Assembly: GCA_031459625.1 (NCBI GenBank) | Contig: JAVKIH010000002.1 | Location: 145,940-209,939, forward strand | DNA: 64,000 nucleotides | Source of the DNA: Candidatus Geohabitans tengchongensis | Lineage (GTDB): Bacteria; Sysuimicrobiota; Sysuimicrobiia; Sysuimicrobiales; Humicultoraceae | Direction: 5' to 3' | Made by a program: the position numbers and the translations under genes | Notes under the pieces: generated by a model | The model's input: only the letters and a program-made list of their open reading frames with translations | What the model was told of the DNA's origin: nothing | Database searches by the model: none | Shown here: positions 1 to 64,000 of the stretch, one piece after another | Numbering within the stretch: position 1 is the stretch's first letter | How the letters are laid out: each line of letters begins with the position of its first letter

Positions 1-1046
1 CGCCCCCAGCGCCAGCGAGGTCAGCGCCGGGCGCCACGTCAGGACCAGCGGCTCCCCGTGCGCCAGGCCCAGGACGAGCCAGTAGGTGAGCACACCCAGC
101 GGCAGGAGGACGGCGCAGAGCGTCACCGCCGCGCAGCCGAGCAGCGCGGGCCACCGCCAGGGGCCGAGGGGCACGAGGGGCGGGAGGCGGCCCGGCCCCA
201 CGCCGACCCGGTGCTGCCGGCCGCGCCCGGGCCGGTCGGCGGCCAGCAGGAGGGCCCCCGTGAGCGCCACGAGCACGAGGGCCAGCGCGGCGGCGCCGTG
301 GCGGTCGAAGGACGCCTGGTACTGGACGTGGATGGCCGTGGTGAAGGTCTCGAGCTGCATCATCGAGACCGCGCCGAAGTCGGCCAGGGTGTAGAGCGCC
401 ACCAGCAGCGCGCCGGCGCGGATCCAGGGCCACAGCTGCGGCAGGACGGCCCGGCGGAAGGCGCGCCAGCCGCGCTCCCCCAGCGTGCGCGCCACCTCCT
501 CCAGCGCCGGGTCGAGCCCGCGCCACCCCGCCCGCACGCTCAGCAGGACGTAGGGATAGGTGAAGAGGGTGAGGACGAGCCAGGCGCCCGGGAACCCGTA
601 CAGGTCGGGGAGACGCTCCACCCCGGCCAGGCGGTGGAGGAGCTGCTGGAGAAGGCCGGTCGGCCCGAGCGCGGTGGCCACGACGAACCCCCCGACGTAC
701 GACGGCACCACCAGGGGCAGCGCCGTGACCACCCGCCACAGGCGCGCCCCCGGGAGGTCGGTGCGGGTAGTGAGCCAGGCCAGGGGGACGGCCAGGAGGA
801 CTGTGGAGGCGGTGACCACCCCGGCCAGCAGCACGGAACGCAGCAGGATGCGGCCGGTGCGGGGGCTCCACAGGAGGTCCCAGACTTCGGGGCCGGCGCC
901 GGCCGCCCGCACGACCAGGTAGGCCACCGGCAGGAGCACCGCCGCCGCCACCACCGCAGCCAGCGCCACGAGCGGTGGGACAGCCGCGGCGTCGCGGCGC
1001 CGCCCGGCAGCCGCGGACTCGAGGGCGCGGAGCTCTAGCACCGGGT
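1..1046 (-). CDS. Fe3+ ABC transporter permease (FbpB/AfuB-like), 3' end runs off the window; start uncertain (GTG/CTG region ~1046)
   Basis: Minus-strand translation of 841-900 and 1000-1100 gives membrane-protein text (…VLLPVAYLVVRAAGAGPEVWDLLWSPRTGRILL…) directly downstream of the SBP gene and in-frame after its TAG; the + ORF 58..1038 is its antisense shadow. Confidence 0.6.
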
Positions 1047-1101
1047 CCTGGCTCGCGCGCGCCGGGTCAGGATCTGCGTCGCAGACCGCCTCCCCGTGAC
1101 C

Positions 1102-2136
1102 CTACAGCACGCCCGTCTCGCGCAGCAGCCGCAGCGTCTCCTCCAGGGCTTGCAGGTGGTTCAGGTCGACCCCGGGGGTGCGGATGCGGTCGAGCGGCAC
1201 GAGGCGCGGGTCCGCGGGCACCCCGGCGACGAGCGGGTACTCGAAGGTCTCGCGGGCGAAGTACCGCTGCGCCTCGGGCGAGAGGAAGAAGGCGACCAGC
1301 CGCTGCGCCTCGGCGCTCTGGCGCGAGGTGTCCACGATCCCCGCCCCGGCCACGTTCACCAGGTTGCCGGCGTCCGGACCCGGGAAGTGGTAGTTGCGCA
1401 CCGGGAAGGCCTCGCCGCGCTCCTCCAGGAACCGGTAGAGGTAGTAGTGGTTCACGAAGCCCACGTCGACCTCGCCGGCGCCGACTGCGGCCACGATGGC
1501 GGTGTTGTTGCGGTAGACGCGGGGGGCGTTGGCCTTGACGGCCAGCAGCCACCGCCGCGTGCGCTCCGTCCCCCACAGGAGGCGCAGCGCGGTGACGTGC
1601 GCCTGGAAGGAGCCGTTCGTGGGCGCCCAGCCGATGCGCCCGCGCCAGCGCGGGTCGGCGAAGCCGGCCAGGGAGTCGGGCAGGTCGGCCGGGCGCAGCC
1701 GACGGGTGTTGTAGGCGACCACCCGGGCGCGCCCGCTCACCCCCACCCAGAGCCCGTCCTTCGACCGGAAGCGCGGCTCCACCCGGGCGAGGAGGCTGTC
1801 CGGCAGGCGGCGCAGCCGGCCGGCGTAGGCCAGCGCGCCGAGCGCTCCGGCGTCCTGGGCGATGTAGACGTCGGCGGGGCTGTTCGGTCCCTCCTCCATG
1901 ATGGTGGCGGCCAGCTCGGCGGTCTCGCCGTAGCGGACCCGCACCCCGATCCCCGTGCTCTGGCTGAACTGCTGCAGGAGCGGGCCGATCAGCTCCTGGG
2001 TGCGGCCGGAGTAGATGGTGAGCGCGGGCGCCTGCGCGAGGACCGCCGCCGGTCCCCCCGGCCAGGCCAGGACCAGCGCGAGCAGTCCCCCCACCGCCGC
2101 GACACCTCCCCACCTCGCCTCTCCGAACCTGCGCAC
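1102..2136 (-). CDS. Fe3+ ABC transporter periplasmic substrate-binding protein (FbpA/AfuA family)
   Basis: 344 aa ORF with N-terminal signal peptide and FbpA-like sequence (YNTRRLRPADLPDS…GWAPTNGSFQAHVTAL…); GTG start. Confidence 0.8.
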   Translation of the reverse strand: MRRFGEARWGGVAAVGGLLALVLAWPGGPAAVLAQAPALTIYSGRTQELIGPLLQQFSQSTGIGVRVRYGETAELAATIMEEGPNSPADVYIAQDAGALGALAYAGRLRRLPDSLLARVEPRFRSKDGLWVGVSGRARVVAYNTRRLRPADLPDSLAGFADPRWRGRIGWAPTNGSFQAHVTALRLLWGTERTRRWLLAVKANAPRVYRNNTAIVAAVGAGEVDVGFVNHYYLYRFLEERGEAFPVRNYHFPGPDAGNLVNVAGAGIVDTSRQSAEAQRLVAFFLSPEAQRYFARETFEYPLVAGVPADPRLVPLDRIRTPGVDLNHLQALEETLRLLRETGVL

Positions 2137-2249
2137 CGCCTGACCACCCCCCTCCTGGCTCCCTGCGACGCTTCCCGGCCCGCCCGTCCTCGCGCCGGGC
2201 CGGAGAGCCGGCCCGGGCTGGAGAACCGGCCGCGGCTAGGCTATCCTTA

Positions 2250-2762
2250 TTGTTGACCTGGGAACAACAGAATGGCCGAACAATCGTTGTTAGGACTCTA
2301 CGGATGCTGACGGCGGCCGAGCTGCGGGAGCGGTTCCAGGCACGCGGGCTACGCATCACCCCGCAGCGCGACCTGCTCTTCCGCCTGCTGGAGGAGCTGG
2401 AGGGGACGCACCCCACGGCCGAGACCCTCCACCTGCGGGCCGCCCGGGTGATGCCCTCGATCTCCCTGCGGACGGTCTACGCCATCCTGGAGGAGCTCGC
2501 GGAGGTCGGCGCGGTCCGCCCGCTGGAGCTGGGCACCGGCAGCAAGCGCTTCTGCACCACCGTGACCCGCCACCACCACCTGGTCTGCGACCGCTGCGGG
2601 AAGGTGCTGGACGTCTTCGTGAACGTCGGGCCGGTGGAGATCCCGCCCGAGCAGGCCCGCGGCTTCTGCGTCACGGAGCAGTCCCTGGTCTTCCGCGGTG
2701 TCTGCGCGGACTGTCAGCGCATGGCGCCATCGGCCTCTGCCGAGCCAGCGGCCCGGCCCTGA
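2250..2762 (+). CDS. fur: Fur-family metal-responsive transcriptional regulator (TTG at 2250 or, more likely, ATG at 2304)
   Basis: Winged-helix N-terminus, HHHLVCDRCGKV and CADC metal-binding motifs typical of Fur/Zur/PerR; divergent from iron ABC transporter. Confidence 0.8.
   Translation: MLTWEQQNGRTIVVRTLRMLTAAELRERFQARGLRITPQRDLLFRLLEELEGTHPTAETLHLRAARVMPSISLRTVYAILEELAEVGAVRPLELGTGSKRFCTTVTRHHHLVCDRCGKVLDVFVNVGPVEIPPEQARGFCVTEQSLVFRGVCADCQRMAPSASAEPAARP
2275..2292. promoter_or_regulatory. Candidate Fur-family operator GCCGAACAATCGTTGTTA (inverted repeat AACAA-TCG-TTGTT) in fbpA/fur divergent promoter; a second IR TGTTG-N9-CAACA lies at 2251-2269
   Basis: Identical 18-mer recurs at 53426-53443 upstream of the FTR1 iron permease; palindromic arms. 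Confidence 0.55.
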
Positions 2763-4057
2763 CGTCGATCCCCCAGGACCCCCAGACGAGCCTGCGCGAA
2801 CTCTTCCTGCTCCGCTCCGACGTCGTCTTCCTGAACCACGGGGCCTTCGGCGCCTGCCCGCGGCCCGTCTTCGAGGCCTACCAGCGGTGGCAGCGCGACC
2901 TCGAGGCCCAGCCGGTGGAGTTCCTCGGCCGCCGATTCCCCGACCTCATGCGCGAGGCCCGGGGGGCGCTAGCCGCGTTCGTCGGCGCCGACCCCGACGA
3001 CCTGGTCTACCTGCCCAACGCGACCACCGCGCTCAACACCGTGGCGCGCTCGCTCCCCCTCCGCCCCGGCGACGAGGTGGTGGGGACCGACCACGAGTAC
3101 GGCGCGGTAGACCGCCTCTGGCGCTTCGTCTGTGCGCGCCGCGGGGCGCGCTACGTCCGGGCCAGGGTGCCTGTCCCGGTGGAGACGCCGGCGCAGGTGG
3201 TCGAGGCGGTGTGGGCTCACGTCACCGAGCGGACGCGGGTGCTGGCCTGCAGCCACCTCACCTCCCCGACCGCCCTGATCTTCCCGCTCGCGGCCCTCCT
3301 CCGCCGGGCGCGTGCGGCGGGGATCCTCACCGTGGTCGACGGCGCGCACGTGCCCGGACAGATCCCCCTCGACCTGCGGGCGCTCGACCCGGACTTCTAC
3401 GCAGGGAACTGCCACAAGTGGCTCTGCGCGCCCAAGGGGGCGGGGTTCCTCTACGCGCGCCGGGACCGCCACGGGCTGCTCGAGCCGCTGGTGATCAGCT
3501 GGGGGTGGGATCGGGGCGAGGAACGCTCCGGCGCTGCCGCCCGCGTCCGGTCCGTCACCGAGGACGCCGGAGACGGCACCGCCCGCGGCGACAGCGAGGA
3601 GGCGAGGGACGAGGGACGCGAGACGGCGAGAGGCGGCGGGCTCGTCCTAGGACGGGCGGCCTCACGCCTGGTGGCGGAGCACGAGTGGCAGGGCACGCGC
3701 GACATCGCCGCCTGGCTCAGCGTCCCCGAGGCCATCCGGTTCGTCCAGACACACCTGGGACCGAAGGTCCGCGACCGCTGTCACGCCCTGGCCCGGCGGG
3801 CCCGCGTCGAGATCACCGCCCTCACCGGCCTGCCTCCGCTCAGCCCCGACGATGCGGGCTGGTACGCCCAGATGGTCAGCGTGCCCTTGCCCGTGGCCGA
3901 CCCCGAGGCCGCGCAGCGGCACCTGCGCGGGGAGGGGATCGAGGTGCCGGTCTTCCGCTGGACCGACCGCTGCCTGCTCCGGGTGTCGGTGCAGGCCTAC
4001 AACGAGCCGGCCGACATCGAGCGCCTGGTCGCGGCGGTGCGACGGCTCCTGGGCTGA
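2759..4057 (+). CDS. Aminotransferase class V (isopenicillin-N-epimerase/cysteine-desulfurase-like PLP enzyme) with an internal acidic/Gly-rich insertion; start codon unresolved
   Basis: Conserved N-terminal block LRELFLLRSDVVFLNHGAFG lies upstream of the first ATG (2915), in-frame with no stop back to the Fur stop; no ATG/GTG/TTG available, possibly CTG 2759 overlapping fur TGA. Confidence 0.7.
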   Translation: MTSIPQDPQTSLRELFLLRSDVVFLNHGAFGACPRPVFEAYQRWQRDLEAQPVEFLGRRFPDLMREARGALAAFVGADPDDLVYLPNATTALNTVARSLPLRPGDEVVGTDHEYGAVDRLWRFVCARRGARYVRARVPVPVETPAQVVEAVWAHVTERTRVLACSHLTSPTALIFPLAALLRRARAAGILTVVDGAHVPGQIPLDLRALDPDFYAGNCHKWLCAPKGAGFLYARRDRHGLLEPLVISWGWDRGEERSGAAARVRSVTEDAGDGTARGDSEEARDEGRETARGGGLVLGRAASRLVAEHEWQGTRDIAAWLSVPEAIRFVQTHLGPKVRDRCHALARRARVEITALTGLPPLSPDDAGWYAQMVSVPLPVADPEAAQRHLRGEGIEVPVFRWTDRCLLRVSVQAYNEPADIERLVAAVRRLLG

Positions 4058-4066
4058 CCGGGCACC

Positions 4067-5425
4067 TCAGGGCTGCAGAGGCGCCAGGGCGGCCATCGCC
4101 GCCTCCACCGCCTCCTGCGGGTAGGCGAAGTCCTCCAGCCGGCCGGCCAGGAACTCCTCGTAGGCGCGCAGGTCGAAGTGCCCGTGCCCGCTCAGGTTGA
4201 AGAGGATCACCCGCCGCTCGCCGCGCTCGCGCGCCTCCACCGCCTCGTCGATGACCCGGCGGACGGCGTGCGCCGACTCCGGTGCCGGCACGATCCCCTC
4301 GGCCCGGGCGAACTGCACCGCCGCCTCGAAGACGGCCCGCTGCGGGTACGCCGCCGCCTCGATGTACCCGTGGTCGTAGAGCAGGCACAGCGACGGCGCG
4401 TCGCCGTGGTAGCGCAGCCCGCCGGCGTGGATCCCGGGCGGCACGAAGGTGTGGCCGAGCGTGTACATCTTGAAGAGCGGAGTGGTGGCGGCGGTGTCGC
4501 CAAAGTCGTAGAGGTAGCGCCCGCGGGTGAGGGAAGGACAGGCCTCGGGCTCCACCGCCACGAAGCGCGTCTTCGCCCCCTTGAAACGGTCGGGCAGGAA
4601 AGGGTAGGCCAGGCCGGAGAAGTTACTCCCCCCGCCCACGCACCCGATGACCACATCCGGCCCTTCCCCGGCCAGCTCCATCTGCCGGCGGGCCTCCAGC
4701 CCGATCACCGTCTGGTGGAGGAGGACATGGTTGGCCACGCTGCCGATGGCGTACTTGGTGTCGTCGTGGGTAGCGGCGTCCTCCACCGCCTCGCTGATGG
4801 CGATGCCGAGGCTGCCCGGCGAGTCGGACTGGCGCTCCAGGACGTCCCGCCCCGCCCGCGTCCGCTGGCTGGGGCTCGGCACCACCTCGGCGCCCCAGGT
4901 CTCCATCATCACGCGGCGGTAGGGCTTCTGCTCGTACGAGACCCGCACCATATACACGGTGCACGCCAGGTCGAAGAGCCGGCAGGCCAGGGCCAGCGCC
5001 GAGCCCCACTGCCCGGCCCCCGTCTCCGTGGTCAGGCGTCGGGTCCCCGCCTGTCTATTGTAGAAGGCCTGGGCCACGGCGGTGTTGGGCTTGTGGCTGC
5101 CGGCCGGGCTCACGCCTTCGTACTTGTAGTAGATGTGCGCGGGCGTCTGGAGGGCCTGCTCCAGCCGGTAGGCGCGGTGGAGCGGCGTGGGGCGCCACAG
5201 GCGGTAGACGTCGCGCACCGGTTCGGGGATGGGGATCTCCCGCTCGGTGGAGACCTCCTGGAGGATGATCTCCGTGGGGAAGATGGGAGCCAGGTCGTCG
5301 GGACCGATGGGCTGCTTCGTCCCCGGGTGGAGAACGGGCGGCAGCGGGACGGGCAGGTCGGCCAGGACGTTGTACCAGGCCTTCGGCAGGTCGCGCTCGT
5401 CCAGGACGAACTTGGTCTGGGGCAT
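4067..5425 (-). CDS. TrpB-like PLP-dependent enzyme (tryptophan synthase beta chain 2 / TrpB2 family)
   Basis: 452 aa, GSHKPNTA lysine motif region and TrpB2-type length/sequence; convergent with the aminotransferase. Confidence 0.8.
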
Positions 5426-5541
5426 GACACCATCCCTCCCGGTCGCACGACAGCTCCGTGCGGTGACTCCCTGAGGAACCCAGCAGGGGCCATTCGCCGC
5501 GGCCCGCCCGGCTTCCCGCTGGGCGCCCCCTCCGCGCCCCC

Positions 5542-5922
5542 CTAGGCGTCAGCCGGCTTCGATGGGGGTTCGATGGGGGCGTGCAGCTCGACCATGCGGC
5601 CGTCGGGGTCGTAGAGGTAGGCCGAGCGCCCCCAGGGAAACCGCGCTGGTCCCAGGACCGCGTAGCCGGCGGTCCGCAGGCGCTCGCACTCCGCCTCCAG
5701 GTCGTCCACCTCGAGGGCGATGTGGTCCACGTCCGCAGGCCAGCCGGGGGCGGGGGGCCCATCGCCGACCGGGTGGACGAGCAGCGTGACTCCGTCCACC
5801 GAGAAGTGGTAGGCACCCTGACCCGAGGCCGGGATCGGGTGCTCCAGCAGGGCGGCGTAGAACGCGGCCACAGCGTCCGGTTGCCTCGTGAACCGGGCCA
5901 CCTCGCTGATGCGGCGCCTCAT
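5542..5922 (-). CDS. VOC family protein (glyoxalase/bleomycin-resistance/dioxygenase fold)
   Basis: ~126 aa from MRRRISEV…; VOC-like sequence ([21 protein letters not shown]). Confidence 0.65.
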
Positions 5923-5981
5923 CCCTCCCCCCTTCACCCCAGTGAACGCCGAGGAGTCCATGACTTCGAAGGCTCTTCACA

Positions 5982-6020
5982 TAGCGTCACTCAGCGTCGC
6001 TTAGCGTCACTCAGCGTCGC
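5982..6020. repeat. Perfect tandem duplication of a 19-20 bp unit (TAGCGTCACTCAGCGTCGC x2) giving four AGCGTC hexamers at ~10-bp spacing
   Basis: Read directly: …atAGCGTCactcAGCGTCgcttAGCGTCactcAGCGTCgccg…, intergenic between opine DH stop and VOC start. Confidence 0.8.
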
Positions 6021-6090
6021 CGTCGGCGCCTCCTCCAGGGCGGCCGGTCCGGTCCCCATGGCGGGAACGGCGATTCGCGACCTCGCCGCC

Positions 6091-7212
6091 TCACCGCGGA
6101 AAACCCTCCCAGGGGCCGTTTGCCGCCAGTCGTTCCACCTCCGCCCGCGTCGCCCCGGCGATGCCCAGACGGCCCGCATGGAGCCCGACGGCCCGGTAGT
6201 CCACGCCGGTGACCACGGAGGCCAGGTGGATGAGCGCGTCCACCGTGGGCACCGACACGGCCGCGGCCTGCGCGAAGGCGGCCATGGGGACCAGGCCGTA
6301 GCCCACGTCCTCCTCGATGTACCGCCCCTCTAGGTTGGGCGGGGCCTTGATGTACCTGTTCGGGACGCTGTCGCGCAGCGCTTCGAAGACCGACCCGGCC
6401 TCCCAGGCGCGGCGCGACGTGAAGCCGGCCCGGTAGAAGAACTCCAGGAAGGAAGGCGTCTCGACACCGTAGGCCCGGGCGATCGCCTGGCGGTCCCGGT
6501 CCAGGGCCTCGATGGCCCGGGCCACCCCCGGGGTGGTCCCCTCGTAGTAGTAGTAGAACTGCCCGGCGGTGTGCTCGACCCACCCGGTGTTCAGCACCAT
6601 GCCCGCCGGGTGGAGGACCGCGTTGAAGTTGGACAGCGAGGTGACCAGCACCGTGGGGACGGGCTGGAGCTGCGGGTAGTAGCGCGCCAGCCGCCGGCAG
6701 GCATCCTCCCTGAGGCGCGCGGGCAGGACGCCGGCGGCGACGGTGCGGGCGGGCCCGGTGATGTTCACCCTGGTCGGCGAGACCATGCGGCAGATGTAGG
6801 TTAGCGTGTTGAACTCGACGACGGGCACCGGAGGAGCACCGCGGTCGGCGAGCCGCCGGGCGACGTGCAGGGCGCTGCCGGTGTTGCTGGCGTTGAGGAC
6901 CACCAGCTGGCCGGGCTCCAGGCAGTGCGCCAGCTGGTCGACGTAGAAGCTCTGACCCGGTGCGGGCACGGTGAGCATGACGACCTCCGCCCCGCGTACC
7001 GCCTCGGCCACCTCGGTGGTGATGCGCCCCACGGGTACGGTGGCCTCGCCCGGCGCTCCTGTGACCTCCACACCGCCCAGGCGCTGGAAGGGCAGGAGCC
7101 GCTCGGGACTCCGGTTGCACAGCGCCACGCGGAAGCCGCGCAGCCCCAGGTCCGCCGCTGCGGCCACGCCGCCGTTGCCCGCCCCCAGCACCGCCACGTC
7201 GATCCGCTCCAC
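6091..7212 (-). CDS. NAD/NADP octopine/nopaline (opine) dehydrogenase family protein
   Basis: 373 aa; N-terminal Rossmann VAVLGAGNGG and opine-DH-like C-terminal domain. Confidence 0.75.
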   Translation of the reverse strand: MERIDVAVLGAGNGGVAAAADLGLRGFRVALCNRSPERLLPFQRLGGVEVTGAPGEATVPVGRITTEVAEAVRGAEVVMLTVPAPGQSFYVDQLAHCLEPGQLVVLNASNTGSALHVARRLADRGAPPVPVVEFNTLTYICRMVSPTRVNITGPARTVAAGVLPARLREDACRRLARYYPQLQPVPTVLVTSLSNFNAVLHPAGMVLNTGWVEHTAGQFYYYYEGTTPGVARAIEALDRDRQAIARAYGVETPSFLEFFYRAGFTSRRAWEAGSVFEALRDSVPNRYIKAPPNLEGRYIEEDVGYGLVPMAAFAQAAAVSVPTVDALIHLASVVTGVDYRAVGLHAGRLGIAGATRAEVERLAANGPWEGFPR

Positions 7213-7217
7213 GGCGG

Positions 7218-8375
7218 CTAGCTCCAGGCCAGGCGGTAACGGCCCAGCTTGTCCGGGTCCACCGTAATCCCCAGCCCCGGCCCTGAGGGCACGCGCAGGG
7301 CGCCGGCACGGTATTCGAAGGGCGCGGCGAGGAGGTCATCGGTGTAGATCCGACCGGCCACCCGGGTCTGCTCCCGGCCGGCCACCGTGGTGATCGGGAT
7401 GATGGCCGGCACCGTGACGGCCGCCGACGCTGCCCCCAGGTGCAGATTGGCCGCGTTGCCGATGCCAAACTCCGCCGAGCCGCCCACGTCGGCCTCCATC
7501 CCCGCTGCCTCCAGGACGGCGGCCATCTGGCGCGCCCGGTACAGGCCGCCCGGTTTGGTCACGTAGAGCGAGACGTACCGCGCCGCACCGGCCTCCCGCA
7601 GGTGGAGGACGTCGCGCGGCGTCCAGGCGCTCTCGTCGGCCATGATGGGGACACTGACCGCGCGGGCGACGGCCGCCAGTTCGTCGATCCCTTCCGTCGG
7701 CTGCTCGGCCAGGGCCAGCCCCCACCGCTCCAGGACCCGGAGGGTCCGGATGGCCACGGGGACGGTGTAGGCCTGGTTGGCGTCGAGCCGGATCTCCACG
7801 TCCGGTCCCACGGCTTCCCGCACCGCCTCCACGGTGCGGATGTCCCGTGCCGGATCGGGGCCGCCTTTGACCTTGATGTGCGCGATCCCCTCCCCGACGA
7901 CCTGCCGCGCCTCCTCCACGGCCGCCTCCACGTCCATCAGGCCGATGCTGTGCCCCACGGGGATCCACTCCCGCACCTTCCCGCCCAGGAGCTCGTAGAC
8001 CGGGACGCCCAGGGCCCTCCCCTTCAGATCGTGCAGGGCGATGTCCAGGGCGGCCTTGGCGTAGGGGTGGCCCTTGATGACGCGGTCCATGACCTGATGG
8101 ACCCGGGGCAGGTCGAAAACGTCCTCCTCCCGGAGGGCGGGCAGGAGGAGGTCCTGCAGCACGTGGCGCACCGTCTGCGGCGTCTCGCCGTAGTGGGTGC
8201 CGTAGGCGCCGCCCCAGTCTGGCAGGCAGGGCGTCTCTCCCCACCCCTCCAGGCCGTCCTCGCCACGTACCCGCACGACGACGTAGCGGCCGATGGGTCC
8301 CTGCAGGCCCGCCCACCGGTGCACCCGGCGGGTCGGCAGGCCGACCAGCATCACCTCGAGCTCCGCAATCCTCAT
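7218..8375 (-). CDS. Mandelate racemase/muconate lactonizing enzyme (enolase superfamily) family protein
   Basis: 385 aa from MRIAELEV…; KVKGG, RLDANQAYT, ADES motifs; ORF-track 5' extension is spurious. Confidence 0.8.
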   Translation of the reverse strand: MRIAELEVMLVGLPTRRVHRWAGLQGPIGRYVVVRVRGEDGLEGWGETPCLPDWGGAYGTHYGETPQTVRHVLQDLLLPALREEDVFDLPRVHQVMDRVIKGHPYAKAALDIALHDLKGRALGVPVYELLGGKVREWIPVGHSIGLMDVEAAVEEARQVVGEGIAHIKVKGGPDPARDIRTVEAVREAVGPDVEIRLDANQAYTVPVAIRTLRVLERWGLALAEQPTEGIDELAAVARAVSVPIMADESAWTPRDVLHLREAGAARYVSLYVTKPGGLYRARQMAAVLEAAGMEADVGGSAEFGIGNAANLHLGAASAAVTVPAIIPITTVAGREQTRVAGRIYTDDLLAAPFEYRAGALRVPSGPGLGITVDPDKLGRYRLAWS

Positions 8376-9262
8376 GCTCCGCCCTCGCCCGCTGCCCGCC
8401 GCCGCCCCGCCCTGGCGACCCGGGAGCGGAGGAAGAGGTAGTCGCCGGCGCGCCGGACGCTGTGGAGGGAGAGGTGGGGCGCCACACCCGGCAGGAAGCC
8501 GGCGCCCTCCACCAGGCTCGGACGGGGACGGCGGCGGGACCCATCGCCGATGATGAGAGGACAGATCGTCAGGAACTCGTCGTCGACGCAGCCGGCCCGC
8601 AGCAGGGTGCCGTAGGTCCGCGCGCCCCCCTCGCACAACAGCGTGCGCACGGCGAACCGCCGGACCAGCATGGCCAGCAGCCGGCGGACCTGCACGGTGG
8701 CCGTCCCGAATGCCAAGACCTCCACCCCCCCTCGCCTGGCTACGGCGCGGGCAGCCTTCACCCCCCTGGTGGTGGTGGCCACGAGGACGCGCTGCCCCGT
8801 GCGGAACACCCGGGCCCGGCCGGGCAGCTCACCCGTCTGGGAGAGGATGACCAGCAGAGGGACCCGCTCCCGCCCCTCGGCGCGTCGGAGGGCGGCGAAG
8901 GCGGCCGCGTCGGCAGGAAAGATGTGTTCCGCGGTCCACACGTGGGAGGGGGAGGCCCGCAGGGTGCCGTCCCCGACCATCACCGCGTCCGCCCGCGCCC
9001 GCAGGAGGCCCATGAGCCAGCGGTCGTGCGGGTTGCGCTCGCTGACGTCGGCCGCCCCCCTGTGCCCCGGCACGTTGAAGGAGATCCGCCCGTCGTGCGA
9101 GGTGGCGAAGTTGACGAAGGTGTAGGGACGGCGCTCCCCACGGGGCAGCCGCCAGTCTCCACCATAGATGGCCCGAAAGGGCTCCGGCAGGGGGAGATCG
9201 CCTTCCTGGTCCCGCTCGAAGAGCAGGGCAAAGGGCCGACCGGGGCCCGTGGGCGCGATCAC
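8372..9262 (-). CDS. RibD C-terminal domain / dihydrofolate-reductase-like reductase
   Basis: RRPYTFVNFATSHDGRISF motif typical of RibD_C/DHFR-like family; GTG start overlapping upstream TGA (GTGA). Confidence 0.65.
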   Translation of the reverse strand: MIAPTGPGRPFALLFERDQEGDLPLPEPFRAIYGGDWRLPRGERRPYTFVNFATSHDGRISFNVPGHRGAADVSERNPHDRWLMGLLRARADAVMVGDGTLRASPSHVWTAEHIFPADAAAFAALRRAEGRERVPLLVILSQTGELPGRARVFRTGQRVLVATTTRGVKAARAVARRGGVEVLAFGTATVQVRRLLAMLVRRFAVRTLLCEGGARTYGTLLRAGCVDDEFLTICPLIIGDGSRRRPRPSLVEGAGFLPGVAPHLSLHSVRRAGDYLFLRSRVARAGRRRAAGEGGA

Positions 9263-9534
9263 CGCTCCCCGCTCCGCACCCGCATTGCCTCTTCCGGGGT
9301 CGAGGCGATGACGGCGATGGGCGTCCCCACCGTCACCGTGTGGCCTTCGCGGACCAGGATGCGGGCCACCACGCCGGCACAGGGCGCGGGCAGCTCCACA
9401 TTCGTCTTCTCGGTTTCCACAATGCAGAGGACGTCGCCTTCGGTCACGGGCTCGTCCTCGTCCACCATCCACTCGACGATGCGCCCCTCCGCCATGGTCA
9501 GCCCCCACTTCGGCATGCGCACCGTCTCGACCAT
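9259..9534 (-). CDS. Stand-alone lipoyl-attachment domain protein (E2-type lipoyl carrier, ~91 aa)
   Basis: MVETVRMPKWGLTMAEGRIVEW…CIVETEKTNVELPAP: classic biotin/lipoyl domain with lipoyl-lysine in ETEK; no catalytic E2 domain follows. Confidence 0.75.
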   Translation of the reverse strand: MVETVRMPKWGLTMAEGRIVEWMVDEDEPVTEGDVLCIVETEKTNVELPAPCAGVVARILVREGHTVTVGTPIAVIASTPEEAMRVRSGER

Positions 9535-9544
9535 GTCCGGCACG

Positions 9545-10564
9545 CTACGGCCGCCCGGCCGCCATGACCGCCCGGATCCCTTGGACGATGCGCGCCTCGC
9601 CGGGGAGGACGGCGTCTTCGAGTTCCGGCGCATAGGGGACGGGCGCGTTGAGCCCGGCGACCCGGACGATGGGCGCGCGCAGGAGGTCGAAGCACTCCTC
9701 CGCCACCAGGGCGGCCACCTCCGCCCCAAAGCCGGCACGCCGGGGCGCCTCGTGGACGATGACCAGGCGTCCCGTGCGGGCCAGGGAGCGACGGAGGCCG
9801 GCGCGGTCGAAGGGTACCAGCGAGCGCGGGTCCCACACCTCGACGGAGATGCCCTCGGCCGCCACCGCCTCGGCGGCGGCCAGGGCGCGGGGGACCATGG
9901 CCAGGTAAGCCAGCACGGTGACGTCCGTTCCCTCCCGCACCACCCGCCCGCTGCCCAGGGACACGGTGTAGTCTGACGCCGGCACGGCGCCCCGGCTCGT
10001 GTAGAGCAGTTTGTGCTCGAAGAAGAGGACCGGGTCCGGGTCCCGGATGGCGGCCTTGAGCAGCCCTTTGGCGTCGTACGGGGTCGCGGCGGTGACCACC
10101 TTCAAGCCGGGCGTGTGGGTGAACCACGCCTCCAGGCTCTGCGAGTGCTGGGCGGCCGTCGCGCCGGCCGTTCCCGTGACCATGCGGATGACCAGGGGGA
10201 CGTTCACCTGCCCGCCCGTCATGTAGCGCAGCTTGGCCGCCTGGTTGACGATCTGGTCCATGGCCAGGGTGGCAAAGTCGCCGAACATGATCTCCACCAC
10301 GACGGGGATGCCGGCCAGCGCCGCCCCCAGGGCCGTGCCGACGATCGCCGCCTCGGAGATCGGCGTGTCGAGGACGCGGTGGGGACCAAAGCGCTGCCAC
10401 AACCCCTGGGTGACCCCGAAGACGCCGCCGGGCTCGCCGATGTCCTCGCCCAGGAGGAGGAGCGCCGGGTCGCGCGCCAGCTCCTCCTCCAGCGCCTCCC
10501 GGATGGCCGCGGCGTAGCTGAGCTGACGGTCGGCCGCCTGCGGCTCAGGCCGGCGGGGGGTCAT
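9545..10564 (-). CDS. 2-oxoacid (pyruvate/acetoin-type) dehydrogenase E1 component beta subunit
   Basis: 339 aa transketolase-like pyrimidine-binding + C-terminal domains (GEDIGEPGGVFGVT…); ATGA overlap with E1 alpha. Confidence 0.85.
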   Translation of the reverse strand: MTPRRPEPQAADRQLSYAAAIREALEEELARDPALLLLGEDIGEPGGVFGVTQGLWQRFGPHRVLDTPISEAAIVGTALGAALAGIPVVVEIMFGDFATLAMDQIVNQAAKLRYMTGGQVNVPLVIRMVTGTAGATAAQHSQSLEAWFTHTPGLKVVTAATPYDAKGLLKAAIRDPDPVLFFEHKLLYTSRGAVPASDYTVSLGSGRVVREGTDVTVLAYLAMVPRALAAAEAVAAEGISVEVWDPRSLVPFDRAGLRRSLARTGRLVIVHEAPRRAGFGAEVAALVAEECFDLLRAPIVRVAGLNAPVPYAPELEDAVLPGEARIVQGIRAVMAAGRP

Positions 10565-11583
10565 GCGAGTGCGCTCCCGTCGTGGGTCTCGACGTAGACG
10601 TCCTCCAGGGCTTCGTCGGCCGCGGGGCGCGGCGCCTGCAACGCGAAGCGGACGCCGGCCTCCAGCCGCGCCTCCACCGCGCGCTCGACCTCCTCCAGGT
10701 CGGCCGTGGTGAACCCCGCCTCGGCCAGCAAGCGCTCCCGGAAGGTGACCACGGGATCCCGGGCCTGCCAGGCGGCCACCTCGTCCGGCGGACGGTAGTG
10801 TCCCATGTCGCCTTCGTAGTGCCCGCGCAGGCGGTAGGTCTTGCACTCGACCAGCGTCGGCCCCCGCCCCTGGCGCGCGTCGGTCACGGCCTTGCCCACG
10901 ACACGGAAGACATCGAGGACGTCGTTGCCGTCGGCGACCACCCCCGGCATGGCGTAGGCCACCGCCCGCCCGGCGATGTCCCGGATCGGCTGGTGCCTGT
11001 GCTGGGGGGTGAACTCGCCGTAGAGGTTGTTCTCGCAGATGAAGACGACCGGCAACCGCCACAGGGCGGCCAGGTTCAACGACTCGTGAAACACCCCTTG
11101 GTTGGAGGCCCCGTCGCCGAAGAAAGCCACGGCCACGCCGGCTGTGGGGGCCCCGGTCCCGGCCAGACGGGCGCGCACCGTCAGGGCGAGCGCCAGGCCC
11201 ACCGCGATGGGGATGCCGCCGCCCACGATGCCGTTGGCGCCCATGATGCCCAAGGCCGCGCTGGCGATGTGCAGGGACCCGCCCTTCCCCCGGTTGTAGC
11301 CTTCGCGGCGGGCAAAGAGCTCCGCGTACATGCGTCCGGGATCGGCGCCGCGCGCCAGGATGTGGCCGTGCCCCCGGTGGGTGCTGGTGATGTAGTCCTG
11401 GGGCTCGAGGGCGGCGCAGGCGCCCACCGCCACCGCCTCCTGTCCGATGGAGGGGTGGAGGAAGCCAGGGATGTGGCCGGCCAGGCGCAGTTGGGCCGCC
11501 CGCTCCTCGAACCGGCGGATGAGCAGCATGTCCGCGTACAGCCGTCGGAGGAAGTCGGGGGTGTAAACCATGGAGGCGCGCAT
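10561..11583 (-). CDS. 2-oxoacid dehydrogenase E1 component alpha subunit (TPP-dependent)
   Basis: 340 aa; TPP motif FFGDGASNQG…ENNLYG, YRLRGH. Confidence 0.85.
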   Translation of the reverse strand: MRASMVYTPDFLRRLYADMLLIRRFEERAAQLRLAGHIPGFLHPSIGQEAVAVGACAALEPQDYITSTHRGHGHILARGADPGRMYAELFARREGYNRGKGGSLHIASAALGIMGANGIVGGGIPIAVGLALALTVRARLAGTGAPTAGVAVAFFGDGASNQGVFHESLNLAALWRLPVVFICENNLYGEFTPQHRHQPIRDIAGRAVAYAMPGVVADGNDVLDVFRVVGKAVTDARQGRGPTLVECKTYRLRGHYEGDMGHYRPPDEVAAWQARDPVVTFRERLLAEAGFTTADLEEVERAVEARLEAGVRFALQAPRPAADEALEDVYVETHDGSALA

Positions 11584-11586
11584 GGC

Positions 11587-12420
11587 TCACCCGCCCTCCC
11601 GGCGGGGAAACCGGTCGGCAAAGATCGCGTGGATGGCCCGCACAGCCTCCCCGGACGTGCCCCGCGGTTTCACCTCGAACACCAGGGTCCCGTCGAAGCC
11701 CAGCTGGTGGAGATGCCGGTTGAGGTTCACAAAGTTGATCTCCCCGGTCCCCGGCTCGTGACGTCCGGGGACGTCGGCCACGTGCACGGCGGCCACCCGG
11801 TGGTGACACCGCTCCAGCGTCGCCATGAGGTTGCCTCCCGCCTGCTGCTGGTGGAAGTAGTCGTAGGTCATCGCCAGGGAGGGGTGGTCGACGGCCTCCA
11901 CGAGGCGCAGGCATTTCTCCGCCGTGTCCAGGAAGTACCCGGGGACCGAGACGGGGTTGATGGCCTCCAGCAACAGCACGACCCCGTGGGCCTGGGCCAG
12001 CGCGGCGGCCTGCCTCAACCCCTCCACCGCGTTCTCGAAGGCCTCCGCCTCGGCGAGCGGCCGGGTCGGGGGCACCACCGTCCCGTCCTGGCGGATCTCC
12101 TGGACGAAGGCGTGGACGGCCGGACACCCGACACGCCGGGCGCAGGCCAGGGACTCGGCCAGGCCGTCCAGGTTCGGGGCGTGCTGGGTGCGGTCAATGA
12201 GGGAGTAGCGGCGGTTGCCGAAGAAACCGGTAATGACCACGCCGGCGTGCGCCGCGGCGTCCGCCAGCCGGTCCATCTCCTTGGTGCGCCAGTCCCAGAA
12301 CTCCACGCCCTGGAACCCCGCCTGGGCCGCCGCCGCCACCCGGTCCACCAGCGGGAGCTCCGCGAACAGGAACTCGATGGACGCCGACGTGCCGACCACG
12401 GACCCGGGCGGGCGGCTCAT
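11587..12420 (-). CDS. Sugar phosphate isomerase/epimerase (xylose-isomerase-like TIM barrel; hydroxypyruvate isomerase-like)
   Basis: 277 aa from MSRPPGS…; TIM-barrel isomerase family sequence; ATGA overlap with upstream permease. Confidence 0.7.
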   Translation of the reverse strand: MSRPPGSVVGTSASIEFLFAELPLVDRVAAAAQAGFQGVEFWDWRTKEMDRLADAAAHAGVVITGFFGNRRYSLIDRTQHAPNLDGLAESLACARRVGCPAVHAFVQEIRQDGTVVPPTRPLAEAEAFENAVEGLRQAAALAQAHGVVLLLEAINPVSVPGYFLDTAEKCLRLVEAVDHPSLAMTYDYFHQQQAGGNLMATLERCHHRVAAVHVADVPGRHEPGTGEINFVNLNRHLHQLGFDGTLVFEVKPRGTSGEAVRAIHAIFADRFPRREGG

Positions 12421-13229
12421 CCCTTCAGCCCCGACATGGTGTACGTGCCGACGATCTCGCGCTGGGCCGCCAGGAACAGGGCCATGGCTGGCACCGTGGC
12501 CATGGTGGCCGCCGCCATCAGAGGGCCGAAGAGGGTGCCCCCCTCGGCGCTGACGAACCGGGCCAGCCCCAGGGGCAGGGTGGTGGCCCGGTCGCGGGCG
12601 ACCAGCAGCGGCCAGAAGTACTCGTTCCAGTTCTGGATGAAGAAGAGGATGGCCAGCGCCCCCAGCGCCCCGCGGTTGACCGGCACCACTACCCGCCAGA
12701 GGATCTGCCAGCGGGAAGCCCCCTCCAGCGCCGCCGCCTCCTCCAGGGAGGCGGGGAAGGCCAGGAAGTGCTGGCGCAGGAGGAAGATGCCAAAGGCGCT
12801 GGCCAGGTGGGGCACCGCCAGCCCCGGGATGGTGTCGATCCAGCCCAGGCGGGAAACCAGCAGGAAGTTGGGGATCATCGTGATCTGAAACGGCACCAGC
12901 ATGGTGCCCACGGTCAGCAGGAAGATCGCCTCCCGCCCGGGCGGGCGGAGGCGGGCGAAGGCGTAGGCCGCCAGGATGCTGGAGAGCAGCTGCCCCGCCA
13001 CCACCACGGCCGCCACCGCTAGGCTGTTGACGACGTAGCGCAGCATGGGCACCCGGGTCCAGACGTAGCGGAAGTTCTCCAGGGTGGGGGCGGTCGGCCA
13101 CAGGCTCAACGAACCGAAGACCTCCCGCTCGGTCTTGAACGCCGTGGTCACCATCCACAGGAGGGGAAACACCTGCAGCGCCGCCGCGGCCAGCACCACG
13201 GTGAAGGCCAGGGGGCGGTTAACCCTCAT
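12417..13229 (-). CDS. Carbohydrate ABC transporter permease (MalG-like, CUT1)
   Basis: 270 aa, 6 TM, EAA-loop region (EEAAALEGASRWQILWRVVVP). Confidence 0.85.
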   Translation of the reverse strand: MRVNRPLAFTVVLAAAALQVFPLLWMVTTAFKTEREVFGSLSLWPTAPTLENFRYVWTRVPMLRYVVNSLAVAAVVVAGQLLSSILAAYAFARLRPPGREAIFLLTVGTMLVPFQITMIPNFLLVSRLGWIDTIPGLAVPHLASAFGIFLLRQHFLAFPASLEEAAALEGASRWQILWRVVVPVNRGALGALAILFFIQNWNEYFWPLLVARDRATTLPLGLARFVSAEGGTLFGPLMAAATMATVPAMALFLAAQREIVGTYTMSGLKG

Positions 13230-14151
13230 AGTGGACGAACCGCTCCAGCAGCCGGAACTGCGCCCACGTCGCCCCCAGGAAGGCGACGAACATCACCACC
13301 GCCACCGCCGAGGCCAGTCCGGTCTGGAAGAACTGGAACCCGTAGTCGTAGATCAGGTAGACCAGGTTGGTCGTGCTACGATTGGGGCCGCCGGCGGTGA
13401 GGATCTGGATGGGCGTGAAGGTGTGCTGGGCCGTGGCGATGAGCGTGCTGAGACCGACGAACAGCGTCGTCGGCGAGAGGAGGGGCCAGACCACGTGGCG
13501 GAAGGTCTGCCAGGCCGAGGCGCCGTCCGCAGCCGCGGCGTCCAGGTACTCGGCGGGGATCGCGGCCAGCCCGGCCAGGTAGATCACCAAGTTGTACCCG
13601 AAGCTCTTCCAGGCCATGAGCACCACGATGGCCCAGAGGGCCCAGTCCGGGTCGCTGAGCCAGGAGCGCCCGGGCAACCCCGCCAGCGCCAGGGCCCGGT
13701 TGGCCACCCCGTGGATGGGATTGAGGATCCACAGCCAGACCATGCTGCCCACCGCGAAGGAGACCACGGACGGCGAGAACAGGGCCAGCTTGAGGACCGG
13801 CTGCAGCCGGCGGGAGAGCGCCAGCAGGCACACCGCCACGGCCAGGGGGACGCCGGCGGCCAGAGGGAGCACGGCACCGAAGTACTTGAGGGTGGTCCAG
13901 ACGGCGCCCCAGAACTCCGCGGAGCGCGCCAGGTCCCGGTAGTTCTCCAGCCCCAGGTAGGTGCGTGTGGGCGCGATGAGGTTCCAGCGGAAGAGGCTGA
14001 GCTCAACGGTCCGGAGGACCGGCCAGTAGGTGAACACCAGCAGCACCACCAGCGCCGGAATTGCGTACAGGTAGCCCAGGGGGCCCCTCCCCGTGGCCTC
14101 CCAGCTGCGGGGTCGGCGCAGAGCCCACCCGGCGGCCTGGGCGCGCGTCAC
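13219..14151 (-). CDS. Carbohydrate ABC transporter permease (MalF-like, CUT1)
   Basis: ~310 aa from GTG; EAA motif AAADGASAWQTFRHVVWPLL; GTGA overlap with upstream isomerase. Confidence 0.8.
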   Translation of the reverse strand: MTRAQAAGWALRRPRSWEATGRGPLGYLYAIPALVVLLVFTYWPVLRTVELSLFRWNLIAPTRTYLGLENYRDLARSAEFWGAVWTTLKYFGAVLPLAAGVPLAVAVCLLALSRRLQPVLKLALFSPSVVSFAVGSMVWLWILNPIHGVANRALALAGLPGRSWLSDPDWALWAIVVLMAWKSFGYNLVIYLAGLAAIPAEYLDAAAADGASAWQTFRHVVWPLLSPTTLFVGLSTLIATAQHTFTPIQILTAGGPNRSTTNLVYLIYDYGFQFFQTGLASAVAVVMFVAFLGATWAQFRLLERFVHYEG

Positions 14152-14948
14152 CGGGCCAGCCACCGGGCCAGCAGTGCCGCGCCCTCCCGCAGCCGGTCCA
14201 GGGCCGTGCCGGGCGCGTACTCGAGGACGCACTGACAGCGCGCCGGCAGCGCGTGCAGCACCGGGTGGAGCGCGGCCCACCCGATGGTCCCGTCGCCGAT
14301 GGGCAGGTGCCGGTCGGCGACGCCGTCGTTGTCGTGCAGGTGCACGGCCACGAGGCGGGACGCAAGGGTGCGGAAGGCCTCGGGGAGGTCCCACCCCGCC
14401 AGGTAGGCGTGGCCCACGTCCAGGAGGACCCCCGCCGTGTCAGGCAGCCGGGCAGCCAGGGCTGTGAACTCCTCCTGGTCGCAGACCTCCTGCCCGTGCC
14501 AGCCCACGTTCTCCACCGCCAGCACCACGCCGGCCTCGCGGGCCAGCGGGGCCAGGATCCCGATGGCCTCCTCCGCCCGTCGCAGGCAGGCAGGCCGCGG
14601 CAGGCTGGGGTCGCCCCGCCAGCCGACGTGCACCACGACGTAGGCGGCCTCCAGCCGGTGCGCCCACTCCAGGGCCTGGCGGTAGACGCCCAGCGCGGCC
14701 TCGCGGACGGGCGCGGTGTAGCTGGCGATGTTCACGTCCCAGGCGGGCGGGTGGAGGGAGACGGGGCCGGCGAAGGCGGACCGCGCCCGCCGCACCTCCT
14801 CGAAGGCGTCGGCAGCCCACCACTGGGGGCCTTCCATGAAGATCTCGAGCGCCGGGATGCCGGTCCGTGCCAGCGCCTGCAGCCCCGCCCCGATCGGCTC
14901 GGTGAGGACGGCAAACTGCGACACGGCCAGGCCGGGCCCGCTGGGCAT
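14148..14948 (-). CDS. Sugar phosphate isomerase/epimerase (xylose-isomerase-like TIM barrel), second paralog
   Basis: 266 aa; VLAVENVGWHG…VHLHDNDG metal-binding pattern. Confidence 0.75.
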   Translation of the reverse strand: MPSGPGLAVSQFAVLTEPIGAGLQALARTGIPALEIFMEGPQWWAADAFEEVRRARSAFAGPVSLHPPAWDVNIASYTAPVREAALGVYRQALEWAHRLEAAYVVVHVGWRGDPSLPRPACLRRAEEAIGILAPLAREAGVVLAVENVGWHGQEVCDQEEFTALAARLPDTAGVLLDVGHAYLAGWDLPEAFRTLASRLVAVHLHDNDGVADRHLPIGDGTIGWAALHPVLHALPARCQCVLEYAPGTALDRLREGAALLARWLAR

Positions 14949-14952
14949 GGGC

Positions 14953-16224
14953 TCAGCGCCCGACCAGGTCGGTGATGCGCGCCTGCGCCTCGTCCAGGGC
15001 CTGGGCGACGGGCGTGCGGCCGCTCAGGATGGCCGTCACCGCGTCGAGGATGGCGCGCTCGGCCTGGGGCCCCTGGCTGCCGGGGAAGTTGGTCCACCGC
15101 ACCACGGCGTCCAGCGTCTCCAGAGCCGGCCGGGCCAGCGGGTTGAGGGGGCGCACCTTCTGCGCCTCCACCATGCGCCGCAGCGGGGAGAGGTACCCCA
15201 GCCCGGTGGTCCACCGGCTCAACCCGTCCGCGGAGACCAGGTAGCGGATCAGCTTCCACGCGGCCTCCTGCTGCCGCGGGTCGAGGGCGAAGACGAAGAG
15301 GTTGTTGCCGCCGGCGACGACGCGGCGCGGGCGCGTCCCGAAGGTGGGGAAGGCCGCCGTCCGGAGCGTGAAGCGCGCGCTGCGCTGGAAGTTCTCCAGG
15401 TTGGCGATGGAGGCCACGTGCATGGCGATCTCTCCGCGCAGGAAGCTCGCCTGCGCTTCGTCGGAGGTGGCCAGCGGCGTGACCCGGTGGACGTTGACCA
15501 GGTCGCTGTAGAACTGGAGCGCCTCGCGGTTGGCCGGGGCGTTCACCGTCACCCGGCGGTTGTCGAGGCTCATGAACGCGCCCCCGGCGGACTCCACCAG
15601 CGACTGGATGACGAACGTGTCCCGGTTCCACAGGAAGACCCCGAACTTGCCCGTCCTGGCCCGAATGGCCAGAGCCGCCTGGAGCACCTCTTCCCACGTC
15701 GCCGGGGGGCGGTCAGGGTCCAGGCCGGCGGCCCGGAAGAGGTCCGCGTTGTAGAACATGACGGGGACGCTCAGGCTGTAGGGGATGCCGTGCTGCCGCC
15801 CGTGCTTCTGCCCGAAGGCCACCACCCGGGGCGCGAACCCGGCCAGCAGCTCCTTCCAGCCCGGGAACTCCTGGGCGGGCTTGTGTGGAAAGGTGTCGAT
15901 GACGAACTCCGTGAAGTTGTAGCCGATCACGGCCACGGCCGGAGGGGTCCGGGCGGCGATGGCAGCCTGGAGGCTCTGCAGCAGGCCGATGTAGCCGCCC
16001 GGCTGCAGGCGCTCGACGACGCGCACGCTGCCCTGGGACTCGTTGAACCGGCTCACGACGCTGCGCAGGACCGGGCCGCCGAAGGTCTCGGAGAAGATGT
16101 GCCAGTACTCGATGGTGATGCCGCCTGCCGGCGCCCCCCCGGTCGGTCGCACCCCCCAGACCCCCGGGAGCAACAGCGCCAGCGCCATGGCCAGCACCAC
16201 CCCGATGCCGCGTGTCGACCTCAT
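14953..16224 (-). CDS. ABC transporter extracellular sugar-binding protein (CUT1 family SBP)
   Basis: ~423 aa from MRSTRGIGVVLAMALALLL (signal peptide); family-1 SBP; ORF-track 5' extension spurious. Confidence 0.8.
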   Translation of the reverse strand: MRSTRGIGVVLAMALALLLPGVWGVRPTGGAPAGGITIEYWHIFSETFGGPVLRSVVSRFNESQGSVRVVERLQPGGYIGLLQSLQAAIAARTPPAVAVIGYNFTEFVIDTFPHKPAQEFPGWKELLAGFAPRVVAFGQKHGRQHGIPYSLSVPVMFYNADLFRAAGLDPDRPPATWEEVLQAALAIRARTGKFGVFLWNRDTFVIQSLVESAGGAFMSLDNRRVTVNAPANREALQFYSDLVNVHRVTPLATSDEAQASFLRGEIAMHVASIANLENFQRSARFTLRTAAFPTFGTRPRRVVAGGNNLFVFALDPRQQEAAWKLIRYLVSADGLSRWTTGLGYLSPLRRMVEAQKVRPLNPLARPALETLDAVVRWTNFPGSQGPQAERAILDAVTAILSGRTPVAQALDEAQARITDLVGR

Positions 16225-16244
16225 GATCCCTTCCCCCCTCCCCC

Positions 16245-17078
16245 TCAGGTCATCACCAACCCGCCGTCCACGTGGATGGCGTGGCCGGTGATGTAGGCCC
16301 CGTCCGGTCCGCACAGGAAGGCCACCACGCCGGCCACGTCCTCGGGCGTCCCCAGGCGCCCCAGCGGGATCTGTCCCGGCCGCTCCCGCAGGAACGTCCC
16401 TGGCGCCCGCCCGTCGCGCGCCGTGACCGCGGCGTCCACCTCTTCCAACATGCGGGTGTGAATGTTGCCCGGGCAGACGGCGTTCACCGTGATGCGATGC
16501 GGCGCCAGCTCGACCGCCAACGCCCGGGTCAGGCCCAGGAGCCCGGTCTTGGACGCCACGTAGGCCACGTCTTGGCCGAAGGCCGTCTTGCTGGAGATGG
16601 AGGCCATGTTGACGATGGTGCCCTGCCCGCGGGCGAGCATATCCGGGACCACCGCGCGTGCGCACAGCAGCGGACCCGTGAGGTTGACCGCCAGGCTCTG
16701 GTGCCAGTCCTCCAGGGGGAAGCCCAGCAGGGGCGTGCGGCGGTAGACTCCGGCGTTATTGACCAGGATGTCGATGGGCCCCAGCGCCTCCCGGGCGTCG
16801 CGGCAGGCCCGGGCGATGCTCGCCTCGTCGCGCACATCGAGCCGGGTCGCGATGGCCCGCCCGCCGGCGCGGGTGATCTCCGCGGCCACGCCCGCGGCGC
16901 TGTCTTCCTCGATATCCGCCACGACCACGGCCCCCCCGTCCCGCGCCAGCCGCAGCGCGATCCCCCGGCCGATCCCCCGACCGGCTCCCGTCACCAGGGC
17001 GACCCGCCCCGCCAGCGTCACCGACGCCCTCCGACCGGGCGCCGGCGGCCGGCCCCCCGACCGCTCCCTGTCCGCCAC
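16245..17078 (-). CDS. SDR family NAD(P)-dependent oxidoreductase (start may be internal GTG ~17020)
   Basis: GRVALVTGAGRGIG, NNAG, YxxxK (YVASKTG) motifs. Confidence 0.8.
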   Translation of the reverse strand: MADRERSGGRPPAPGRRASVTLAGRVALVTGAGRGIGRGIALRLARDGGAVVVADIEEDSAAGVAAEITRAGGRAIATRLDVRDEASIARACRDAREALGPIDILVNNAGVYRRTPLLGFPLEDWHQSLAVNLTGPLLCARAVVPDMLARGQGTIVNMASISSKTAFGQDVAYVASKTGLLGLTRALAVELAPHRITVNAVCPGNIHTRMLEEVDAAVTARDGRAPGTFLRERPGQIPLGRLGTPEDVAGVVAFLCGPDGAYITGHAIHVDGGLVMT

Positions 17079-17878
17079 CGGTCCGCCGTCAGGTGGCGCC
17101 GCCCACCCGTCCGGCCGGCCGGGTGACCCAGCTCCTCAGAGAGGCGCGCCGCCGTTTCCACCACCACCCGGGCCAGCGGCGGGATCCGCCCGGACGGGAT
17201 GTCGGCCGCGATCCCCGAGATCCCGATGGAGGCCACGACCTCGCCACCCCTGCCCCGGACCGGCGCGGCGATGCAGCGGATGTTGCGGTGGAACTCCTCG
17301 TCGTCCACGGCGTAGCCCTGGCGGCGAACGACCGCCAGGTGCCGCTCCAGCGACGGCAGCGTCACGCGGGTCTTGGGTGTGAACTTGGTCAGTCGGGCGT
17401 CGGCCAGCACGGCGCGCAGCCTGTCCGGCGGCAGACCCGCCAGCAGGGCCTTGCCCACGGCGGTGCAGTGCGCGGGGGCGACGTGACCGATGCCGATGTC
17501 CACCTGGACGCGGGAGGGCCCCTTCTCCTGGCCGACGTAGACGGTCCACAGCGGGTTCTCTGGCGCCAGCACCGCCAGGTGGGCGCTCTGCCCGGTCCGC
17601 GTCACCAACGCGGCCAGGTACGGCCGCGCGCGCTGGGGGAGGTCCATGCGGGAGAGCACCCGCGCCGACAGGGTCAGCAGGCCGGCGTCCAGGTCGTACC
17701 GGCGAGTCTGCGGGTCCTGGCGCACGTAGCCCCGCCGGCTCCAGGCCGCCAGGATACGGAAGACCGTGGCCTTGTCCAGGCGCAGGACGCGGGTCAGCTC
17801 GGACACCCCCAGCGGCCCCTCGCTGGCCACCAGCGCCTCGATGACCGCCAGCGCCCGCTCCAACGTCCGCGTGCGCAC
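17018..17878 (-). CDS. IclR family transcriptional regulator
   Basis: N-terminal HTH (ALAVIEALVASEGPLGVSELTRVLRLDKATVFRIL) + IclR effector domain. Confidence 0.8.
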   Translation of the reverse strand: MRTRTLERALAVIEALVASEGPLGVSELTRVLRLDKATVFRILAAWSRRGYVRQDPQTRRYDLDAGLLTLSARVLSRMDLPQRARPYLAALVTRTGQSAHLAVLAPENPLWTVYVGQEKGPSRVQVDIGIGHVAPAHCTAVGKALLAGLPPDRLRAVLADARLTKFTPKTRVTLPSLERHLAVVRRQGYAVDDEEFHRNIRCIAAPVRGRGGEVVASIGISGIAADIPSGRIPPLARVVVETAARLSEELGHPAGRTGGRRHLTADRWRTGSGRGAGRRRPVGGRR

Positions 17879-17965
17879 CCCTCCTGGGTGGTCTGTTTTA
17901 TTGAGCGCAACTCTGTTTCACTTCTTCCCGAACAAATACCTCTTCGACACCCGGGCGGGTCCCTT
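17879..17965 (-). promoter_or_regulatory. AT-richer island upstream of iclR with direct repeats (AAACAGA x2 on the minus strand); putative promoter/operator
   Basis: 160-nt gap, only local drop in G+C in this stretch; repeats read directly. Confidence 0.3.
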
Positions 17966-18039
17966 CCTCCTCCCGCGCCCCTACCCCCGCACGCCGGGAC
18001 GGCGCGGCGGCTCCGACCTCTTCCGCCGTGGGCCGCGGC

Positions 18040-19389
18040 TCAGTACGACCGCAGGACCCGACCCGCCGGCGGTCCGATGACCTCCCCGTCGCGGAAGACC
18101 ACGCGCCCCCCCTTGATGGTCGTCGTCGGCCAGCCGCGCAGGCGCATGCCATTGGCCGCGGTTTTGAACCGCGAGACCGTGGTCTGCGGGCTCACCACCC
18201 GCTCCCGGTCCATGTCGACCAGCACCAGGTCGGCGTCCTTGCCGACGGCGATGGCCCCCTTGCGGTCGTCGATGTGGTAGAGGCGGGCGGGGGTGAGACA
18301 GGCCACCCGGACCAGGTCCTGCAGGGTGATCCGCCCCCGGTGCACGCCCTCCGAGAGGAGCAGGGGCAAGGCCACCTCGATCCCCGGCATGCCGGCGGTG
18401 GCCTGCCAGAGGTCGTCGGTCTCGTGCTTCTCACACGAGATGTGGTCGGTACCGACGGTGGCGATGGCCCCGGAGCGCACCCCCGCCCACAGCCGCTCGC
18501 CGTTGGTGCGGTCGCGCAACGGCGGGTTCATCTTGCCGATGGCGCCGATCCGCGGTCCCGCCTCTTCCGGAAAGACCGTGAGGAACTGCACCAGCGTCTC
18601 CAGGATCAAGGGGCGCTGGGTCCACCGCTGCGCCGCCTCGATGCCCTCGGCGGCCGCCAGGTGCAGGACGACCGCGCGGCAGCCGGTGAGCTCGCTGAGG
18701 TAGGCCATCGTGTGGATGTCCGCCACCTCGCAGAAGGCCGGTCGGGCGTCGGTCCACGCCTGCAGGTCCCGCCGGCCCGTGCGCTGGACGGCCGGCAGCG
18801 TGTAGCGGATGATCTCGACGTCTTCGCAGTGGAGGGCGCAGAGGGCGTCGATCTGCGCGCACTGCCGCATGGTCAGGTAGGCGTCACCGTCGTCCAGGGG
18901 TTCGATGTCCAGCTCCGCCACGGCCCGGACACGGTAGTCCAGGTGCAGCTTGTAACAGAGGACCCCGAACCGCTCCCGGTACTGGGGAATCTCGTCGATG
19001 TGGCGGCGGTTCTGGATCTGAAGGTGGAAGACGACGTCGCAGTGAGAGCGCGCGGCCACCACCTGCTCCCAGGCCGGATAGACTTCCAGGTACGACGCCT
19101 TGGCGCGGGCGTGGGGCATCATCACCGTCGTGCCGCCCGCCACGGCCGCGGCGCTGGTCTGCTCCACGTCCACCTCGAAGGGGTAGTGGACCCCGAGGTG
19201 GATGTGGGGCTCCACCCGGCCCGGCAGCAGCACCTGCCCGCGCCCCTCCAGGACCTCCTCAGCTGCAGGGCCGTCCCCCTCGTCGCCCATGGCCACGATG
19301 CGCCCTCCCCGCACGGCCACCCAGCCCCGGAAGGTCAGGTCGGGGGTCACCACGTGGCAGTCGCGGACCACCAGATCGACTCGCGCCAT
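18040..19389 (-). CDS. Cyclic amidohydrolase (dihydropyrimidinase/hydantoinase/allantoinase-like, amidohydrolase superfamily)
   Basis: 449 aa; N-terminal MARVDLVVRDCHVVTPD…, HIHLG metal-binding motif, D-hydantoinase-like length. Confidence 0.75.
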   Translation of the reverse strand: MARVDLVVRDCHVVTPDLTFRGWVAVRGGRIVAMGDEGDGPAAEEVLEGRGQVLLPGRVEPHIHLGVHYPFEVDVEQTSAAAVAGGTTVMMPHARAKASYLEVYPAWEQVVAARSHCDVVFHLQIQNRRHIDEIPQYRERFGVLCYKLHLDYRVRAVAELDIEPLDDGDAYLTMRQCAQIDALCALHCEDVEIIRYTLPAVQRTGRRDLQAWTDARPAFCEVADIHTMAYLSELTGCRAVVLHLAAAEGIEAAQRWTQRPLILETLVQFLTVFPEEAGPRIGAIGKMNPPLRDRTNGERLWAGVRSGAIATVGTDHISCEKHETDDLWQATAGMPGIEVALPLLLSEGVHRGRITLQDLVRVACLTPARLYHIDDRKGAIAVGKDADLVLVDMDRERVVSPQTTVSRFKTAANGMRLRGWPTTTIKGGRVVFRDGEVIGPPAGRVLRSY

Positions 19390-19420
19390 CGCTGCCTCCT
19401 CCCGGACCCGTCCCCCCGCC

Positions 19421-20062
19421 TCAGGATCCCGGTGCGGGCGCGGGGGACGCGGCCAGCATCTCCAGGACCTGGTCGGAGGTCACCACCAGACCGCAGTAGT
19501 GCGCCCAGACGGCCAGGGCCATCTCGTGCCAGTCGCGGCGGATGCCGCCGATGCAGTCCGCGACGATGAGGAGGTCGTAGTCGCGCATGTACGCCTCGCG
19601 GACGGAGGTGTCGATACAGGCGTTGGTGGTGGTCCCGGTGACCAGGAGCGTGCGCCGGCCGAGAATGCGCAGCAGCACCTCGAGGCGCGTCCCGTAGAAG
19701 ACGCTGAACTTGTGCTTCTCGATGACGTGGCTGCGCCCGTCCAACAGCGGCTTGAGCTCGTCGGCGATCTCCGCATCCCACGTGCCGGGCTGGCAGGCGA
19801 TCCGGGCCCGCTTCTGGGTATGGGGCTGGATGCGGTGCAGGGTGCGGGTGCGGTCCTCGGGCAGGTGGTGCTGCACGGTCCAGATGTCGGGGATCGCCCG
19901 GGCCTTGCAGGCCTCGATGAGGCGCCGCAACGGCGGGAGGATGGCCGAGAGCAGTGTGGTGTCCACGCCGCTCAGCCCCAGGGTGCCCTGGGGGTGCAGG
20001 AAGGCGTTCTGGGCGTCGATGACCAGCAGCGCCGTATCGTTTACATCGAGGGTGTAGTCCAT
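19421..20062 (-). CDS. Isochorismatase-family cysteine hydrolase (CSHase/BiuH/RutB/nicotinamidase-like)
   Basis: 213 aa; LLVIDAQNAF, K and C (TNACIDTSVREA) catalytic-triad context. Confidence 0.8.
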   Translation of the reverse strand: MDYTLDVNDTALLVIDAQNAFLHPQGTLGLSGVDTTLLSAILPPLRRLIEACKARAIPDIWTVQHHLPEDRTRTLHRIQPHTQKRARIACQPGTWDAEIADELKPLLDGRSHVIEKHKFSVFYGTRLEVLLRILGRRTLLVTGTTTNACIDTSVREAYMRDYDLLIVADCIGGIRRDWHEMALAVWAHYCGLVVTSDQVLEMLAASPAPAPGS

Positions 20063-21303
20063 ACCGGTGCCTCCTCCACGCCGCCGTCCGCCACGGAGAG
20101 GGGGGCCACCCGACCTCCCCGCACCACCAGCGCCCGGCGAGGCAAGCTGACCACCGGACCGTCGGGCGGCCGGCAGTCCAGGACCACCAGATCGGCCCGC
20201 CCGCCCGGCCGCACGCCGTAGTCGCCCAGGGCCAACACCTCGGCAGCGGCGGTGGTGACCATCGTCGTCAGTGCCGCGCGCTCGGCCTCTGTGGTGAGCT
20301 GCGCCGCAATGCCCAGGACGAAGGCCGCCAGCAGCGGATCACCGTTCCCATACGGCAAGAACGCATCCTGCACGTTGTCCGAACCGCAGACCACCTGCAC
20401 GCCAGCGGCCAGCAGCTCGCGCACCGGGGCGATGCCCCGTGGGCCCGAGGGGTCGCCCCGGCCCTGCAGGAAGAGGTTGGTCAGCGGCAGGACCGCCACG
20501 GTGATCCGCGCTGTCGCCAGACCCTCGATCAGGGAGGCGCGCTCGGTGGCGTCGACGCAGGCCAAGGCGGAGCAGTGGCCGGCCACGACGCGACCGGCAT
20601 AGCCATGGGCCAGGGTCGCCGGGATGAGCGCCGCCAGGCCAGGGCAGCGCGGCTCCGTGTGTTCGTCCACATGGAGGTCCACCCCCAGCCCGCGAGCCTC
20701 CGCCAGCTCGAAGAGGACCTTCAGGACCGGCCCCGGATCGTCGTCGATGCCGATGCTGGCGCCGAGACTGTCGCATCCCAGGCGGGCGGCCTCGACCAGC
20801 AATTCCCGGGTGGGGCGTTCCGGGAGCCCGTGCCGCGAGGCAAAGGCGACGACCTGCACACGCAGCCGATCACCGTACTCCTCGCGCAACGCCAGCGCCG
20901 CCTCGACGCCGAGCAGCCCGACGGCCGGATCCACATTCACGTGGGCGCGTAACGCCCCCACGCCCCAAGCCTGGACGGTATCCAGCAATCGGCGGCCCCG
21001 GGTCATCAACCCCGGGCGGTCCCTGACCTGGCGCAGAGCCGCCGTGGCGGTGACAGCGCCGGCCAGGTCGGCAGCCGGCCCGGTGAGGTCCAGCGAGAAA
21101 GCCTTGTCCAGGTGCAGGTGCGGTTCGACCAGCGCCGGCAGCACCCACCGCTGCGCGCCGGACCACTCCCCACGCCCCCGGCCCTCCAGCCGTGGCGCCA
21201 CCTCCGCGATCCGCTCCCCCACCATGGCGATGTCGCAGGGCATCGGCCACCCGGGGACGGTGACGTCCCGCAGGATCAGGTCGTAGGCCGCTGCGGAGCT
21301 CAC
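20041..21303 (-). CDS. Cytosine/creatinine-deaminase-like amidohydrolase (CodA/AtzC branch)
   Basis: ~420 aa from GTG; HLHLDK and HVDE metal ligands; GTGA overlap with DpaA-like gene. Confidence 0.75.
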   Translation of the reverse strand: MSSAAAYDLILRDVTVPGWPMPCDIAMVGERIAEVAPRLEGRGRGEWSGAQRWVLPALVEPHLHLDKAFSLDLTGPAADLAGAVTATAALRQVRDRPGLMTRGRRLLDTVQAWGVGALRAHVNVDPAVGLLGVEAALALREEYGDRLRVQVVAFASRHGLPERPTRELLVEAARLGCDSLGASIGIDDDPGPVLKVLFELAEARGLGVDLHVDEHTEPRCPGLAALIPATLAHGYAGRVVAGHCSALACVDATERASLIEGLATARITVAVLPLTNLFLQGRGDPSGPRGIAPVRELLAAGVQVVCGSDNVQDAFLPYGNGDPLLAAFVLGIAAQLTTEAERAALTTMVTTAAAEVLALGDYGVRPGGRADLVVLDCRPPDGPVVSLPRRALVVRGGRVAPLSVADGGVEEAPVWTTPSM

Positions 21304-22217
21304 GGCGGCCACTCCGTGGCCAGGATGCGCGTGATGCCCAGCCACTGGCTGTACCCCACCGTCCGGGGGGCACGCCCGCCCAGGCCCCTCGCCCACACCA
21401 CTGGCACCCCCAGCTCGCCGGCGGCAGCCAGGTCGACGGCCCCCGGCGGCCCGCTGAGGTCGATCAACAGGCACTGCGGGTCCAGGCGGGTCAGCACCTC
21501 GCGGGTGAAGAGGCGCGCCGGGGCCGTGTTGAAGATCACGCACATGTCGCGCGCACGCTCGGCGAGCGCCTCCAGGGGAACCGCGGCGCACCCCATCGCC
21601 CAGGCCCGCGCCAGCTGTGCGGGGTTCCTGGCGGCCACCGTCACGCGTGCGCCGAGCCCGCGCAGCGTAGCCGCCAGCACGGGACCGATCCTGCCGAAGC
21701 CCACGACCATGCAGGGGTGTCCGTGCAGGGTGACTTCCGTGTGCTCGATGGCCACCCGGATGGCCCCCTCGGCAATGGCGGGGGCGCGCAGCAACATCAG
21801 GTCCTCCTCCTGCTCGTACTCGCGGAGGCGCAGGTGCAGCGCCTGCGCAGCCTCGGCCATCTGCGGGCTGGCACGGCCGGTGATGAGGACGGCCCCGGGA
21901 CGCACGCCCCGCAGGGTGGCCGTGTTCACCACCAGCGGGTCGGGGGCGTGGGGGGCGAAGAGACTCCCGTCCGCCGCGGGCAGGGGGACCGGGCAGATCA
22001 CCACGTCGGCGTCCCGTACGGCTTCCGCCACCGTCGAGGCGGGAGTTCCGGGCACGTCGCCGGTGACAGGCAGCCCGCAGGTCCGGACGACGGCCCCGGC
22101 CCGCGCAGCCTGGCGGGCGATCTCCACCTCGCGGCCGTCCCCGCCCAGCACGGCCACGGTGCGGCCGCGCAGGTCCAGATCGGGTACCGCCCCCACGACC
22201 ACGGCGTCCCCGTTCAC
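21300..22217 (-). CDS. Dipicolinate synthase subunit A (DpaA/SpoVFA)-like NAD(P)-binding protein, no adjacent DpaB
   Basis: 305 aa; C-terminal half aligns in pattern with SpoVFA (VVGFGRIG…IFNTAPA…LIDLSGPPG…VWARGLGG…APRTVG); GTGA overlap with M24 gene. Confidence 0.6.
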   Translation of the reverse strand: MNGDAVVVGAVPDLDLRGRTVAVLGGDGREVEIARQAARAGAVVRTCGLPVTGDVPGTPASTVAEAVRDADVVICPVPLPAADGSLFAPHAPDPLVVNTATLRGVRPGAVLITGRASPQMAEAAQALHLRLREYEQEEDLMLLRAPAIAEGAIRVAIEHTEVTLHGHPCMVVGFGRIGPVLAATLRGLGARVTVAARNPAQLARAWAMGCAAVPLEALAERARDMCVIFNTAPARLFTREVLTRLDPQCLLIDLSGPPGAVDLAAAGELGVPVVWARGLGGRAPRTVGYSQWLGITRILATEWPP

Positions 22218-23338
22218 GGCCGGTCCCCCGGCACCATCTGCCACAGCCGGCCCACGTCGTACTGGCAGGTCGCCACCTCGCACCCCGTTGCGGTCACGAT
22301 CACGGTCTCCTCCAGCTGCATGCCCAGGGCCGGGAGGGTGACCAGCGGCTCGATGGCCAGCACCATTCCCTCCTCCAGGGTCGTGTCGGCGTAGCGGTTG
22401 AGGTAAGGCTCCTCGTGCAGGGTCAGGCCGAGGCCGTGGCCCAGGAAGTGCAGCGTCGGCAGCCTCCAGGCGTCCATCTTCTCGATGTACGCTCGGAAGA
22501 TGGCGCGCGTGCTGGCGCCCGGGCGGATCAGGTCCAGGGCCAGGTGGCGGCACTCCACCAGCCGCCCCCAGAGCGCCTCCTGCTCCGGGGTCGGAGGGCC
22601 CACCACGGCCGTCCGGGCCACGTCGCACACGTAGTGCTGGACCGTCCCGATGACGTCGATGCGCACCACCTCCCCCGGCCGAATCTCCCGGCGGGTGGGC
22701 GGCCCGTTGAGCATGGGGGTACGCTCGCCCGCGGTCACGCTGAGCATGGTCAGGTTCTCTCCACCGGCCGCGCTGAAGGCGTCGGCGATGCGCCGGCCCA
22801 GGTCGGCCTCGGTCATCCCCGGCCACCACGTCTGCAGCCCGGCATGGGCCGCCTGCTCCGCCACCTGCGCGGCACGGCGCAACCGGGCCAGCTCCTCGGG
22901 GGTCTTGACCATCCGCAGGGCGGCCAGCACCTCGTCGACAGGGACGAGGTGGGCCACGCCGTCCAGCGCCTGCTCCAGGAGGCGGTAGTCGGCGTAGTTC
23001 AGGTAGGCTGCCTCGACGCCCACCGCCCCGCGCAGGCCCCGGGCCCGAATCGCCTCCGCCAGCACCAGCACCGGCCGCTGGGTGAACTCGTTGTAGGCGG
23101 TCACCCGGGCCACGTCCGCGTGGGCCCGGGCGAAGCCCTCCTCGACGTCCACGACGAACAGCTCCGCCTCGCCTTCGCCGGGCACCAGGGCGATGGCGTG
23201 ACGGTGGCGGACCGTCCGCTGGGAGGGGATCAGGGCGCCGGTGGTCCAGCAGACGTTTTCGGGGGCCACGATCACCATGGCCGCCAGCCCCAGGCGCGCC
23301 ATGGCCTCGCGCTGGCGCCGGCGGATCTCCTCAGGCAT
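22214..23338 (-). CDS. M24 family metallopeptidase-fold hydrolase (creatinase/Xaa-Pro dipeptidase/ectoine-hydrolase-like)
   Basis: 374 aa; creatinase_N-like N-domain + pita-bread domain (HFLGHGLGLTLHEEP). Confidence 0.75.
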   Translation of the reverse strand: MPEEIRRRQREAMARLGLAAMVIVAPENVCWTTGALIPSQRTVRHRHAIALVPGEGEAELFVVDVEEGFARAHADVARVTAYNEFTQRPVLVLAEAIRARGLRGAVGVEAAYLNYADYRLLEQALDGVAHLVPVDEVLAALRMVKTPEELARLRRAAQVAEQAAHAGLQTWWPGMTEADLGRRIADAFSAAGGENLTMLSVTAGERTPMLNGPPTRREIRPGEVVRIDVIGTVQHYVCDVARTAVVGPPTPEQEALWGRLVECRHLALDLIRPGASTRAIFRAYIEKMDAWRLPTLHFLGHGLGLTLHEEPYLNRYADTTLEEGMVLAIEPLVTLPALGMQLEETVIVTATGCEVATCQYDVGRLWQMVPGDRP

Positions 23339-23394
23339 CGCCCATCCCCTCCGCCTCCCCGCCTCCCGGCCGGCCGGTAGCCAGCGCGCCCCGG

Positions 23395-24846
23395 TCAGTC
23401 ATAGGCCGTGCTAACCGTGGGGGTGACCCCCGGGCGGATGCCGGCGCGTTCCACCACCCGACGGGCGTGCTCCCGCGCCAGGGCGTAGACCTCGTGCTCG
23501 TCCACCGTGAGGACCCGGCGGTCGCGCATGACCACCCGGCCGTCGATGATCACGGTGTGGACGGAGCTCACGCTGGCCGAATAGACCAGGGTCTGGATGG
23601 GGTCGCCGTAGGGGACCCAGTCGCACGCTTCGAGGGTGAAGAGCACCAGGTCGGCCCGCTTGCCCACCTCCACGGAGCCGATCTCATCATCCCACAGCAG
23701 GGCGCGGGCTCCGTCGATGGTGGCCATGCGTAGCGCCTGCCGCGCGCCGATGAGCGTGGGATCCATCCGGGCGTCCTTGAAGAGGCCGGCCGCCAGGTAC
23801 ATCTGGCGCATCATGTCCAGCGAGCCCGCCGCCGAGGGACCATCGCAGCCCAGGGCCACGGTGATCCCGGCCTGGAGCATCTCCGGGTACTTCCCGATGC
23901 GGGTGGCGCCCTTGGCCAGCTTGAGCGCGGTGCCCGGACAGAAGGCCACCTTGGTGCCGGCCTCGGCCAGGTAGGCGATCTCCTCGCTCCGCACGGCCAC
24001 CACGTGGGCCAGAACCAGGTTGTCCTGCAGGGCGCCCCACTCGTGCAGCAGCGTGACCGGCCACTTCCCGGTCCGGCGCTCGCTGGCCTGCGCCTCCTCG
24101 ATGGACGACGCGATGTGGTAGGTCGTCCCCACGCCGAGGCGTCGAGCCAGCGCCGGTGCTCCCGCATGGAGCTCCGGGGAGCAGGGCTCCTTCCCCTCGA
24201 TGTTCACCCACACCCGGATGCGCCCCCCGCCGCTTCCGTGGTACTGCCGCACGCAGCGCTCCAGCTCGCCCAGCGCGGCCTCGGCACTGGGGAAGAAGTG
24301 GCGCTCGACCATCTCGGGAGTCCAGTGGGGCGGCAGCCGCTCAGGCAGGCGGTCGGCGGCGTGGCGCCCGGTCACCGCCCGCACGCCCACCCGCTCCAGG
24401 GCCCGTACGACGGCCCCCACGTCGCTCTGTGCCCCCATGTCCAGGGCGCAGGTGGTTCCGGTCTTGATCATCTCGATGCCGGCCAGCAGGGTGGCGACGT
24501 ACTCGTCCTCGGCCCGCATGGCCGCGTAGACCGGCTTGGCCCAGTTGAAAACCCACGGGCGGGTCGACAGGGTGTCGACGAAGACGCCCCGGACCAGCTG
24601 CTCGGAGAAGTGGAGGTGGGCGTCGACCAGTCCGGGCATCACCAGGCGCCCGCGCCCGGGGATCACCTCGTCGAACGGCGTCTCGCCGTAGCGACGGTCG
24701 ATCTCCTCCGTGGGGCCCAGGGCGGCGATCCGGCCGTCCTCCACCACGATGGAGTGCGCGGTGAGGACGCGGTCCTGGGGATCGACGGTGAGGACCACGT
24801 CGGCGTCGCGGATCAGCAGGCGTGCCATGGCTATGCCCGGCCTCAT
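23395..24846 (-). CDS. Amidohydrolase of the TRZ/ATZ-SsnA/guanine-deaminase branch (chlorohydrolase/aminohydrolase)
   Basis: ~483 aa from ATG overlapping upstream TGA; PGLVDAHLHFSEQL HxH motif. Confidence 0.75.
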   Translation of the reverse strand: MRPGIAMARLLIRDADVVLTVDPQDRVLTAHSIVVEDGRIAALGPTEEIDRRYGETPFDEVIPGRGRLVMPGLVDAHLHFSEQLVRGVFVDTLSTRPWVFNWAKPVYAAMRAEDEYVATLLAGIEMIKTGTTCALDMGAQSDVGAVVRALERVGVRAVTGRHAADRLPERLPPHWTPEMVERHFFPSAEAALGELERCVRQYHGSGGGRIRVWVNIEGKEPCSPELHAGAPALARRLGVGTTYHIASSIEEAQASERRTGKWPVTLLHEWGALQDNLVLAHVVAVRSEEIAYLAEAGTKVAFCPGTALKLAKGATRIGKYPEMLQAGITVALGCDGPSAAGSLDMMRQMYLAAGLFKDARMDPTLIGARQALRMATIDGARALLWDDEIGSVEVGKRADLVLFTLEACDWVPYGDPIQTLVYSASVSSVHTVIIDGRVVMRDRRVLTVDEHEVYALAREHARRVVERAGIRPGVTPTVSTAYD

Positions 24847-25235
24847 GCGGGGCCTTCGTCCCGCCACCGATCGTGCAGCTCGATGCGCGTCCCGTCGGGG
24901 TCGACGACGTAGATCGAGGTCCCGTACGCGGCGGTGGTCACCGGCCCCTCGGAGGGCAGCCCGGCCCGGAGGAGTCGCGCCCGCAGCGCGTCGAGGTCCC
25001 GGACGCGGAAGGCGATGTGGTCCACCAACCCCGGCCCGGCGGGGATGCCGGCCGGGCGGGCCGTCAGGCCGAGCCCCTGCTGCAGGACGACGAGGGGCCG
25101 GCCGTCGCGCAGCGTCCCGCGGTCCCGCACGGTGAAGCCCAGCACGTCGACGAAGAACCGCTCCGCCGCAGCCAGGTCCCCGACCTGCAGCAGCACGTGG
25201 CTGAGCCCCTCGGGACGAGAGGGCGCGGCCACCAC
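24843..25235 (-). CDS. VOC family protein (glyoxalase I-like)
   Basis: 130 aa; HVLLQVGDLAAAERFF…DHIAFRV. Confidence 0.7.
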   Translation of the reverse strand: MVAAPSRPEGLSHVLLQVGDLAAAERFFVDVLGFTVRDRGTLRDGRPLVVLQQGLGLTARPAGIPAGPGLVDHIAFRVRDLDALRARLLRAGLPSEGPVTTAAYGTSIYVVDPDGTRIELHDRWRDEGPA

Positions 25236-25427
25236 CTACCGCTCCCGGTCCGACCCCAGGACCCCCGCCCGGGCCCAGTTGTGCCTGGGGACCTCGTGGA
25301 TGATCACGTGGAGGTGATCCGCGCTGGCGCCAGCGTGGCGGACCATTGCCTCGGTGATCGCCGCCACGAGGCGGCGCTTCTGTTCCAGCGTCCGTCCTTC
25401 CCACATCTCCACCGTCACGACGGGCAC
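25236..25427 (-). CDS. 4-oxalocrotonate tautomerase family enzyme
   Basis: 63 aa MPVVTVEMWEGRTLEQKRRLVAAITEAM: Pro-1 and canonical 4-OT fold signature. Confidence 0.75.
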   Translation of the reverse strand: MPVVTVEMWEGRTLEQKRRLVAAITEAMVRHAGASADHLHVIIHEVPRHNWARAGVLGSDRER

Positions 25428-26278
25428 GGCGTCACCCCCTTCTCGTCAGTGTGCTCGCGCACTCGGCCGGCCCCCCGGCCGCGGCCGGCCTCACCGGGCG
25501 GGCCCAGGAGGCCCTGGCTGCGGAACAGGTCGCGGATCCTCCGCACGGCGCTGTGGAAGGCGTCCTCCTCCCGCAGTGCGGGGGTCCGCGGCCGCCCCAG
25601 CGGGACCTCGACGGACTGGACCACGCGCCCGGGGCGCGGCGACATCACCACCACCCGGTCGGCCAGCAGGACCGCCTCCTCGATGGCATGGGTAACGAAG
25701 ACCACGGTGTTCTGCCGGTCCTGCCACAACCCGAGGAGGTACGTCCCCAGTTCTTCGCGCGTAAAGGCGTCCAGCGCGGCAAAGGGTTCGTCCATGAGCA
25801 GGAGGGGCGGGTCGTGGATGAGGGCCCGGCAGAGGGCCACCCGCTGGCGCATGCCGCCGGAGAGCTCGTGCGGGTACCGGTGCTCGAACCCGGCCAGGCC
25901 CACGCGCTGCAGGAGCTGGCGGGCACGGTCGACGGCGGCGGCGCGGGAGAGGTTCTTGATCTCCGCGGGCAGGAGGACGTTGCCCAGGACGGTGCGCCAC
26001 TCCAGCAAGGCGTCCCGCTGGAACACGACGCCCACGTCCGTGTAGGGGCGCGTCCGCACCTGGCCGTCGACGGCGATGGTCCCGCCGGTGGGAGGGATGA
26101 GCCCGGCGATCATCAGGAGCAACGTGCTCTTGCCGCACCCGCTGGGCCCGACCAACGCGACGAACTCTCCCGGCCGGACCGCCAGGCTCACCCCCTCGAC
26201 GGCCAGGATATCCGCCCCGCGGGCGCGGTACCGCTTGGACACCCGCTCCAGGGCGATGCCGACGGCCTGTTGTGTCAT
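25415..26278 (-). CDS. ABC transporter ATP-binding protein (NitT/TauT nitrate/sulfonate/taurine type)
   Basis: Walker A GPSGCGKST, signature LSGGMRQRV, Walker B LLLMDEP. Confidence 0.85.
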   Translation of the reverse strand: MTQQAVGIALERVSKRYRARGADILAVEGVSLAVRPGEFVALVGPSGCGKSTLLLMIAGLIPPTGGTIAVDGQVRTRPYTDVGVVFQRDALLEWRTVLGNVLLPAEIKNLSRAAAVDRARQLLQRVGLAGFEHRYPHELSGGMRQRVALCRALIHDPPLLLMDEPFAALDAFTREELGTYLLGLWQDRQNTVVFVTHAIEEAVLLADRVVVMSPRPGRVVQSVEVPLGRPRTPALREEDAFHSAVRRIRDLFRSQGLLGPPGEAGRGRGAGRVREHTDEKGVTPCPS

Positions 26279-26385
26279 GCCCAGTCCGGGACGCGTCTGG
26301 CCACGGGCGGCTACCCCTCACGCCCTCACGAACCGGTTGGTGCAGGAGTCTCCAGCGGCAGATACCGAGCCACCCTTCACCCCCA

Positions 26386-27201
26386 TCACAGCGTCTCCCG
26401 GGCAGCCTCCAGCTGCTCCTCCCCCGGCCGCCAGCGGACCACCAGCCGTTCCAACACGCCGACGGCGTAGAAGAGCACGATGCCCAACGCCGACAGGACC
26501 GCGATGGTCGCAAAGAGCATCACCGTATCCAGATTGCTGTTGGCCTGGAGCTGGATGTACCCCAGCCCTTCGTTGGCGGCGATGTACTCCCCCACGATGG
26601 CGCCGACGACCGCGAGCGTAATGGCCACCTTCAGGCCCCCGAAGATGCTTGGCAGGGCCCGGGGGAGCCTCACCTTGAGGAAAACCTGCAGGGGGGTCGC
26701 CCCCAGGGACTGCGCCAGGTAGATGGTCTCGGGTTCCACCGAGCGCATCCCGATAACGGTGTTCACGACGATGGGGAAGAAGGCGATGAGGAAGGCGACC
26801 GCCACTTTGGAGAGCAGCCCGAACCCGAACCAGAGTACGAACAGCGGGGCCAGGGCGGTCTTGGGAATCGTCTGGAAAGCCACGATCACCGTGTAGCTCA
26901 CCCGTTCGAAGACGCGCGAGTACACGATGCCGATGGCCACGGGGATGCCGACCAGGGTACTGGCGAGGAAGCCCAGCAGGATTTCCTGTGTCGTGGGCAG
27001 GGCATGGCGCAGGAAGAGGTCGTGGCGACTGACCAGCATCCCCGCCACCGCGGACGGCCGCGGGAGGACGAAGGCCGGCACCTGCAGGGCCCGGACACCC
27101 GCTTCCCACAGGAGCACACCGGCCAGCAGGACCCCCAGGGACGGACCGTGGGTCTGGAGCAGCCGCCCCGTGCTCTTCCCGACCCCGAGCCCGCGAGCCA
27201 C
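26386..27201 (-). CDS. ABC transporter permease (NitT/TauT family, SsuC/TauC-like); start uncertain (27201-27315)
   Basis: 6 TM; BPD_transp_1-type permease sequence. Confidence 0.75.
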   Translation of the reverse strand: MARGLGVGKSTGRLLQTHGPSLGVLLAGVLLWEAGVRALQVPAFVLPRPSAVAGMLVSRHDLFLRHALPTTQEILLGFLASTLVGIPVAIGIVYSRVFERVSYTVIVAFQTIPKTALAPLFVLWFGFGLLSKVAVAFLIAFFPIVVNTVIGMRSVEPETIYLAQSLGATPLQVFLKVRLPRALPSIFGGLKVAITLAVVGAIVGEYIAANEGLGYIQLQANSNLDTVMLFATIAVLSALGIVLFYAVGVLERLVVRWRPGEEQLEAARETL

Positions 27202-27218
27202 TGGTTGCCCCGCGGATC

Positions 27219-28229
27219 TCAGTCGCCGACGAAGCGGTTCGTGAAGTACTCCGTGGGCGCCTTCACCTTCTGCAGCAGCCCCCCGCGCGCCAGGATCTCC
27301 ACGGTCTTCCGCCACTCGTCCATGGAGTTCCAGCCCAGCGGCCGGCCTGCCACAGCGCGTGTCCGCACCAGCTCCAAGGTGAAGCTGATCTGCAGCGGTG
27401 TCGTCTCACGATCGAGGGCGTCCGGGAAGAGCCTCACCAGGATGTCGGAGGCCTCCACGGGGTGGCGCAGCGTGTACTCAAAGCCCTCGTTGGTCCCGGC
27501 CACCACGGCCCTGACTGTCTGCGGGTTCTGCTCCGCAAATCGCAGGCTGGTAACCAGTCCGTGGCCCAGGATGTTAAACCCGTGGTCGGCGACCCAGAGG
27601 AGGTTCAGGCGGCGCCCCGCCCGGACCTCCACGACCGGGACCTCGTTGGTGTAGAACGCCGACAGGACATCCAGGCGGCCCTGGAGGAACTGGGCCAGCC
27701 GGGCGCTGGGATCCAGGTTCACCAGCCGGACCTTGGACTCGTCGATGCCGTTAGCCCGGGCAAATGCCGGCCAGATCCGCTGGAAGGTATCCGCGGGCGA
27801 GGTGCCCACGCTTTTGCCCTCCAGGTCCCGCGGGGAGGCCAGGGGGCCAAACGACGCCAGGACCATGGGGCTCTTGCGAATGTAATTGGCCACCATGACG
27901 ATCGGCATGTCCTGGGACACGCCCTGAGCCGTCTCGATGGCCCCCACGTAGGCGAACTCGTCGTTGCCATTGGCCAGCGCGGTCAGCGTGGGGCCGGCAC
28001 CCGCCCCCTCGAGCACCCGCACGGAGACCCCGCGCTTGGTGTAGAAGCCCTTCTGCACAGCGACGAAGAGGGGCGCGAACTCCCCCTTGATCTTCCAGCT
28101 CAGGCGGATCGTCACCGTCGGTCGCGTCTGCGCCACGCTCGCGGCCGGGACGAACATGCCGCTCAGGAGGACCGTCACGACCGCCGCCAACCAAACCTTC
28201 CCCCACCGTGCCCTTCCTCGCCCTCGCAT
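27219..28229 (-). CDS. ABC transporter substrate-binding protein (NMT1/THI5-like, SsuA/TauA family)
   Basis: 336 aa with signal peptide; NMT1-like fold sequence. Confidence 0.8.
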   Translation of the reverse strand: MRGRGRARWGKVWLAAVVTVLLSGMFVPAASVAQTRPTVTIRLSWKIKGEFAPLFVAVQKGFYTKRGVSVRVLEGAGAGPTLTALANGNDEFAYVGAIETAQGVSQDMPIVMVANYIRKSPMVLASFGPLASPRDLEGKSVGTSPADTFQRIWPAFARANGIDESKVRLVNLDPSARLAQFLQGRLDVLSAFYTNEVPVVEVRAGRRLNLLWVADHGFNILGHGLVTSLRFAEQNPQTVRAVVAGTNEGFEYTLRHPVEASDILVRLFPDALDRETTPLQISFTLELVRTRAVAGRPLGWNSMDEWRKTVEILARGGLLQKVKAPTEYFTNRFVGD

Positions 28230-28258
28230 GGCCCACCCCCTCTGCTCCGCCGGGCCGT

Positions 28259-29074
28259 CTACCCCGACAGAGAGTCTCGGCCTCCGTCCGCCTCCCCGGT
28301 CATCGGCCCCTCGGTCCCCACGGACCGGTCCGCCGGCCCGTCTCCGCTGGCGCGCAGGGCCCGCACCGACGCCATCGTGGACTGCAGGTGTCTGGACATG
28401 CGCTCGGCCGCCTCCGTTGCGTTGCCGGCCTTGATCGCCTCGAGGATCAGACGGTGCTGCTCCACCGACTGCAGGGCGCGACCCGGGAGTGCCATCACCG
28501 CCCGCCGGTCGGCGAAGACGTAGTTGATCGAGCGCGAGAGGTAGACCAGGTAGGGGTTGCCGCCCAGGTCGGCGATGAGGCCGTGAAAGGCCAGGTCGAT
28601 CTGCTCCAGGGCGACGATGTCCCGGCTGCGGGCGGCGACGGCCATCTCGGCCACGTTGGCCTCCAGTGCCGAGAGGTGCCGCCCCGCGTCCCCGGAGGCG
28701 TTGGCCACAGCCCGGGCGGCCAGGGCCGCCGCCTTCGTCTCCAGGACCTCTCTGACCTCAAGCAGAGCCAGGACATCGTCGCGGTGCGACTCCAGCCAGG
28801 GCAACCAGGCGGCCGGATCGCCGGCTCCGTCAGCGGTCGGTGACGCGACAACTGTCCCCCGCCCCTGGCGGACGTCGACCAGCCCGAGGGCCGACAGGAT
28901 CTGGATCGCCTCCCGAACGGTGGATTGGCTCACGCCAAATCGGAGCGCCAGTTCCCTGACGGAAGGCAAGTGGGCCCCCGGACCCAGGCGGCCTTGGTGA
29001 ATCAGCTCGCGGATCTGCTCGACCACCTGCTGCGCGGTGGTCTGCAGACGCACCGGGCGAAAGTCAACACTCAT
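28259..29074 (-). CDS. GntR family transcriptional regulator (FadR subfamily, FCD effector domain)
   Basis: N-terminal GntR HTH (LPSVRELALRFGVSQSTVREAIQIL) + FCD-like C-domain. Confidence 0.8.
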   Translation of the reverse strand: MSVDFRPVRLQTTAQQVVEQIRELIHQGRLGPGAHLPSVRELALRFGVSQSTVREAIQILSALGLVDVRQGRGTVVASPTADGAGDPAAWLPWLESHRDDVLALLEVREVLETKAAALAARAVANASGDAGRHLSALEANVAEMAVAARSRDIVALEQIDLAFHGLIADLGGNPYLVYLSRSINYVFADRRAVMALPGRALQSVEQHRLILEAIKAGNATEAAERMSRHLQSTMASVRALRASGDGPADRSVGTEGPMTGEADGGRDSLSG

Positions 29075-29085
29075 CCGTTTACCCG

Positions 29086-29098
29086 TTGGTCAGACCAA
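29086..29098. promoter_or_regulatory. Palindromic GntR/FadR-type operator TTGGTCAGACCAA immediately upstream of the gntR start
   Basis: Matches the FadR-subfamily consensus t.GT-N3-AC.a; located 12 nt upstream of the GntR ATG in a lower-GC intergenic island. Confidence 0.55.
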
Positions 29099-29219
29099 TT
29101 CTAGCGCCTCATTACCGACATCGGCAATTCGAACACTTGTTCAATAAAGGTGGTATCTCACGGTGGGCCCCTCGGGGCCACCGCAATGCGGGTGACTCAT
29201 ACACCGTCCGTGGGAACGA

Positions 29220-31166
29220 TCAGGTGTCGATCAAGCCCGGATCGCCAGCAGCGTCCGCCTGCCGCATCTCCGTGTCAGCTCCAACCGGCGCGTCAGCCTC
29301 CATCGGTGACGGCTGGCTCCGCCCTGACCCTGGTGGCGCGCCCAGCGGCATCGGGGGGGGCATGTGGCTGCCTGGGGAACGCCCTGCGTTTGCCCCCACC
29401 TCACCCGCGCCCGGCATCATGGGCTCCGCGGAGGGGGTGTCGGCTCCGCCTGCCTGTCGCACCACCAGCGTCCGCAGCCGGTTGATGGCTGCGGCCACCT
29501 CGAACCGCCGCGGCCGCGCGTAGTCGCCCGGGTGGCCCTCGAAGGTGGAGAGGACCTCGAGCCCGCGCCGGTCGATGTCCGCCATGAGCGCGTCCAGCAC
29601 CTGGCTCAGCGTGCGGGTGCCGTCGAAGTACTCCTGCTCCAGGGCGTAGAAGATGGCGTCCCCGATGGCCCGGGTCTGGCTCTCGTCCACCACCTGCTCC
29701 ACGGCGGAGAGGTCGATGACATCACGCCCGAAGACGATGGTCCGCAGCCCCCGGGCGTTCACCCGTACCCGCCGCCCCCGGTAGGGGTTGAACCCCTGCG
29801 GGAGGGGCAGACGCGGGCGGGGCGGGCCGAAGGGCCGTCCCTCCGGCACGCGCCGGTCCCCGTGCTCGGCCGCCAGCCGCCGGGCCTCCTCCGTCACCAC
29901 CCGGGGCACGAAGTGGTCCATGAGGATGACCGTGTCGGCCACCCCCAAATAATCCCCCGACCCGCCGATCACCAGGATGGTGGAGACACCCAGGGCGTCG
30001 CGCAGGTGGCGCACCTGGTCGACGAAGGGGGTGATCGGCTCCAGCGCCTTCGGGACGAGCCGCTGCATCAGCTCGTCACGGATCATGAAGTTGGTGGCAC
30101 AGGTGTCCTCGTCCATCAGGAGGACCTGCGCACCCACCTCGAGCGCCTCCATGATGTTGGCGGCCTGGGAGGTGCTGCCGCTGGCGTTGTCGGTGGAGAA
30201 CGCGGTCGTCTCCACCCCGCCGGGCAGGGTGCCGATGAAGGGGCTGATGTCCACCCGGGCGATCCGGCGGCCGTCTTCAGCCCGGATCTTCACCGCCCCG
30301 GGGAGCGTGACGACGTACTCCCGCCCGTCGCCGGGGACGTGCGGGTAGACGCCGCGGACGAGGGCGCGGAGCAAGGTGGATTTCCCGTGAAAGCCGCCGC
30401 CGACAATCAGGGTGATCCCCCGCGGGATGCCCATGCCCGTGACCGGGCCACGGTTGGGCGCGTGCAGGGTGACGCGGAGCCCCTCCGGGGCGCGGAAGGG
30501 CACGGCACGGTGGGCGGGCAGGGGGAGCTCGGAGACGCCGCTCTCCCGCGGGAGGATGGCGCCCTCGGCGACCAAGGCGACGAGCCCGTGCTCGCGCAGG
30601 GCAGCCTGCAGGGCGGCGTGGTCCTCGGCGACCTCGACGTGCCGGCGGGCCGCCGCCCCATCGAGCCGCGACCAGTACAGGGCCGCCTCCAGCGCGCGCG
30701 GGAGCTCGTCGAAGAAGAGGGCTGTCGCGTCTTTGGGCAGCGGCCGGCGGCCCTCCGCGGGGAGCCCTGCCGCCAGTCGCACCTCCACGTACTCCTCCGT
30801 CAGCCGGACGGCGGTGCGCTCGAGGATCTCCTGCCCCCCGGCGTCCACCGTCACCTGCCCGGACCGGCCCGCGCCCCGACGCGGCCGGACATGCGCCCGC
30901 AGCGCCTCGGCCATGCGGCGCCCCAGGAAGTCCTCCAGGGCCACCCGTCGGACCCGCGTGGCCCACAGCTCCGGAGGGAGCTGGGCTTCGGCCATGTCGA
31001 CCCGGATCCGGAGCAGGGAGGGCGGGGCGAAGGGGTCGGGCTGGACGTGGTCGATGTAGAGGACGTGGCGGGGGAAACGGTAGGCCCCCATCAGGGCCTT
31101 GTACGCTCCATAGCCCTTCCCCTCGATGGTCAGGAGCTTGTCGCGGAGGCGTTCCGCCGGCAGCAT
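29220..31166 (-). CDS. ABC-class P-loop ATPase family protein (predicted ATPase of the ABC class, PF09818-like) with ~70 aa Pro/Gly/Met-rich C-terminal tail
   Basis: Walker A IVGGGFHGKSTLLRAL, Walker B LLMDEDTCATNFMIRDE; 648 aa. Confidence 0.7.
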   Translation of the reverse strand: MLPAERLRDKLLTIEGKGYGAYKALMGAYRFPRHVLYIDHVQPDPFAPPSLLRIRVDMAEAQLPPELWATRVRRVALEDFLGRRMAEALRAHVRPRRGAGRSGQVTVDAGGQEILERTAVRLTEEYVEVRLAAGLPAEGRRPLPKDATALFFDELPRALEAALYWSRLDGAAARRHVEVAEDHAALQAALREHGLVALVAEGAILPRESGVSELPLPAHRAVPFRAPEGLRVTLHAPNRGPVTGMGIPRGITLIVGGGFHGKSTLLRALVRGVYPHVPGDGREYVVTLPGAVKIRAEDGRRIARVDISPFIGTLPGGVETTAFSTDNASGSTSQAANIMEALEVGAQVLLMDEDTCATNFMIRDELMQRLVPKALEPITPFVDQVRHLRDALGVSTILVIGGSGDYLGVADTVILMDHFVPRVVTEEARRLAAEHGDRRVPEGRPFGPPRPRLPLPQGFNPYRGRRVRVNARGLRTIVFGRDVIDLSAVEQVVDESQTRAIGDAIFYALEQEYFDGTRTLSQVLDALMADIDRRGLEVLSTFEGHPGDYARPRRFEVAAAINRLRTLVVRQAGGADTPSAEPMMPGAGEVGANAGRSPGSHMPPPMPLGAPPGSGRSQPSPMEADAPVGADTEMRQADAAGDPGLIDT

Positions 31167-31176
31167 CCTCCGAGGG

Positions 31177-32380
31177 TCAGGACCGCCCCAGCAACCTGAT
31201 GGCCACCTGGGCGTAGAAGGTCGCGGCGGTCATCACATCGTCCAGGTCGACGTACTCGTCCGACGCGTGGGCCAGCTCGGGGATGCCGGGGCCGAAGAGG
31301 ATCGTCTCCACACCCCGCACGCTGAAGAAGCGGCCGTCGCTGGCCTGCTGGTAGCCCACCGGGCTGGGGTCCAGGCCCAGGGTGATGGCCGCCTCCTGGG
31401 CCGCCCGCACCAGCAGGGCCTCGGGAGAGGTCTCCACCGGCGGTCCCGTCTGAATGGGCTCGACGGTGACGTCCAGGTCCGGGTCCTCGTGCCGCAGGCG
31501 GGCGATCACGCGGTCGATCTCGGCCAGGGCCTCCTGCGGGCTCTCCTCCGGGAGGGTCCGGCGGTCGATGGTCGCCTCGCACCGGTCGGGCACGACATTC
31601 GTGGCGATGCCGCCGCGAATCGTCCCGAAGCTCAGTGAGGGCGGCGGCGTGAGCGGGTGGGTGCGCCGGGCCAGCGCCGTCCCGATCTCGGCGTCCAGCG
31701 CCGCCAGCACGCGGACCATCGAGCGGATGGCGTTCACGCCCGTCCAGGGCGTGGAGCCGTGCGCCGTGCGCCCCCGCGTGACCAGGCGGACCCAGAGCAC
31801 GCCCTTCTCGGCGATGGCGATGCGGTTGTTGGTCACCTCCCCCACGATGACGCGGTCGGGGCGCAGGAAGCCGCGCGTGACCAGCATCTCCGTGCCGCGC
31901 GCTCCGCCCACCTCTTCGTCGCTGACGAGGGCGAGGAGCAGCGAACCGGCCAGCGGGACGGCCAGGCGCGCCAGCGTCTCCACCGCCACCACCATCGCCG
32001 CCGCACACCCCTTGGGGTCGCCGGCACCGAGCCCGTACAGCCGCGTGCCTACCAGCTGCGCGGCGAAGGGCGGGTGCCGCCACGCTCCAGGGTCGCCCGG
32101 GGGGACGGTGTCCAGGTGGGTGAGGAGGAGCAGCTCCGGCCGGCCGCGGCCGAGCCGCAGGAGCAGGTTGGGCTTCTTGGGCTCGTCGGCCAGAATCTGG
32201 AAGTCGAGGCCGGCGCTGCGCAGCCGGGACGCCACCAGGTCCACGGCGCGGCGCGTGTCCCCGGGCGGGTTGGTCGTGTCGGTGCGCACGAGCGCCCCCA
32301 GCAGCCCGCACAGCGTGGGCCGCTGTCGGGCGATCTCGGCCGTGACATCGGGGACGGTGACCTGGGCCATCGGACAGGGT
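31177..32380 (-). CDS. M20 family metallopeptidase (ArgE/DapE/acetylornithine-deacetylase-like)
   Basis: ~400 aa from MAQVTVPD; HLDTVPPG, SDEEVGG, peptidase M20 dimerisation region. Confidence 0.8.
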
Positions 32381-32390
32381 GCCTCCGTGG

Positions 32391-33770
32391 CTAGGGTCGC
32401 GGGGACTGCGCCACCGTCGGTACCCGGCCGGCGGCCACCCGCTGCCGGGCGAGCTGCACCGCCCGGGCCAGCGGCGGGTCCACCCCCCGCTCCAGATCCT
32501 CGACGGTGAGCTCCAGGGTGACGTGCGGGGTCACGCCCTCGCGCTCCAGCCGGGCGCCCTTCGCCGAGCGCATCCGCAGGATCGTCACCGAGAGCGCCGA
32601 GCCGTCGGAGAGGCGGTAGAGCGTGCTCGCCTCCACGGCGCCGGCCGTCTTCGTCCCCACGATCAGGGCCCGCCCGTGCTCCTTCAACGCCGCGGCCAGC
32701 AGCTCGGCCGCCGACGCGCTGCCCTCGTCCACCAGGACCACCATCGGCACCGTCCGCGGCAGGAAGGCCGGCGCCCGGGTGCGCACGACCGTCGTCTGCC
32801 CGCCCCGCGTCGTCTCCTGGTAGATGGGGAGCCCCGCCGGGAGCAGCAGGTTCAGCGTCCCGCGCAGCTCGTGGAGGAAGCCGCCGCTGTTGCCGCGCAC
32901 GTCCAGCACCAGCGCCCGCATCCCCTGCCCGAGCAGCCGCCCCAGCGCGGCCCGCATCTCCGCCGTCGTCCCCTCGACGAACTGGTAGAGCTGGACGTAG
33001 CCGATGCCGGGCTGGACCATCTCCGCGGCGAAGACGGAGGGCATCTCGATGGGCGCCCGCACCACGGTCACGACGAGCGGCGTGGGGCGGCCGGGACGCT
33101 GCAGGGTCAGCGTCACCGCCGTCCCCTCGGGACCGCGGATCAGGTTCACCACCTGGTCCACCTCCAGGCCGCTGGTGGAGACATCGCCGACGCGCAGGAT
33201 GCGGTCGAACCGTCGCACGCCGGCGCGCTGGGCCGGGGTGTTGGGGATGACGTCCCGCACGTAGAAGCGCCCCTCGTTCGGCAGCAGCACGATGCCGACA
33301 CCGGAGAAGAAGGCCTCGCGGCGCTGCTTGCGCAGGCGCTCGGTGTACTGCTCCGGCGTCATGAAGCCTGTGTGGGAGTCGTTGAAGGCGGCGGTCATCC
33401 CGCGGATGGCGGCGTAGGCCAGCGCCTGGGCCGAGAGCTTCCCCTGGACCGCCGCCTGTGCGGCGTCGAAGCGGGCGCGGAAAAGGCGGTCCGCCTCGCC
33501 GTCGGTGGTCCCCGGCGGCAGGGGCTCGAGGGTGACGGTCACGCCGGCCGCGGCCAGCGCCCGCTCCAGAGTGGTCAGCGCCGCGTTCAGCAGCCGCACG
33601 CGGTCGACCGGGTCGACGTAGTGCTGGTCGAGCACCCCGAGGGCCTCCAGGACCAGCCCGGCGTCGGCAGGTGCGGCCTGCCCCCGGCCGACATGCGGCG
33701 CCAGGAGCAGGCCCGCAGCCAGGACCACCCCGAGGGCCAGGACCTGCCACGGCGCAGCCCGTCGCTTCAC
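32391..33770 (-). CDS. S41 family C-terminal processing peptidase (CtpA-like) with PDZ domain, secreted
   Basis: Signal peptide, PDZ region, S41 catalytic block VLVDEGSASAAELLAAAL. Confidence 0.8.
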   Translation of the reverse strand: MKRRAAPWQVLALGVVLAAGLLLAPHVGRGQAAPADAGLVLEALGVLDQHYVDPVDRVRLLNAALTTLERALAAAGVTVTLEPLPPGTTDGEADRLFRARFDAAQAAVQGKLSAQALAYAAIRGMTAAFNDSHTGFMTPEQYTERLRKQRREAFFSGVGIVLLPNEGRFYVRDVIPNTPAQRAGVRRFDRILRVGDVSTSGLEVDQVVNLIRGPEGTAVTLTLQRPGRPTPLVVTVVRAPIEMPSVFAAEMVQPGIGYVQLYQFVEGTTAEMRAALGRLLGQGMRALVLDVRGNSGGFLHELRGTLNLLLPAGLPIYQETTRGGQTTVVRTRAPAFLPRTVPMVVLVDEGSASAAELLAAALKEHGRALIVGTKTAGAVEASTLYRLSDGSALSVTILRMRSAKGARLEREGVTPHVTLELTVEDLERGVDPPLARAVQLARQRVAAGRVPTVAQSPRP

Positions 33771-33900
33771 GTCGCTCCTCCCATCAGCGCAGCCGCCTCC
33801 GCGCCGCGCACGGTCTCGACCCTCCCGCCCTCATCCCGCGGACGGCGCCGGTCCCGCACACCGCCGCCCGTCCACCGCCGCGCTCACGGTGCCAGCCCCC

Positions 33901-34629
33901 TCACAGCGCCGGCCGGAAGGGCAGCAGCCGGAAGAGCCAGGCGTTCACCGTATACACGAGGTCGGTCACCAGCGCCAGCCCCATGACCACCAGGAAGGCG
34001 CCGCTCAGCGCCGTCGTCGGTCCGGTCAGGCGGCGCAGGACGCCGAGCGTGTCGAACGCCAGGACGAGCGCCGCGGCGGTGACGAGGAACGGCACCCCCA
34101 GCCCGAGCGAGTAGGCGAAGAGCAACGTCGCGCCCGTCGCGGCATCCTGCTGCGTCGCCGCCAGCGTCAGCACCGCCGCCAGCACCGGCCCCACGCACGG
34201 CGTCCAGGCGAAGCCGAAGGCCATCCCCACGGGGATCGCCCCCAGCAGGCCAACGGGGCGGTGGGTCAGGCGGATGCGTCGCTCCCGCAGGAGGAACGGC
34301 GCACGGGTCAGCACCGCCACCCCCAGGAGGAGGACCACGGCCCCACCCACGCGGCTCAGCCAGACCCGGTTGGTCAGGACGAAGCCGCCGACCACCGAGG
34401 CCGACGCCCCCAGCGCCGTGAACACCAGGGCAAACCCCAGGACGAAGAGGGCCGTGGCGCTGAGCACGCGGGCCAGGTGACGGCGGCGCTCCCGCGGGTC
34501 CAGCGCGGGGAGCGCGACCCCCGAGACGAACGAGACGTAGCCGGGGATGAGGGGGACGATGCAGGGCGACAGGAACCCCAGCACGCCCGCCGCGAAGGCG
34601 ACGAGGATGCCGACCTCAGCCACGTTCAC
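33901..34629 (-). CDS. ccdA: Cytochrome c-type biogenesis / thiol-disulfide transporter CcdA (DsbD family)
   Basis: 6 TM; paired Cys motifs SPCIVPL and TPCVGPV. Confidence 0.8.
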   Translation of the reverse strand: MNVAEVGILVAFAAGVLGFLSPCIVPLIPGYVSFVSGVALPALDPRERRRHLARVLSATALFVLGFALVFTALGASASVVGGFVLTNRVWLSRVGGAVVLLLGVAVLTRAPFLLRERRIRLTHRPVGLLGAIPVGMAFGFAWTPCVGPVLAAVLTLAATQQDAATGATLLFAYSLGLGVPFLVTAAALVLAFDTLGVLRRLTGPTTALSGAFLVVMGLALVTDLVYTVNAWLFRLLPFRPAL

Positions 34630-34761
34630 ACGCTCTCGAGCCCCTCTCCGCCTCGCCCCCAGCCTTCCCGCGCCATTCTAGCACCGCCACGCCGCTTCGC
34701 TCTGGCACCGGCGCTCCGCTCGTGCAACGGCGCTGGGGCCGCCGGTGTTCCTGGGTACGTG

Positions 34762-35535
34762 CTACGCCGGCTTCAGCCGCACCGGCGCGCCCGGCCCGAG
34801 ACCTAGCACCGCCGCGGCGCTCCCCTCCCGGACCGCGACCTCCACGAGGCCGTCGCTGCCCGCCAGCACGAGGAGTTCTCCCGTCACCCCCTCGCCGTAC
34901 GTCCGCCGCACCGCCACCTCCCGCGTGCTGCCCGGCGTCTCCAGGCGGAGGGCGCCGGCCCCGGGCAGCAGGGTCGCGGGGATGCTGGTGATCAGGTTCC
35001 CGAAGGGGTCGATGTAGAGGACCTCGCCGACCAGATCCTCCCCCTCCCGCCGCCCCACGGCCCAGGCGAGGTCGACGAGGTCCGTGACCGGCACGCCCAG
35101 GCGGTCGGGAAGTTCTCCCGCCAGCAGGCGGGCGGCGGCCGGGGCAAACAGGTCCCGCCCGTGGAACGTCGTGGAGGCACCCGGGAGCGCCACACCCGGG
35201 TCAAGGGTCCAGGCCTGCGGCCGCCCCAGACGGCGAGCCGCGGGGAGCAGCAGCCCGTTGTCCGGCCCGACGAAGAGGTGCCCCCCGCTGCGGACCACCA
35301 GCGGGCGGCGGGCGGTACCGACGCCGGGATCCACCACGGCCAGGTGGACCGTGCCCGGCGGGCAGAACGGCGCCACCGCGGCGAGCAGGTAGGCCCCCTG
35401 CCGGACGTCGTGGCGCGGCACGTCGTGGGTGATGTCCAGGAAGAGCGCCTCCACCCGCGCGGCCACGACGGCTTTCATCGCGGCCGGGTAGGGCGAGGCG
35501 GACCCGAAGTCGGAGAGCAGGGTGAGCAGCCGCAT
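34762..35535 (-). CDS. SAM hydroxide adenosyltransferase (DUF62, fluorinase/chlorinase-like family)
   Basis: MRLLTLLSDFGSASPYPAAMKAVV… N-terminal signature of DUF62. Confidence 0.75.
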   Translation of the reverse strand: MRLLTLLSDFGSASPYPAAMKAVVAARVEALFLDITHDVPRHDVRQGAYLLAAVAPFCPPGTVHLAVVDPGVGTARRPLVVRSGGHLFVGPDNGLLLPAARRLGRPQAWTLDPGVALPGASTTFHGRDLFAPAAARLLAGELPDRLGVPVTDLVDLAWAVGRREGEDLVGEVLYIDPFGNLITSIPATLLPGAGALRLETPGSTREVAVRRTYGEGVTGELLVLAGSDGLVEVAVREGSAAAVLGLGPGAPVRLKPA

Positions 35536-35570
35536 CCCGTGTCAGCCAGCCGACGCCCGGGAGCCGTGCA

Positions 35571-36371
35571 TCACCGCTGGCAGGTGGGGCACCAGAACGA
35601 CGGACGGCCGCCCAGGCGCCCCTGCCGGATCGGCGTGCCGTCGCGCGGGCAGGGCTGGCCGGCCCGCCCGTAGACCGCCAGCGGGAACCGCCCGTGCCGT
35701 CCGCGGGCGTCGACGAAGTCCGGCTCGCCGCCCAGGCGGACGGCTTCGCGCAGCACGGTGCGCACTGCGTCGTAGAGCGCCGCCCGCTCGGCCTCACCGA
35801 GGGACTCCACCGGCCGGTGGGGCGCCAGGCCGGCCCGGTGGGCGATTTCGTGAGCCCAGAGGTTGCCGATCCCGGCAACGCGCGCCTGGTCGGTGAGGAC
35901 CGTCCAGACGGCGCCCCGGGCCCCCGCCAGGCGCGCCTCGAAGGCGGAGCGCGTGAAGGCGCGGCTCAGCGGGTCGATCCCCAGCTCCTCGACGCCGGGC
36001 ACCTCGTGGTCCCGCAGCCGCACCAGGTGGATCTCGCTGAGCTGCAGCTCCCGGAACTCAAGGGCGCTGCCGTCATCGAAGGTGAGGAGGAGCGCGGTCT
36101 CCCGGTCGGGAGCGGGAGGGCGCCGGTGGAGCCGCACCGCGCCCCAGAGTTTGAAGTGGAAGCGCAGCGCGTGCCCGTCCACACGCAAGACGAGCGACTT
36201 CCCCAGCCGTTCCAGGCGCTCCACGCGCTTCCCGCGCAGCGCCCGCGCCAGGGCGGGGGCAGTGTGGGTGCGCACCGCCACCGGCCGCAACACCTCCACC
36301 GCGGTGATGCGCCGGCCCAGGATGGGGCGCAGGGTGCGGCGGGCGGTCTCGACCTCGGGCAGCTCGGGCAC
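35571..36371 (-). CDS. Fpg/Nei family DNA glycosylase, paralog 1 (GTG start, PELPEVE N-terminus, C-terminal zinc finger)
   Basis: VPELPEVETARRTL…; H2TH region; CPRDG…CPTCQ zinc finger. Confidence 0.8.
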   Translation of the reverse strand: MPELPEVETARRTLRPILGRRITAVEVLRPVAVRTHTAPALARALRGKRVERLERLGKSLVLRVDGHALRFHFKLWGAVRLHRRPPAPDRETALLLTFDDGSALEFRELQLSEIHLVRLRDHEVPGVEELGIDPLSRAFTRSAFEARLAGARGAVWTVLTDQARVAGIGNLWAHEIAHRAGLAPHRPVESLGEAERAALYDAVRTVLREAVRLGGEPDFVDARGRHGRFPLAVYGRAGQPCPRDGTPIRQGRLGGRPSFWCPTCQR

Positions 36372-36373
36372 GG

Positions 36374-37240
36374 CTAGCGCAGGAGGCGGGAGAGGCGGCG
36401 GTCGGCGTAGACCTTGCCGCCGGTCTGGCAGGTCGGACAGTAGGTCGTCTCGTGCTCGGCGTAGTAGACGGCGGCAAGGAGCGTCCCGCAACGCGGGCAG
36501 GGCTCGCGGGCGTGGCGGTGGACGCGCAGCAGGTCGAGCGGCTCGCGCTGCGGCCAGGTGCCGGCGAAGCGGCGGCGGTGCGCCTCCACCGCCCGGTCGA
36601 GCACGATGCGGACGGCCTCGTAGAGGCGGCGGCGGGCTGCGTCATCCAGCGTGGCGGTGATGGCGAAGGGGGAGCAGCGGGCCTCCCAGAGGATCTCGTC
36701 GGCATAGGCGTTGCCGATGCCGGCCAGGAACGTCTGCGTGGTGAGGAAGCGCTTGGCCTGGGTGCGCGCCCGGTCCAGGAGGGCGTCCAGCACGTCGGGA
36801 GTGAAGGCCGCCTCCAGCGGCTCCACGCCCAACGCCGCGACCGGCTCGAGGCGCTCCGCCTCGGCGGTGGGGCGCACCCACAGCCCCGCCCGCTTCCTGG
36901 GGCCCGGCTCGACCAGGCGCACCTCTTCGCCGCCGTCCAGCCGCAGCACGAGGGCGACGTCGCGCGCCGGCCGGCGCGCGCCCGGGGCGAGCAGCAGACG
37001 GCCATCGCGCTTCAGGTGGAGGATCAGGGTCAGTCCCCCGCTCAGGTCGAGGAGGAGGAGCTTCCCGCGGCGGCGCGCGGCCTCCACGCGGCGGGGCGGC
37101 ACGGCCGCGACGCTGCCGAGCGGCGGCTCCACGGTCTTGAGCAGGGAGGGGGCCAGGACGTGGACGCCGGTGACGGGGCGGCCGACGACCTTCGCCCTGA
37201 GCGTCTCCACCAGGACCTGCACGAAGGGCAGCTCAGGCAT
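36374..37240 (-). CDS. Fpg/Nei family DNA glycosylase, paralog 2 (N-terminus MPELPFVQ)
   Basis: MPELPFVQVLVETLRAKV…; CPRCG…CPTCQ zinc finger; 2 nt downstream of paralog 1 start. Confidence 0.8.
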   Translation of the reverse strand: MPELPFVQVLVETLRAKVVGRPVTGVHVLAPSLLKTVEPPLGSVAAVPPRRVEAARRRGKLLLLDLSGGLTLILHLKRDGRLLLAPGARRPARDVALVLRLDGGEEVRLVEPGPRKRAGLWVRPTAEAERLEPVAALGVEPLEAAFTPDVLDALLDRARTQAKRFLTTQTFLAGIGNAYADEILWEARCSPFAITATLDDAARRRLYEAVRIVLDRAVEAHRRRFAGTWPQREPLDLLRVHRHAREPCPRCGTLLAAVYYAEHETTYCPTCQTGGKVYADRRLSRLLR

Positions 37241-37261
37241 GGCGCGCGGCCGCCGCCTCCC

Positions 37262-37918
37262 TCACCGGCGCAGGCTGAGCGTCACCCCGTCGTGCAGCGG
37301 CAGGATCACGGAGAGGAGCGCGGGATCGCTGAAGGCGCGCGCGTTGTAGGCGCGGACGCCCTCCCGGGCCTCCTCGTCCCAGAACCCCGGGCCCGAGCCG
37401 GGGATGACCTCTCCCCCGAGGAGGGCGTTGTCCGCCAGGATGAGGCCGCCCGGCGTGGTCAGGCGCAGGGCGTGCTCGAGGTAGGCGGGGTACTCGGCCT
37501 TCACCGCATCCAGGAAGATCAGGCCGAAGCCGGGGTCCAGCTGGGGCAGCACGTCCAGGGCGGCACCCACGCGCACCTCCACCACCTCCGCCAGCCCCGC
37601 CTCCGCCAGATTGCGCCGCGCCCGCGCCGCCATGGACTCGCGCAGCTCCACGGTGAGCAGCCGGCCGCCCGTCTCGCGCAGCGCGCGGCCCATCCAGATG
37701 GCGGCGTACCCGATGGCGGTGCCCACCTCCAGGGCCCGCGCCGGGCGGGTCGCCCCGATCAGGGCCGCCAGGAGGTGGCCGACGTGGGGGCCGGAGATGG
37801 GGATGCGCTCCTCGCGCGCCTGGGCCTCCAGATCGGCCAGCAACGGGTCGCGTGGAGGCAGCAGGCCATCGAGGTAGGCGTTGAGTCGCGCTTCGAGCAC
37901 GTCCGGCATGCGCGCCAT
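37262..37918 (-). CDS. Class I SAM-dependent O-methyltransferase (caffeoyl-CoA OMT / YrrM-like)
   Basis: 218 aa; SAM-binding LEVGTAIGYAAIWM, family-3 OMT sequence. Confidence 0.75.
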   Translation of the reverse strand: MARMPDVLEARLNAYLDGLLPPRDPLLADLEAQAREERIPISGPHVGHLLAALIGATRPARALEVGTAIGYAAIWMGRALRETGGRLLTVELRESMAARARRNLAEAGLAEVVEVRVGAALDVLPQLDPGFGLIFLDAVKAEYPAYLEHALRLTTPGGLILADNALLGGEVIPGSGPGFWDEEAREGVRAYNARAFSDPALLSVILPLHDGVTLSLRR

Positions 37919-38128
37919 ACGGCAGCCTCACGCCCGCACGATTGGGGCGTCACCGGAAGGCGGCACCCCTGGGGGGACGGCACTACGGTAGCGCGGCCGG
38001 TCGTACCCGTACAGCCACGGGAACGATAGTGGAGAAGCGAGGGGGGGTGGAGGAGCGCCCGGACACCCACCCCATCGCCGGGGCCGCGACCCGGCCACCG
38101 GCCAGGTCGCGGTGAAGGAGGCAACGGG

Positions 38129-38153
38129 ACCCGGCACCCGCAGGAGGTGCCGG
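38129..38153. other. Perfect 9-bp-stem hairpin CCCGGCACC-N7-GGTGCCGGG in a 265-nt noncoding gap (possible terminator of the small secreted-protein gene)
   Basis: Read directly; no U-tract. Confidence 0.35.
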
Positions 38154-38183
38154 GCTCGCCTCCACGCCCGGGCCTGCTCTTGC

Positions 38184-38414
38184 CTAACGCCCGGCCTGCT
38201 GGCGGACGATCCGCTCCGCCTCGGCCCGGCTGATCCAGTTGCCCGTCTGCTGGAAGACCAGCCAGCGCAGGTAGCCCGGCAGCGACATGTACATCGTCTG
38301 CTGGCTGAACGGCTCCAGCGTGCTGACGTTGGGCACCTGCTGCGCGGCGGCCCCCTGCACCAGCAGGGCGCCCACGACGAGCGCCGCGAGGACAAGGGAC
38401 GCCAGGACTCGCAT
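38184..38414 (-). CDS. Small secreted hypothetical protein (~76 aa, signal peptide MRVLASLVLAALVVGALLVQGAAA)
   Basis: Signal peptide + short mature region; ORF-track N-terminal extension likely spurious. Confidence 0.4.
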   Translation of the reverse strand: MRVLASLVLAALVVGALLVQGAAAQQVPNVSTLEPFSQQTMYMSLPGYLRWLVFQQTGNWISRAEAERIVRQQAGR

Positions 38415-38700
38415 GGCGCACACCTCCCTGGATTCTGGCATCGGGTCGGGCGGTCCGCCCCAGGCGGCCCGCCCGGAGAAGAGTTTCCCCCGCCCCGGGG
38501 ACCGGCTAACTCCTCCGCCCGACAGAGGGGCCGGAGCGGATCGGACAGAGGAGTTCCCCCGAACCGCCATCGAGACAGCCGGGAAGTGGCCGCAGGGTGC
38601 ATGGAGGCTGCGGGGCCGACGGCTGGCAGGGGGCAGGGGCGCGGCGATGAAGCAGGCCCCGACGACTGGCAGGGGCGCGGCGGCGGGCAGGCGAAGAGTG

Positions 38701-39750
38701 ATGCGACCGAGAGCGATGTCCCGCTGCTACTGCGTCGTCGCGCTCCTCGTCGTCGCCGCGCTCGCGCTCCCCGACCCGACCGCCGCCGCCGAGGCCCAGA
38801 CCGCCCTGGCCGCGGTCCTGGGAGCCTACCACCGTCTCCACGACGAGCACCTGCAGCCGCTTGGCCCCGAGGTCCTGCTCACCCGCGCGCTGGCCGCAGC
38901 CTTCCGCCAGGTCAGGGTGGGGCGTCCCGTCCCGTCACCGGTGGTGGCCGACGTCGGCGAGGCGGGGCGTCCGGCAGGCGCCTTTGACCTGCGCGGCGAC
39001 GAGGCCCGGGACCTGCAGCGGTTCCAGCAGGTCTTCCTGCTGGCCCTGGCGGGCGCGCCCCACCTCCCACCGTTGGTGGTGGGGCACGCGGCGATCCGCG
39101 GGATGACGCAGGCGTACCATGATCCCTACACCCGGCTGCTGGACGAGGACGGGGCTGCGGGGCCGCCGGTCCCCGGACGGACGGCCGTCACTGTCCGCGC
39201 CCTCGACGGCGGGCTGGCGCACCTGGTCGTGCCGACCCTGGCGGGGGCCGTGCCGCGTCAGGCCCTGCAGGCCATCACCGCGCTGCAGGCCCGCGGGACG
39301 CGAGGGCTGATCCTCGACCTGCGCGGCAACGGCGGAGGACCGGTCCTGGGCGCCATGCTGCTGGCCGGCCCGTTCCTGCCCTCCGGGCCCGTGGCGCGGG
39401 CGCGCTACCGCAGCGGGCGGACCGTCCCCTACCCTGTCCTGCCGGCGCGGCGGTTCGAGGGCGGCGTGGCGGTCCTGGTCGACGGGGGCACGGCGTCGGC
39501 GGCGGAGATCCTGGCCGCGGCGCTACAGGAGGAGGGCATCCCGCTGGTGGGCCGGCGGACGTACGGCAAGGCGCTGGTGCAGAGCGTGTGGCGCCTCCCC
39601 GACGGGGCGATCCTGCAGTACACGACTGCGCGCGTCCTCACCCCGCAGGGGCGGGACCTGGGCGATCACGGGCTCGCCCCCGACGTAGCGGTGGCCCGGG
39701 GTGAGGACCCGCTGGCCGCCGCGGCCGCGCTGCTGCGGGCGCGGCCCTGA
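38701..39750 (+). CDS. S41-family peptidase paralog (tail-specific protease-like), secreted
   Basis: Signal peptide after MRPRAMSRCYCVVALLVVAALA; S41 block VLVDGGTASAAEILAAAL; start could also be 38647 or 38716. Confidence 0.65.
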   Translation: MRPRAMSRCYCVVALLVVAALALPDPTAAAEAQTALAAVLGAYHRLHDEHLQPLGPEVLLTRALAAAFRQVRVGRPVPSPVVADVGEAGRPAGAFDLRGDEARDLQRFQQVFLLALAGAPHLPPLVVGHAAIRGMTQAYHDPYTRLLDEDGAAGPPVPGRTAVTVRALDGGLAHLVVPTLAGAVPRQALQAITALQARGTRGLILDLRGNGGGPVLGAMLLAGPFLPSGPVARARYRSGRTVPYPVLPARRFEGGVAVLVDGGTASAAEILAAALQEEGIPLVGRRTYGKALVQSVWRLPDGAILQYTTARVLTPQGRDLGDHGLAPDVAVARGEDPLAAAAALLRARP

Positions 39751-39753
39751 GGG

Positions 39754-39798
39754 CTGAGGCCATACAGCGCGGTGTACTGCCTGAGGCCATACAGCGCG
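39754..39798 (+). repeat. Two copies of 18-bp direct repeat CTGAGGCCATACAGCGCG (period 27) just upstream of the cspA promoter
   Basis: Read directly at 39754-39771 and 39781-39798. Confidence 0.8.
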
Positions 39799-39827
39799 TT
39801 GCGTTCCCTCCCGGGGTGTGCTAGACT
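39799..39827 (+). promoter_or_regulatory. Sigma-A type promoter of cspA: -35 TTGCGT, 17-nt spacer, TG-extended -10 TAGACT; ~95-nt 5'UTR typical of cold-shock genes
   Basis: Hexamers and spacing read directly; SD GGAAAGGGG before ATG 39927. Confidence 0.6.
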
Positions 39828-39926
39828 CCGCGCGGCAGGTAAGGCGCGGGGCGTCCCCGTACGTCAACAGCGCAGTATCTGTACGTCACCCGCCCAGGGC
39901 GGGACAAGAGGAAAGGGGTTGTCTCC

Positions 39927-40127
39927 ATGGCAACTGGTACGGTCAAGTGGTTCAGCGCGGAGAAAGGCTACGGCTTCATCTCCGTGGAAGGCGGCAAGGA
40001 CGTCTTCGTGCACTACACGGCGATTCAGGCCGACGGCTTCCGGAACCTCCAGGAAGGCCAGGCGGTGCAGTTCGACATCGTCGAGGGGAAGAAGGGGCCG
40101 CAGGCCGCCAACGTGATCCCGCTCTAA
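39927..40127 (+). CDS. cspA: Cold-shock protein (CspA family)
   Basis: 66 aa [20 protein letters not shown]…FVHYTAIQ: RNP1/RNP2 motifs. Confidence 0.95.
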
Positions 40128-40151
40128 GACGCACCTGTCGGACCACGACCG

Positions 40152-40190
40152 GGAAGCCCGGGCATGCCCCGGGCTTCCGGCATTTCTCAG
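40152..40190 (+). terminator. Rho-independent terminator of cspA: 11-bp perfect stem GGAAGCCCGGG-catgc-CCCGGGCTTCC followed by GGCATTTCTC
   Basis: Read directly 25 nt after the cspA stop. Confidence 0.7.
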
Positions 40191-40253
40191 CCCCCGGGAC
40201 ACATCCCCCGGGAGACAAGGAAGTGGCCGGCGGGAGGTGAAGTAGCCGAGCCG

Positions 40254-40526
40254 ATGGGACTGCTCGGTCTGGTGCAGCTCCTCTTCCGGCTCGTCTACCT
40301 CCTGCTGCTGGCCCGGGTGGTGATGTCGTGGGTCTTCCCGCGCGGTGTCGACCACCCCGTGGCGCTGGCGATCTACCGGCTCACCGACCCCATCCTCGAA
40401 CCGCTGCGCCGGCTCGTCCCCCCCATCGGCGGCCTCGACATCTCCCCCATCCTGGCGTTCCTGGTCCTGGGCCTCCTCGAGCGGCTGGTCGTGGAGGCGC
40501 TGGTGGCCTCAGGGCTGGCCTTCTGA
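40254..40526 (+). CDS. YggT family membrane protein
   Basis: 90 aa from MGLLGLVQLLFRLVYLLLL; YGGT repeat signature. Confidence 0.7.
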   Translation: MGLLGLVQLLFRLVYLLLLARVVMSWVFPRGVDHPVALAIYRLTDPILEPLRRLVPPIGGLDISPILAFLVLGLLERLVVEALVASGLAF

Positions 40527-41747
40527 GTCCCCGTCCCGTCGGTAGCGCCTGCGCCCCCGCGGGAGGCCCGGCACCGTGAGCGCTCCCAGCGCCAGGAGGG
40601 CCAGGGTGACGGTGAGGGTGCGCTGCAGGCCCACCGCGTCGGCGACGGCACCGAAGAGGGTGAGGGTGAGGGCGGCCACGCCCCAGGCCAGACCCATGAC
40701 GATGCTCGAGGCCAGGCCGGCGTGCTGCGGCAGGACCTCCTGGGCCATGACGATGGTCACCGGCGCGGAGAGGTAGATGATCACGCCGGCCACCGGCAGG
40801 AGGGCGAGGCGCCACCCCACCGGGGCCTGGAGGTAGAGCGCGAGGAGCGGCAGCGCGAGCAGGAAGGAGAGGGCCAGCACGGCCCGCCGGCCCCACCGGT
40901 CGGCCAGCATGCCGCCCGTGACACCTCCGATGGCGCCGATGCCCCCGAAGAGGAAGACGGCGGTGCCGCCCATGACCAGCGACACCCCCTGCTGCCGAAG
41001 CAGCAGCGGCAGGAAGGTCAGGAACGTCAGCGTCACGATGCTCCGGACGACCACGTAGGCCCACAGCAGTCCCAGCGTGCGGCGCTCCAGCGCCAGCGCC
41101 GACCCGAGCGTGCCGCGCCGCGCGGGCGGGGCCGTGGGCCAGCGGGCGACGGCCAGCGCCAGGGCTGCCGCCGCCACCACCCCGGGGAGGGCCGCCGCGC
41201 CTGTCGCGTCCAGGCCCTGCCACTGCACGATCGCCGAGATGTACAGGGGGCCCAGCGCGTAGGCCAGCTCGCCGCCGGCCACGAAGATGGAGAGCCCGGC
41301 GGCGCGCCGGTCGCCGCTCAGGTGGCCGGCCAGGGCCGCGCCCTGGGGGTGGAAGGCGGCGGTGCCGAGGCCGGCGGCGAAGAGCGCCAGGACGAGCACC
41401 TGGTACGCCGGCAGGAGCCCCAGCAGCGCCATCGCCGCCACGGTCAGCGCCGGACCCACGGCGGCCAGCACGCCGGTGCGCAGGCGGTCGGCGAGCAGGC
41501 CGAAGAGGGGCTGCGCCAGAGCCGCCGCCGTGTTGAGGATCGTGCCGAGCAGGCCGGCCAGCGCCAGGCTGAGGTCGAAGCGCGCGACCACCAGCGGCAG
41601 GAGCGGGGCCAGCCAGCTCATGTGGAAGTCGTTGAGGAAGTGGTTGGCCGTCACCCCGAGCAGGCGGCGGAGGTCGGGCGCGCGCGGCGGAGCGACGGGA
41701 GGCACGGCTGGAGCCGGACGGGTCGGTGCGAGGGACACGCCGCCCAT
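40509..41747 (-). CDS. MFS transporter
   Basis: 412 aa, 12 TM; MFS motifs (GLLADRLR, GMLADRWGRR); ORF-track fuses it to >900 aa of antisense read-through. Confidence 0.8.
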   Translation of the reverse strand: MGGVSLAPTRPAPAVPPVAPPRAPDLRRLLGVTANHFLNDFHMSWLAPLLPLVVARFDLSLALAGLLGTILNTAAALAQPLFGLLADRLRTGVLAAVGPALTVAAMALLGLLPAYQVLVLALFAAGLGTAAFHPQGAALAGHLSGDRRAAGLSIFVAGGELAYALGPLYISAIVQWQGLDATGAAALPGVVAAAALALAVARWPTAPPARRGTLGSALALERRTLGLLWAYVVVRSIVTLTFLTFLPLLLRQQGVSLVMGGTAVFLFGGIGAIGGVTGGMLADRWGRRAVLALSFLLALPLLALYLQAPVGWRLALLPVAGVIIYLSAPVTIVMAQEVLPQHAGLASSIVMGLAWGVAALTLTLFGAVADAVGLQRTLTVTLALLALGALTVPGLPRGRRRYRRDGDSEGQP

Positions 41748-41813
41748 TATACCGGAGGTCCCCCACGCGACGAGGAGACGGCGCGCGCGGCCGGCGAATC
41801 CCTTGGCGGAACC

Positions 41814-44708
41814 ATGACGACGGAGACGCTCGCCCGACGGCTGCGCGAAGCCGTCCGCGGGGAGGTGCGCTTCGACGCCTTCTCCCGCGTCCTCTACAGC
41901 ACCGACGCCTCGATCTACCAGATCCTGCCCATCGGCGTGGTCCTGCCCCGCGACGCCGACGACATCGCCGCGGCGCTGCGGGTCTGCGCCGACGCCGGCG
42001 TGCCGGTGCTCCCGCGCGGGGCCGGCACCAGCCTGGCCGGCCAGACGGTCGGGCGGGCCGTGGTGCTGGACTGCTCGCGCCACATGGACCGCATCCTGGA
42101 GGTCGACCCGGCGGAGCGGCGGGCGCGGGTCGAGCCCGGCGTCGTGCAGGACGTCCTGAACCAAGCCGTGGCCCCCTACGGCCTGCGCCTGGGCCCCGAC
42201 ACGGCCACGAGCAACCGGGCCACGCTCGGCGGGATGATCGGCAACAACTCCGCGGGCGCCCGCTCCATCGTCTACGGGAAGATGGTCGACCACGTCGAGC
42301 GCCTGCGCGTGCTGCTGGCCGACGGCACCGAACTCCACCTGGGGCCGCTGGACGACGCGGCGCTGGCGGCCGTCCGCGCCCGCCCGTCCCGCGAGGGGCG
42401 GCTGGTGGACACCGTCCTGCGCCTGGTCGAGGCCCACCGCGACGAGATCGACCGCCGCTACCCCAGGCTCCTGCGGCGCGTCGCCGGCTACAACCTGCCC
42501 GAGCTGCTCCTGCGGCCCTTCAACCTGGCCCGCCTGATCGTCGGCTCCGAAGGGACACTGGGCGTCGTCACCGAGGCCACGGTGCGCCTCGTCCCCCGCC
42601 CGCGCCACACCGCCCTGGCCGTGGTCCACTTCGCCGACCTGCTGGAGGCGCTGGAGGCCACGCAGGTCATCCTGCCCCACGGCCCCTCGGCGGTGGAGCT
42701 GCTCGACCGCATGATCCTGGAGATGACCCGCGCCCAGCTGGAGTACGCCCGCCGCCTCACCTTCGTGCAGGGGGAGCCGGAGGCGCTGCTCATCGTGGAG
42801 TTCAGCGGGGAGCGCCGGGAGGAGGCGCTGGAGCGCCTCGACGCCATGACGCGCGCGCTGGCGGCGGCCCGGATGGGGTACGCGGTCGTGCCCGCCGTGG
42901 AGGCGGCCGAGCAGGACAACATCTGGCGCGTGCGCAAGGCCGGCCAGGGGCTGCTGCAGGGGGTGAAGGGCGACACCAAGCCCATCACCTTCGTCGAGGA
43001 CACGGCGGTCCCGCCGGCGGTCCTGGCCCCCTACATCCGGCGCCTGCGGGCGATCCTGGAGGCGCACGGCCTGCGCGCGGCCGTCTACGCCCACGCCAGC
43101 GTCGGCTGCCTGCACGTCCGCCCCCTCATCAACTTGAAGGACGCGCAGCAGGTGGCCACGATGCGCGCTGTCGCCGAGGCGGTGGGGGAGCTGGTCCTGG
43201 AGTTCGGCGGGGCGATGAGCGGCGAGCACGGGGACGGGTTGGTGCGCGGCTGGTTCCTGGAGCGCTACTTCGGGCCGGTGGTCTACGACCTCTTCCGCCA
43301 CATCAAGCGCGCCTTCGACCCGCAGGGGCTGATGAACCCCGGGAAGATCGTGGACGCCCCACCCATGACCGAGGACCTGCGCTACGGCCCCGGCTACCGC
43401 ACGATCGCCGTCCCCACCGTCTTCGACTGGAGCCGCGACGGGGGGTTCGCCGCCGCGGTGGAGCTGTGCAGCGGCGTGGGCGCCTGCCGCAAGACCACCG
43501 ACGGCGTCATGTGCCCCTCCTACATGGCGACGCGCGAGGAGGAGCACAGCACGCGCGGGCGCGCCAACCTGCTGCGGGCGGTCCTCTCCGGGGTGCTGCC
43601 GCCCGAGGAACTCACCGGGCGCCGCCTGTACGAGGCCCTCGACCTCTGCCTGGAGTGCAAGGGGTGCAAGGCGGAGTGCCCGGCCAACGTGGACATGGCC
43701 AAGATGAAGTACGAGTTCCTGGCCCGCTACCACGAGGCGCACGGCACGCCCCTGCGCGCCCGCCTCTTCGCCCACGTCCACACCCTGAGCCGCTGGGGCG
43801 CCGCGGCGGCCCCCCTCGCCGGGGCGCTGGCCCGCTCCACCCCGGTGCGCTGGGCGCTGGACCGGTTCCTGGGGATCGACCGGCGGCGGCCGCTGCCGCC
43901 GCTGGCCCGCCCCACCTTCGACCGCTGGTGGCACCGGCGCAACGGGACCGCTCCGGCGCCGGACGCGCCGCGCGTGGCGCTCTTTGCCGACACCTTCACG
44001 CGCTTCACCGTGCCCGAAGTGGGGCGGGCGGCGGTGCAGGTGCTGGAGGCCCTGGGCTACCGGGTGGAGGTGCCGGCGGTGGGGTGCTGCGGGCGGCCGA
44101 TGATCAGCAAGGGCCTCCTGCGGGAGGCGCGCCGCGCCGCCGAAGCCAACGTCCGCCGCCTCCTCCCCTACGCGGCCGCGGGAATCCCCATCGTCGGGCT
44201 GGAGCCCTCCTGCCTGCTCACCTTCCGCGACGAGGTGCCGGACCTGCTGCCGGGCGAGGACACGCGCACCCTGGCCGCGCACGCCGTCCTCATCGACGAG
44301 TTCTTGGCCCGCCACCTCGAGGCGTCGCCCGCGGGGCTGGGCGCGGTGGGGGACGGGCGCCGGGTACTGCTGCACCCGCACTGCCACCAGCGGGCGGCGG
44401 TGGGGACCGGGCCTGCTACGGCAGTGCTGCGGGCGGCGGGGTTCGCGGTGGACGTGGTGGACTCGGGGTGCTGCGGGATGGCCGGCGCCTTCGGGTACGA
44501 ACGGGAGCACTACGCGCTCTCCATGGCCATCGCCGAACGCCGCCTGCTCCCGGCGGTGCGCGCGCTCCCCCCCGAGGTGGAGGTGGTGGCGATGGGCATC
44601 TCCTGCCGCCAGCAGATCGCCCACGGGACGGGTCGGCGGGCGAAGCACCTGGTGGAGGTGCTCGCCGGCGACGCGGGCCGCAGCGCCGTCCGGGCGGCGA
44701 GAGCCTAA
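41814..44708 (+). CDS. FAD-binding oxidase fused to 4Fe-4S and CCG (cysteine-rich) domains (GlcD-GlcF fusion, YdiJ-like D-2-hydroxyacid dehydrogenase family)
   Basis: 964 aa; FAD_binding_4 N-domain, CLECKGCKAECP ferredoxin motif, two CCG domains (CCGRPMIS…, CCGMAGAFG). Confidence 0.8.
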   Translation: MTTETLARRLREAVRGEVRFDAFSRVLYSTDASIYQILPIGVVLPRDADDIAAALRVCADAGVPVLPRGAGTSLAGQTVGRAVVLDCSRHMDRILEVDPAERRARVEPGVVQDVLNQAVAPYGLRLGPDTATSNRATLGGMIGNNSAGARSIVYGKMVDHVERLRVLLADGTELHLGPLDDAALAAVRARPSREGRLVDTVLRLVEAHRDEIDRRYPRLLRRVAGYNLPELLLRPFNLARLIVGSEGTLGVVTEATVRLVPRPRHTALAVVHFADLLEALEATQVILPHGPSAVELLDRMILEMTRAQLEYARRLTFVQGEPEALLIVEFSGERREEALERLDAMTRALAAARMGYAVVPAVEAAEQDNIWRVRKAGQGLLQGVKGDTKPITFVEDTAVPPAVLAPYIRRLRAILEAHGLRAAVYAHASVGCLHVRPLINLKDAQQVATMRAVAEAVGELVLEFGGAMSGEHGDGLVRGWFLERYFGPVVYDLFRHIKRAFDPQGLMNPGKIVDAPPMTEDLRYGPGYRTIAVPTVFDWSRDGGFAAAVELCSGVGACRKTTDGVMCPSYMATREEEHSTRGRANLLRAVLSGVLPPEELTGRRLYEALDLCLECKGCKAECPANVDMAKMKYEFLARYHEAHGTPLRARLFAHVHTLSRWGAAAAPLAGALARSTPVRWALDRFLGIDRRRPLPPLARPTFDRWWHRRNGTAPAPDAPRVALFADTFTRFTVPEVGRAAVQVLEALGYRVEVPAVGCCGRPMISKGLLREARRAAEANVRRLLPYAAAGIPIVGLEPSCLLTFRDEVPDLLPGEDTRTLAAHAVLIDEFLARHLEASPAGLGAVGDGRRVLLHPHCHQRAAVGTGPATAVLRAAGFAVDVVDSGCCGMAGAFGYEREHYALSMAIAERRLLPAVRALPPEVEVVAMGISCRQQIAHGTGRRAKHLVEVLAGDAGRSAVRAARA

Positions 44709-44783
44709 GGGTCCGGAGCGGTCCCCGCTCGATCTCCAACCCGCAACGCGTGTAGCGCGGACGACACCGCGGAGTCGGCCAAC

Positions 44784-44814
44784 CCGCCGCGCGGCGCCTC
44801 TTGCGCGCGGCGGG
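44784..44814. terminator. GC-rich 9-bp-stem hairpin (CCGCCGCGC…GCGCGGCGG) between convergent ydiJ-like and DUF72 genes; possible bidirectional terminator
   Basis: Read directly; no clear U-tract. Confidence 0.3.
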
Positions 44815-44849
44815 GGTCGAGGCCGGCGGCCTCGGCCGGCACGAGCGCC

Positions 44850-45623
44850 TCAGCCAACGCGCCGCGCTCCCCGGCCCGCGCGGGCGCCCGCCGGCTCGCC
44901 CGCGCGCACCAGCGCGGCGAAGCGGCGGGCGTCCTCCCACATGGCCACGTTGTTGAAGAGGACGTACGTCTCGCCGCGGCAGCGGGCGCGCAGGAGGGCC
45001 AGGTCGTCGTCGGTGTAGCGGTAGCGGTACCCGCCGCGCCCGTGCAACCGGTAGTAGCGCGGCCGACCGGCGACCGGCGACGCGACGAACGGGTCCACGG
45101 CGTGGATCAGGTCCAGCTCGCGGCACAGCGCGCGCACGAGGGTAGCCGGCCACGCACCGCGGGGCTCCCAGGCGAAGCGCAGGCCGTCCCGGTCGACCCG
45201 CGCGAAGAAGCGGCGCAGCCGCTCGACGTTGCCGTCGGAGGGGAGGAAGCTGGCCGGGCACTGGAAGAGGACCAGGCGGGCGCGCAGTACCCGGGCGATC
45301 TCCCGCGTCGCCTCCCAGGCCTGGGCCACCTCCTCGGTGGGGGCGAAGCTGCCGTAGCGGTCGTGGTGCGCCTCGGGGATGGCGCGGCCGAGGCGACGGT
45401 AGGTCGGGCTGGTGGGCGGGTGGGTGATGAGCTGCCAGGCCTTCAGGGTGAACTCGAAGGACTCCGGGACGCGCGCGCGCCACCGCGCCGCCGTGGCCGG
45501 GCGCGGCGGGCGGTAGAAGGTCTGCTGCACTTCCACCACCGGCATCTCACGGGCATAGAGGTCGAGCCGGCGGGGGAACCCGCAGCAGCCGACGCGGATG
45601 GCCTCGGGGCGTTGCACGGGCAT
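44850..45623 (-). CDS. DUF72 domain-containing protein (UPF0759)
   Basis: 257 aa; IRVGCCGFP…LKAWQLITH… typical DUF72. Confidence 0.7.
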   Translation of the reverse strand: MPVQRPEAIRVGCCGFPRRLDLYAREMPVVEVQQTFYRPPRPATAARWRARVPESFEFTLKAWQLITHPPTSPTYRRLGRAIPEAHHDRYGSFAPTEEVAQAWEATREIARVLRARLVLFQCPASFLPSDGNVERLRRFFARVDRDGLRFAWEPRGAWPATLVRALCRELDLIHAVDPFVASPVAGRPRYYRLHGRGGYRYRYTDDDLALLRARCRGETYVLFNNVAMWEDARRFAALVRAGEPAGARAGRGARRVG

Positions 45624-45662
45624 GCGCTCGCGGCCCCCCTTCGCCGCGAGGGCGCAGGGCTC

Positions 45663-46423
45663 CTACGGACCGCCCCTCCCGGCGCGGCGGCGCCGCAGCA
45701 CGCCGCGCACCGCCTCCAGGCTCACGCCGCGCTCGACCAGCAGCACCAGGGTGTGGTAGAGGAGGTCGGCCGCCTCCTCGGCCACCCGCTCATCGCGCTC
45801 GGCGACGGCCGCGCGCACGAGTTCTCCGGCCTCCTCACGGACCTTCGCCCCGATGCGCGCGCGCCCGGCTCGCAGGAGGGCGGTGGTGTAGGACCCTGCG
45901 GGCAGCTCGGCACGGCGGCGGACGAGCAGCGCAAAGAGCTCGTCCAGGATGTCGGGCGCCGCTCCCCCGGGTGTCGCCGGCGGGAGGAGGGTCGAACCAT
46001 CGGGAGCGCGGAAGAAGCAGGAAGGCTCGCCGGTGTGGCAGGCGGGGCCGGTCTGGTCCACCAGCAGCAGCAGAGCGTCGCCGTCGCAGTCCACCCGCAC
46101 CTCGCGCACCGTCTGGGTGTGGCCGGAGGTCTCGCCCTTGCGCCACAGCGCCGCTCGGCGGCGGCTCCAGTACCAGGCCTGCCCGGTGGCCAGCGTGCGC
46201 GCCAGCGCCTCGGCGTTCATCCACGCCACCATGAGGATCCGACCGGTGCGCGCCTCCTGCGCGACGACCGGCAGAAGACCGTCCGGGCCGAACTGCACGG
46301 CGCGCGTCCGCGCGTCCTCCGCAGCCCGCGCGTCCTCGGCAGGCCGCCCATCCTCGACCGACCGCACCGGCATGGGGTCGGGCTGCGGCCTGCCGGCGGC
46401 GTCCGTCCCGCTCATGGGATCGG
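45663..46423 (-). CDS. hisI: Bifunctional phosphoribosyl-AMP cyclohydrolase / phosphoribosyl-ATP pyrophosphatase HisIE
   Basis: ~253 aa; HisI core ([26 protein letters not shown]) and HisE C-terminus. Confidence 0.85.
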
Positions 46424-47200
46424 TCCTCCCACCGGCGTCTCCCGGCGCACCGCCACGCCCCGCGCCTCCAGGTAGCGCTTCACCTCGTCGATGCGCACCG
46501 CCCCCGTGTGGAAGATGGACGCGGCCAGGGCGGCATCGGCCTTGCCCGCGGTGAGGACGGCGTGGACGTGCTCCGGGGTCCCCGCCCCGCCCGAGGCGAT
46601 GACCGGGATCGCCACGGCCTCGGCGACGGCGCGCGTGAGCGCCAGGTCGTAGCCCTCCTGGGTGCCGTCGCGGTCGATGCTCGTCAGCAGGATCTCCCCG
46701 GCGCCCCGCGCGGCCACCTCCTGCGCCCACGCCACCGCGTCCCGCCCGGTGGGGCGGCGGCCGCCGTGGGTGTAGACCTCCCACCCGTCGCCGGCGGCGC
46801 GCCGCTTCGCGTCGATGGCCACGACCACGCACTGGCTGCCGAAGCGGTCGGCCGCCTCCTCGACCAGCGCCGGGTCGGCCACCGCCGCCGTGTTGACCGC
46901 CACCTTGTCCGCGCCCGCCCGCAGGAGCCGCCGCACGTCCTCCACCGAGCGCACCCCGCCGCCGACGGTCAGCGGGATGGTGAGACGGGCCGCGGCCGCC
47001 CGCACCGCCGCCTCGAGCGTCTCCCGGCCCTCCACGGAGGCCGTGATGTCGAGGAAGACCACCTCGTCCGCGCCCTCCCGGTCGTAGAGCGCGGCCAGCT
47101 CGGCGGGGTCGCCGGCGTCACGCAGGTTCACGAAGCGGACACCCTTCACCACCCGGCCGGCATCCACGTCCAGGCAGGGGATGATGCGCGCGGCTACCAT
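46412..47200 (-). CDS. hisF: Imidazole glycerol phosphate synthase cyclase subunit HisF
   Basis: 262 aa; [23 protein letters not shown]…. Confidence 0.9.
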
Positions 47201-47940
47201 GCGCCTCCTCCCGTGGCCGTTCCCGTTCCGACAGCCATCAGGTCAACCCGTCCCTCGTACAGCGCCCGGCCCACGATGGCCCCGGCCGCGCCCGCCTCCG
47301 CCAGCGCCGCCAGGTCCTCGGGGCGGCCCACGCCCCCGGCCGCCAGGACGGGGACCTGCACAGCCCGGCAGAAGGCCCGGACCGCCTCCACGTCCGGTCC
47401 TGTCAGCGTCCCGTCCCTGCTCACCGCCGTGTAGATGAAGCGCCGGATCCCCGCGTCGACCAGCCGCCGGGCCAGGTCGAGCGGGGCGTCCCCGGCCGCC
47501 CTCCACCCGTCCACCATCGCCCGCCCGCCCCGCACGTCCAGGGCCGCAGCGACCCGCTCGCCGAACCGCCCCGTCGCCGCAGGGGCCAGGGCCAGGGCGG
47601 CGGTGCCGAGCACCACGCGGGCCACGCCGGCAGCGAGCAGCCGCTCGACGTCCTCGAGCGTGCGCACGCCGCCGCCGGCCTGCACCGGCACGGGGACCGC
47701 CCGGGCGATCGCCTCGATGAGGTCGCGGTGCACGGGACGGCCGGCGAAGGCGCCATCGAGGTCCACCACGTGCAGCCAGGGAGCGCCCCGCTGTGCCCAG
47801 GTCCGCGCCACCGCCACCGGGTCGCCACTGTAGACGCGCTCGCGGGCGGGATCCCCCTGGACGAGGCGGACGCAGCGGCCGGCGCGCAGGTCCACCGCCG
47901 GGATCACCGCGAACGTGCGGAGCGGCGCGGGGAGCGTCAT
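47194..47940 (-). CDS. hisA: ProFAR isomerase HisA
   Basis: 248 aa from [26 protein letters not shown]; ATGA overlap with hisH stop. Confidence 0.85.
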
Positions 47941-48626
47941 GGCACGGGCGCCGGATGGCGGGGCTCGCCGCCCAGCCGGCCCGCAGCGGCCAGGCGGACG
48001 ATCCCTTCCAGCAGGCGGCGGCCGGTCGCCCCGCTCTTCTCCGGGTGGAACTGCACCCCGAGGAGCGCTCCACGGCCCACCACTGCCGCCACGGGGCCGC
48101 CGTAGTCGGTGACGGCCAGGACATCCTCCGTGCGGCCCGGGCGCACGACGTAGCTGTGGACGAAGTAGGCCCACGCGCCCTCGAGGCCGTCCAGCACCGG
48201 GTGCGCGGCCGTGCAGCGCAGGCGGTTCCAGCCCATGTGCGGGACCTTCAGCTCCGCCGGCAGCCGGACCACCTCGCCGGGGAGCAGCCCCAGCCCCTCC
48301 GCCCCGCCGCCTTCGCCGCTGCGCTCGAAGAGCAGCTGCATCCCCAGGCAGACGCCCAGCAGCGGGGTGCCCCGTCGCACCTCCTCCACCAGCCAGGCCG
48401 GAAACCCGGCGGCGGCCAGACGGGCCATGGCCGGCGGGAAGGCGCCCACACCGGGCAGCACCAGCAACGCCCACGGACCGGCTTCCGGCGCGGGCGCGGG
48501 CAACACCGTCACCGCCGCACCCGCGCGGGTGAGCGCGCCCACCAGGCTGAAGAGGTTGCCGGCCCCGTAGTCGATCACGCCGACGCGCGGGGCCTGCGGC
48601 ACGGACGGGGCGCCCGGAGCGCTCAC
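47937..48626 (-). CDS. hisH: Imidazole glycerol phosphate synthase glutamine amidotransferase subunit HisH
   Basis: ~229 aa from GTG; GVIDYGAGNL, GVCLGMQ (catalytic Cys), HPEKS; GTGA overlap with hisB stop. Confidence 0.85.
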   Translation of the reverse strand: MSAPGAPSVPQAPRVGVIDYGAGNLFSLVGALTRAGAAVTVLPAPAPEAGPWALLVLPGVGAFPPAMARLAAAGFPAWLVEEVRRGTPLLGVCLGMQLLFERSGEGGGAEGLGLLPGEVVRLPAELKVPHMGWNRLRCTAAHPVLDGLEGAWAYFVHSYVVRPGRTEDVLAVTDYGGPVAAVVGRGALLGVQFHPEKSGATGRRLLEGIVRLAAAGRLGGEPRHPAPVP

Positions 48627-49249
48627 AGCACGCCCTTCGTCGAGGGGATGGCCTCGCCGCGCACCCGGGTAGCCCGTCCCAGGACGATCCCCGTCCCCTT
48701 GAAGGCCGCCTCCAGCACGTGGTGCGCGTTCTCGCCGTGCCACTGCACCAGGTGGAGCGTGACCGCGGCGTGCGTGGTGAAGGCACGGAAGAACTCCCGC
48801 GCGAGGTCGGTGGGGAACGTGCCGAGGAGCTGCGGCGGCACGGTCAGCCCGTAGTGCAGGTAGGGGCGGCCGCCCACGTCGACGGCGGCCAGCACGAGCG
48901 CGTCGTCCATGGGCACGTGCTGCGAGGCGAAGCGCACGATCCCCTGCCCGCTGCCGACGGCCTCGCGCAGGGCCTGGCCCAGCACGATCCCCGTGTCCTC
49001 GACGGTGTGGTGGGGGTCGACCGCCAGGTCGCCCCGCGCGTGGACCTCCAGGTCGAAGCCGCTGTGCCGGGCCAGGGCGGTGAGCATGTGGTCGAGGAAG
49101 GGCACCCCGGTCGCCACCACGCTCTCGCCGGCACCGTCCAGGGTGAGCGCCACGGTCACCGCCGTCTCGGCGGTGCGGCGCTCCACGCGCGCCAACCGCA
49201 GGGCGCGCTCCCCGCCGCCCGCTGCCGACGCGCGCGCCCCCGGCGGCAT
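48623..49249 (-). CDS. hisB: Imidazoleglycerol-phosphate dehydratase HisB
   Basis: 208 aa; IGPD motifs (HHTVEDTGIVLG, HVLEAAFKG). Confidence 0.9.
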   Translation of the reverse strand: MPPGARASAAGGGERALRLARVERRTAETAVTVALTLDGAGESVVATGVPFLDHMLTALARHSGFDLEVHARGDLAVDPHHTVEDTGIVLGQALREAVGSGQGIVRFASQHVPMDDALVLAAVDVGGRPYLHYGLTVPPQLLGTFPTDLAREFFRAFTTHAAVTLHLVQWHGENAHHVLEAAFKGTGIVLGRATRVRGEAIPSTKGVL

Positions 49250-50400
49250 CAGGCGCCCTCCCCCAGCACGCGCCGCAGGGCGGCGACGAACCGGTCGTCC
49301 TCCCCCGGCTGCCCCACGCTCACCCGCAGGCAGCCGGCCAGCGCCGGCCAGGCGGAGACGTCGCGCACCAGCACCCCGTGCGCCAGGAGGCGCGCCGCCA
49401 CCTCGGGCGCGGGCAGCGGCGTGCGAAAGAGGAGGAAGTTGGCGTCGGAGGGGAAGACGGTGACACCCGGCACCTCTCGGAGCGCACCGGCCAGCCGCTC
49501 CCGCTCCGCCACCACCGTCCGCACCCGCTCGGCCACGAGGTCGGGGCGTTCCGCCGCGGCCCGGGCCGCCTCCAGCGAGAAGACGTTCAGCGTGTAGGGT
49601 GGCAACGCCCGGCGCACCGCGCCGATGACCTCCGGGTCGGCGACGATCCAGCCGATCCGTGCGCCGGCGAGCGCCAACGCCTTCGACGCGGTACGCAGCA
49701 GGGCGACGTGCGGGTACCGGTCTAGCAGCGGCCGGTGCGTGCGCCCGGCGAAGGCGGCATAAGCCTCGTCGACCACCACGAGCCCGGGGGCGCCGCGCAC
49801 GACCGCCTCCACGGCCTCGGGGGAGAAGGCGTTCCCGGTAGGGTTGTTGGGCGAGGTGAGGAAGACCACGGGCGCGGTCTCGCCCGAACCCGCCCCATCC
49901 GCTGCCGGTTCGCCCGCTGCCGTCTGGCGCGCGGTTGCGTGGCGCGCGGCCGCCAGCACCGCCCCGGGGTCGAGCGCGAAGTTAGGGCGCAGCGGCACCT
50001 CGACCAGACGCGCGCCGGCGCTCGCCGCCAGCGCCCGGACCATCGAGTACCCGGGCACCGGGAAGACCACGGCACCGCCGGCGGCGAAGGCCAGCAGCAC
50101 TCCCAGGATGGCCTCGTTGGAGCCGTTCGTCGCCAGCATCATCTCCGGGTCGACGCCCTCCAGGCGGGCCAGCGCCGCGCGCACCTCCGCCGCGTCGGCC
50201 TCCGGGTAGCGGTGCCACGCCCGGGCGGCCACGCGCTCCAGGACGACGCGCTTGAGGTCGGCCGGCCAGTCGGCCGGGCTCTCGTTCCGGTTGAGCCGCA
50301 CCGGCGCGTGCTGCGCGACCCGGTACAGGGGCAGCGCGGCCACTTCCGGGCGGGGCCGGGCGCGCTGCGGGATCGGGCGGACGCCGGGGCGCGGCATCAC
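49249..50400 (-). CDS. hisC: Histidinol-phosphate aminotransferase HisC
   Basis: 383 aa class I/II aminotransferase with SPNNPTG and TASKALALAGARIG (PLP-Lys) blocks. Confidence 0.85.
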   Translation of the reverse strand: MMPRPGVRPIPQRARPRPEVAALPLYRVAQHAPVRLNRNESPADWPADLKRVVLERVAARAWHRYPEADAAEVRAALARLEGVDPEMMLATNGSNEAILGVLLAFAAGGAVVFPVPGYSMVRALAASAGARLVEVPLRPNFALDPGAVLAAARHATARQTAAGEPAADGAGSGETAPVVFLTSPNNPTGNAFSPEAVEAVVRGAPGLVVVDEAYAAFAGRTHRPLLDRYPHVALLRTASKALALAGARIGWIVADPEVIGAVRRALPPYTLNVFSLEAARAAAERPDLVAERVRTVVAERERLAGALREVPGVTVFPSDANFLLFRTPLPAPEVAARLLAHGVLVRDVSAWPALAGCLRVSVGQPGEDDRFVAALRRVLGEGA

Positions 50401-50422
50401 GCGGGGCTCACGAACGGCCGAT

Positions 50423-51052
50423 TCATGTGGCCTGCACCGCAGGCGCCACCGCCTCGAGCAGCGCCCGCACGCCCGGCGCCTTGAGCCGCAGGCTCACCCG
50501 GTTTACCACCAACCGGGCGGTGGAGCGGAAGACCTCGGCCACCTCGACCAGGCGGTTCGCCCGCAGCGTGCGACCGGTCATCACCAGGTCGACGATGGCG
50601 TCCGCCAGGCCCACCTGCGGGGCCAGCTCCAGCGCCCCGTGCAGGACGATGACCTCCACCGGACGGCGGGCCTGCTCGAAGAACCGCGCCGTCACGCGCG
50701 GGTAGCGGGTGGCCACGCGCAGCGGGGCCGAGCCGGCGAGCAGCGCCTCCCGGCCGGCCGGCACCGCCACCACAGCCCGGCAGGCGCCGAACCCCAGGTC
50801 GGCCAGCTCGTAGACGTCGGCCTCCTGCTCGAGGAGCAGGTCCTGGCCGACGATGCCCGCGTCGGCCGCGCCGTGCTCCACGTACGTGAGGATGTCGAGC
50901 GGCTTGGCCACGAGGATGCGCCCGCCCTCCGGCCCCGGCAGGACGAGGGCGCGCTCGGGCGGCGGGGCGTCGAGCAGCCGGAGCCGCTGCAGCAGCGCCA
51001 CGGCCTCGGGGAAGAGGCGGCCGGTGGGGACGGCCAGCGTCAGTGGCTCCAC
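50423..51052 (-). CDS. hisG: ATP phosphoribosyltransferase catalytic subunit HisG (short form)
   Basis: ~209 aa from GTG (VEPLTLAVPTGRLFPEA…); short HisG partnered with HisZ. Confidence 0.8.
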   Translation of the reverse strand: MEPLTLAVPTGRLFPEAVALLQRLRLLDAPPPERALVLPGPEGGRILVAKPLDILTYVEHGAADAGIVGQDLLLEQEADVYELADLGFGACRAVVAVPAGREALLAGSAPLRVATRYPRVTARFFEQARRPVEVIVLHGALELAPQVGLADAIVDLVMTGRTLRANRLVEVAEVFRSTARLVVNRVSLRLKAPGVRALLEAVAPAVQAT

Positions 51053-52254
51053 GCTCCCACCTCCGGACCCCCGGCCACCTGGTGGGCGTCCGCGGCGGCC
51101 ACCACGTCGGCGGCCCCTGCCACCGGCACGCGCCGCTCGACGGTGGGACCGTCGCCGCGGAGCCGGCGCACGCGAGCACCGTCGCCGTCCACCCACATCA
51201 CCCAGCGCGCGCCTTCGCGCCCGGCCCGGTCCAGGGTCTTCTCCCAGGAGCGGCCCGGCTCGGCGATGACGGCGGCCCCGGCCTCGCGCAGGCCGCGGGC
51301 CAGGCGCAACGCGGAGGCGCGCGCCGTCGGTTCCGCCCAGGCGATGAGGACGTCCAGCTCCTCCTCGCCGTCCGCGACGAGGGCCACCACGCGGTCGACG
51401 CCCAGGGCGAACCCCGTCGCCGGGGCAGGGGTCCCGAAGGCGGCCAGGAGGCCATCGTACCGCCCGCCGCCGAGCAGCGGGTAGCCCGAGCCGGCCCCGT
51501 AGCCCTCGAAGACGACGCCGGTGTAGTAGCTGAAGTCCCGGATGATGCTGAGGTCGACCGCCGCCGCCTCGCCCACACCGTGCTCCTCCAGCCGGCCCAG
51601 CAGCGCCTCGAGCCCCGCGAGCGCGGCCTCCCCGCGTTCCGTGCGCACCACCGCCCGCGCCGCCGCCAGGGCGTCACCCCCCTGCAGCAGCGGCAGCTCG
51701 CGAAGGAACGCGCCGAGGTGCCGGTCGGGGACCGTCGTCTCGATGCCGGCGAACTGCTTGCGGTAGAGACGGGCCACGAGCGCGTCCCGCGTCTCCGGGG
51801 GCAGCGCGCCCAGGGCGTCGTCCAGGAAGCCGATGTGGCCCACCGTCACGACCGGCCGGGCGATGCCGGCGCGCCGCAGCGCCTCCACGGCCAGCGCGAT
51901 CACCTCGGCGTCCGCGTCTACGCCGTCCTCGCCCAGGCGCTCGACCCCGGCCTGCGTGAACTCCCGCAGCCGCCCCCGCCCCTCCTCCTGCTCCCGGTAG
52001 ACCGGCGCCACGTAGGCCAGGCGCAGCGGCCCGGCGGCATCCGGCAGGAGACGGGTGGCGGCCAGCCGGGCGATGGAGACGGTCAGGTCGGGGCGCAGGG
52101 CCAGCAGCTCCCCCCGCCGGCCGACCACCTTGAAGAGGCGGTCCTGGATCCCGGGCCCGCCGCCGTGGACGAGCGTCTCCAGGTACTCCAGCGCGGGGGT
52201 GAGGACCTCGCGGTAGCCCCAGGCGCGGAAGGTGCCCCGCAGGCGGCCGACCAC
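51040..52254 (-). CDS. hisZ: ATP phosphoribosyltransferase regulatory subunit HisZ; true start probably ~31 codons upstream (CTG near 52347) with no canonical start codon available
   Basis: Class-II aaRS-like HisZ sequence; conserved N-terminal LPRGLRDLAPAEA block lies upstream of the first GTG/ATG, in-frame after a TAA at ~52363, and is preceded by SD AAAGGAG. Confidence 0.8.
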   Translation of the reverse strand: MVGRLRGTFRAWGYREVLTPALEYLETLVHGGGPGIQDRLFKVVGRRGELLALRPDLTVSIARLAATRLLPDAAGPLRLAYVAPVYREQEEGRGRLREFTQAGVERLGEDGVDADAEVIALAVEALRRAGIARPVVTVGHIGFLDDALGALPPETRDALVARLYRKQFAGIETTVPDRHLGAFLRELPLLQGGDALAAARAVVRTERGEAALAGLEALLGRLEEHGVGEAAAVDLSIIRDFSYYTGVVFEGYGAGSGYPLLGGGRYDGLLAAFGTPAPATGFALGVDRVVALVADGEEELDVLIAWAEPTARASALRLARGLREAGAAVIAEPGRSWEKTLDRAGREGARWVMWVDGDGARVRRLRGDGPTVERRVPVAGAADVVAAADAHQVAGGPEVGAWSH

Positions 52255-52363
52255 CCGCAGGTGGCGGGCCGCCTCGGCGGGGGCCAGGTCGCGCAGGCCG
52301 CGGGGCAGCGCGGCCCAGCGCTGGCGGGGGCCGGTGCGCAGGCGCAGCGAGACTTCACTCCTT

Positions 52364-52390
52364 TAGCAAGTTAAATTGCTACCGAAGCAA
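52364..52390 (-). promoter_or_regulatory. Low-GC hisZ leader with three mutually exclusive pairing elements TAGCAA / TTGCTA / AGCAA adjacent to the hisZ SD
   Basis: Read directly (…tTAGCAAgttaaaTTGCTAccgaAGCAAa…); may also terminate the upstream FTR1 transcript. Confidence 0.35.
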
Positions 52391-52468
52391 ACTGCCGTTG
52401 AGGATACCCCGGCGGTGGCCGGCACGTCAACCCGGTGGGGCGGCAGGGCGGCCGCGGCGCGAGGTCGG

Positions 52469-53302
52469 CTAACCGACGCGCTCGGTCGTCGGGCGCAGCT
52501 CCCGGAGGGTGGGCGGGCGGAAGTAGGCCCACCCCACGAGCCCGAGGTAGCCCCCGTAGGCCACGACCTCCACCAGCGAGGGGTCGCCGTTGTAGCCGAA
52601 GAGCGCGGCCAGGAAACTCCCCAAGAGGGACCGTTCGTCCAGCACGGCGTTCGTGTTCCAGACGGGCTCCACGAGCGCCGGTACCAGGCCGGCCTCGTGG
52701 AACTCGTGAAGGCCGTGGGCGAGCAACCCGGCCGCGAAGAGGAGCAGCAGGATGCTGGTGACGTTGAAGAACGCCCGCAGGTTCAGCCGGTAGGTGCCGC
52801 GGTAGAGCAGGTAGCCCAGCACCGCCGCGGCCGCGAGGCCGAGCCCTCCGCCCAGCAGCGCCGCGGAGGCCGAGGCGGTCGTGATCGCCGCGATCATGAA
52901 GAGGACGGTCTCGAGCCCTTCCCGCCCCACCGCGACGAAGGCCAGCAGGCCCAGCGCCCACAGGGAGCCGGATTCCAGCGCCGTCTGCACCTGGGCCTGC
53001 AGGTGCGCCCGGATGCCGATGGCCTGACGCCGCATCCAGAAGATCATGTAGGCGAGGACGCCCGCGGCCGCCACCATGGTAGCGCCCTCGAAGATCTCCT
53101 CGGCGTGCCCCTCCAGGCCCCCAGCCGTGAGGAAGATCGCTACGCCGGCGGCCACGCTGAGCACGATGCTCGACACGGTCCCCAGCCAGACGGCGCCCGC
53201 CTTGTCCCGGTGTCCGGTCCTGGCCAGGTAGGCCAGGATGATGCCGAGGATCAGCGCCGCTTCCAGACCCTCCCGCAGGGTGATCAGCAGAGACGAAGCC
53301 AT
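52469..53302 (-). CDS. FTR1-family high-affinity iron permease (EfeU/FTR1-like)
   Basis: Two REGLE motifs (LREGLEAAL, GREGLETVLF), 7 TM; start at MASSLLITLREG. Confidence 0.8.
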   Translation of the reverse strand: MASSLLITLREGLEAALILGIILAYLARTGHRDKAGAVWLGTVSSIVLSVAAGVAIFLTAGGLEGHAEEIFEGATMVAAAGVLAYMIFWMRRQAIGIRAHLQAQVQTALESGSLWALGLLAFVAVGREGLETVLFMIAAITTASASAALLGGGLGLAAAAVLGYLLYRGTYRLNLRAFFNVTSILLLLFAAGLLAHGLHEFHEAGLVPALVEPVWNTNAVLDERSLLGSFLAALFGYNGDPSLVEVVAYGGYLGLVGWAYFRPPTLRELRPTTERVG

Positions 53303-53425
53303 CGCTGCTCCTCTCCTGGGCCCGCGCGCGGGCTCGTGGGCCGGCGCGCGGGCTCGACGTGCCGGGGCCCGGGTGTCACGCCGCGGGTAGGCTACCTCGG
53401 TGCGTGCGGCGACAACAAGGGGATT

Positions 53426-53443
53426 GCCGAACAATCGTTGTTA
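53426..53443. promoter_or_regulatory. Second copy of the 18-bp candidate Fur-family operator GCCGAACAATCGTTGTTA, ~125 nt upstream of the FTR1 start; preceded by ACAACAAG half-site
   Basis: Identical 18-mer to 2275-2292. Confidence 0.55.
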
Positions 53444-53523
53444 CCAGCCAACAGGAGATGCGTCGGCCTGCGTGCGGGTCTCCGCTCTCCAGGGTGGTGC
53501 AGGAACCAGGCCAGCGGGGCGCC

Positions 53524-53862
53524 TCAACCGCGGCCCCCCCGCCCCGGGCGCACACCCAGACGGGTGAGCACCAGGCGGTAGCCGTCGGCGCCGTACTCCA
53601 GGAAGCGGCGCACACGGCTGATGGTGGCGCTGCTGGCCCCCGTGCGCGCCGCCACCTCCTGGTAGGTCCGTCCCTCGAAGAGGAGGCGGGCGATCTCCAG
53701 GCGCTGCGCCATCGCCTTGAACTCGCCGATGGTGGCGACGTCCTCGAAGAACCGGTAGCACTCCTCCACGGAGGTGAGGGTGAGCACCGCCTGGCAGAAC
53801 CGGTCGGCCAGCGGGTCCTTCAGGCGCGGGTTGATGGGACGCCGGGGGCGTGGCACGGCCAT
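53524..53862 (-). CDS. YerC/YecD family TrpR-like DNA-binding protein
   Basis: 112 aa; TrpR-related YerC signature (ECYRFFEDVATIGE…QRLEIARLL). Confidence 0.75.
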   Translation of the reverse strand: MAVPRPRRPINPRLKDPLADRFCQAVLTLTSVEECYRFFEDVATIGEFKAMAQRLEIARLLFEGRTYQEVAARTGASSATISRVRRFLEYGADGYRLVLTRLGVRPGRGGRG

Positions 53863-53980
53863 GGCTGCTGCCTGCTTCCCCGGCCTCGGCGCATCCTCCT
53901 GCGCCCGCTGAGGCCTGGACCCCCGGCATCACGCGGCCCATGGTGCCCGCGGATGAGCAGGCCCTTCGGCGTGCGTCCCC

Positions 53981-54550
53981 TCAGTCCTCGAAGAGGGGCT
54001 TCAGCTCCAGCTCAAAGCCCGGGAGCTCCGGATCCAGTGGAACACGCGCGGGCTCGCGACTGACCTCAGGCGCGCGGCCCGGGCGGTGAACCTCCACCGT
54101 TCGCGTGTAGGGGTCCACCAGCACGGCCACCCGCGCGCCGTTCCTCAGGTAGGCCTGCAGCTTCTCACGCACCTCTTCGGCGTCCTGCCCCCGTGAGCGG
54201 AGTTCAAAGACCGCGTCCGGGCACAGGGGCACGAACCCCTCCCGTTCCTGCCGGGTCAGGACCTCCCACCGCTCTCGGGACACCCAGGATGCGTCGGGAG
54301 AGAACAGCGCCCCGTCGGGAAGCCGAAATCCCGTGGAGGAGTCGAAGACGACACCGGTCCGGGTCCGCTCATTCCACCCCTGGAGCTGGTAGCCCAAGTT
54401 CACGCTGCGCCGCCCATGCTCTCCTCCCGGAGGGCTCACCACCAGCCTCCCGTCCGCGGTGCGCTCAAACTGATACCCCGGGTTCCGCTCCGAGAGCCGC
54501 AACAGCTCCTCGTCCGTTACCGCCCGCAGCAGGTCGATCCGAACCACCAC
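53981..54550 (-). CDS. Uma2 family endonuclease (DUF820, restriction-endonuclease-like fold)
   Basis: ~189 aa from GTG; Uma2/DUF820-like sequence with conserved D…E…K region. Confidence 0.6.
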   Translation of the reverse strand: MVVRIDLLRAVTDEELLRLSERNPGYQFERTADGRLVVSPPGGEHGRRSVNLGYQLQGWNERTRTGVVFDSSTGFRLPDGALFSPDASWVSRERWEVLTRQEREGFVPLCPDAVFELRSRGQDAEEVREKLQAYLRNGARVAVLVDPYTRTVEVHRPGRAPEVSREPARVPLDPELPGFELELKPLFED

Positions 54551-54647
54551 GGAAGACCTCCTCCCGGGCTCCGGAGAGCTCCGGAGAGATTGTAGCGTGC
54601 CGGCGAGACGATCCGGCCGCGACGGCGCCCTTCCTCCGGAACCCGGA

Positions 54648-55637
54648 TCAGTCGGGGATGTAGACCTCGTTGGCGCCGCTGAACGACCCGCCCGGGCGCG
54701 GCCCGCCGCTGAGGGCGTAGACGCGCCCCTCCAGCGCCACCGCGGCCAGCCCGTGGCGCGGCGTGGGCATGGGCGCGCGGGGGGTCCAGCTCCCCGTGCG
54801 CGTGTCGAACTCCTCGTTCTCGGGGTAGGTGGTGGGCCGGCCCAGTTCCCCGCCCATGACGAAGACGCGGGGACCCACCGCAGCCGCACCGTACCCGCTG
54901 CGCGGCGTCGGCATCGGTGCCGCCATGCGCCAGGTGTCGGCGGCCGGGTCGTAGACCTCGGTGACCGGCAGGTTCCGCCCACTCCGCCGTCCGCCGAAGG
55001 CATAGACCCTCCCATCCACCGCCACGGCCCCCAGGTGGTCGCGCGCCACGGCCATGGGGGCGAGCGCTCGCCACCGGTCCTGGTCCGGATCGTACAGCTC
55101 GACGGCCGTCACGTCGCCTCCCGGCCCCACGCCGCCCACGGCGATGATGCGCCCGTCCACGACCGCTGCGGCGAGCGCCCCGCGCGGGGTCGGCAGCGGC
55201 GCGCGCTGCCGCCAGCGGTCCTGTGCGGGGTCGTACTCGAAGACGGCGGCGAGCGGTGTCCAGCGCGCGTCGAACCCGCCGATGACGTAGAGCCGGCCGC
55301 CGACGGCGGCCGCGGCGGCGTGGTGCACGGCGATGGGCAGGGAGGTCCGGGGGTGCCAGGTGTTCGCGGCGGGATCGTACTCCTCCACCGCCCCCGTCAC
55401 CCCGCCCGGGACCAGACCGCCAATGACGTAGATCCGCCCGCCCAGCGCGGCCCCCGCCACCTCGGTGCGCTCTGAGGGCATCCGTGCCCGGGACTCCCAG
55501 CGTCCCGCACCGGGGGCAGCCCGCAGCGGGACCGCCTGCGTGCTGAGGAGCGCCAGGACGGTCAGGAAGGCCAGGGCAGGGGCAGGCGGGGTGGAGACGG
55601 GGCGGAGGGCCTGACCGGGCGAGATGCGCGCCATCAC
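54648..55637 (-). CDS. Secreted Kelch-repeat beta-propeller protein
   Basis: Signal peptide; six repeats of GGxxYVxGG…W-type Kelch blades. Confidence 0.75.
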   Translation of the reverse strand: MMARISPGQALRPVSTPPAPALAFLTVLALLSTQAVPLRAAPGAGRWESRARMPSERTEVAGAALGGRIYVIGGLVPGGVTGAVEEYDPAANTWHPRTSLPIAVHHAAAAAVGGRLYVIGGFDARWTPLAAVFEYDPAQDRWRQRAPLPTPRGALAAAVVDGRIIAVGGVGPGGDVTAVELYDPDQDRWRALAPMAVARDHLGAVAVDGRVYAFGGRRSGRNLPVTEVYDPAADTWRMAAPMPTPRSGYGAAAVGPRVFVMGGELGRPTTYPENEEFDTRTGSWTPRAPMPTPRHGLAAVALEGRVYALSGGPRPGGSFSGANEVYIPD

Positions 55638-55703
55638 CCGCGCAGGCGAGCGGGACGCAGGGACGGCCGGACCTTCATCGGTTGAGCACGGGTTGGGCGA
55701 CGC

Positions 55704-56249
55704 TCAGGTGCGCACGGCCCGGCGCGGCTGGTTGACGCGCGCGGTCCGGCGCGGCTTGGAGGGCGCGCCGTCGAGGCGGGCGGGCAGCGTCTCCTCCCAG
55801 GTGACGATGCTGTGGAAGAAGACGCGGTCGCCCTCCTCCAGGCCGCGCGTCACCTCGGTGATGTGGACACTCGTGGCGCCAAACTCCTTCAGCGCGTACT
55901 CCACGGCGGCCTCGGGCTTGGCCTCGTTCCCACAGGTGAAGATGTCCAGCGCCACGTAGCGGAGCTCGGGCCAGGTGTGCACGGAGAGGTGCGACTCGGA
56001 GATCACGACGACGCCGGAGACGCCGTTCGGGTTGAACCGGTGGAAGGAGATCGCCCAGACCTGGACCCGAGCCGCCTCGGCGGCGCGCACCAGGATCTGC
56101 TCCACGCGCTCGACGCTCCCGATGACCTCCGGGGTGCAGCCGGAGGCCTCGACGATGTAGTGGTGACCCACGGCGTCCACTGGTCCCACCTCCCCCCGAA
56201 CCGCAGCAGCGGTGTGCTCCCGGCGACGCGCAGTGCGCCGGCCTTCCAT
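55704..56249 (-). CDS. speH: S-adenosylmethionine decarboxylase proenzyme (class 1B, SpeH/SpeD)
   Basis: Self-processing motif VVISESHLSVHTWPE; leaderless ATG directly downstream of a consensus promoter. Confidence 0.8.
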   Translation of the reverse strand: MEGRRTARRREHTAAAVRGEVGPVDAVGHHYIVEASGCTPEVIGSVERVEQILVRAAEAARVQVWAISFHRFNPNGVSGVVVISESHLSVHTWPELRYVALDIFTCGNEAKPEAAVEYALKEFGATSVHITEVTRGLEEGDRVFFHSIVTWEETLPARLDGAPSKPRRTARVNQPRRAVRT

Positions 56250-56259
56250 GACGGCGTGG

Positions 56260-56287
56260 AGTATAACACCCCCCCTCCCCCTGTCAA
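56260..56287 (-). promoter_or_regulatory. Near-consensus sigma-70-type promoter on the minus strand: -35 TTGACA, 16-nt G-rich spacer, -10 TATACT, ending ~10 nt before the speH ATG (leaderless transcript)
   Basis: Minus-strand reading gcgTTGACAgggggagggggggtgtTATACTccacgccgtcATG. Confidence 0.6.
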
Positions 56288-56362
56288 CGCGACGGCTGGC
56301 ATGAACCCCGGAGGCCGCTCGGACGTTTCACCGGCGGCGAGGCATCGAGGCTCGCCGGAGGG

Positions 56363-57082
56363 GTGAGGACCATGCGACGGACCTGGCTGGTGGGCGTGAC
56401 CGCGCTCGTCCTGCTGCCGCTCCTGGCCGCAGCGGCCCCACGGGCCCATGGGCAGGGAGGGGCGCCACCACCCGACCGCAACGAGATCGTCACCCGCGGC
56501 ACGGGACAGGTGGAGGTCCCGCCCACACAGGCCAGCGTGGAGGTGGGCGTCGAGGTGCAGCGCCCCACCGCCGCCGACGCCGCTACGGCGGTGGCGCGCA
56601 CCGCCGAGCGCATCATCACCCGGCTGGCGGGATTGGGCATGGCGCGGTCGGCCGTCCGGACCTCCGGGGTGCAGCTCACCCCGGTCTACACCACACCCCG
56701 AGAGGGCGCACCGCAGCTCGCCGGCTACCGGGCGGTCTACACCCTCAGCGTGGTGGTCACCGACCTGGCCCTGGCCGGGCGGGTCCTCGACGAGGCGGTG
56801 CGCGGCGGCGCCACCACGATCCTCGGGGTCACCTTCGGGCTGCGGGACCCGTCGGCGGCGCGCCGGGAGGCGCTGGGCGCGGCGGTGCGGGAGGCGCGCG
56901 AGAAGGCCGAGGCCATCGCCCGTGCCGCGGGGGTGCAGATTCGGGGCGTGGAGCGGATCATCGAGGAGGGCGTGGAGGTCCCGGTCCGGGCGATGGAGCG
57001 CCTGGCTCTCGGTGCGCCGATGCCGGTGGAGGGCGGGCTGCTCACCGTCACGGCGCGCGTGACGATGGTCTTCCGGTACTGA
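56363..57082 (+). CDS. SIMPL domain-containing periplasmic protein (DUF541, YggE-like)
   Basis: Signal peptide + SIMPL-family sequence (IVTRGTGQVEVPP…GYRAVYTLSVVV…). Confidence 0.75.
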   Translation: MRTMRRTWLVGVTALVLLPLLAAAAPRAHGQGGAPPPDRNEIVTRGTGQVEVPPTQASVEVGVEVQRPTAADAATAVARTAERIITRLAGLGMARSAVRTSGVQLTPVYTTPREGAPQLAGYRAVYTLSVVVTDLALAGRVLDEAVRGGATTILGVTFGLRDPSAARREALGAAVREAREKAEAIARAAGVQIRGVERIIEEGVEVPVRAMERLALGAPMPVEGGLLTVTARVTMVFRY

Positions 57083-57100
57083 GGGCGCCCGGGGGGCGCC

Positions 57101-57631
57101 TCAGGCGCCCCCCGGCGGGCGTGCCATCGCCTCGGGCAGGCGCACCGCCACTGCGCGGGCCCGGGCCGTGACGACACCGGCCGCCCGCAGCTCCGCCTCC
57201 ACCACCACTTTGCGGTCGGTGACCTCCGTCGCCCGCCCGCGCAGCTCCAGCTCGGGACCGAGCGGCGTCGGCTTGAGGTAGTCGACCTGCAGCGACGCCG
57301 TGACGAAGCGCGCGACGGGTCCGTCGCCGAGCCGCTGCCCGGCCTGCGTTGCCGCCGCCGCGGCTGCGGTGGCGGTGCTGTGGCAGTCGAACAGCGAGGC
57401 GATGAGCCCGCCGTAGACGAACCCGGGGACGGCGACGTGGTGCGGCGCCGGGGTGAAACGGGTGCGGCTCTCCCGCCCGTCCCAGTAGGTCTTCAGGTGA
57501 TAGCCCTGCGGGTTGAGGCGCCCGCACCCGTAGCAGTGGGCGAAGTCGTCCGGGTAGCAGTCCTGGACGGCAGGGCCCAGGGGCCCGCACGCTCCTGCCG
57601 TCATCGCGCCCGGACCGGTCCCCGTGGTCAC
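57101..57631 (-). CDS. Hotdog-fold (PaaI/4HBT-like) thioesterase family protein with Cys-rich N-terminal segment
   Basis: GFVYGGLIASLFDCHS hotdog active-site region; HCYGCG motif. Confidence 0.65.
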   Translation of the reverse strand: MTTGTGPGAMTAGACGPLGPAVQDCYPDDFAHCYGCGRLNPQGYHLKTYWDGRESRTRFTPAPHHVAVPGFVYGGLIASLFDCHSTATAAAAAATQAGQRLGDGPVARFVTASLQVDYLKPTPLGPELELRGRATEVTDRKVVVEAELRAAGVVTARARAVAVRLPEAMARPPGGA

Positions 57632-57653
57632 TGCGGGGCGCCCGCTGCCGCCA

Positions 57654-58390
57654 TCACCGCCTCGGCACTCTCCGCTGCTCCCGCAGGGCCTGCAGGACGG
57701 GGATGGCGGCGATCTGCGCCGGTATGAGGTGGCTCCAGAGCACCCCGCGCGGGCGACGCGGGCGGGCGGGGCGGATCACCGCGTCCGGCGTGACGATGAG
57801 GTCGACGCGAAAGTCGTGCGCCGTCTCCGGCAGGGGCTGGTCCACGACCTGCAGCGGGTGCACCGTCGTGGCGATGACGGTCTGCCGGTCGACGAGCCCC
57901 GCGGTGACGAGCAGGCCGAACTCGAGGTCGGAGTACCCGCCGCCCTTCCCCACTCGCGCGCCCCGGCGGTCCACGGCCACACTCCCGCAGACGATCAGGT
58001 CGATGCGCTCCATCTGCTCCACCCACACGGGTCGGCCCCAGCGAAACGCTCCCCGAATCGAGGCGGCCTGCCGGGGCGCGACGGTGAGCCGACGCGGGTC
58101 CAGTTGGACGAAGGGCTCGGGCGCCGCCAGCCGCGGGACGGCCATGTAGAGCACCTTGCCCTCGGCCAGCGCCCGGGCCCGCACGGGCAGCTGCGGGCTG
58201 TCGGGATTGGCCTTGACGACGCGGGCCGCCTGCCATTCGGGCGTGGCGGCCAGCCGCTCCGCCGCCGCCTCCGCCCCGACGAAGTTGGGGATGCGGCCAG
58301 GCGCGCCGGGGAAGCGGACTACCCCGCGGTCCTCCAGCAGGCGCCACAACCGCTCCCGCACGGCCGCCTTCGCGGCGTCTGCGGCCTGGG
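57654..58390 (-). CDS. 5-formyltetrahydrofolate cyclo-ligase family protein (MTHFS-like); start uncertain
   Basis: C-terminal MTHFS signature (VDRRGARVGKGGGYSDLEF…VHPLQVVD). Confidence 0.6.
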
Positions 58391-58468
58391 GGGGCGGGGC
58401 ATCACCTGGCTGCGTGCCCCTGGAAGGATGGTGCGGGGCGGCGGTGCGCCGGGTGCGGCGGGCGGCCC

Positions 58469-59398
58469 TCACGGGCCCGACAGGCGCAGGCGTGGGTCGA
58501 GGGCGTCGCGGATGGCGTCGCCCAGCAGGTTGAAGCCCAGCACCGTGACCATGATGGCCAGTCCCGGGAAGACCACCGTGTGCGGGGCCAGCCGCAGGTA
58601 CTGACGCGCGCTGCTCAGCATCGCTCCCCACTCCGCCGCCGGGGGCTGCGCGCCTAGCCCCAGGAAGCCCAACGCCGCCGCCGAGAGGATCGCGCCGGCG
58701 ATCTGCAGCGTCGCCTGCACGATGATCACCGCCAGCGTGTTGGGGAGGACATGCCGGGCCAGGATGCGCACCGGGGTGGCCCCCAGAGCCCGCGCCGCTT
58801 CCACGAACTCCTGGGCCCGCAGGGAGAGGACCTGACCGCGCACCAGGCGGGCATAAGTGGGGACGCTCACGATGCCCACCGCCACCATCACCTGCACGAG
58901 CCCCACCCCCAGGATGGCCACGAGGATGATGGCCAGCAGGATCCCCGGGAAGGCCAGCATCACGTCCACCACCCGCTGCACGATCAGGTCGGTCCACCCG
59001 CCGAAGTAGCCGGAGAGCGCGCCGAGCGGCACCCCGGCACTGACTCCGATGGCGACGGCGATCACCCCGATGAGGAGCGAGAGGCGGGCGCCGTAGATCA
59101 GGCGGCTCAATACGTCCCGGCCCAGCTCGTCCCGACCGAGCAGCGCTGACCGTCCCGGCGGCTCCAGGCTGCGCTCCAGCGCCGGCTCGTAGGGGTCCTC
59201 GGGGGCGAGCAGGGGCGCCAGCAGCCCGGTCACCAGGAAGACCAGCAGGATGATCCCCCCGGCCAGCCCGGCCCGGTTGCGGACGAGCTGGCGCCAGACC
59301 GCCGCCCCCCGCGTGACGCGACCCCAGCGCACTGCCGGGACGGACCCGGTGGCGGGCAGCCGGACGGCGCGGACGGTGCGCACTGAGGGGTCACTCAT
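58469..59398 (-). CDS. Peptide/nickel ABC transporter permease (DppC/OppC-like)
   Basis: 309 aa, 6 TM, EAA-loop. Confidence 0.85.
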   Translation of the reverse strand: MSDPSVRTVRAVRLPATGSVPAVRWGRVTRGAAVWRQLVRNRAGLAGGIILLVFLVTGLLAPLLAPEDPYEPALERSLEPPGRSALLGRDELGRDVLSRLIYGARLSLLIGVIAVAIGVSAGVPLGALSGYFGGWTDLIVQRVVDVMLAFPGILLAIILVAILGVGLVQVMVAVGIVSVPTYARLVRGQVLSLRAQEFVEAARALGATPVRILARHVLPNTLAVIIVQATLQIAGAILSAAALGFLGLGAQPPAAEWGAMLSSARQYLRLAPHTVVFPGLAIMVTVLGFNLLGDAIRDALDPRLRLSGP

Positions 59399-60311
59399 AG
59401 CGGATGCGCGGGTCCACCAGCGCGTAGAGCAAGTCCACCACCAGATTCACCAGGACGAAGGAGAGGGCCACGAGCAGCACCGCCCCCTGCACCACCGGGT
59501 AGTCGCGGTTCAGCGTGGCGTCCACCATGAGACGGCCGATCCCCGACCAGGCGAAGACGCTCTCCGTGAGCACGGCCCCGCTCAGCAGCGTCCCCGTCTG
59601 CAGCCCCACGACGGTGATGACCGGGATGAGCGCGTTGCACAGGGCGTGACGGTTGATGACGACGCGCTCCGCCAGCCCCTTGGCCCGGGCGGTGCGGATG
59701 TAGTCGGCGCGCAGCACCTCCAGCATGGCCGACCGGGTCATGCGCGCGATGATCGCCGCCGAGGTGAAGCCCAGCGCGGCGGCCGGCAGGACCAGGTGGG
59801 CCAGGGAGTCGCTCCCCACCGCCGGCAGCCAGTTGAGCCAGACCGCGAAGACCAGGATGAGCATGAGGCCGGACCAGTAGATGGGCATGGAGAGCCCGGC
59901 GAGCGCCACCACCATCACGGCGGTGTCGACGAGGGAGTAGGGGCGGACGGCCGAGACCACCCCGGCGGTGACGCCCACGGTGGTCGCCACCAGCATTCCC
60001 GCAGCGGCCAAGCGCAGCGTGTTGGGGATCCGGTGGGCCAGCTCCTCGGTGACGGGGGCCCGGGAGCGGACCGACCGACCCAGGTCCCCCCGCAGCAGCC
60101 CGGCCATGAAGTCGGCGAACTGGACCAGCAGCGGCCGGTCCAACCCGAGATCCCGGCGGATGCCCTCGACCAGCTCGCGGGTGGCCTGCTGCCCGGCCAT
60201 GATCTGGGCCGGGTCGCCCGGCACGATGCGGACCATGACGAAGACGACGAAGGCCACCCCGAACAGGACGGGGACGGTCAGCAGGAGGCGCTTGACGATG
60301 TACCGCCACAT
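59391..60311 (-). CDS. Peptide/nickel ABC transporter permease (DppB/OppB-like)
   Basis: 306 aa MWRYIVKRLLLTVPVLFGV…; EAA loop RTARAKGL. Confidence 0.85.
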   Translation of the reverse strand: MWRYIVKRLLLTVPVLFGVAFVVFVMVRIVPGDPAQIMAGQQATRELVEGIRRDLGLDRPLLVQFADFMAGLLRGDLGRSVRSRAPVTEELAHRIPNTLRLAAAGMLVATTVGVTAGVVSAVRPYSLVDTAVMVVALAGLSMPIYWSGLMLILVFAVWLNWLPAVGSDSLAHLVLPAAALGFTSAAIIARMTRSAMLEVLRADYIRTARAKGLAERVVINRHALCNALIPVITVVGLQTGTLLSGAVLTESVFAWSGIGRLMVDATLNRDYPVVQGAVLLVALSFVLVNLVVDLLYALVDPRIRYE

Positions 60312-60407
60312 CGCCCTAACAACGACATATCTCCGTTGTCAGGCCCCGGAGACCAGCGGGGGCGGGGTCACCCCCCGCCCCCGCTCCCTGCCGGTGCCCG
60401 CCGGCAG

Positions 60408-61955
60408 TCAACGGCGGAAGAAACCCTGCATGGCCACCAGCCGCTCCGCCGGGTGCATGTAGACGTTCTGCACCTCGGCCCGGTAGGCGGTGACCTGCGA
60501 CTCGCTGTGGAGGAAGATCCAGGGCGCGTCCTCCATGATGAGCGCCATCGCCTCGCGGTAGATCCGGTTCCGCTCCGCCTGGTCGAGCGTGGTGCGGCCC
60601 CGGTCGAGGAGCGCGTCCACCTGGGGGTTGCGGTAGAAGCCCCGGTTGAAGCCGGCCGGCGGCCACTGGCTGGAGTGGAAGAGGTTGTACAGCCCGTAGT
60701 CGGCGTCGCCGGTCACCGTCCCCCACCCCAGCATGTACATCTGGTGGGTGGCCTCGGCCTGGGGCTTGTTCGTGAAGGCGACGAGGGAGCCGATGTCCAT
60801 GGGCACGAGCTCGACCTCGACGCCGACGCGGCGCAGCAGGCCCTGGATGGCCGCGGCAATCTCGGCGTCCCGGATGTAGCGCGCCACCGGGTGGTGGAGG
60901 GTGGCCCGGAAGCCGTTGGGGTAGCCGGCCTCGGCCAGGAGCTGGCGGGCCCGCTCCACGTTGTACTCGTAGGTCATGATCCTGGCGTAGCCGGCCACAC
61001 CGGGCGCGATGGGCGCGTCGGAGACGCGTGCCGTCCCGCCGAGGATGGCCCGGACGATCGCCTCCTTGTTGATGGCGTAGTTCAGCGCCTGCCGGACGCG
61101 GCGGTTGTTGAAAGGCGGGCGGGTGACGTTGAAGCCGATGAAGATCGTCCGCAGGCTCGTCTGCACCTCCACCCGCAGCGCCCGGTTGGCGCGCAACCGC
61201 TCCACGTCGCGCGGCGGGACGCGCTTGGCGATGTGCACCGCCCCGCTCTCCACGGCGGCCACGCGGGCGCCGTCGTCGGGGATGACGCGCCACTGGATCG
61301 CGTCGAAGTGCCCCTTCTCGCCCCAGTACTCCTCAAAGCGGGTCACGGTGATGCGGTCGCCGCGGACCCACTCCCGGAAGCGGTAGGGGCCCGTGCCCAC
61401 GGGGTTGCGGGCGTACTCGTCCGGCCCCAGGCGCTCGATGGCGGTGGGACTCTGCATGCAGACCCCGCCGTGAGTGAGGTTGAGGACGAGTGGGGCGAAC
61501 GGAGCGTTGGTGAGCAGGACGAGCGTGTTCGCATCCAGGGCCACGACCTGCGTCACCCGGTCGATCAGCGATCGGAACGATGCCCGGGTGGCGGGGTCGA
61601 GCACCCGGTCGAGGTTCCACTTGGCCGCCTGCGCGTTGAAGGGCGTGCCGTCATGGAAGCGCACGGTGGGGCGCAGCCGGATGGTCAGCCGGCGCCCGTC
61701 GGGGGAGAAGGTGAAGGCCGTGGCCAGCCGCGGCTCCACGCGGCCTTCCGGGCTGAGCCAGAAGAGCGTCTCGCAGATGTGCTCCATGCGCTCGGCTGTG
61801 GGCGAGTCGGTGTAGCGGTGGCCGTCTAGCGTGGTGGCGTCGCTCCCCTCGGCGATGATCAAGGTACCGCCGCGGGCGGGCGCGGGAGCGGCTCCCGCGA
61901 CGGCACCGGCCGCCAGCATCGCGAACGCGAGCAGACAGACCGCGAGTACTCTCAT
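60408..61955 (-). CDS. ABC transporter substrate-binding protein, family 5 (peptide/nickel/opine type)
   Basis: ~515 aa from MRVLAVCLLAFAMLAAGAVAGA (signal peptide); SBP_bac_5 sequence. Confidence 0.8.
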   Translation of the reverse strand: MRVLAVCLLAFAMLAAGAVAGAAPAPARGGTLIIAEGSDATTLDGHRYTDSPTAERMEHICETLFWLSPEGRVEPRLATAFTFSPDGRRLTIRLRPTVRFHDGTPFNAQAAKWNLDRVLDPATRASFRSLIDRVTQVVALDANTLVLLTNAPFAPLVLNLTHGGVCMQSPTAIERLGPDEYARNPVGTGPYRFREWVRGDRITVTRFEEYWGEKGHFDAIQWRVIPDDGARVAAVESGAVHIAKRVPPRDVERLRANRALRVEVQTSLRTIFIGFNVTRPPFNNRRVRQALNYAINKEAIVRAILGGTARVSDAPIAPGVAGYARIMTYEYNVERARQLLAEAGYPNGFRATLHHPVARYIRDAEIAAAIQGLLRRVGVEVELVPMDIGSLVAFTNKPQAEATHQMYMLGWGTVTGDADYGLYNLFHSSQWPPAGFNRGFYRNPQVDALLDRGRTTLDQAERNRIYREAMALIMEDAPWIFLHSESQVTAYRAEVQNVYMHPAERLVAMQGFFRR

Positions 61956-62122
61956 CCCGACCGATTCCTCCCCGTCGCCCGGCCCCGGCCGGGGCGGGCA
62001 CTCACGATCGATACGTTGGGTCCCTGCCGTGAGGTGAACCCAGCCTGGCTTGTTCGCCTGCCAGGGCGACTTCCCCTCTTGACGCCCGGGCCGCGAGGTC
62101 CGGTCGCGTCGGCACTGGGGCC

Positions 62123-62776
62123 TCAGGCCTCCTCCCCCACCCCGGCCGGACGGGATCGGCGGTGCCGCCACACCTCCAGGGCCAGGGGGACCAGGGAGGC
62201 CGCGACGATGAGCAGCACCGCCACGCTGAAGTTGCGCTCCACCCAGGGGAGGGTGCCGAAGAGGTAGCCGCCGACCACGAAGAGGGCTACCCACACCACC
62301 CCGCCCGCGACGTTGTAGAGGAGAAAACGAGGGTAGGTCATCCGGCCGATGCCGGCCACGAAGGGGGCGAAGGTGCGCACCACCGGGACGAAGCGGGCCA
62401 GGATGATCGTGGCCGCCCCGTACTTCTCGTAGAACCGGTGCGTCCGCTCCAGGTGCTCCCGCCGGAAGAGGCGGGAGCGCTCTTGGCGGAAGACCCGCGG
62501 CCCCACGTGGTAGCCGGCCCAGTAGTTCACCGTGTCGCCGAGGATGGCAGCGGCCGCCAGCCCCACCAGCAGGACGCCCAGGTCGAGGGTGCCGCGCGCG
62601 GCGAAGGTGCCGAGCGCGAAGAGCAGCGAGTCGCCCGGCAGGAAGGGCGTGGCCACGAACCCGGTCTCGGCGAAGACCACCAGGAAGACGATGGCGTAGG
62701 TCCAGGTCCCGTAGGTGAGGAGGAGCGTGTCCAGGTGGCGGTCCAGGTGGAGGAGGTAGTCCAGCAGCGTCGTCAC
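62123..62776 (-). CDS. DedA family membrane protein (SNARE-associated/VTT domain)
   Basis: 217 aa; DedA signature (FLPGDSLLFALG…G). Confidence 0.8.
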   Translation of the reverse strand: MTTLLDYLLHLDRHLDTLLLTYGTWTYAIVFLVVFAETGFVATPFLPGDSLLFALGTFAARGTLDLGVLLVGLAAAAILGDTVNYWAGYHVGPRVFRQERSRLFRREHLERTHRFYEKYGAATIILARFVPVVRTFAPFVAGIGRMTYPRFLLYNVAGGVVWVALFVVGGYLFGTLPWVERNFSVAVLLIVAASLVPLALEVWRHRRSRPAGVGEEA

Positions 62777-62783
62777 GGTACGG

Positions 62784-63803
62784 TCATACCCCCATCCCTG
62801 GCCGCAGCCCCCCGGCGATCCCCGGCTCCGGGGCCCCGCCGCCCCCGCGCAGCCCTGCCAGGCGGGCCTGCCGGGCCTGCCGCCGCTCCGCCGCCGCCTG
62901 CCAGCGCCGCCGCTCCGCCGCCGTCCGGGGCTCGTAGGGCGGGAGCGGTGCCGGCCGCCCGTCGGGGCCCACGTGCACGGCGGTGAGGAAGGCGGTGCAG
63001 GTGTGGCGCAGCTCCCCCGTGCGCGGGTTCTCCGCCAGCACCTTTACGCCGATCTCCATGGAGGTGCGGCCGACATAGTTGATGGCCGTGCGGTAGGTGA
63101 CGATCTCCCCCACGAAGATCGGCGCGTAGAAGTCGAGCGCGTCCAGGGAGGCGGTGACGACCGGCCCGCGGGCGTAGCGCACGGCCTGGATGGAGGCGCA
63201 CTCGTCCAGCTGCTGCAGCAGCGTCCCGGCGAAGAGCATGTTCGCGCCGACGGCATCCTCGGGGAAGACCAGGCGGGAGACCTCGGCGGCGAAGCGCAGC
63301 TCCTCCGGCTCGGCGGCCACGTCCCGGGCGCGCTGGCGGCGGTCGGCCAGGCGTTGCATCCGCGCCGCCTTGCGGGCGCGGGCCCGCTCCGCCAGCTCCC
63401 GCTCCTCTGCGGTGGCCGGCTCCACCGCCGCCCCCACCGGCCGCGGCCGGCCGCCGTCGTCCACGGCCACGAGGACCAGGTGGGCCGTGGTGGCGCGGCG
63501 CCGCTCCCCGGTGCGCGGCTGCTCCGCCTCCACCTCCACGCCCACCTCCATGGACGCCCGCCCCACGTGCTCCACCTGCGCCCGCAGGACCACCAGGTCG
63601 CCCACGCGCACCGGGGCGAGGAAGTCGAGGTCGTCCATGCTGCCGAGCACCACGTTGCCGCGGGCCAGCCGCATGGCCACCAGCGTGGCCGCCGAGGCGA
63701 TCCAGGCCATCATCCGGCCGCCGAAGAGGTTGCCGTAGAGGTTGCCGTGCTCCGGCAGGACGAGGTGGACGACCTCCTGCCGGGTCTCGGCGATGGACGG
63801 CAT
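62784..63803 (-). CDS. Acyl-CoA thioesterase with two tandem hotdog (4HBT) domains
   Basis: Two repeats of …GGRMMAWIASAATLVA… / …GANMLFAGTLLQQLDE… hotdog cores. Confidence 0.75.
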   Translation of the reverse strand: MPSIAETRQEVVHLVLPEHGNLYGNLFGGRMMAWIASAATLVAMRLARGNVVLGSMDDLDFLAPVRVGDLVVLRAQVEHVGRASMEVGVEVEAEQPRTGERRRATTAHLVLVAVDDGGRPRPVGAAVEPATAEERELAERARARKAARMQRLADRRQRARDVAAEPEELRFAAEVSRLVFPEDAVGANMLFAGTLLQQLDECASIQAVRYARGPVVTASLDALDFYAPIFVGEIVTYRTAINYVGRTSMEIGVKVLAENPRTGELRHTCTAFLTAVHVGPDGRPAPLPPYEPRTAAERRRWQAAAERRQARQARLAGLRGGGGAPEPGIAGGLRPGMGV

Positions 63804-64000
63804 CAGGCAGGCCGCCCTGGGAGCCCTGCGCTGCCCAGCAGCTCCATGAAGCGGATCACCGTCTCGATCCCCTGGTAGAAGTTGGGCAGGTGGAACTTCT
63901 CGTTGGGGGCGTGCAGGTTGTCGTCCGGCAGCCCGAAGCCCATGAGCACCGCCGGGGCCTTCAGCGCGTTCACGAAGGCGGCCACCACCGGGACGCTGCC
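63803..64000 (-). CDS. M20/M25/M40 family dipeptidase, C-terminal end only (start beyond window)
   Basis: …GFGLPDDNLHAPNEKFHLPNFYQGIE… C-terminal signature of M20 dipeptidases. Confidence 0.6.
   Translation of the reverse strand, partial: GSVPVVAAFVNALKAPAVLMGFGLPDDNLHAPNEKFHLPNFYQGIETVIRFMELLGSAGLPGRPA

Follow-up and report, generated by a model that had tools for sequence, protein, structure and literature searches.

Probable operator of a PerR-derived Fur-family protein at two iron-uptake promoters of Candidatus Geohabitans tengchongensis

The inverted repeat AACAA-TCG-TTGTT, found at two iron-uptake promoters of Candidatus Geohabitans tengchongensis, is probably the operator recognised by a Fur-family protein whose gene lies at 2304-2762 and which belongs to a distinct PerR-derived clade. 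According to the scheme proposed here, the protein would repress its own gene and most likely iron uptake, and the iron-gene promoters would ancestrally also have been controlled by a DtxR/IdeR-type repressor. This assignment is based on comparison of sequences from the window, i.e. the whole stretch of 64,000 nucleotides analysed, with those of related loci.

Two copies of an 18-mer and their neighbouring genes

A scan of the 64-kb window detected two exact copies of the 18-mer GCCGAACAATCGTTGTTA on the + strand, as reported in a first-pass annotation. No third site was present in the window at up to three mismatches, and 100 dinucleotide-preserving shuffles yielded no match (chance expectation 0). 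The arms AACAA-N3-TTGTT described in that annotation were confirmed in both copies and, with up to one mismatch allowed, were confined to these two sites within the 64 kb. A 13-bp core, AACAATCGTTGTT, forms the conserved unit of the 18-mer. The two copies and the genes around them are as follows:

2275-2292, + strand: copy 1 of the 18-mer, core at 2279-2291 (exact match and conservation in orthologous loci)
53426-53443, + strand: copy 2 of the 18-mer, core at 53430-53442 (exact match)
2304-2762, + strand: gene of the Fur-family regulator (152 aa) that presumably binds the box (Pfam and public gene calls)
1102-2136, - strand: fbpA, ferric-iron binding protein of the FbpABC transporter (Pfam; PDB matches to FbpA/HitA to E=5e-89)
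1-1041, - strand: fbpB permease, partial
52469-53302, - strand: FTR1/EfeU iron permease, 277 aa (profile match)
53524-53862: YerC/TrpR-like gene, neighbour of copy 2

Copy 1 lies between the divergent Fur-family gene and the Fe3+ transporter, as stated previously, and the FbpA assignment is supported by both Pfam and PDB matches. The start of the regulator gene had been placed at TTG 2250 and has to be moved to ATG 2304 according to public gene calls and conserved N-termini. Thus, the 18-mer is located outside the gene, 11 nt upstream of it. The core ends 12 nt 5' of the ATG, where it adjoins the fur Shine-Dalgarno sequence AGGA (2292-2295), and its centre lies ~54 nt 5' of the predicted transcription start of the divergent fbpA. 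Between copy 2 and the FTR1 ATG (53302, - strand) 123 nt were measured, in agreement with the earlier estimate of ~125 nt; there is no fur gene near this copy. Its orientation and register relative to the iron gene are those of copy 1. The likeness of the two sites exceeds 18 bp, as within ~63 bp they also have a CCGCGG-TAGGCTA block and an AACAA pentamer in common, both in exact register; the sequence separating the common blocks has diverged.

Co-occurrence of the box with the regulator in relatives

The core was found upstream of every recovered orthologue of the Fur-family gene, in about 35 of 35 loci with 44-95% protein identity. Its orientation is constant, and it lies within about 60 nt of the start, except at four loci where the true start is undefined and the box is further upstream. 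The loci of this clade (L007-L012, L040 and L046-L079), which come from Armatimonadota-type metagenome genomes, all encode the sensing-site signature H-C-H-H-D described below. A matrix was derived from 29 sites and used to scan both strands of 535 kb, where it matched these 29 sites, copy 2 of the window, one assembly duplicate and nothing else. The box was absent from all 27 outgroup loci with distant Fur/PerR homologues, which have the helices TVYQTL or TVYRxL and Asp at position 85. Because the box co-occurs with the regulator and is almost entirely missing elsewhere, the core can be read as the regulator's own operator, which supports the proposal of the first-pass annotation that the 18-mer is the site of a Fur paralog. 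The suggestion that it represents an adaptation to a ~70% G+C genome is not supported, since 9 of the 13 core positions are A or T and the core tracks the clade with the altered recognition helix SLRTVYA[IV]L, which is present at every clade locus recovered.

In the alignment of the 29 sites both arms of the core are invariant or nearly so, and L010, L051 and L058 contain the perfect repeat AACAAT-C-ATTGTT. The core thus has the layout of a Fur-family site, an odd-centred inverted repeat sized for one dimer; one Fur dimer requires at least a single odd-centred 7-1-7 repeat (PMC5007448, PMC11353095). Fur 7-1-7 operators and the core are alike in being short, A+T-rich and found at the regulator's own gene as well as at metal-uptake promoters, and AACAAT agrees with GATAAT at four of six positions. 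However, the strict part of the core is 5-3-5 (AACAA-N3-TTGTT) around a conserved asymmetric TCG centre, and it is a single site, whereas the classical 19-bp Fur box GATAATGATAATCATTATC is read as overlapping 7-1-7 repeats (PMC11353095, PMC5007448). The canonical Fur consensus was rejected, as the core matches GATAAT-C-ATTATC at just 8 of 13 positions and has C/G instead of T/A in the middle of the arms.

The centre T-C-G is conserved as strongly as the arms, which suggests an extra constraint, for example an overlapping fur promoter element. It is nevertheless quite improbable that the sequence is conserved mainly for a role in the core promoter or 5' leader of fur, for example with AACAAT as the -10 hexamer ahead of the leader and ribosome-binding site, or as an RNA hairpin, and not as a binding site for a protein. 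The asymmetric centre, the constant orientation directly upstream of the fur ribosome-binding site and the agreement of AACAAT with TATAAT at four of six positions, including A2 and T6, would fit such an element. Yet the arms are equally invariant, as for a dimer site, neither module type has a -35 hexamer suitably spaced from AACAAT, and copy 2 has neither a + strand gene nor matching promoter parts. A hairpin would be no more stable than shuffled sequence (z-scores of -1.4 to +0.3) and has no Rfam match. There is also a very slight chance that another regulator binds the box, such as the YerC/TrpR-like protein encoded beside copy 2 or a DtxR-like protein, whose gene is linked to fur in some relatives. 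YerC, however, is near the box at no other locus, L044 has dtxR without fur and lacks the box, and the DtxR consensus fits a second element of the promoters, not the box.

The first-pass annotation had further outlined an iron regulon of fbpAB, the regulator gene and FTR1. No Fur-type box was present at the FTR1 promoters without adjacent fur in two relatives (L042 and L043) or at the fbpA promoter of L044, where dtxR is present and fur absent, so that copy 2 is the sole evidence for a regulon beyond the fur-linked promoter. Control of FTR1 may thus be restricted to this species or be left over from an ancestral fur-FTR1 module. The same module occurs in L009, L010, L011 and further loci, where FTR1 and fur are direct neighbours in divergent orientation. 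Copy 2 could therefore be a non-functional relic of an FTR1 promoter that moved out of such a compact module, leaving the fur-proximal copy as the only working operator. The retained ancestral register and the lack of a box at the fur-less FTR1 promoters would be consistent with this. We consider it unlikely, as the 31 nt between the common blocks and the fur-specific module parts are near-random in copy 2, yet the 18-mer is identical at 18 of 18 positions. What the window copies of the module still have in common, in register, is limited to the box, the -35 position and TAGGCTA, and copy 2 has decayed versions of the module invariants TATCCTAATTCTTGAC, AGAAT and the Shine-Dalgarno AGG. The relative L081-L083, which is 97% identical, has substitutions beside the box and in the DtxR-type remnant of the FTR1 promoter, together with a further indel at this remnant; box, -35 and -10 are unaltered. 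An intact box amid diverged flanks points to purifying selection on the box at FTR1.

Iron-gene promoters and a second, putative DtxR/IdeR-type element

A consensus promoter scan gave no match in the fbpA/fur or FTR1 promoter regions and did not locate the fur promoter. In relatives, TTGACn-17-TAGCCT is present in the same register 35-45 nt ahead of the iron-gene start, and the following promoter elements could be predicted:

2262-2267, - strand: predicted -35 of the fbpA promoter, TTGTTC, 18 nt from TAGCCT (from the register with relatives)
53413-53418, - strand: predicted -35 of the FTR1 promoter, TTGTTG, 18 nt from TAGCCT (from the exact register with 2262-2267)
2231-2249, - strand: putative DtxR/IdeR-type box of the fbpA promoter, reading TAAGGATAGCCTAGCCGCG
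53385-53397, - strand: putative DtxR-type remnant of the FTR1 promoter, -10 TAGCCT (53394 to 53389) kept, left arm of the palindrome lost

Relative to the iron-uptake promoter on the opposite strand, both copies of the box thereby lie between about -60 and -48, directly upstream of a weak -35 (TTGTTS-18-TAGCCT). In this they differ from Fur 7-1-7 operators, as the iron-gene box does not lie over the -35 or the -10. A centre near -54 is an unusual occluding position for a repressor, and the direction in which fbpA and FTR1 would respond is thus uncertain. The degenerate second element that had been noted close to each 18-mer corresponds in register to the predicted -35 of the respective iron-gene promoter.

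Over the -10, the iron-gene promoters carry a second conserved element, TTAGG-N4-CCTAA, a putative operator that resembles the DtxR/IdeR consensus. It is strong in relatives; in the window it is moderate at the fbpA promoter and decayed at that of FTR1. It was not mentioned in the first-pass annotation. The DtxR consensus is TTAGGTTAGCCTAACCTAA (PMC7762939), and in the IdeR half site two inverted CCTAA repeats are separated by 4 bp (PMC10317159). In relatives the element is an exact TTAGG-N4-CCTAA with 15 of 19 consensus positions and PWM scores of 14.6-15.0, within the range of known C. diphtheriae sites (12.2-21.5). It overlaps the -10 TAGCCT in about 30 promoters. As in DtxR/IdeR operators, TTAGG-ATAG-CCTAA of the relatives covers the -10 of iron-uptake promoters; in contrast to these operators, just three of the four pentamer repeats are present, and it is therefore probably a one-dimer site. 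The fbpA box, which includes the predicted -10 TAGCCT (2243 to 2238) and a degenerate IdeR half site, TAAGG-ATAG-CCTAG, is the best 19-mer of the window (13/19, PWM 9.4), yet scores below known sites. The FTR1 remnant reaches 10/19 and a PWM score of 1.0.

Sensing site of the Fur-family protein and proposed regulation

The 152-aa protein has the regulatory-site signature His37-Cys85-His91-His93-Asp104 (B. subtilis PerR numbering), retains the four structural cysteines and contains the recognition helix SLRTVYAIL. Its top family-model match is PerR, although under the cut-off of the model, and its top PDB matches are level between B. subtilis PerR (2fe3, E=1e-19) and a Fur structure (9ire, E=9.6e-20). 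Position 85 is Cys in all 62 clade members examined, and position 104 is Asp in 60 of them and Asn in two. The full PerR signature H-D-H-H-D is found in outgroup proteins of 46-57% identity, including the nearest outgroup.

The site of PerR is formed by His37, Asp85, His91, His93 and Asp104; Fur sensu stricto has the equivalents of the three histidines and Glu at the position of Asp104, and Zur has a sulfur-donor Cys at the position of Asp85 without a conserved His37 (PMC4866751). The protein is not a classical Fur, as Cys85 and Asp instead of Glu at position 104 do not match the iron-sensing type. With B. subtilis PerR the protein shares four of the five site residues and the four structural cysteines, but Asp85 is replaced by the invariant Cys, and the genes linked to the box function in iron uptake and not in peroxide defence. 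Zur has the Cys in common with the clade, but His37 is invariant here, and the linked transporters are of the FbpA and FTR1 iron types, not genes for zinc uptake or zinc-independent ribosomal protein paralogues. The earlier assignment to the Fur family stands, and a role as an iron sensor finds no support in the regulatory site, since H-C-H-H-D agrees with the criteria for neither Fur, PerR nor Zur (PMC4866751). Judged by these residues, the protein represents an uncharacterised PerR-like branch mixing features of the PerR and Zur sensing sites. In the scheme proposed here, the metal signal would probably be Fe2+.

The recognition helix is also distinct, with RTVYA[IV]L here versus TVYRxL in the distant Fur/PerR-type homologues examined and TVYNNL in B. 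subtilis PerR. The core also differs from the PerR box. B. subtilis PerR represses fur, which is paralleled by the box ahead of a second metalloregulator gene, dtxR, in relatives.

A three-domain DtxR-like gene adjoins the locus in four relatives (L008, L012, L040 and L044), and in the first three of them the box is followed by fur and dtxR genes with a 4-nt overlap. The DtxR-like protein retains Met10, Cys102, Glu105 and His106, ligands that favour Fe2+. In relatives the DtxR-type element is the constant companion of the iron genes, tracking every iron-gene promoter, and the Fur-type box that of fur. It is therefore possible, although we would not favour it, that the Fur-family protein binds the box as a sensor of peroxide or another metal whose main role would be to set its own level and, in relatives, that of DtxR, and that iron control is exerted through the site over the -10. 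The PerR-typical Asp104, the full PerR site of the nearest outgroup and the PerR family match would agree with such a sensor. Against it, the PerR site is disrupted by the invariant Cys at the position of Asp85, and this species keeps the box at FTR1 although the DtxR-type site there has decayed. Nor was a dtxR gene detected in the window or assigned to this species. Moreover, release of iron uptake under peroxide stress would harm the cell.

In the preferred reading, a metal-loaded dimer of the Fur-family protein would bind the inverted repeat. As copy 1 would lie between the fur core promoter and the ribosome-binding site, we propose that binding represses fur itself; in relatives with dtxR overlapping fur at its 3' end, DtxR would be controlled from this site as well. 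In the presence of the sensed signal, binding upstream of the weak -35 would most likely reduce fbpABC and FTR1 transcription. A DtxR/IdeR-type repressor at the TTAGG-N4-CCTAA half site would ancestrally have acted on the same promoters. With this site moderately preserved at fbpA and decayed at FTR1, the Fur-type box would be the sole recognisable operator at FTR1.

As a more far-reaching and tentative interpretation, the clade may constitute an undescribed PerR-derived Fur subfamily with a sulfur-containing H-C-H-H-D site, a re-tooled helix and an operator of its own, which together with a DtxR/IdeR-type repressor would form a two-input module on a back-to-back promoter of ~60 bp and which would have taken over FTR1 from DtxR in this species. 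If this is true and the signal is not iron but, for example, peroxide or, via the Cys, another metal, the clade would represent a new type of sensor wired directly to iron uptake.

Occurrence and genomic context of the 18-mer

The palindromic 18-mer GCCGAACAATCGTTGTTA is present twice on the forward strand of the window, at 2275-2292 (copy 1) and 53426-53443 (copy 2). With up to three mismatches allowed, the window contained no third site, and 100 shuffles gave no match. When AACAA-N3-TTGTT was searched with up to one mismatch, it was detected at two places only in the 64-kb window, which are the two 18-mer copies. Since the window has a G+C content of 73.5%, a 13-mer with nine A/T bases is conspicuous. 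Beyond the 18-mer, both sites share CCGCGG-TAGGCTA and an AACAA pentamer in exact register, with differing bases in between. The exact repeat at two iron-uptake promoters, as described in the first-pass annotation, was thereby confirmed, and the gene context agrees with its placement of copy 1 between the divergent Fur-family gene (fur) and a Fe3+ transporter and of copy 2 next to FTR1.

Genes next to the two copies of the 18-mer
1102-2136, minus strand: FbpA-type ferric-iron binding protein (PDB FbpA/HitA matches to E=5e-89)
2304-2762, plus strand: Fur-family gene, start codon ATG 2304, 152-aa product as in public assemblies
52469-53302, minus strand: FTR1/EfeU
53524-53862, minus strand: YerC/TrpR-like gene

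The fbpA gene is followed by fbpB and fbpC, and fur by an aminotransferase gene, with no dtxR at the locus; tblastn detected no dtxR gene in the window. A start of fur at TTG 2250 had been proposed earlier. The public 152-aa calls and the N-terminus M-[LI]-x-A-x-[ED]-L kept in the orthologues place it at ATG 2304 instead, so that the 18-mer precedes the gene. Searches with blastn and tblastn for a fur remnant beside copy 2 yielded just the 18-mer and the CCGCGG-TAGGCTA block, and no further iron-related genes or box sites were found elsewhere in the 64-kb window.

An identical Fur protein is encoded in several metagenome-assembled genomes labelled Armatimonadota (e.g. GCA_031460055.1), and orthologues with 57-72% identity are common. 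Among the loci fetched from other genomes and metagenome contigs (L-numbers), the divergent partner of the fur orthologue is fbpABC in L007 and L008 and FTR1 in L009, L010, L011, L012 and L040. Thus, the regulator is persistently linked to either of the transporters that bear the 18-mer. A strain-level gene-content difference beside the fur locus was seen between L001 and L002, which belong to the same species: in L002 a DUF772 transposase-associated gene (11444-11863) follows a shortened aminotransferase gene downstream of fur.

The box and its probable regulator clade

The conserved part of the 18-mer is the 13-bp core AACAA-TCG-TTGTT, here called the Fur-type box. In every orthologous locus, AACAATCGTTGTT, exact or changed at one or two positions, is located directly upstream of fur in constant orientation, usually followed immediately by the AGG of the ribosome-binding site. 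An alignment-based scan of metagenome contigs gave the same result for 35 more loci (44-95% identity). In a matrix of 29 sites the two arms vary little or not at all (AACAA, 28-29/29; TTGTT, 24-29/29), and the central T-C-G is likewise strongly conserved. When both strands of the fetched DNA (535 kb) were scanned with this matrix, the only hits were fur-proximal sites, copy 2 of the window and a duplicate in L049. In the latter, a short metagenome contig, the entire promoter module is present twice within 1-500 with partial fur and FTR1 starts in between, an apparent assembly artefact that probably arose by chimeric assembly of strain variants.

A contig search with the Fur protein gave mostly distant homologues, which served as outgroup. 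None of the 27 loci with more distant Fur/PerR homologues, whose residue 85 is Asp and whose helix belongs to the TVYQTL or TVYRxL type, contained the box in the matrix scan. It is also absent from L044, where dtxR and fbpABC occur without fur, and from two FTR1 promoters without adjacent fur (L042, L043). Such a pattern of co-occurrence is what comparative analyses usually rely on to assign an operator to its own regulator and to autoregulation, and we infer binding from it; YerC and DtxR are rejected on this pattern as binders of the box. The earlier designation of the box as operator of the local Fur paralog is largely right. The simple iron regulon and the adaptation of the box to a high-G+C genome, which had been proposed together with it, are not supported as stated.

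Other element types were considered and rejected. A LexA/Cheo-box (CGAAC-N4-GTTCG) is at odds with the right arm, which reads GTTGT, and with the lack of conservation of the flanking CG among relatives, and on inspection of the sequence the arms fail to pair in the register of a LacI-type even palindrome centred on CG. Regarding an RNA element, the window has no Rfam matches and the box hairpin is not more stable than shuffled sequence. Upstream of a distant homologue with PerR signature in an Actinomycetes metagenome genome (L013, ~3880-3900), TGACAATTATTGCAA was observed, a different palindrome of the ACAAT-N-ATTG type that may represent an ancestral form of the box.

The Fur-family protein is equally similar to the Fur structure 9ire and to B. 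subtilis PerR (2fe3), and it remains below the cut-offs of all family-specific models, with PerR scoring best. PerR uses His37, Asp85, His91, His93 and Asp104; in Fur, position 104 is Glu, and in Zur, His37 is missing and a Cys occupies the equivalent of position 85 (PMC4866751). In the window protein and 62 orthologues, Asp85 is replaced by an invariant Cys, and His37 and Asp104 are retained; the signature is H-C-H-H-D in 60 of these 62 clade members and H-C-H-H-N in the other 2. The clade thus shares the Cys with Zur but has kept the His37 that Zur is missing. The next most similar proteins (46-57% identity) almost all show H-D-H-H-D and thus all PerR ligands. The regulator accordingly represents a branch that derives from PerR and has acquired a Zur-like Cys. 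Its recognition helix, SLRTVYA[IV]L versus SL[RK]TVYQTLN in the outgroup, fits the altered box. Judged from the ligand set, the sensed signal could be iron, another metal or peroxide.

Promoter module and IdeR-type site

In its compact form, seen in window copy 1, L007, L009-L011 and L047-L055, the module has a fixed length of ~60 bp and reads GtTAGGCTATCCTAATTCTTGAC-N4-GAACAA-N-AGAAT-N5-AACAATCGTTGTT. In the direction of the iron gene it is composed as follows.

Order of elements on the iron-gene strand
First: Fur-type box, about -60 to -48
Second: putative -35 hexamer TTGTTS, 2262-2267 and 53413-53418
Third: 18-nt spacer
Fourth: putative -10 hexamer TAGCCT inside the IdeR-type site

Judged by register, the second degenerate operator element of the first-pass annotation thus corresponds to this -35 hexamer. 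Consensus sigma-70 scans of both 18-mer regions detected no promoter, so that the promoter assignments rest on alignment with the TTGACn-17-TAGCCT of the relatives. In the direction of fur, the box directly adjoins the ribosome-binding site, 3-30 nt from the start codon, and so has to coincide at least in part with the core promoter of this gene or with its transcription start. As a candidate -10 of fur, a TAGAAT/CAGAAT hexamer is located 5 nt before the box, but no workable -35 was found for it. The predicted transcription starts are about 2231 for fbpA and about 53382 for FTR1, both on the minus strand, and a position inside the box or shortly upstream of it for fur. To regard the box as nothing but a core-promoter element of fur would leave copy 2 and the symmetric arms unexplained.

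Alignment of ~30 iron-gene promoters in sense orientation gave the consensus GGATTGACn-(spacer ending CTCAAGAATTAGGA)-TAGCCTAAC, i.e. TTGACn-17-TAGCCT, and across its -10 hexamer lies a conserved palindrome, TTAGG-N4-CCTAA. This IdeR-type site, present in the same promoters, was overlooked in the first-pass annotation. In L008 and L010-L012 it agrees with the DtxR/IdeR consensus TTAGGTTAGCCTAACCTAA (PMC7762939) at 15/19 positions, and with a matrix of eight proven C. diphtheriae sites (PMC524172) these sites score 14.6-15.0, as compared with 12.2-21.5 for the proven sites themselves, and thus fall within their range. In the window, the site of copy 1 (2231-2249, 13/19) is the top 19-mer in 64 kb, yet scores below the proven sites. 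That of copy 2 matches at 10/19 positions with a score of 1.0, and only its -10 hexamer is kept.

Conservation of the spacer extends well past the IdeR-type half site, [CG]TCAAGAATTAGGnTAGCCTAAC, across ~30 promoters (e.g. L012 2570-2600, L043 3920-3965; 2244-2259 in the window), and could reflect a longer DtxR footprint or the binding of an additional factor. In L043, an inverted repeat, TTGAC-ggag-GTCAA, is made up of the -35 hexamer and the spacer.

In several relatives a three-domain DtxR-like gene follows fur.

DtxR-like genes located after fur
L008, 6417-7076
L012, 3157-3822
L040, 2693-3385

In L008 and L040, 4 nt are shared between this gene and the 3' end of fur, and in L012 the two genes are contiguous, so that a common transcript behind the Fur-type box covers both metalloregulators. 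In L044, it immediately precedes fbpABC. The protein retains Met10, Cys102, Glu105 and His106, among which sulfur ligands increase Fe2+ selectivity (PMC10317159). Between fbpB and fbpC of L044 (7387-7404), a second promoter-like TTGACG-17-TAGCCT with the near-perfect 18-bp palindrome AATTAGACTAGCCTAATT suggests an internal DtxR-controlled promoter of the operon.

Copy 2 has lost the fur-side parts of the module (TATCCTAATTCTTGAC, AGAAT and the ribosome-binding site) and retains box, -35 and -10. Copy 2 may instead be a relic, but this reading is disfavoured, as the box was kept while the fur-side parts were lost, and in a 97%-identical relative the IdeR-type remnant of copy 2 has acquired an extra indel whereas box, -35 and -10 are unchanged. 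Both this uneven loss of parts and the 18/18 identity point to selection on the box at FTR1 in the window species. Within the predicted ~80-nt FTR1 5' leader, a tandem 20-nt G+C-rich repeat is located at 53320-53359 (gcccgcgcgcgggctcgtgg / gccggcgcgcgggctcgacg, each unit with the palindrome CCCGCGCGCGGG), which differs in the same relative by substitutions and a 2-nt indel.

Proposed regulation and implications

The most likely scenario is that the Fur-family protein binds the box as a metal-loaded dimer. On its own gene, the bound dimer would stop initiation and lead to autorepression; where dtxR follows fur, binding would also set the level of DtxR. A Fur dimer has a footprint of ~27-30 bp, and on the box this would extend to the -35. 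At fbpA and FTR1, protein bound just upstream of the weak -35 would probably hinder recruitment of RNA polymerase, although a box in this upstream position could equally serve activation. The IdeR-type site would provide a second iron input at fbpA and in the relatives, probably the primary one.

Neither the exact motif as a regulatory site nor a study of Fur regulation in this phylum was found in the searchable literature. Autoregulated Fur-family operators at metal-uptake promoters are well known; the sequence specificity is new, and so are the hybrid sensing site seen in the clade and the combination of the box with an IdeR-type half site in a fixed arrangement. The results offer a concrete, testable operator-regulator pair for a phylum (Armatimonadota-type metagenome genomes) without described transcription-factor sites. 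Since PerR-like and Zur-like ligands are combined, the clade is a natural case for studying how ligand changes re-tune Fur-family sensing and how helix changes re-tune DNA reading. With Fur-type and IdeR-type sites in fixed register, the differential decay of the window copies marks the parts needed by each gene, and for predicting iron regulons in these organisms the Fur-type box alone should not suffice.

Follow-up and report, generated by a model that had tools for sequence, protein, structure and literature searches.

A putative acetoin-dehydrogenase-like C-C cleavage unit in an uncharacterized bacterial catabolic island pairs E1 with a free lipoyl protein and lacks a dedicated E2 core

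The genes for E1alpha, E1beta and a 91-aa lipoyl-domain-only protein (Lip) in the 64,000-nucleotide stretch of Candidatus Geohabitans tengchongensis DNA analyzed here (the window) encode what we consider, with somewhat better than even confidence, to be a dedicated thiamine-diphosphate/lipoyl unit for C-C cleavage that lacks an E2 core and performs an acetoin-dehydrogenase-like oxidative cleavage. The unit would supply one step of a larger, uncharacterized catabolic island whose substrate would be a cyclic compound rich in nitrogen, probably imported in a glycosylated or side-chain-bearing form. Textbook accounts place lipoyl-dependent E1 enzymes within giant E1-E2-E3 complexes; a large and phylogenetically coherent E1 clade that always has a free Lip and never an E2 alongside suggests a second use of lipoate, as a diffusible carrier.

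Because the window is approximately 73% GC, genes were called from third-position GC and then checked against Pfam and NCBIfam. Thirteen close-set genes lie on the minus strand between an IclR-family regulator (17018-17878; PF09339 and PF01614) and an Octopine_DH-family (opine) dehydrogenase (OctDH; 6091-7212), with junctions of -11 to +20 nt and six 4-nt start/stop overlaps, which fits a single operon with translational coupling and bears out the first-pass annotation on this point. The IclR stop overlaps (-4 nt) the start of a 258-aa SDR oxidoreductase (16245-17021; PF13561 and PF00106), followed by a CUT1-type solute-binding protein (14953-16224), a xylose-isomerase-like TIM barrel (TIM barrel 1; 14148-14948; Pfam) and two BPD_transp_1 permeases (13219-14151 and 12417-13229; Pfam and public calls), these last four genes constituting a lineage-specific insert (12417-16224). 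The order continues with a second TIM barrel of 277 aa that resembles hydroxypyruvate isomerase and 2-oxo-tetronate isomerase (TIM barrel 2; 11587-12420; PF01261), the thiamine-diphosphate-binding subunit E1alpha (340 aa; 10561-11583; PF00676, 252 bits), E1beta (339 aa; 9545-10564; PF02779 and PF02780), whose first 4 nt are also the last 4 of E1alpha, Lip (9259-9534; PF00364, 78 bits), a 296-aa RibD_C/pyrimidine-reductase-family protein (8372-9262; PF01872, 84 bits) with PDB relatives that include Rv2671 (4xrb), and an MR/MLE enolase-superfamily enzyme (7218-8375). All of the genes named in the first-pass annotation were recovered on this strand. OctDH and IclR, however, fall just outside its span of 7218-17078, and 17078 is the start of the longest SDR ORF, for which 17021 is the likelier start. 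The sugar ABC transporter that it described has its binding protein and two permeases, but an ATPase gene is absent from the operon. Public gene calls on MAG GCA_031460055.1 (Armatimonadota) agree with ours, the 91-aa lipoyl protein included.

The island extends upstream on the minus strand (18040-29074; Pfam and NCBIfam) as far as a GntR regulator at 29074. In transcription order, this half encodes GntR, an NMT1-type ABC transporter, a 4-OT tautomerase, a VOC protein and a cog0402-type deaminase, and then creatinase/M24, DpaA-like, cytosine-deaminase-like amidohydrolase, isochorismatase and hydantoinase-like amidohydrolase proteins. All scanned island enzymes scored under their NCBIfam equivalog cut-offs, and only two generic subfamily models were exceeded, NF006667 (E1beta) and NF005559 (SDR), which supports the earlier proposal of an uncharacterized pathway.

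Lip is the sole lipoyl partner for E1 in the window and is, as had been reported, a minimal free lipoyl domain: Pfam matches it to barrel-sandwich families alone (Biotin_lipoyl and its relatives), neither an acyltransferase nor a subunit-binding domain is among the matches, and it holds the only lipoyl-lysine motif of the 64 kb (VETEKT, with ETEK at its center; predicted lipoyl-lysine Lys43, codon 9406-9408). In NCBIfam, Lip scored higher on E2 models than on biotin-carrier models, and its best match was to the N-terminal part of AcoC, the E2 of acetoin dehydrogenase (NF011457), at 86.6 bits compared with at most 58 bits for the PDH/OGDH E2 models; this match spans only residues 2-80 of a 372-position model with a cut-off of 307. 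The GcvH family was absent from the Pfam and NCBIfam matches of Lip, the top matches being E2 lipoyl domains. An AlphaFold model of Lip (pLDDT 41) was unusable.

Six-frame scans of the whole window returned neither the E2 catalytic motif DHRxxDG nor the E3 redox motif, both of which were recovered by the same scan in loci with full E2 and E3. Pfam scans of 60 of the ~66 called genes, together with public calls for the permeases, contained no PF00198, Pyr_redox or lipoate ligase, in line with the earlier statement that E2 core and E3 are lacking nearby. In related loci, no E2 or E3 was found within ~10 kb, either in motif scans of the flanks of 21 loci or in Pfam-annotated contexts from several phyla.

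The lipoyl alignment retrieved 80 species genomes, of which 21 carry a stand-alone lipoyl ORF of 77-92 aa, and these homologues occur in Armatimonadota, Chloroflexota (cultured Thermogemmatispora included) and Actinomycetota. The free lipoyl gene co-occurs with E1 pairs in these genomes, and their E1alpha and E1beta sequences form one clade in a neighbor-joining tree. Members of this clade have E1alpha sequences 61-77% identical to that of the window, vs 40-54% for the nearest retrieved E1s linked to full-length E2, a group not individually typed as Aco or PDH. Homologues of TIM barrel 2, which scored 161 bits on TIGR03234 and 144 bits on NF043033 (both under cut-off) and whose closest solved structures are 3ngf and 1k77 (YgbM), were present in 23 of 25 compared loci with a free Lip, whereas the E2-linked loci had none. 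An SDR adjoins the E1/Lip genes in nearly all members of the clade, and orthologues of the window SDR, 65-78% identical to it, lie beside E1alpha in loci L012-L025 and L017-18 of our comparison. Five genes make up the cassette conserved across phyla: E1alpha, E1beta, Lip, the SDR and TIM barrel 2 (Hyi/OtnI-like). The finding also points to a large unannotated catabolic island common in soil metagenomes; E1alpha at least 63% identical to that of the window is present in at least 120 protein clusters.

This distribution bears directly on whether Lip is a gene at all. The ORF is short, sits at the usual place of E2 and lies in high-GC DNA, which gives many spurious ORFs; it might thus be a mis-call or the decayed remnant of an E2, with E1 genes that are non-functional or independent of Lip. 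We regard this as extremely improbable, given that third-position GC calling backs the ORF, that the same length range recurs in about 21 species of at least three phyla at 61-77% amino-acid identity, and that the ETEK lysine motif does not vary in the alignment of close homologues. Public MAGs contain an identical 91-aa call, the Lip gene always follows E1beta immediately, and 39 positions are invariant among five homologues; judged from these alignments, Lip is under strong conservation. Furthermore, since the next gene (RibD_C) starts 4 nt inside the Lip stop, there is no room for E2 debris. The stand-alone homologues across phyla and this overlap effectively refute Lip as an E2 remnant; an E2/E3 pair just outside the operon, the scenario in which Lip would be such debris, is excluded within the 64-kb window and contradicted by the cross-phylum conservation.

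The surroundings of the cassette differ by lineage. The CUT1 transporter, TIM barrel 1, RibD_C and IclR are restricted to the window's own sub-branch (the window and L017-L019); Ktedonobacteria have a Bmp-type ABC transporter in place of CUT1, and the CUT1 insert is missing from Actinomycetota and Acidimicrobiia loci, with the bare five-gene cassette standing alone in Acidimicrobiia. In most other lineages the cassette lies amid hydantoinase-, deaminase-, isochorismatase- and creatinase-like genes, and the gene set of the upstream half accompanies it in L012-L026, L053, L099 and L101. The Actinomycetota cassette operon also holds an aldehyde dehydrogenase, a tautomerase, an isochorismatase-VOC fusion, a creatinase/M24 protein, MR_MLE, OctDH, a DpaA-like protein and a hydantoinase-like amidohydrolase. 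In other genomes MR/MLE and OctDH go with the amidohydrolase module, after the creatinase-like gene and together with the DpaA-like gene, and not with E1 as such.

The first-pass annotation had proposed a carbohydrate route; in such a route a CUT1-imported sugar would be isomerized and E1 would cut the ketose in transketolase-like fashion onto the lipoyl carrier. The window operon does encode a CUT1-type binding protein, two permeases and two xylose-isomerase-fold proteins, and a published precedent exists in the glycolicacyl-forming systems QncN/QncL/QncM and SclQ1-4, where an E1-like thiamine enzyme cuts a ketose phosphate and a C2 unit passes to the lipoyl arm, as described for QncN/QncL (PMC6335953). 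However, the transporter, TIM barrel 1, RibD_C and IclR are limited to one sub-branch, and elsewhere the same cassette occurs with a Bmp-type transporter or none and, in most other lineages, within amidohydrolase-rich modules. The Qnc/Scl system is moreover biosynthetic; its lipoyl domain forms a fusion with an acyltransferase domain, and the unit is received by a dedicated ACP, whereas Pfam and NCBIfam scans of the island contained no acyltransferase domain or ACP. We therefore consider a carbohydrate operon unlikely; the uncharacterized pathway stands, but its definition by a sugar transporter is not supported.

The E1 pair proved to be of the PDH/acetoin type, as previously described, with a divided outcome at subfamily level. 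E1beta scored 362 bits on the PDH E1beta subfamily model NF006667, over its cut-off of 321, whereas E1alpha scored 341 bits on TIGR03182 (PDH_E1_alph_y), under the equivalog cut-off of 394. The nearest solved structures of E1alpha are PDH/BCKDH, with human PDH and Thermus 2-oxoacid dehydrogenase as the best solved relatives, and no curated Aco-specific E1 match was returned from NCBIfam or PDB. Source-given names of clade members are a mix of PDH and acetoin, many being acetoin:DCPIP oxidoreductase. The cofactor motif GDG...NN is visible in E1alpha, whose His255 aligned to human PDH E1alpha His263, and in the alignment with 1w85_B, E1beta Glu71, His140, Phe94 and Phe97 correspond to G. stearothermophilus betaE59, betaH128, betaF82 and betaF85. 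By these alignments, and following the roles of E1 residues given in PMC2663715, the residues for cofactor activation and reductive acylation of lipoate are kept (betaGlu71, betaHis140 and alphaHis255).

Taken as an acetoin-dehydrogenase-like unit, the cassette would work as follows. The SDR would oxidize a substrate hydroxyl, and the hydroxypyruvate-isomerase-like TIM barrel would shift the carbonyl along the alpha-hydroxy-carbonyl unit via an enediol. The E1 cofactor would then add to the resulting 2-oxo group and the adjacent C-C bond would be cut, the product released by E1 being an aldehyde for acetoin-type cleavage or CO2 where the neighbor is a carboxylate. E1 would transfer the leftover acyl group reductively onto the lipoyl-lysine of free, diffusible Lip, which may serve as a shuttle in the manner of H-protein in glycine cleavage. 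Acyl removal could take place in trans, on a housekeeping E2 core or by a hydrolase encoded elsewhere, and the dihydrolipoyl Lip may likewise be re-oxidized in trans by the cell's E3.

Acetoin-type chemistry is favored because Lip scores best on the AcoC N-terminus (86.6 vs at most 58 bits), because many clade members are named acetoin:DCPIP oxidoreductase at source, because an aldehyde dehydrogenase shares the operon of the cassette in Actinomycetota, and because SDRs accompany classical aco clusters (PMC3543383). Since E1beta passes the PDH model and E1alpha is nearest PDH/BCKDH, plain 2-oxoacid decarboxylation is about equally compatible, and no sequence feature among those tested discriminated between the two chemistries. 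An ordinary 2-oxoacid dehydrogenase E1 would oxidatively decarboxylate a 2-oxo-3-hydroxy acid, perhaps hydroxypyruvate or 2-oxo-tetronate, supplied by the SDR and isomerase, and Lip would carry a hydroxyacyl group to the housekeeping E2/E3. The best solved relatives of E1 and the named families nearest TIM barrel 2 (hydroxypyruvate isomerase, 2-oxo-tetronate isomerase, YgbM) point the same way; the characterized members of these families act on 2-oxo-3-hydroxy acids, which we counted against the acetoin-type reading. Set against this are the greater likeness of Lip to AcoC than to PDH or OGDH E2s, the aldehyde dehydrogenase of the Actinomycetota operon and the score of E1alpha under the PDH equivalog cut-off, and we regard decarboxylation as a less probable alternative.

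A further point against the acetoin-dehydrogenase-like reading is that the cassette has no conserved companion enzyme that would remove the acyl group from Lip. It is conceivable, although rather doubtful, that Lip is the obligatory acyl carrier of an E2-free pathway and that the island represents undescribed N-heterocycle catabolism, widespread among Actinomycetota, Chloroflexota and Armatimonadota of soil and hot springs. In that case, enzymes of the cassette or island other than an E2 would process or unload acyl-dihydrolipoyl Lip, for instance through hydrolysis, transfer of the acyl group to an amine, or action of the SDR or isomerase on the acyl group while it is tethered. The 20-plus-gene island would then degrade a heterocycle whose side chain is a dihydroxyalkyl or glycosyl group, a pterin-like compound being one candidate.

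Compared with the PDH and branched-chain 2-oxoacid complexes (alpha2beta2 E1), the window unit has the same E1 fold, catalytic residues and lipoyl-lysine acceptor chemistry; these complexes additionally have an E2 core, a peripheral-subunit-binding domain and E3, none of which the window encodes, and therefore no complex would assemble around an E2 scaffold. The H-protein of glycine cleavage, likewise small and free, is lipoylated, shuttles an intermediate from one enzyme to another and depends on a shared E3 for re-oxidation, a likeness that extends to the predicted role of Lip, although H-protein belongs to another family (Lip being an E2-type lipoyl domain) and carries an aminomethyl rather than an acyl group. 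The acetoin system (AcoA/AcoB/AcoC/AcoL) likewise has an E1alpha/beta of the heterotetramer type, with a lipoyl group as the moiety reduced, its AcoC has the N-terminus to which Lip is most similar, its clusters have co-located SDR-type diol/acyloin dehydrogenases (PMC3543383), and its aldehyde co-product fits the aldehyde dehydrogenase neighbor of the cassette. It differs in the acyltransferase or hydrolase-fold domain that follows the lipoyl domain of AcoC and is missing here, in the E3 (AcoL) of its operon, which was not found in the window or the flanks of related loci, and in the isomerase, which is extra in the cassette.

The E1-E1-lipoyl architecture itself is already published for Haloferax volcanii, where oadhA2-oadhB2-oadhL (HVO_2595-2597) encode E1alpha, E1beta and an 86-aa lipoyl-domain-only protein together, with no E2 or E3 of their own and E1 subunits ~40% identical to acetoin E1; the substrate was never identified, pyruvate and 2-oxoglutarate having been excluded (PMC8305020). 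That trio is identical to the window E1alpha-E1beta-Lip in gene architecture, but it is archaeal whereas the present clade is bacterial, and it was not described within an amidohydrolase-rich island. To the haloarchaeal trio, unexplained since its first description, the bacterial clade adds constraints on the chemistry through its conserved partners (SDR, Hyi-like isomerase and, in many cases, aldehyde dehydrogenase), as well as cultured hosts in Thermogemmatispora tikiterensis T81, T. aurantia A1-2 and T. carboxidivorans PM5.

All genes of the operon lie on the minus strand of the window. Since simple ORF lists at its GC content of ~73% are crowded with shadow ORFs, genes were called by third-position GC and then checked against Pfam and NCBIfam. 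In transcription order, the operon consists of an IclR regulator (17018-17878), an SDR (16245-17021), a CUT1-type binding protein (14953-16224), a xylose-isomerase-like protein, TIM barrel 1 (14148-14948), two permeases (13219-14151 and 12417-13229), the Hyi/OtnI-like TIM barrel 2 (11587-12420), E1alpha (10561-11583), E1beta (9545-10564), the 91-aa lipoyl-domain protein Lip (9259-9534), a RibD_C-family reductase (8372-9262), an MR/MLE enzyme (7218-8375) and an Octopine_DH-family dehydrogenase, OctDH (6091-7212). Junctions from IclR to OctDH all fall in the range -11 to +20 nt, six of them being 4-nt overlaps, and public gene calls for an Armatimonadota MAG (GCA_031460055.1) match our own, the 91-aa protein included. 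Taken together, these results bear out the first-pass annotation's observation of an E1alpha/beta pair with a 91-aa lipoyl protein in a packed operon; all the genes it listed are present, with OctDH and IclR slightly beyond the span it proposed. A scan for promoters and terminators across 3800-19500 gave counts no higher than chance. Following a small VOC protein (5542-5961) in the tail of the surrounding island is a stand-alone TrpB-like PLP enzyme (4067-5425, minus strand; NF009057, 744 bits), which has no conserved adjacency to the E1/Lip genes in related loci.

Scanned for motifs in all six frames, the 64-kb window returned a single lipoyl-lysine motif, VETEKT (Lys43, 9406-9408), and neither the E2 catalytic motif nor the E3 redox-disulfide motif, both of which the same scan picked up in loci with complete complexes as a positive control. 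Pfam scans of almost all other window genes detected no 2-oxoacid_dh, Pyr_redox or lipoate ligase, the genes being of a housekeeping nature (his operon, Fpg/Nei, proteases, a peptide ABC system). The claim that neither an E2 core nor an E3 accompanies the E1 genes thus holds across the window by both scans, and the check for an E2/E3 pair just outside the cluster, run within the window, found none. Among these other genes, the his biosynthesis operon (45663-52254, minus strand) carries a HisZ-like histidyl-tRNA-synthetase paralogue beside a short HisG, and the Fpg/Nei DNA glycosylase paralogues form a tandem pair (35571-37240, minus strand). A very large fusion (41322-44708, plus strand; 1128 aa or more) combines FAD_binding_4/FAD-oxidase_C, 4Fe-4S and CCG domains, suggestive of a GlcD/GlcF-like oxidase fusion for glycolate or D-lactate.

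The absence of an E2 could also be explained if the small protein were a degraded E2. Among five close homologues, each 85-91 aa long, 39 positions are invariant, those of MPKWGLTM and VETEK being among them. In 21 of the 80 loci returned by a scan with the lipoyl alignment (one genome per species), the lipoyl ORF ends a few residues past the domain to give proteins of 77-92 aa; one stand-alone locus, L021, is exceptional in having an open extension of 61 codons. Nearly all remaining loci encode ~250-390 residues after the lipoyl domain, i.e., a full E2, and a few are interrupted at a contig end or apparently truncated. Free Lip proteins occur on Armatimonadota-like contigs and in Ktedonobacteria, Solirubrobacterales, other Actinomycetota and Acidimicrobiia, with cultured hosts among the Ktedonobacteria (Thermogemmatispora tikiterensis T81, T. 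aurantia A1-2 and T. carboxidivorans PM5). Conserved stand-alone homologues in several lineages contradict the remnant explanation; Lip is not what is left of an E2. An apparent Lip-SDR fusion in locus L037 proved to be a counting artefact, with a TAG stop right after residue 77. When the lipoyl alignment was searched as a profile against 1.8 billion representative proteins, multi-lipoyl-domain E2s filled the ranking to such an extent that stand-alone proteins were not countable, and an AlphaFold2 model of Lip from the five-sequence alignment was unusable (pLDDT 41).

The E1 sequences follow the same division. Free-Lip loci form a single clade in a neighbour-joining tree of concatenated E1alpha and E1beta, and are 61-77% (E1alpha) and 62-82% (E1beta) identical to the window proteins, against just 40-54% for E1alpha of E2-linked loci. 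A protein search with E1alpha shows that this clade is large in metagenomes, with at least 120 clusters at 63% or more identity (all of the best 120), including Gaiellaceae and Deinococcus MAGs; tblastn against plasmids gave a single distant Rhodococcus match.

Of the 25 free-Lip loci compared, 23 carry a homologue of TIM barrel 2, whereas no E2-linked locus has one, and an SDR adjoins the E1/Lip genes in nearly all cases; the conserved core is therefore a cassette of SDR, TIM barrel 2, E1alpha, E1beta and Lip. In Acidimicrobiia the bare five-gene cassette, with a 77-aa Lip, sits inside the trp operon (L027, 6574-15270; L030, 5488-17044), between trpE plus a GcvT/YgfZ-like gene on one side and trpC-F-B-A on the other. 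This GcvT/YgfZ-like folate-binding gene is always directly upstream of E1alpha in Acidimicrobiia and is missing in other clades. The TrpB matches by the cassette there belong to the ordinary trp operon and have no functional tie to the TrpB-like gene of the window. In a sister MAG (GCA_031458815.1; L002, 2316-3191) the SDR gene is in two pieces of 112 aa and 146 aa, a frameshift or assembly error.

Gaiellaceae and relatives carry a single operon of aldehyde dehydrogenase, SDR, TIM barrel 2, SDR, E1alpha, E1beta and Lip, followed by a 4-OT tautomerase, an isochorismatase::VOC fusion, a creatinase/M24 protein, MR_MLE, OctDH, a DpaA-like protein and a hydantoinase-like amidohydrolase. Ktedonobacteria have the same gene set plus a Bmp-type (nucleoside-type) ABC transporter, and the window equivalents lie directly upstream of the operon (18040-29074) with a GntR regulator and an NMT1-type transporter. 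The MR/MLE and OctDH genes belong to this amidohydrolase module rather than to the E1 as such. Isochorismatase and VOC/glyoxalase form one protein of 328-331 aa in Actinomycetota (L099, 4021-5007; L101, 11459-12454) and are unfused in the window (19421-20062 and 24843-25235). Directly upstream of the GntR regulator is a 648-aa ABC_ATPase/MRB1590-type P-loop protein (PF09818; 29220-31166, minus strand).

The CUT1 transporter, TIM barrel 1, RibD_C and IclR are restricted to the window's own sub-branch (L017-L019), and the sugar transporter is therefore not pathway-defining. The earlier proposal is supported in part: the E1 lacking E2 and E3 and served by a free lipoyl carrier stands; the label "carbohydrate route" is overly narrow and probably misdirected. 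Every island enzyme scanned fell below its NCBIfam equivalog cut-off, and only E1beta and the SDR exceeded generic subfamily models; by these scores the island appears uncharacterised. That pterin-like compounds may be its substrates is speculation from weak similarities, namely those of a cog0402-type deaminase, of the RibD_C protein to Rv2671 and of the Bmp-type transporter.

In alignment with solved E1 structures, betaGlu71, betaHis140, betaPhe94 and betaPhe97 correspond to G. stearothermophilus betaE59, betaH128, betaF82 and betaF85, and alphaHis255 to human alphaHis263. In the G. stearothermophilus enzyme betaE59 activates the cofactor, betaH128 contacts substrate and donates a proton to lipoate, and the alpha-subunit histidine (H271alpha) aids acyl transfer onto the lipoyl group (PMC2663715). 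The reductive-acylation machinery of the E1 is thus predicted to be intact. In vitro, E1 enzymes act well on free lipoyl domains from their own systems, and the glycine-cleavage H-protein exemplifies a free lipoyl protein acting as a shuttle. Our preferred reading is an oxidative cleavage like that of acetoin dehydrogenase, acting on an unsymmetrical alpha-hydroxy-carbonyl compound, in which the SDR would make the carbonyl, the Hyi/OtnI-like isomerase would move it via an enediol, and E1 would cut beside it and load the acyl half onto Lip; the other half would be released as an aldehyde and oxidised, in the Actinomycetota operons, by the adjacent aldehyde dehydrogenase. Consistent with such cleavage, Lip best matches the AcoC N-terminus (86.6 bits versus at most 58 for PDH/OGDH E2s), the source names of many clade members point to acetoin oxidoreductase, SDRs are associated with aco clusters (PMC3543383), and an aldehyde dehydrogenase is found within the Actinomycetota operon. 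The main rival, true decarboxylation of a 2-oxo-3-hydroxy acid, accords with the PDH-like scores of the E1 and with what Hyi and OtnI are known to act on, and sequence data do not separate the two models. Under either, acyl discharge and Lip re-oxidation would have to happen in trans; conserved candidates for these two steps are absent from the genes accompanying the cassette, which is the principal unexplained point.

A literature search on stand-alone lipoyl domains, including those of Sulfolobus and Haloferax, found little. Wanner and Soppa (2002) reportedly described an "unattached lipoyl domain", and Payne et al. (2010) reportedly dealt with a putative acetoin dehydrogenase from Sulfolobus whose E2 is truncated. 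The trio architecture itself has been published as Haloferax volcanii oadhA2-oadhB2-oadhL (HVO_2595-2597), with a lone E3 elsewhere in the genome and a substrate that several studies did not find (PMC8305020). The role of an E1 with a free lipoyl protein is a long-standing question that is now testable in cultured Thermogemmatispora. Unlike the Aco, PDH and BCKDH complexes, the cassette has no E2 catalytic domain, subunit-binding domain or E3; Lip belongs to a different protein family from GcvH, and the acyltransferase domain and ACP of QncN/L/M (PMC6335953) are not in the window system. What appears novel is the bacterial clade, the strict tie of this clade to an SDR plus a Hyi-like isomerase, and its setting in an amidohydrolase-rich island.
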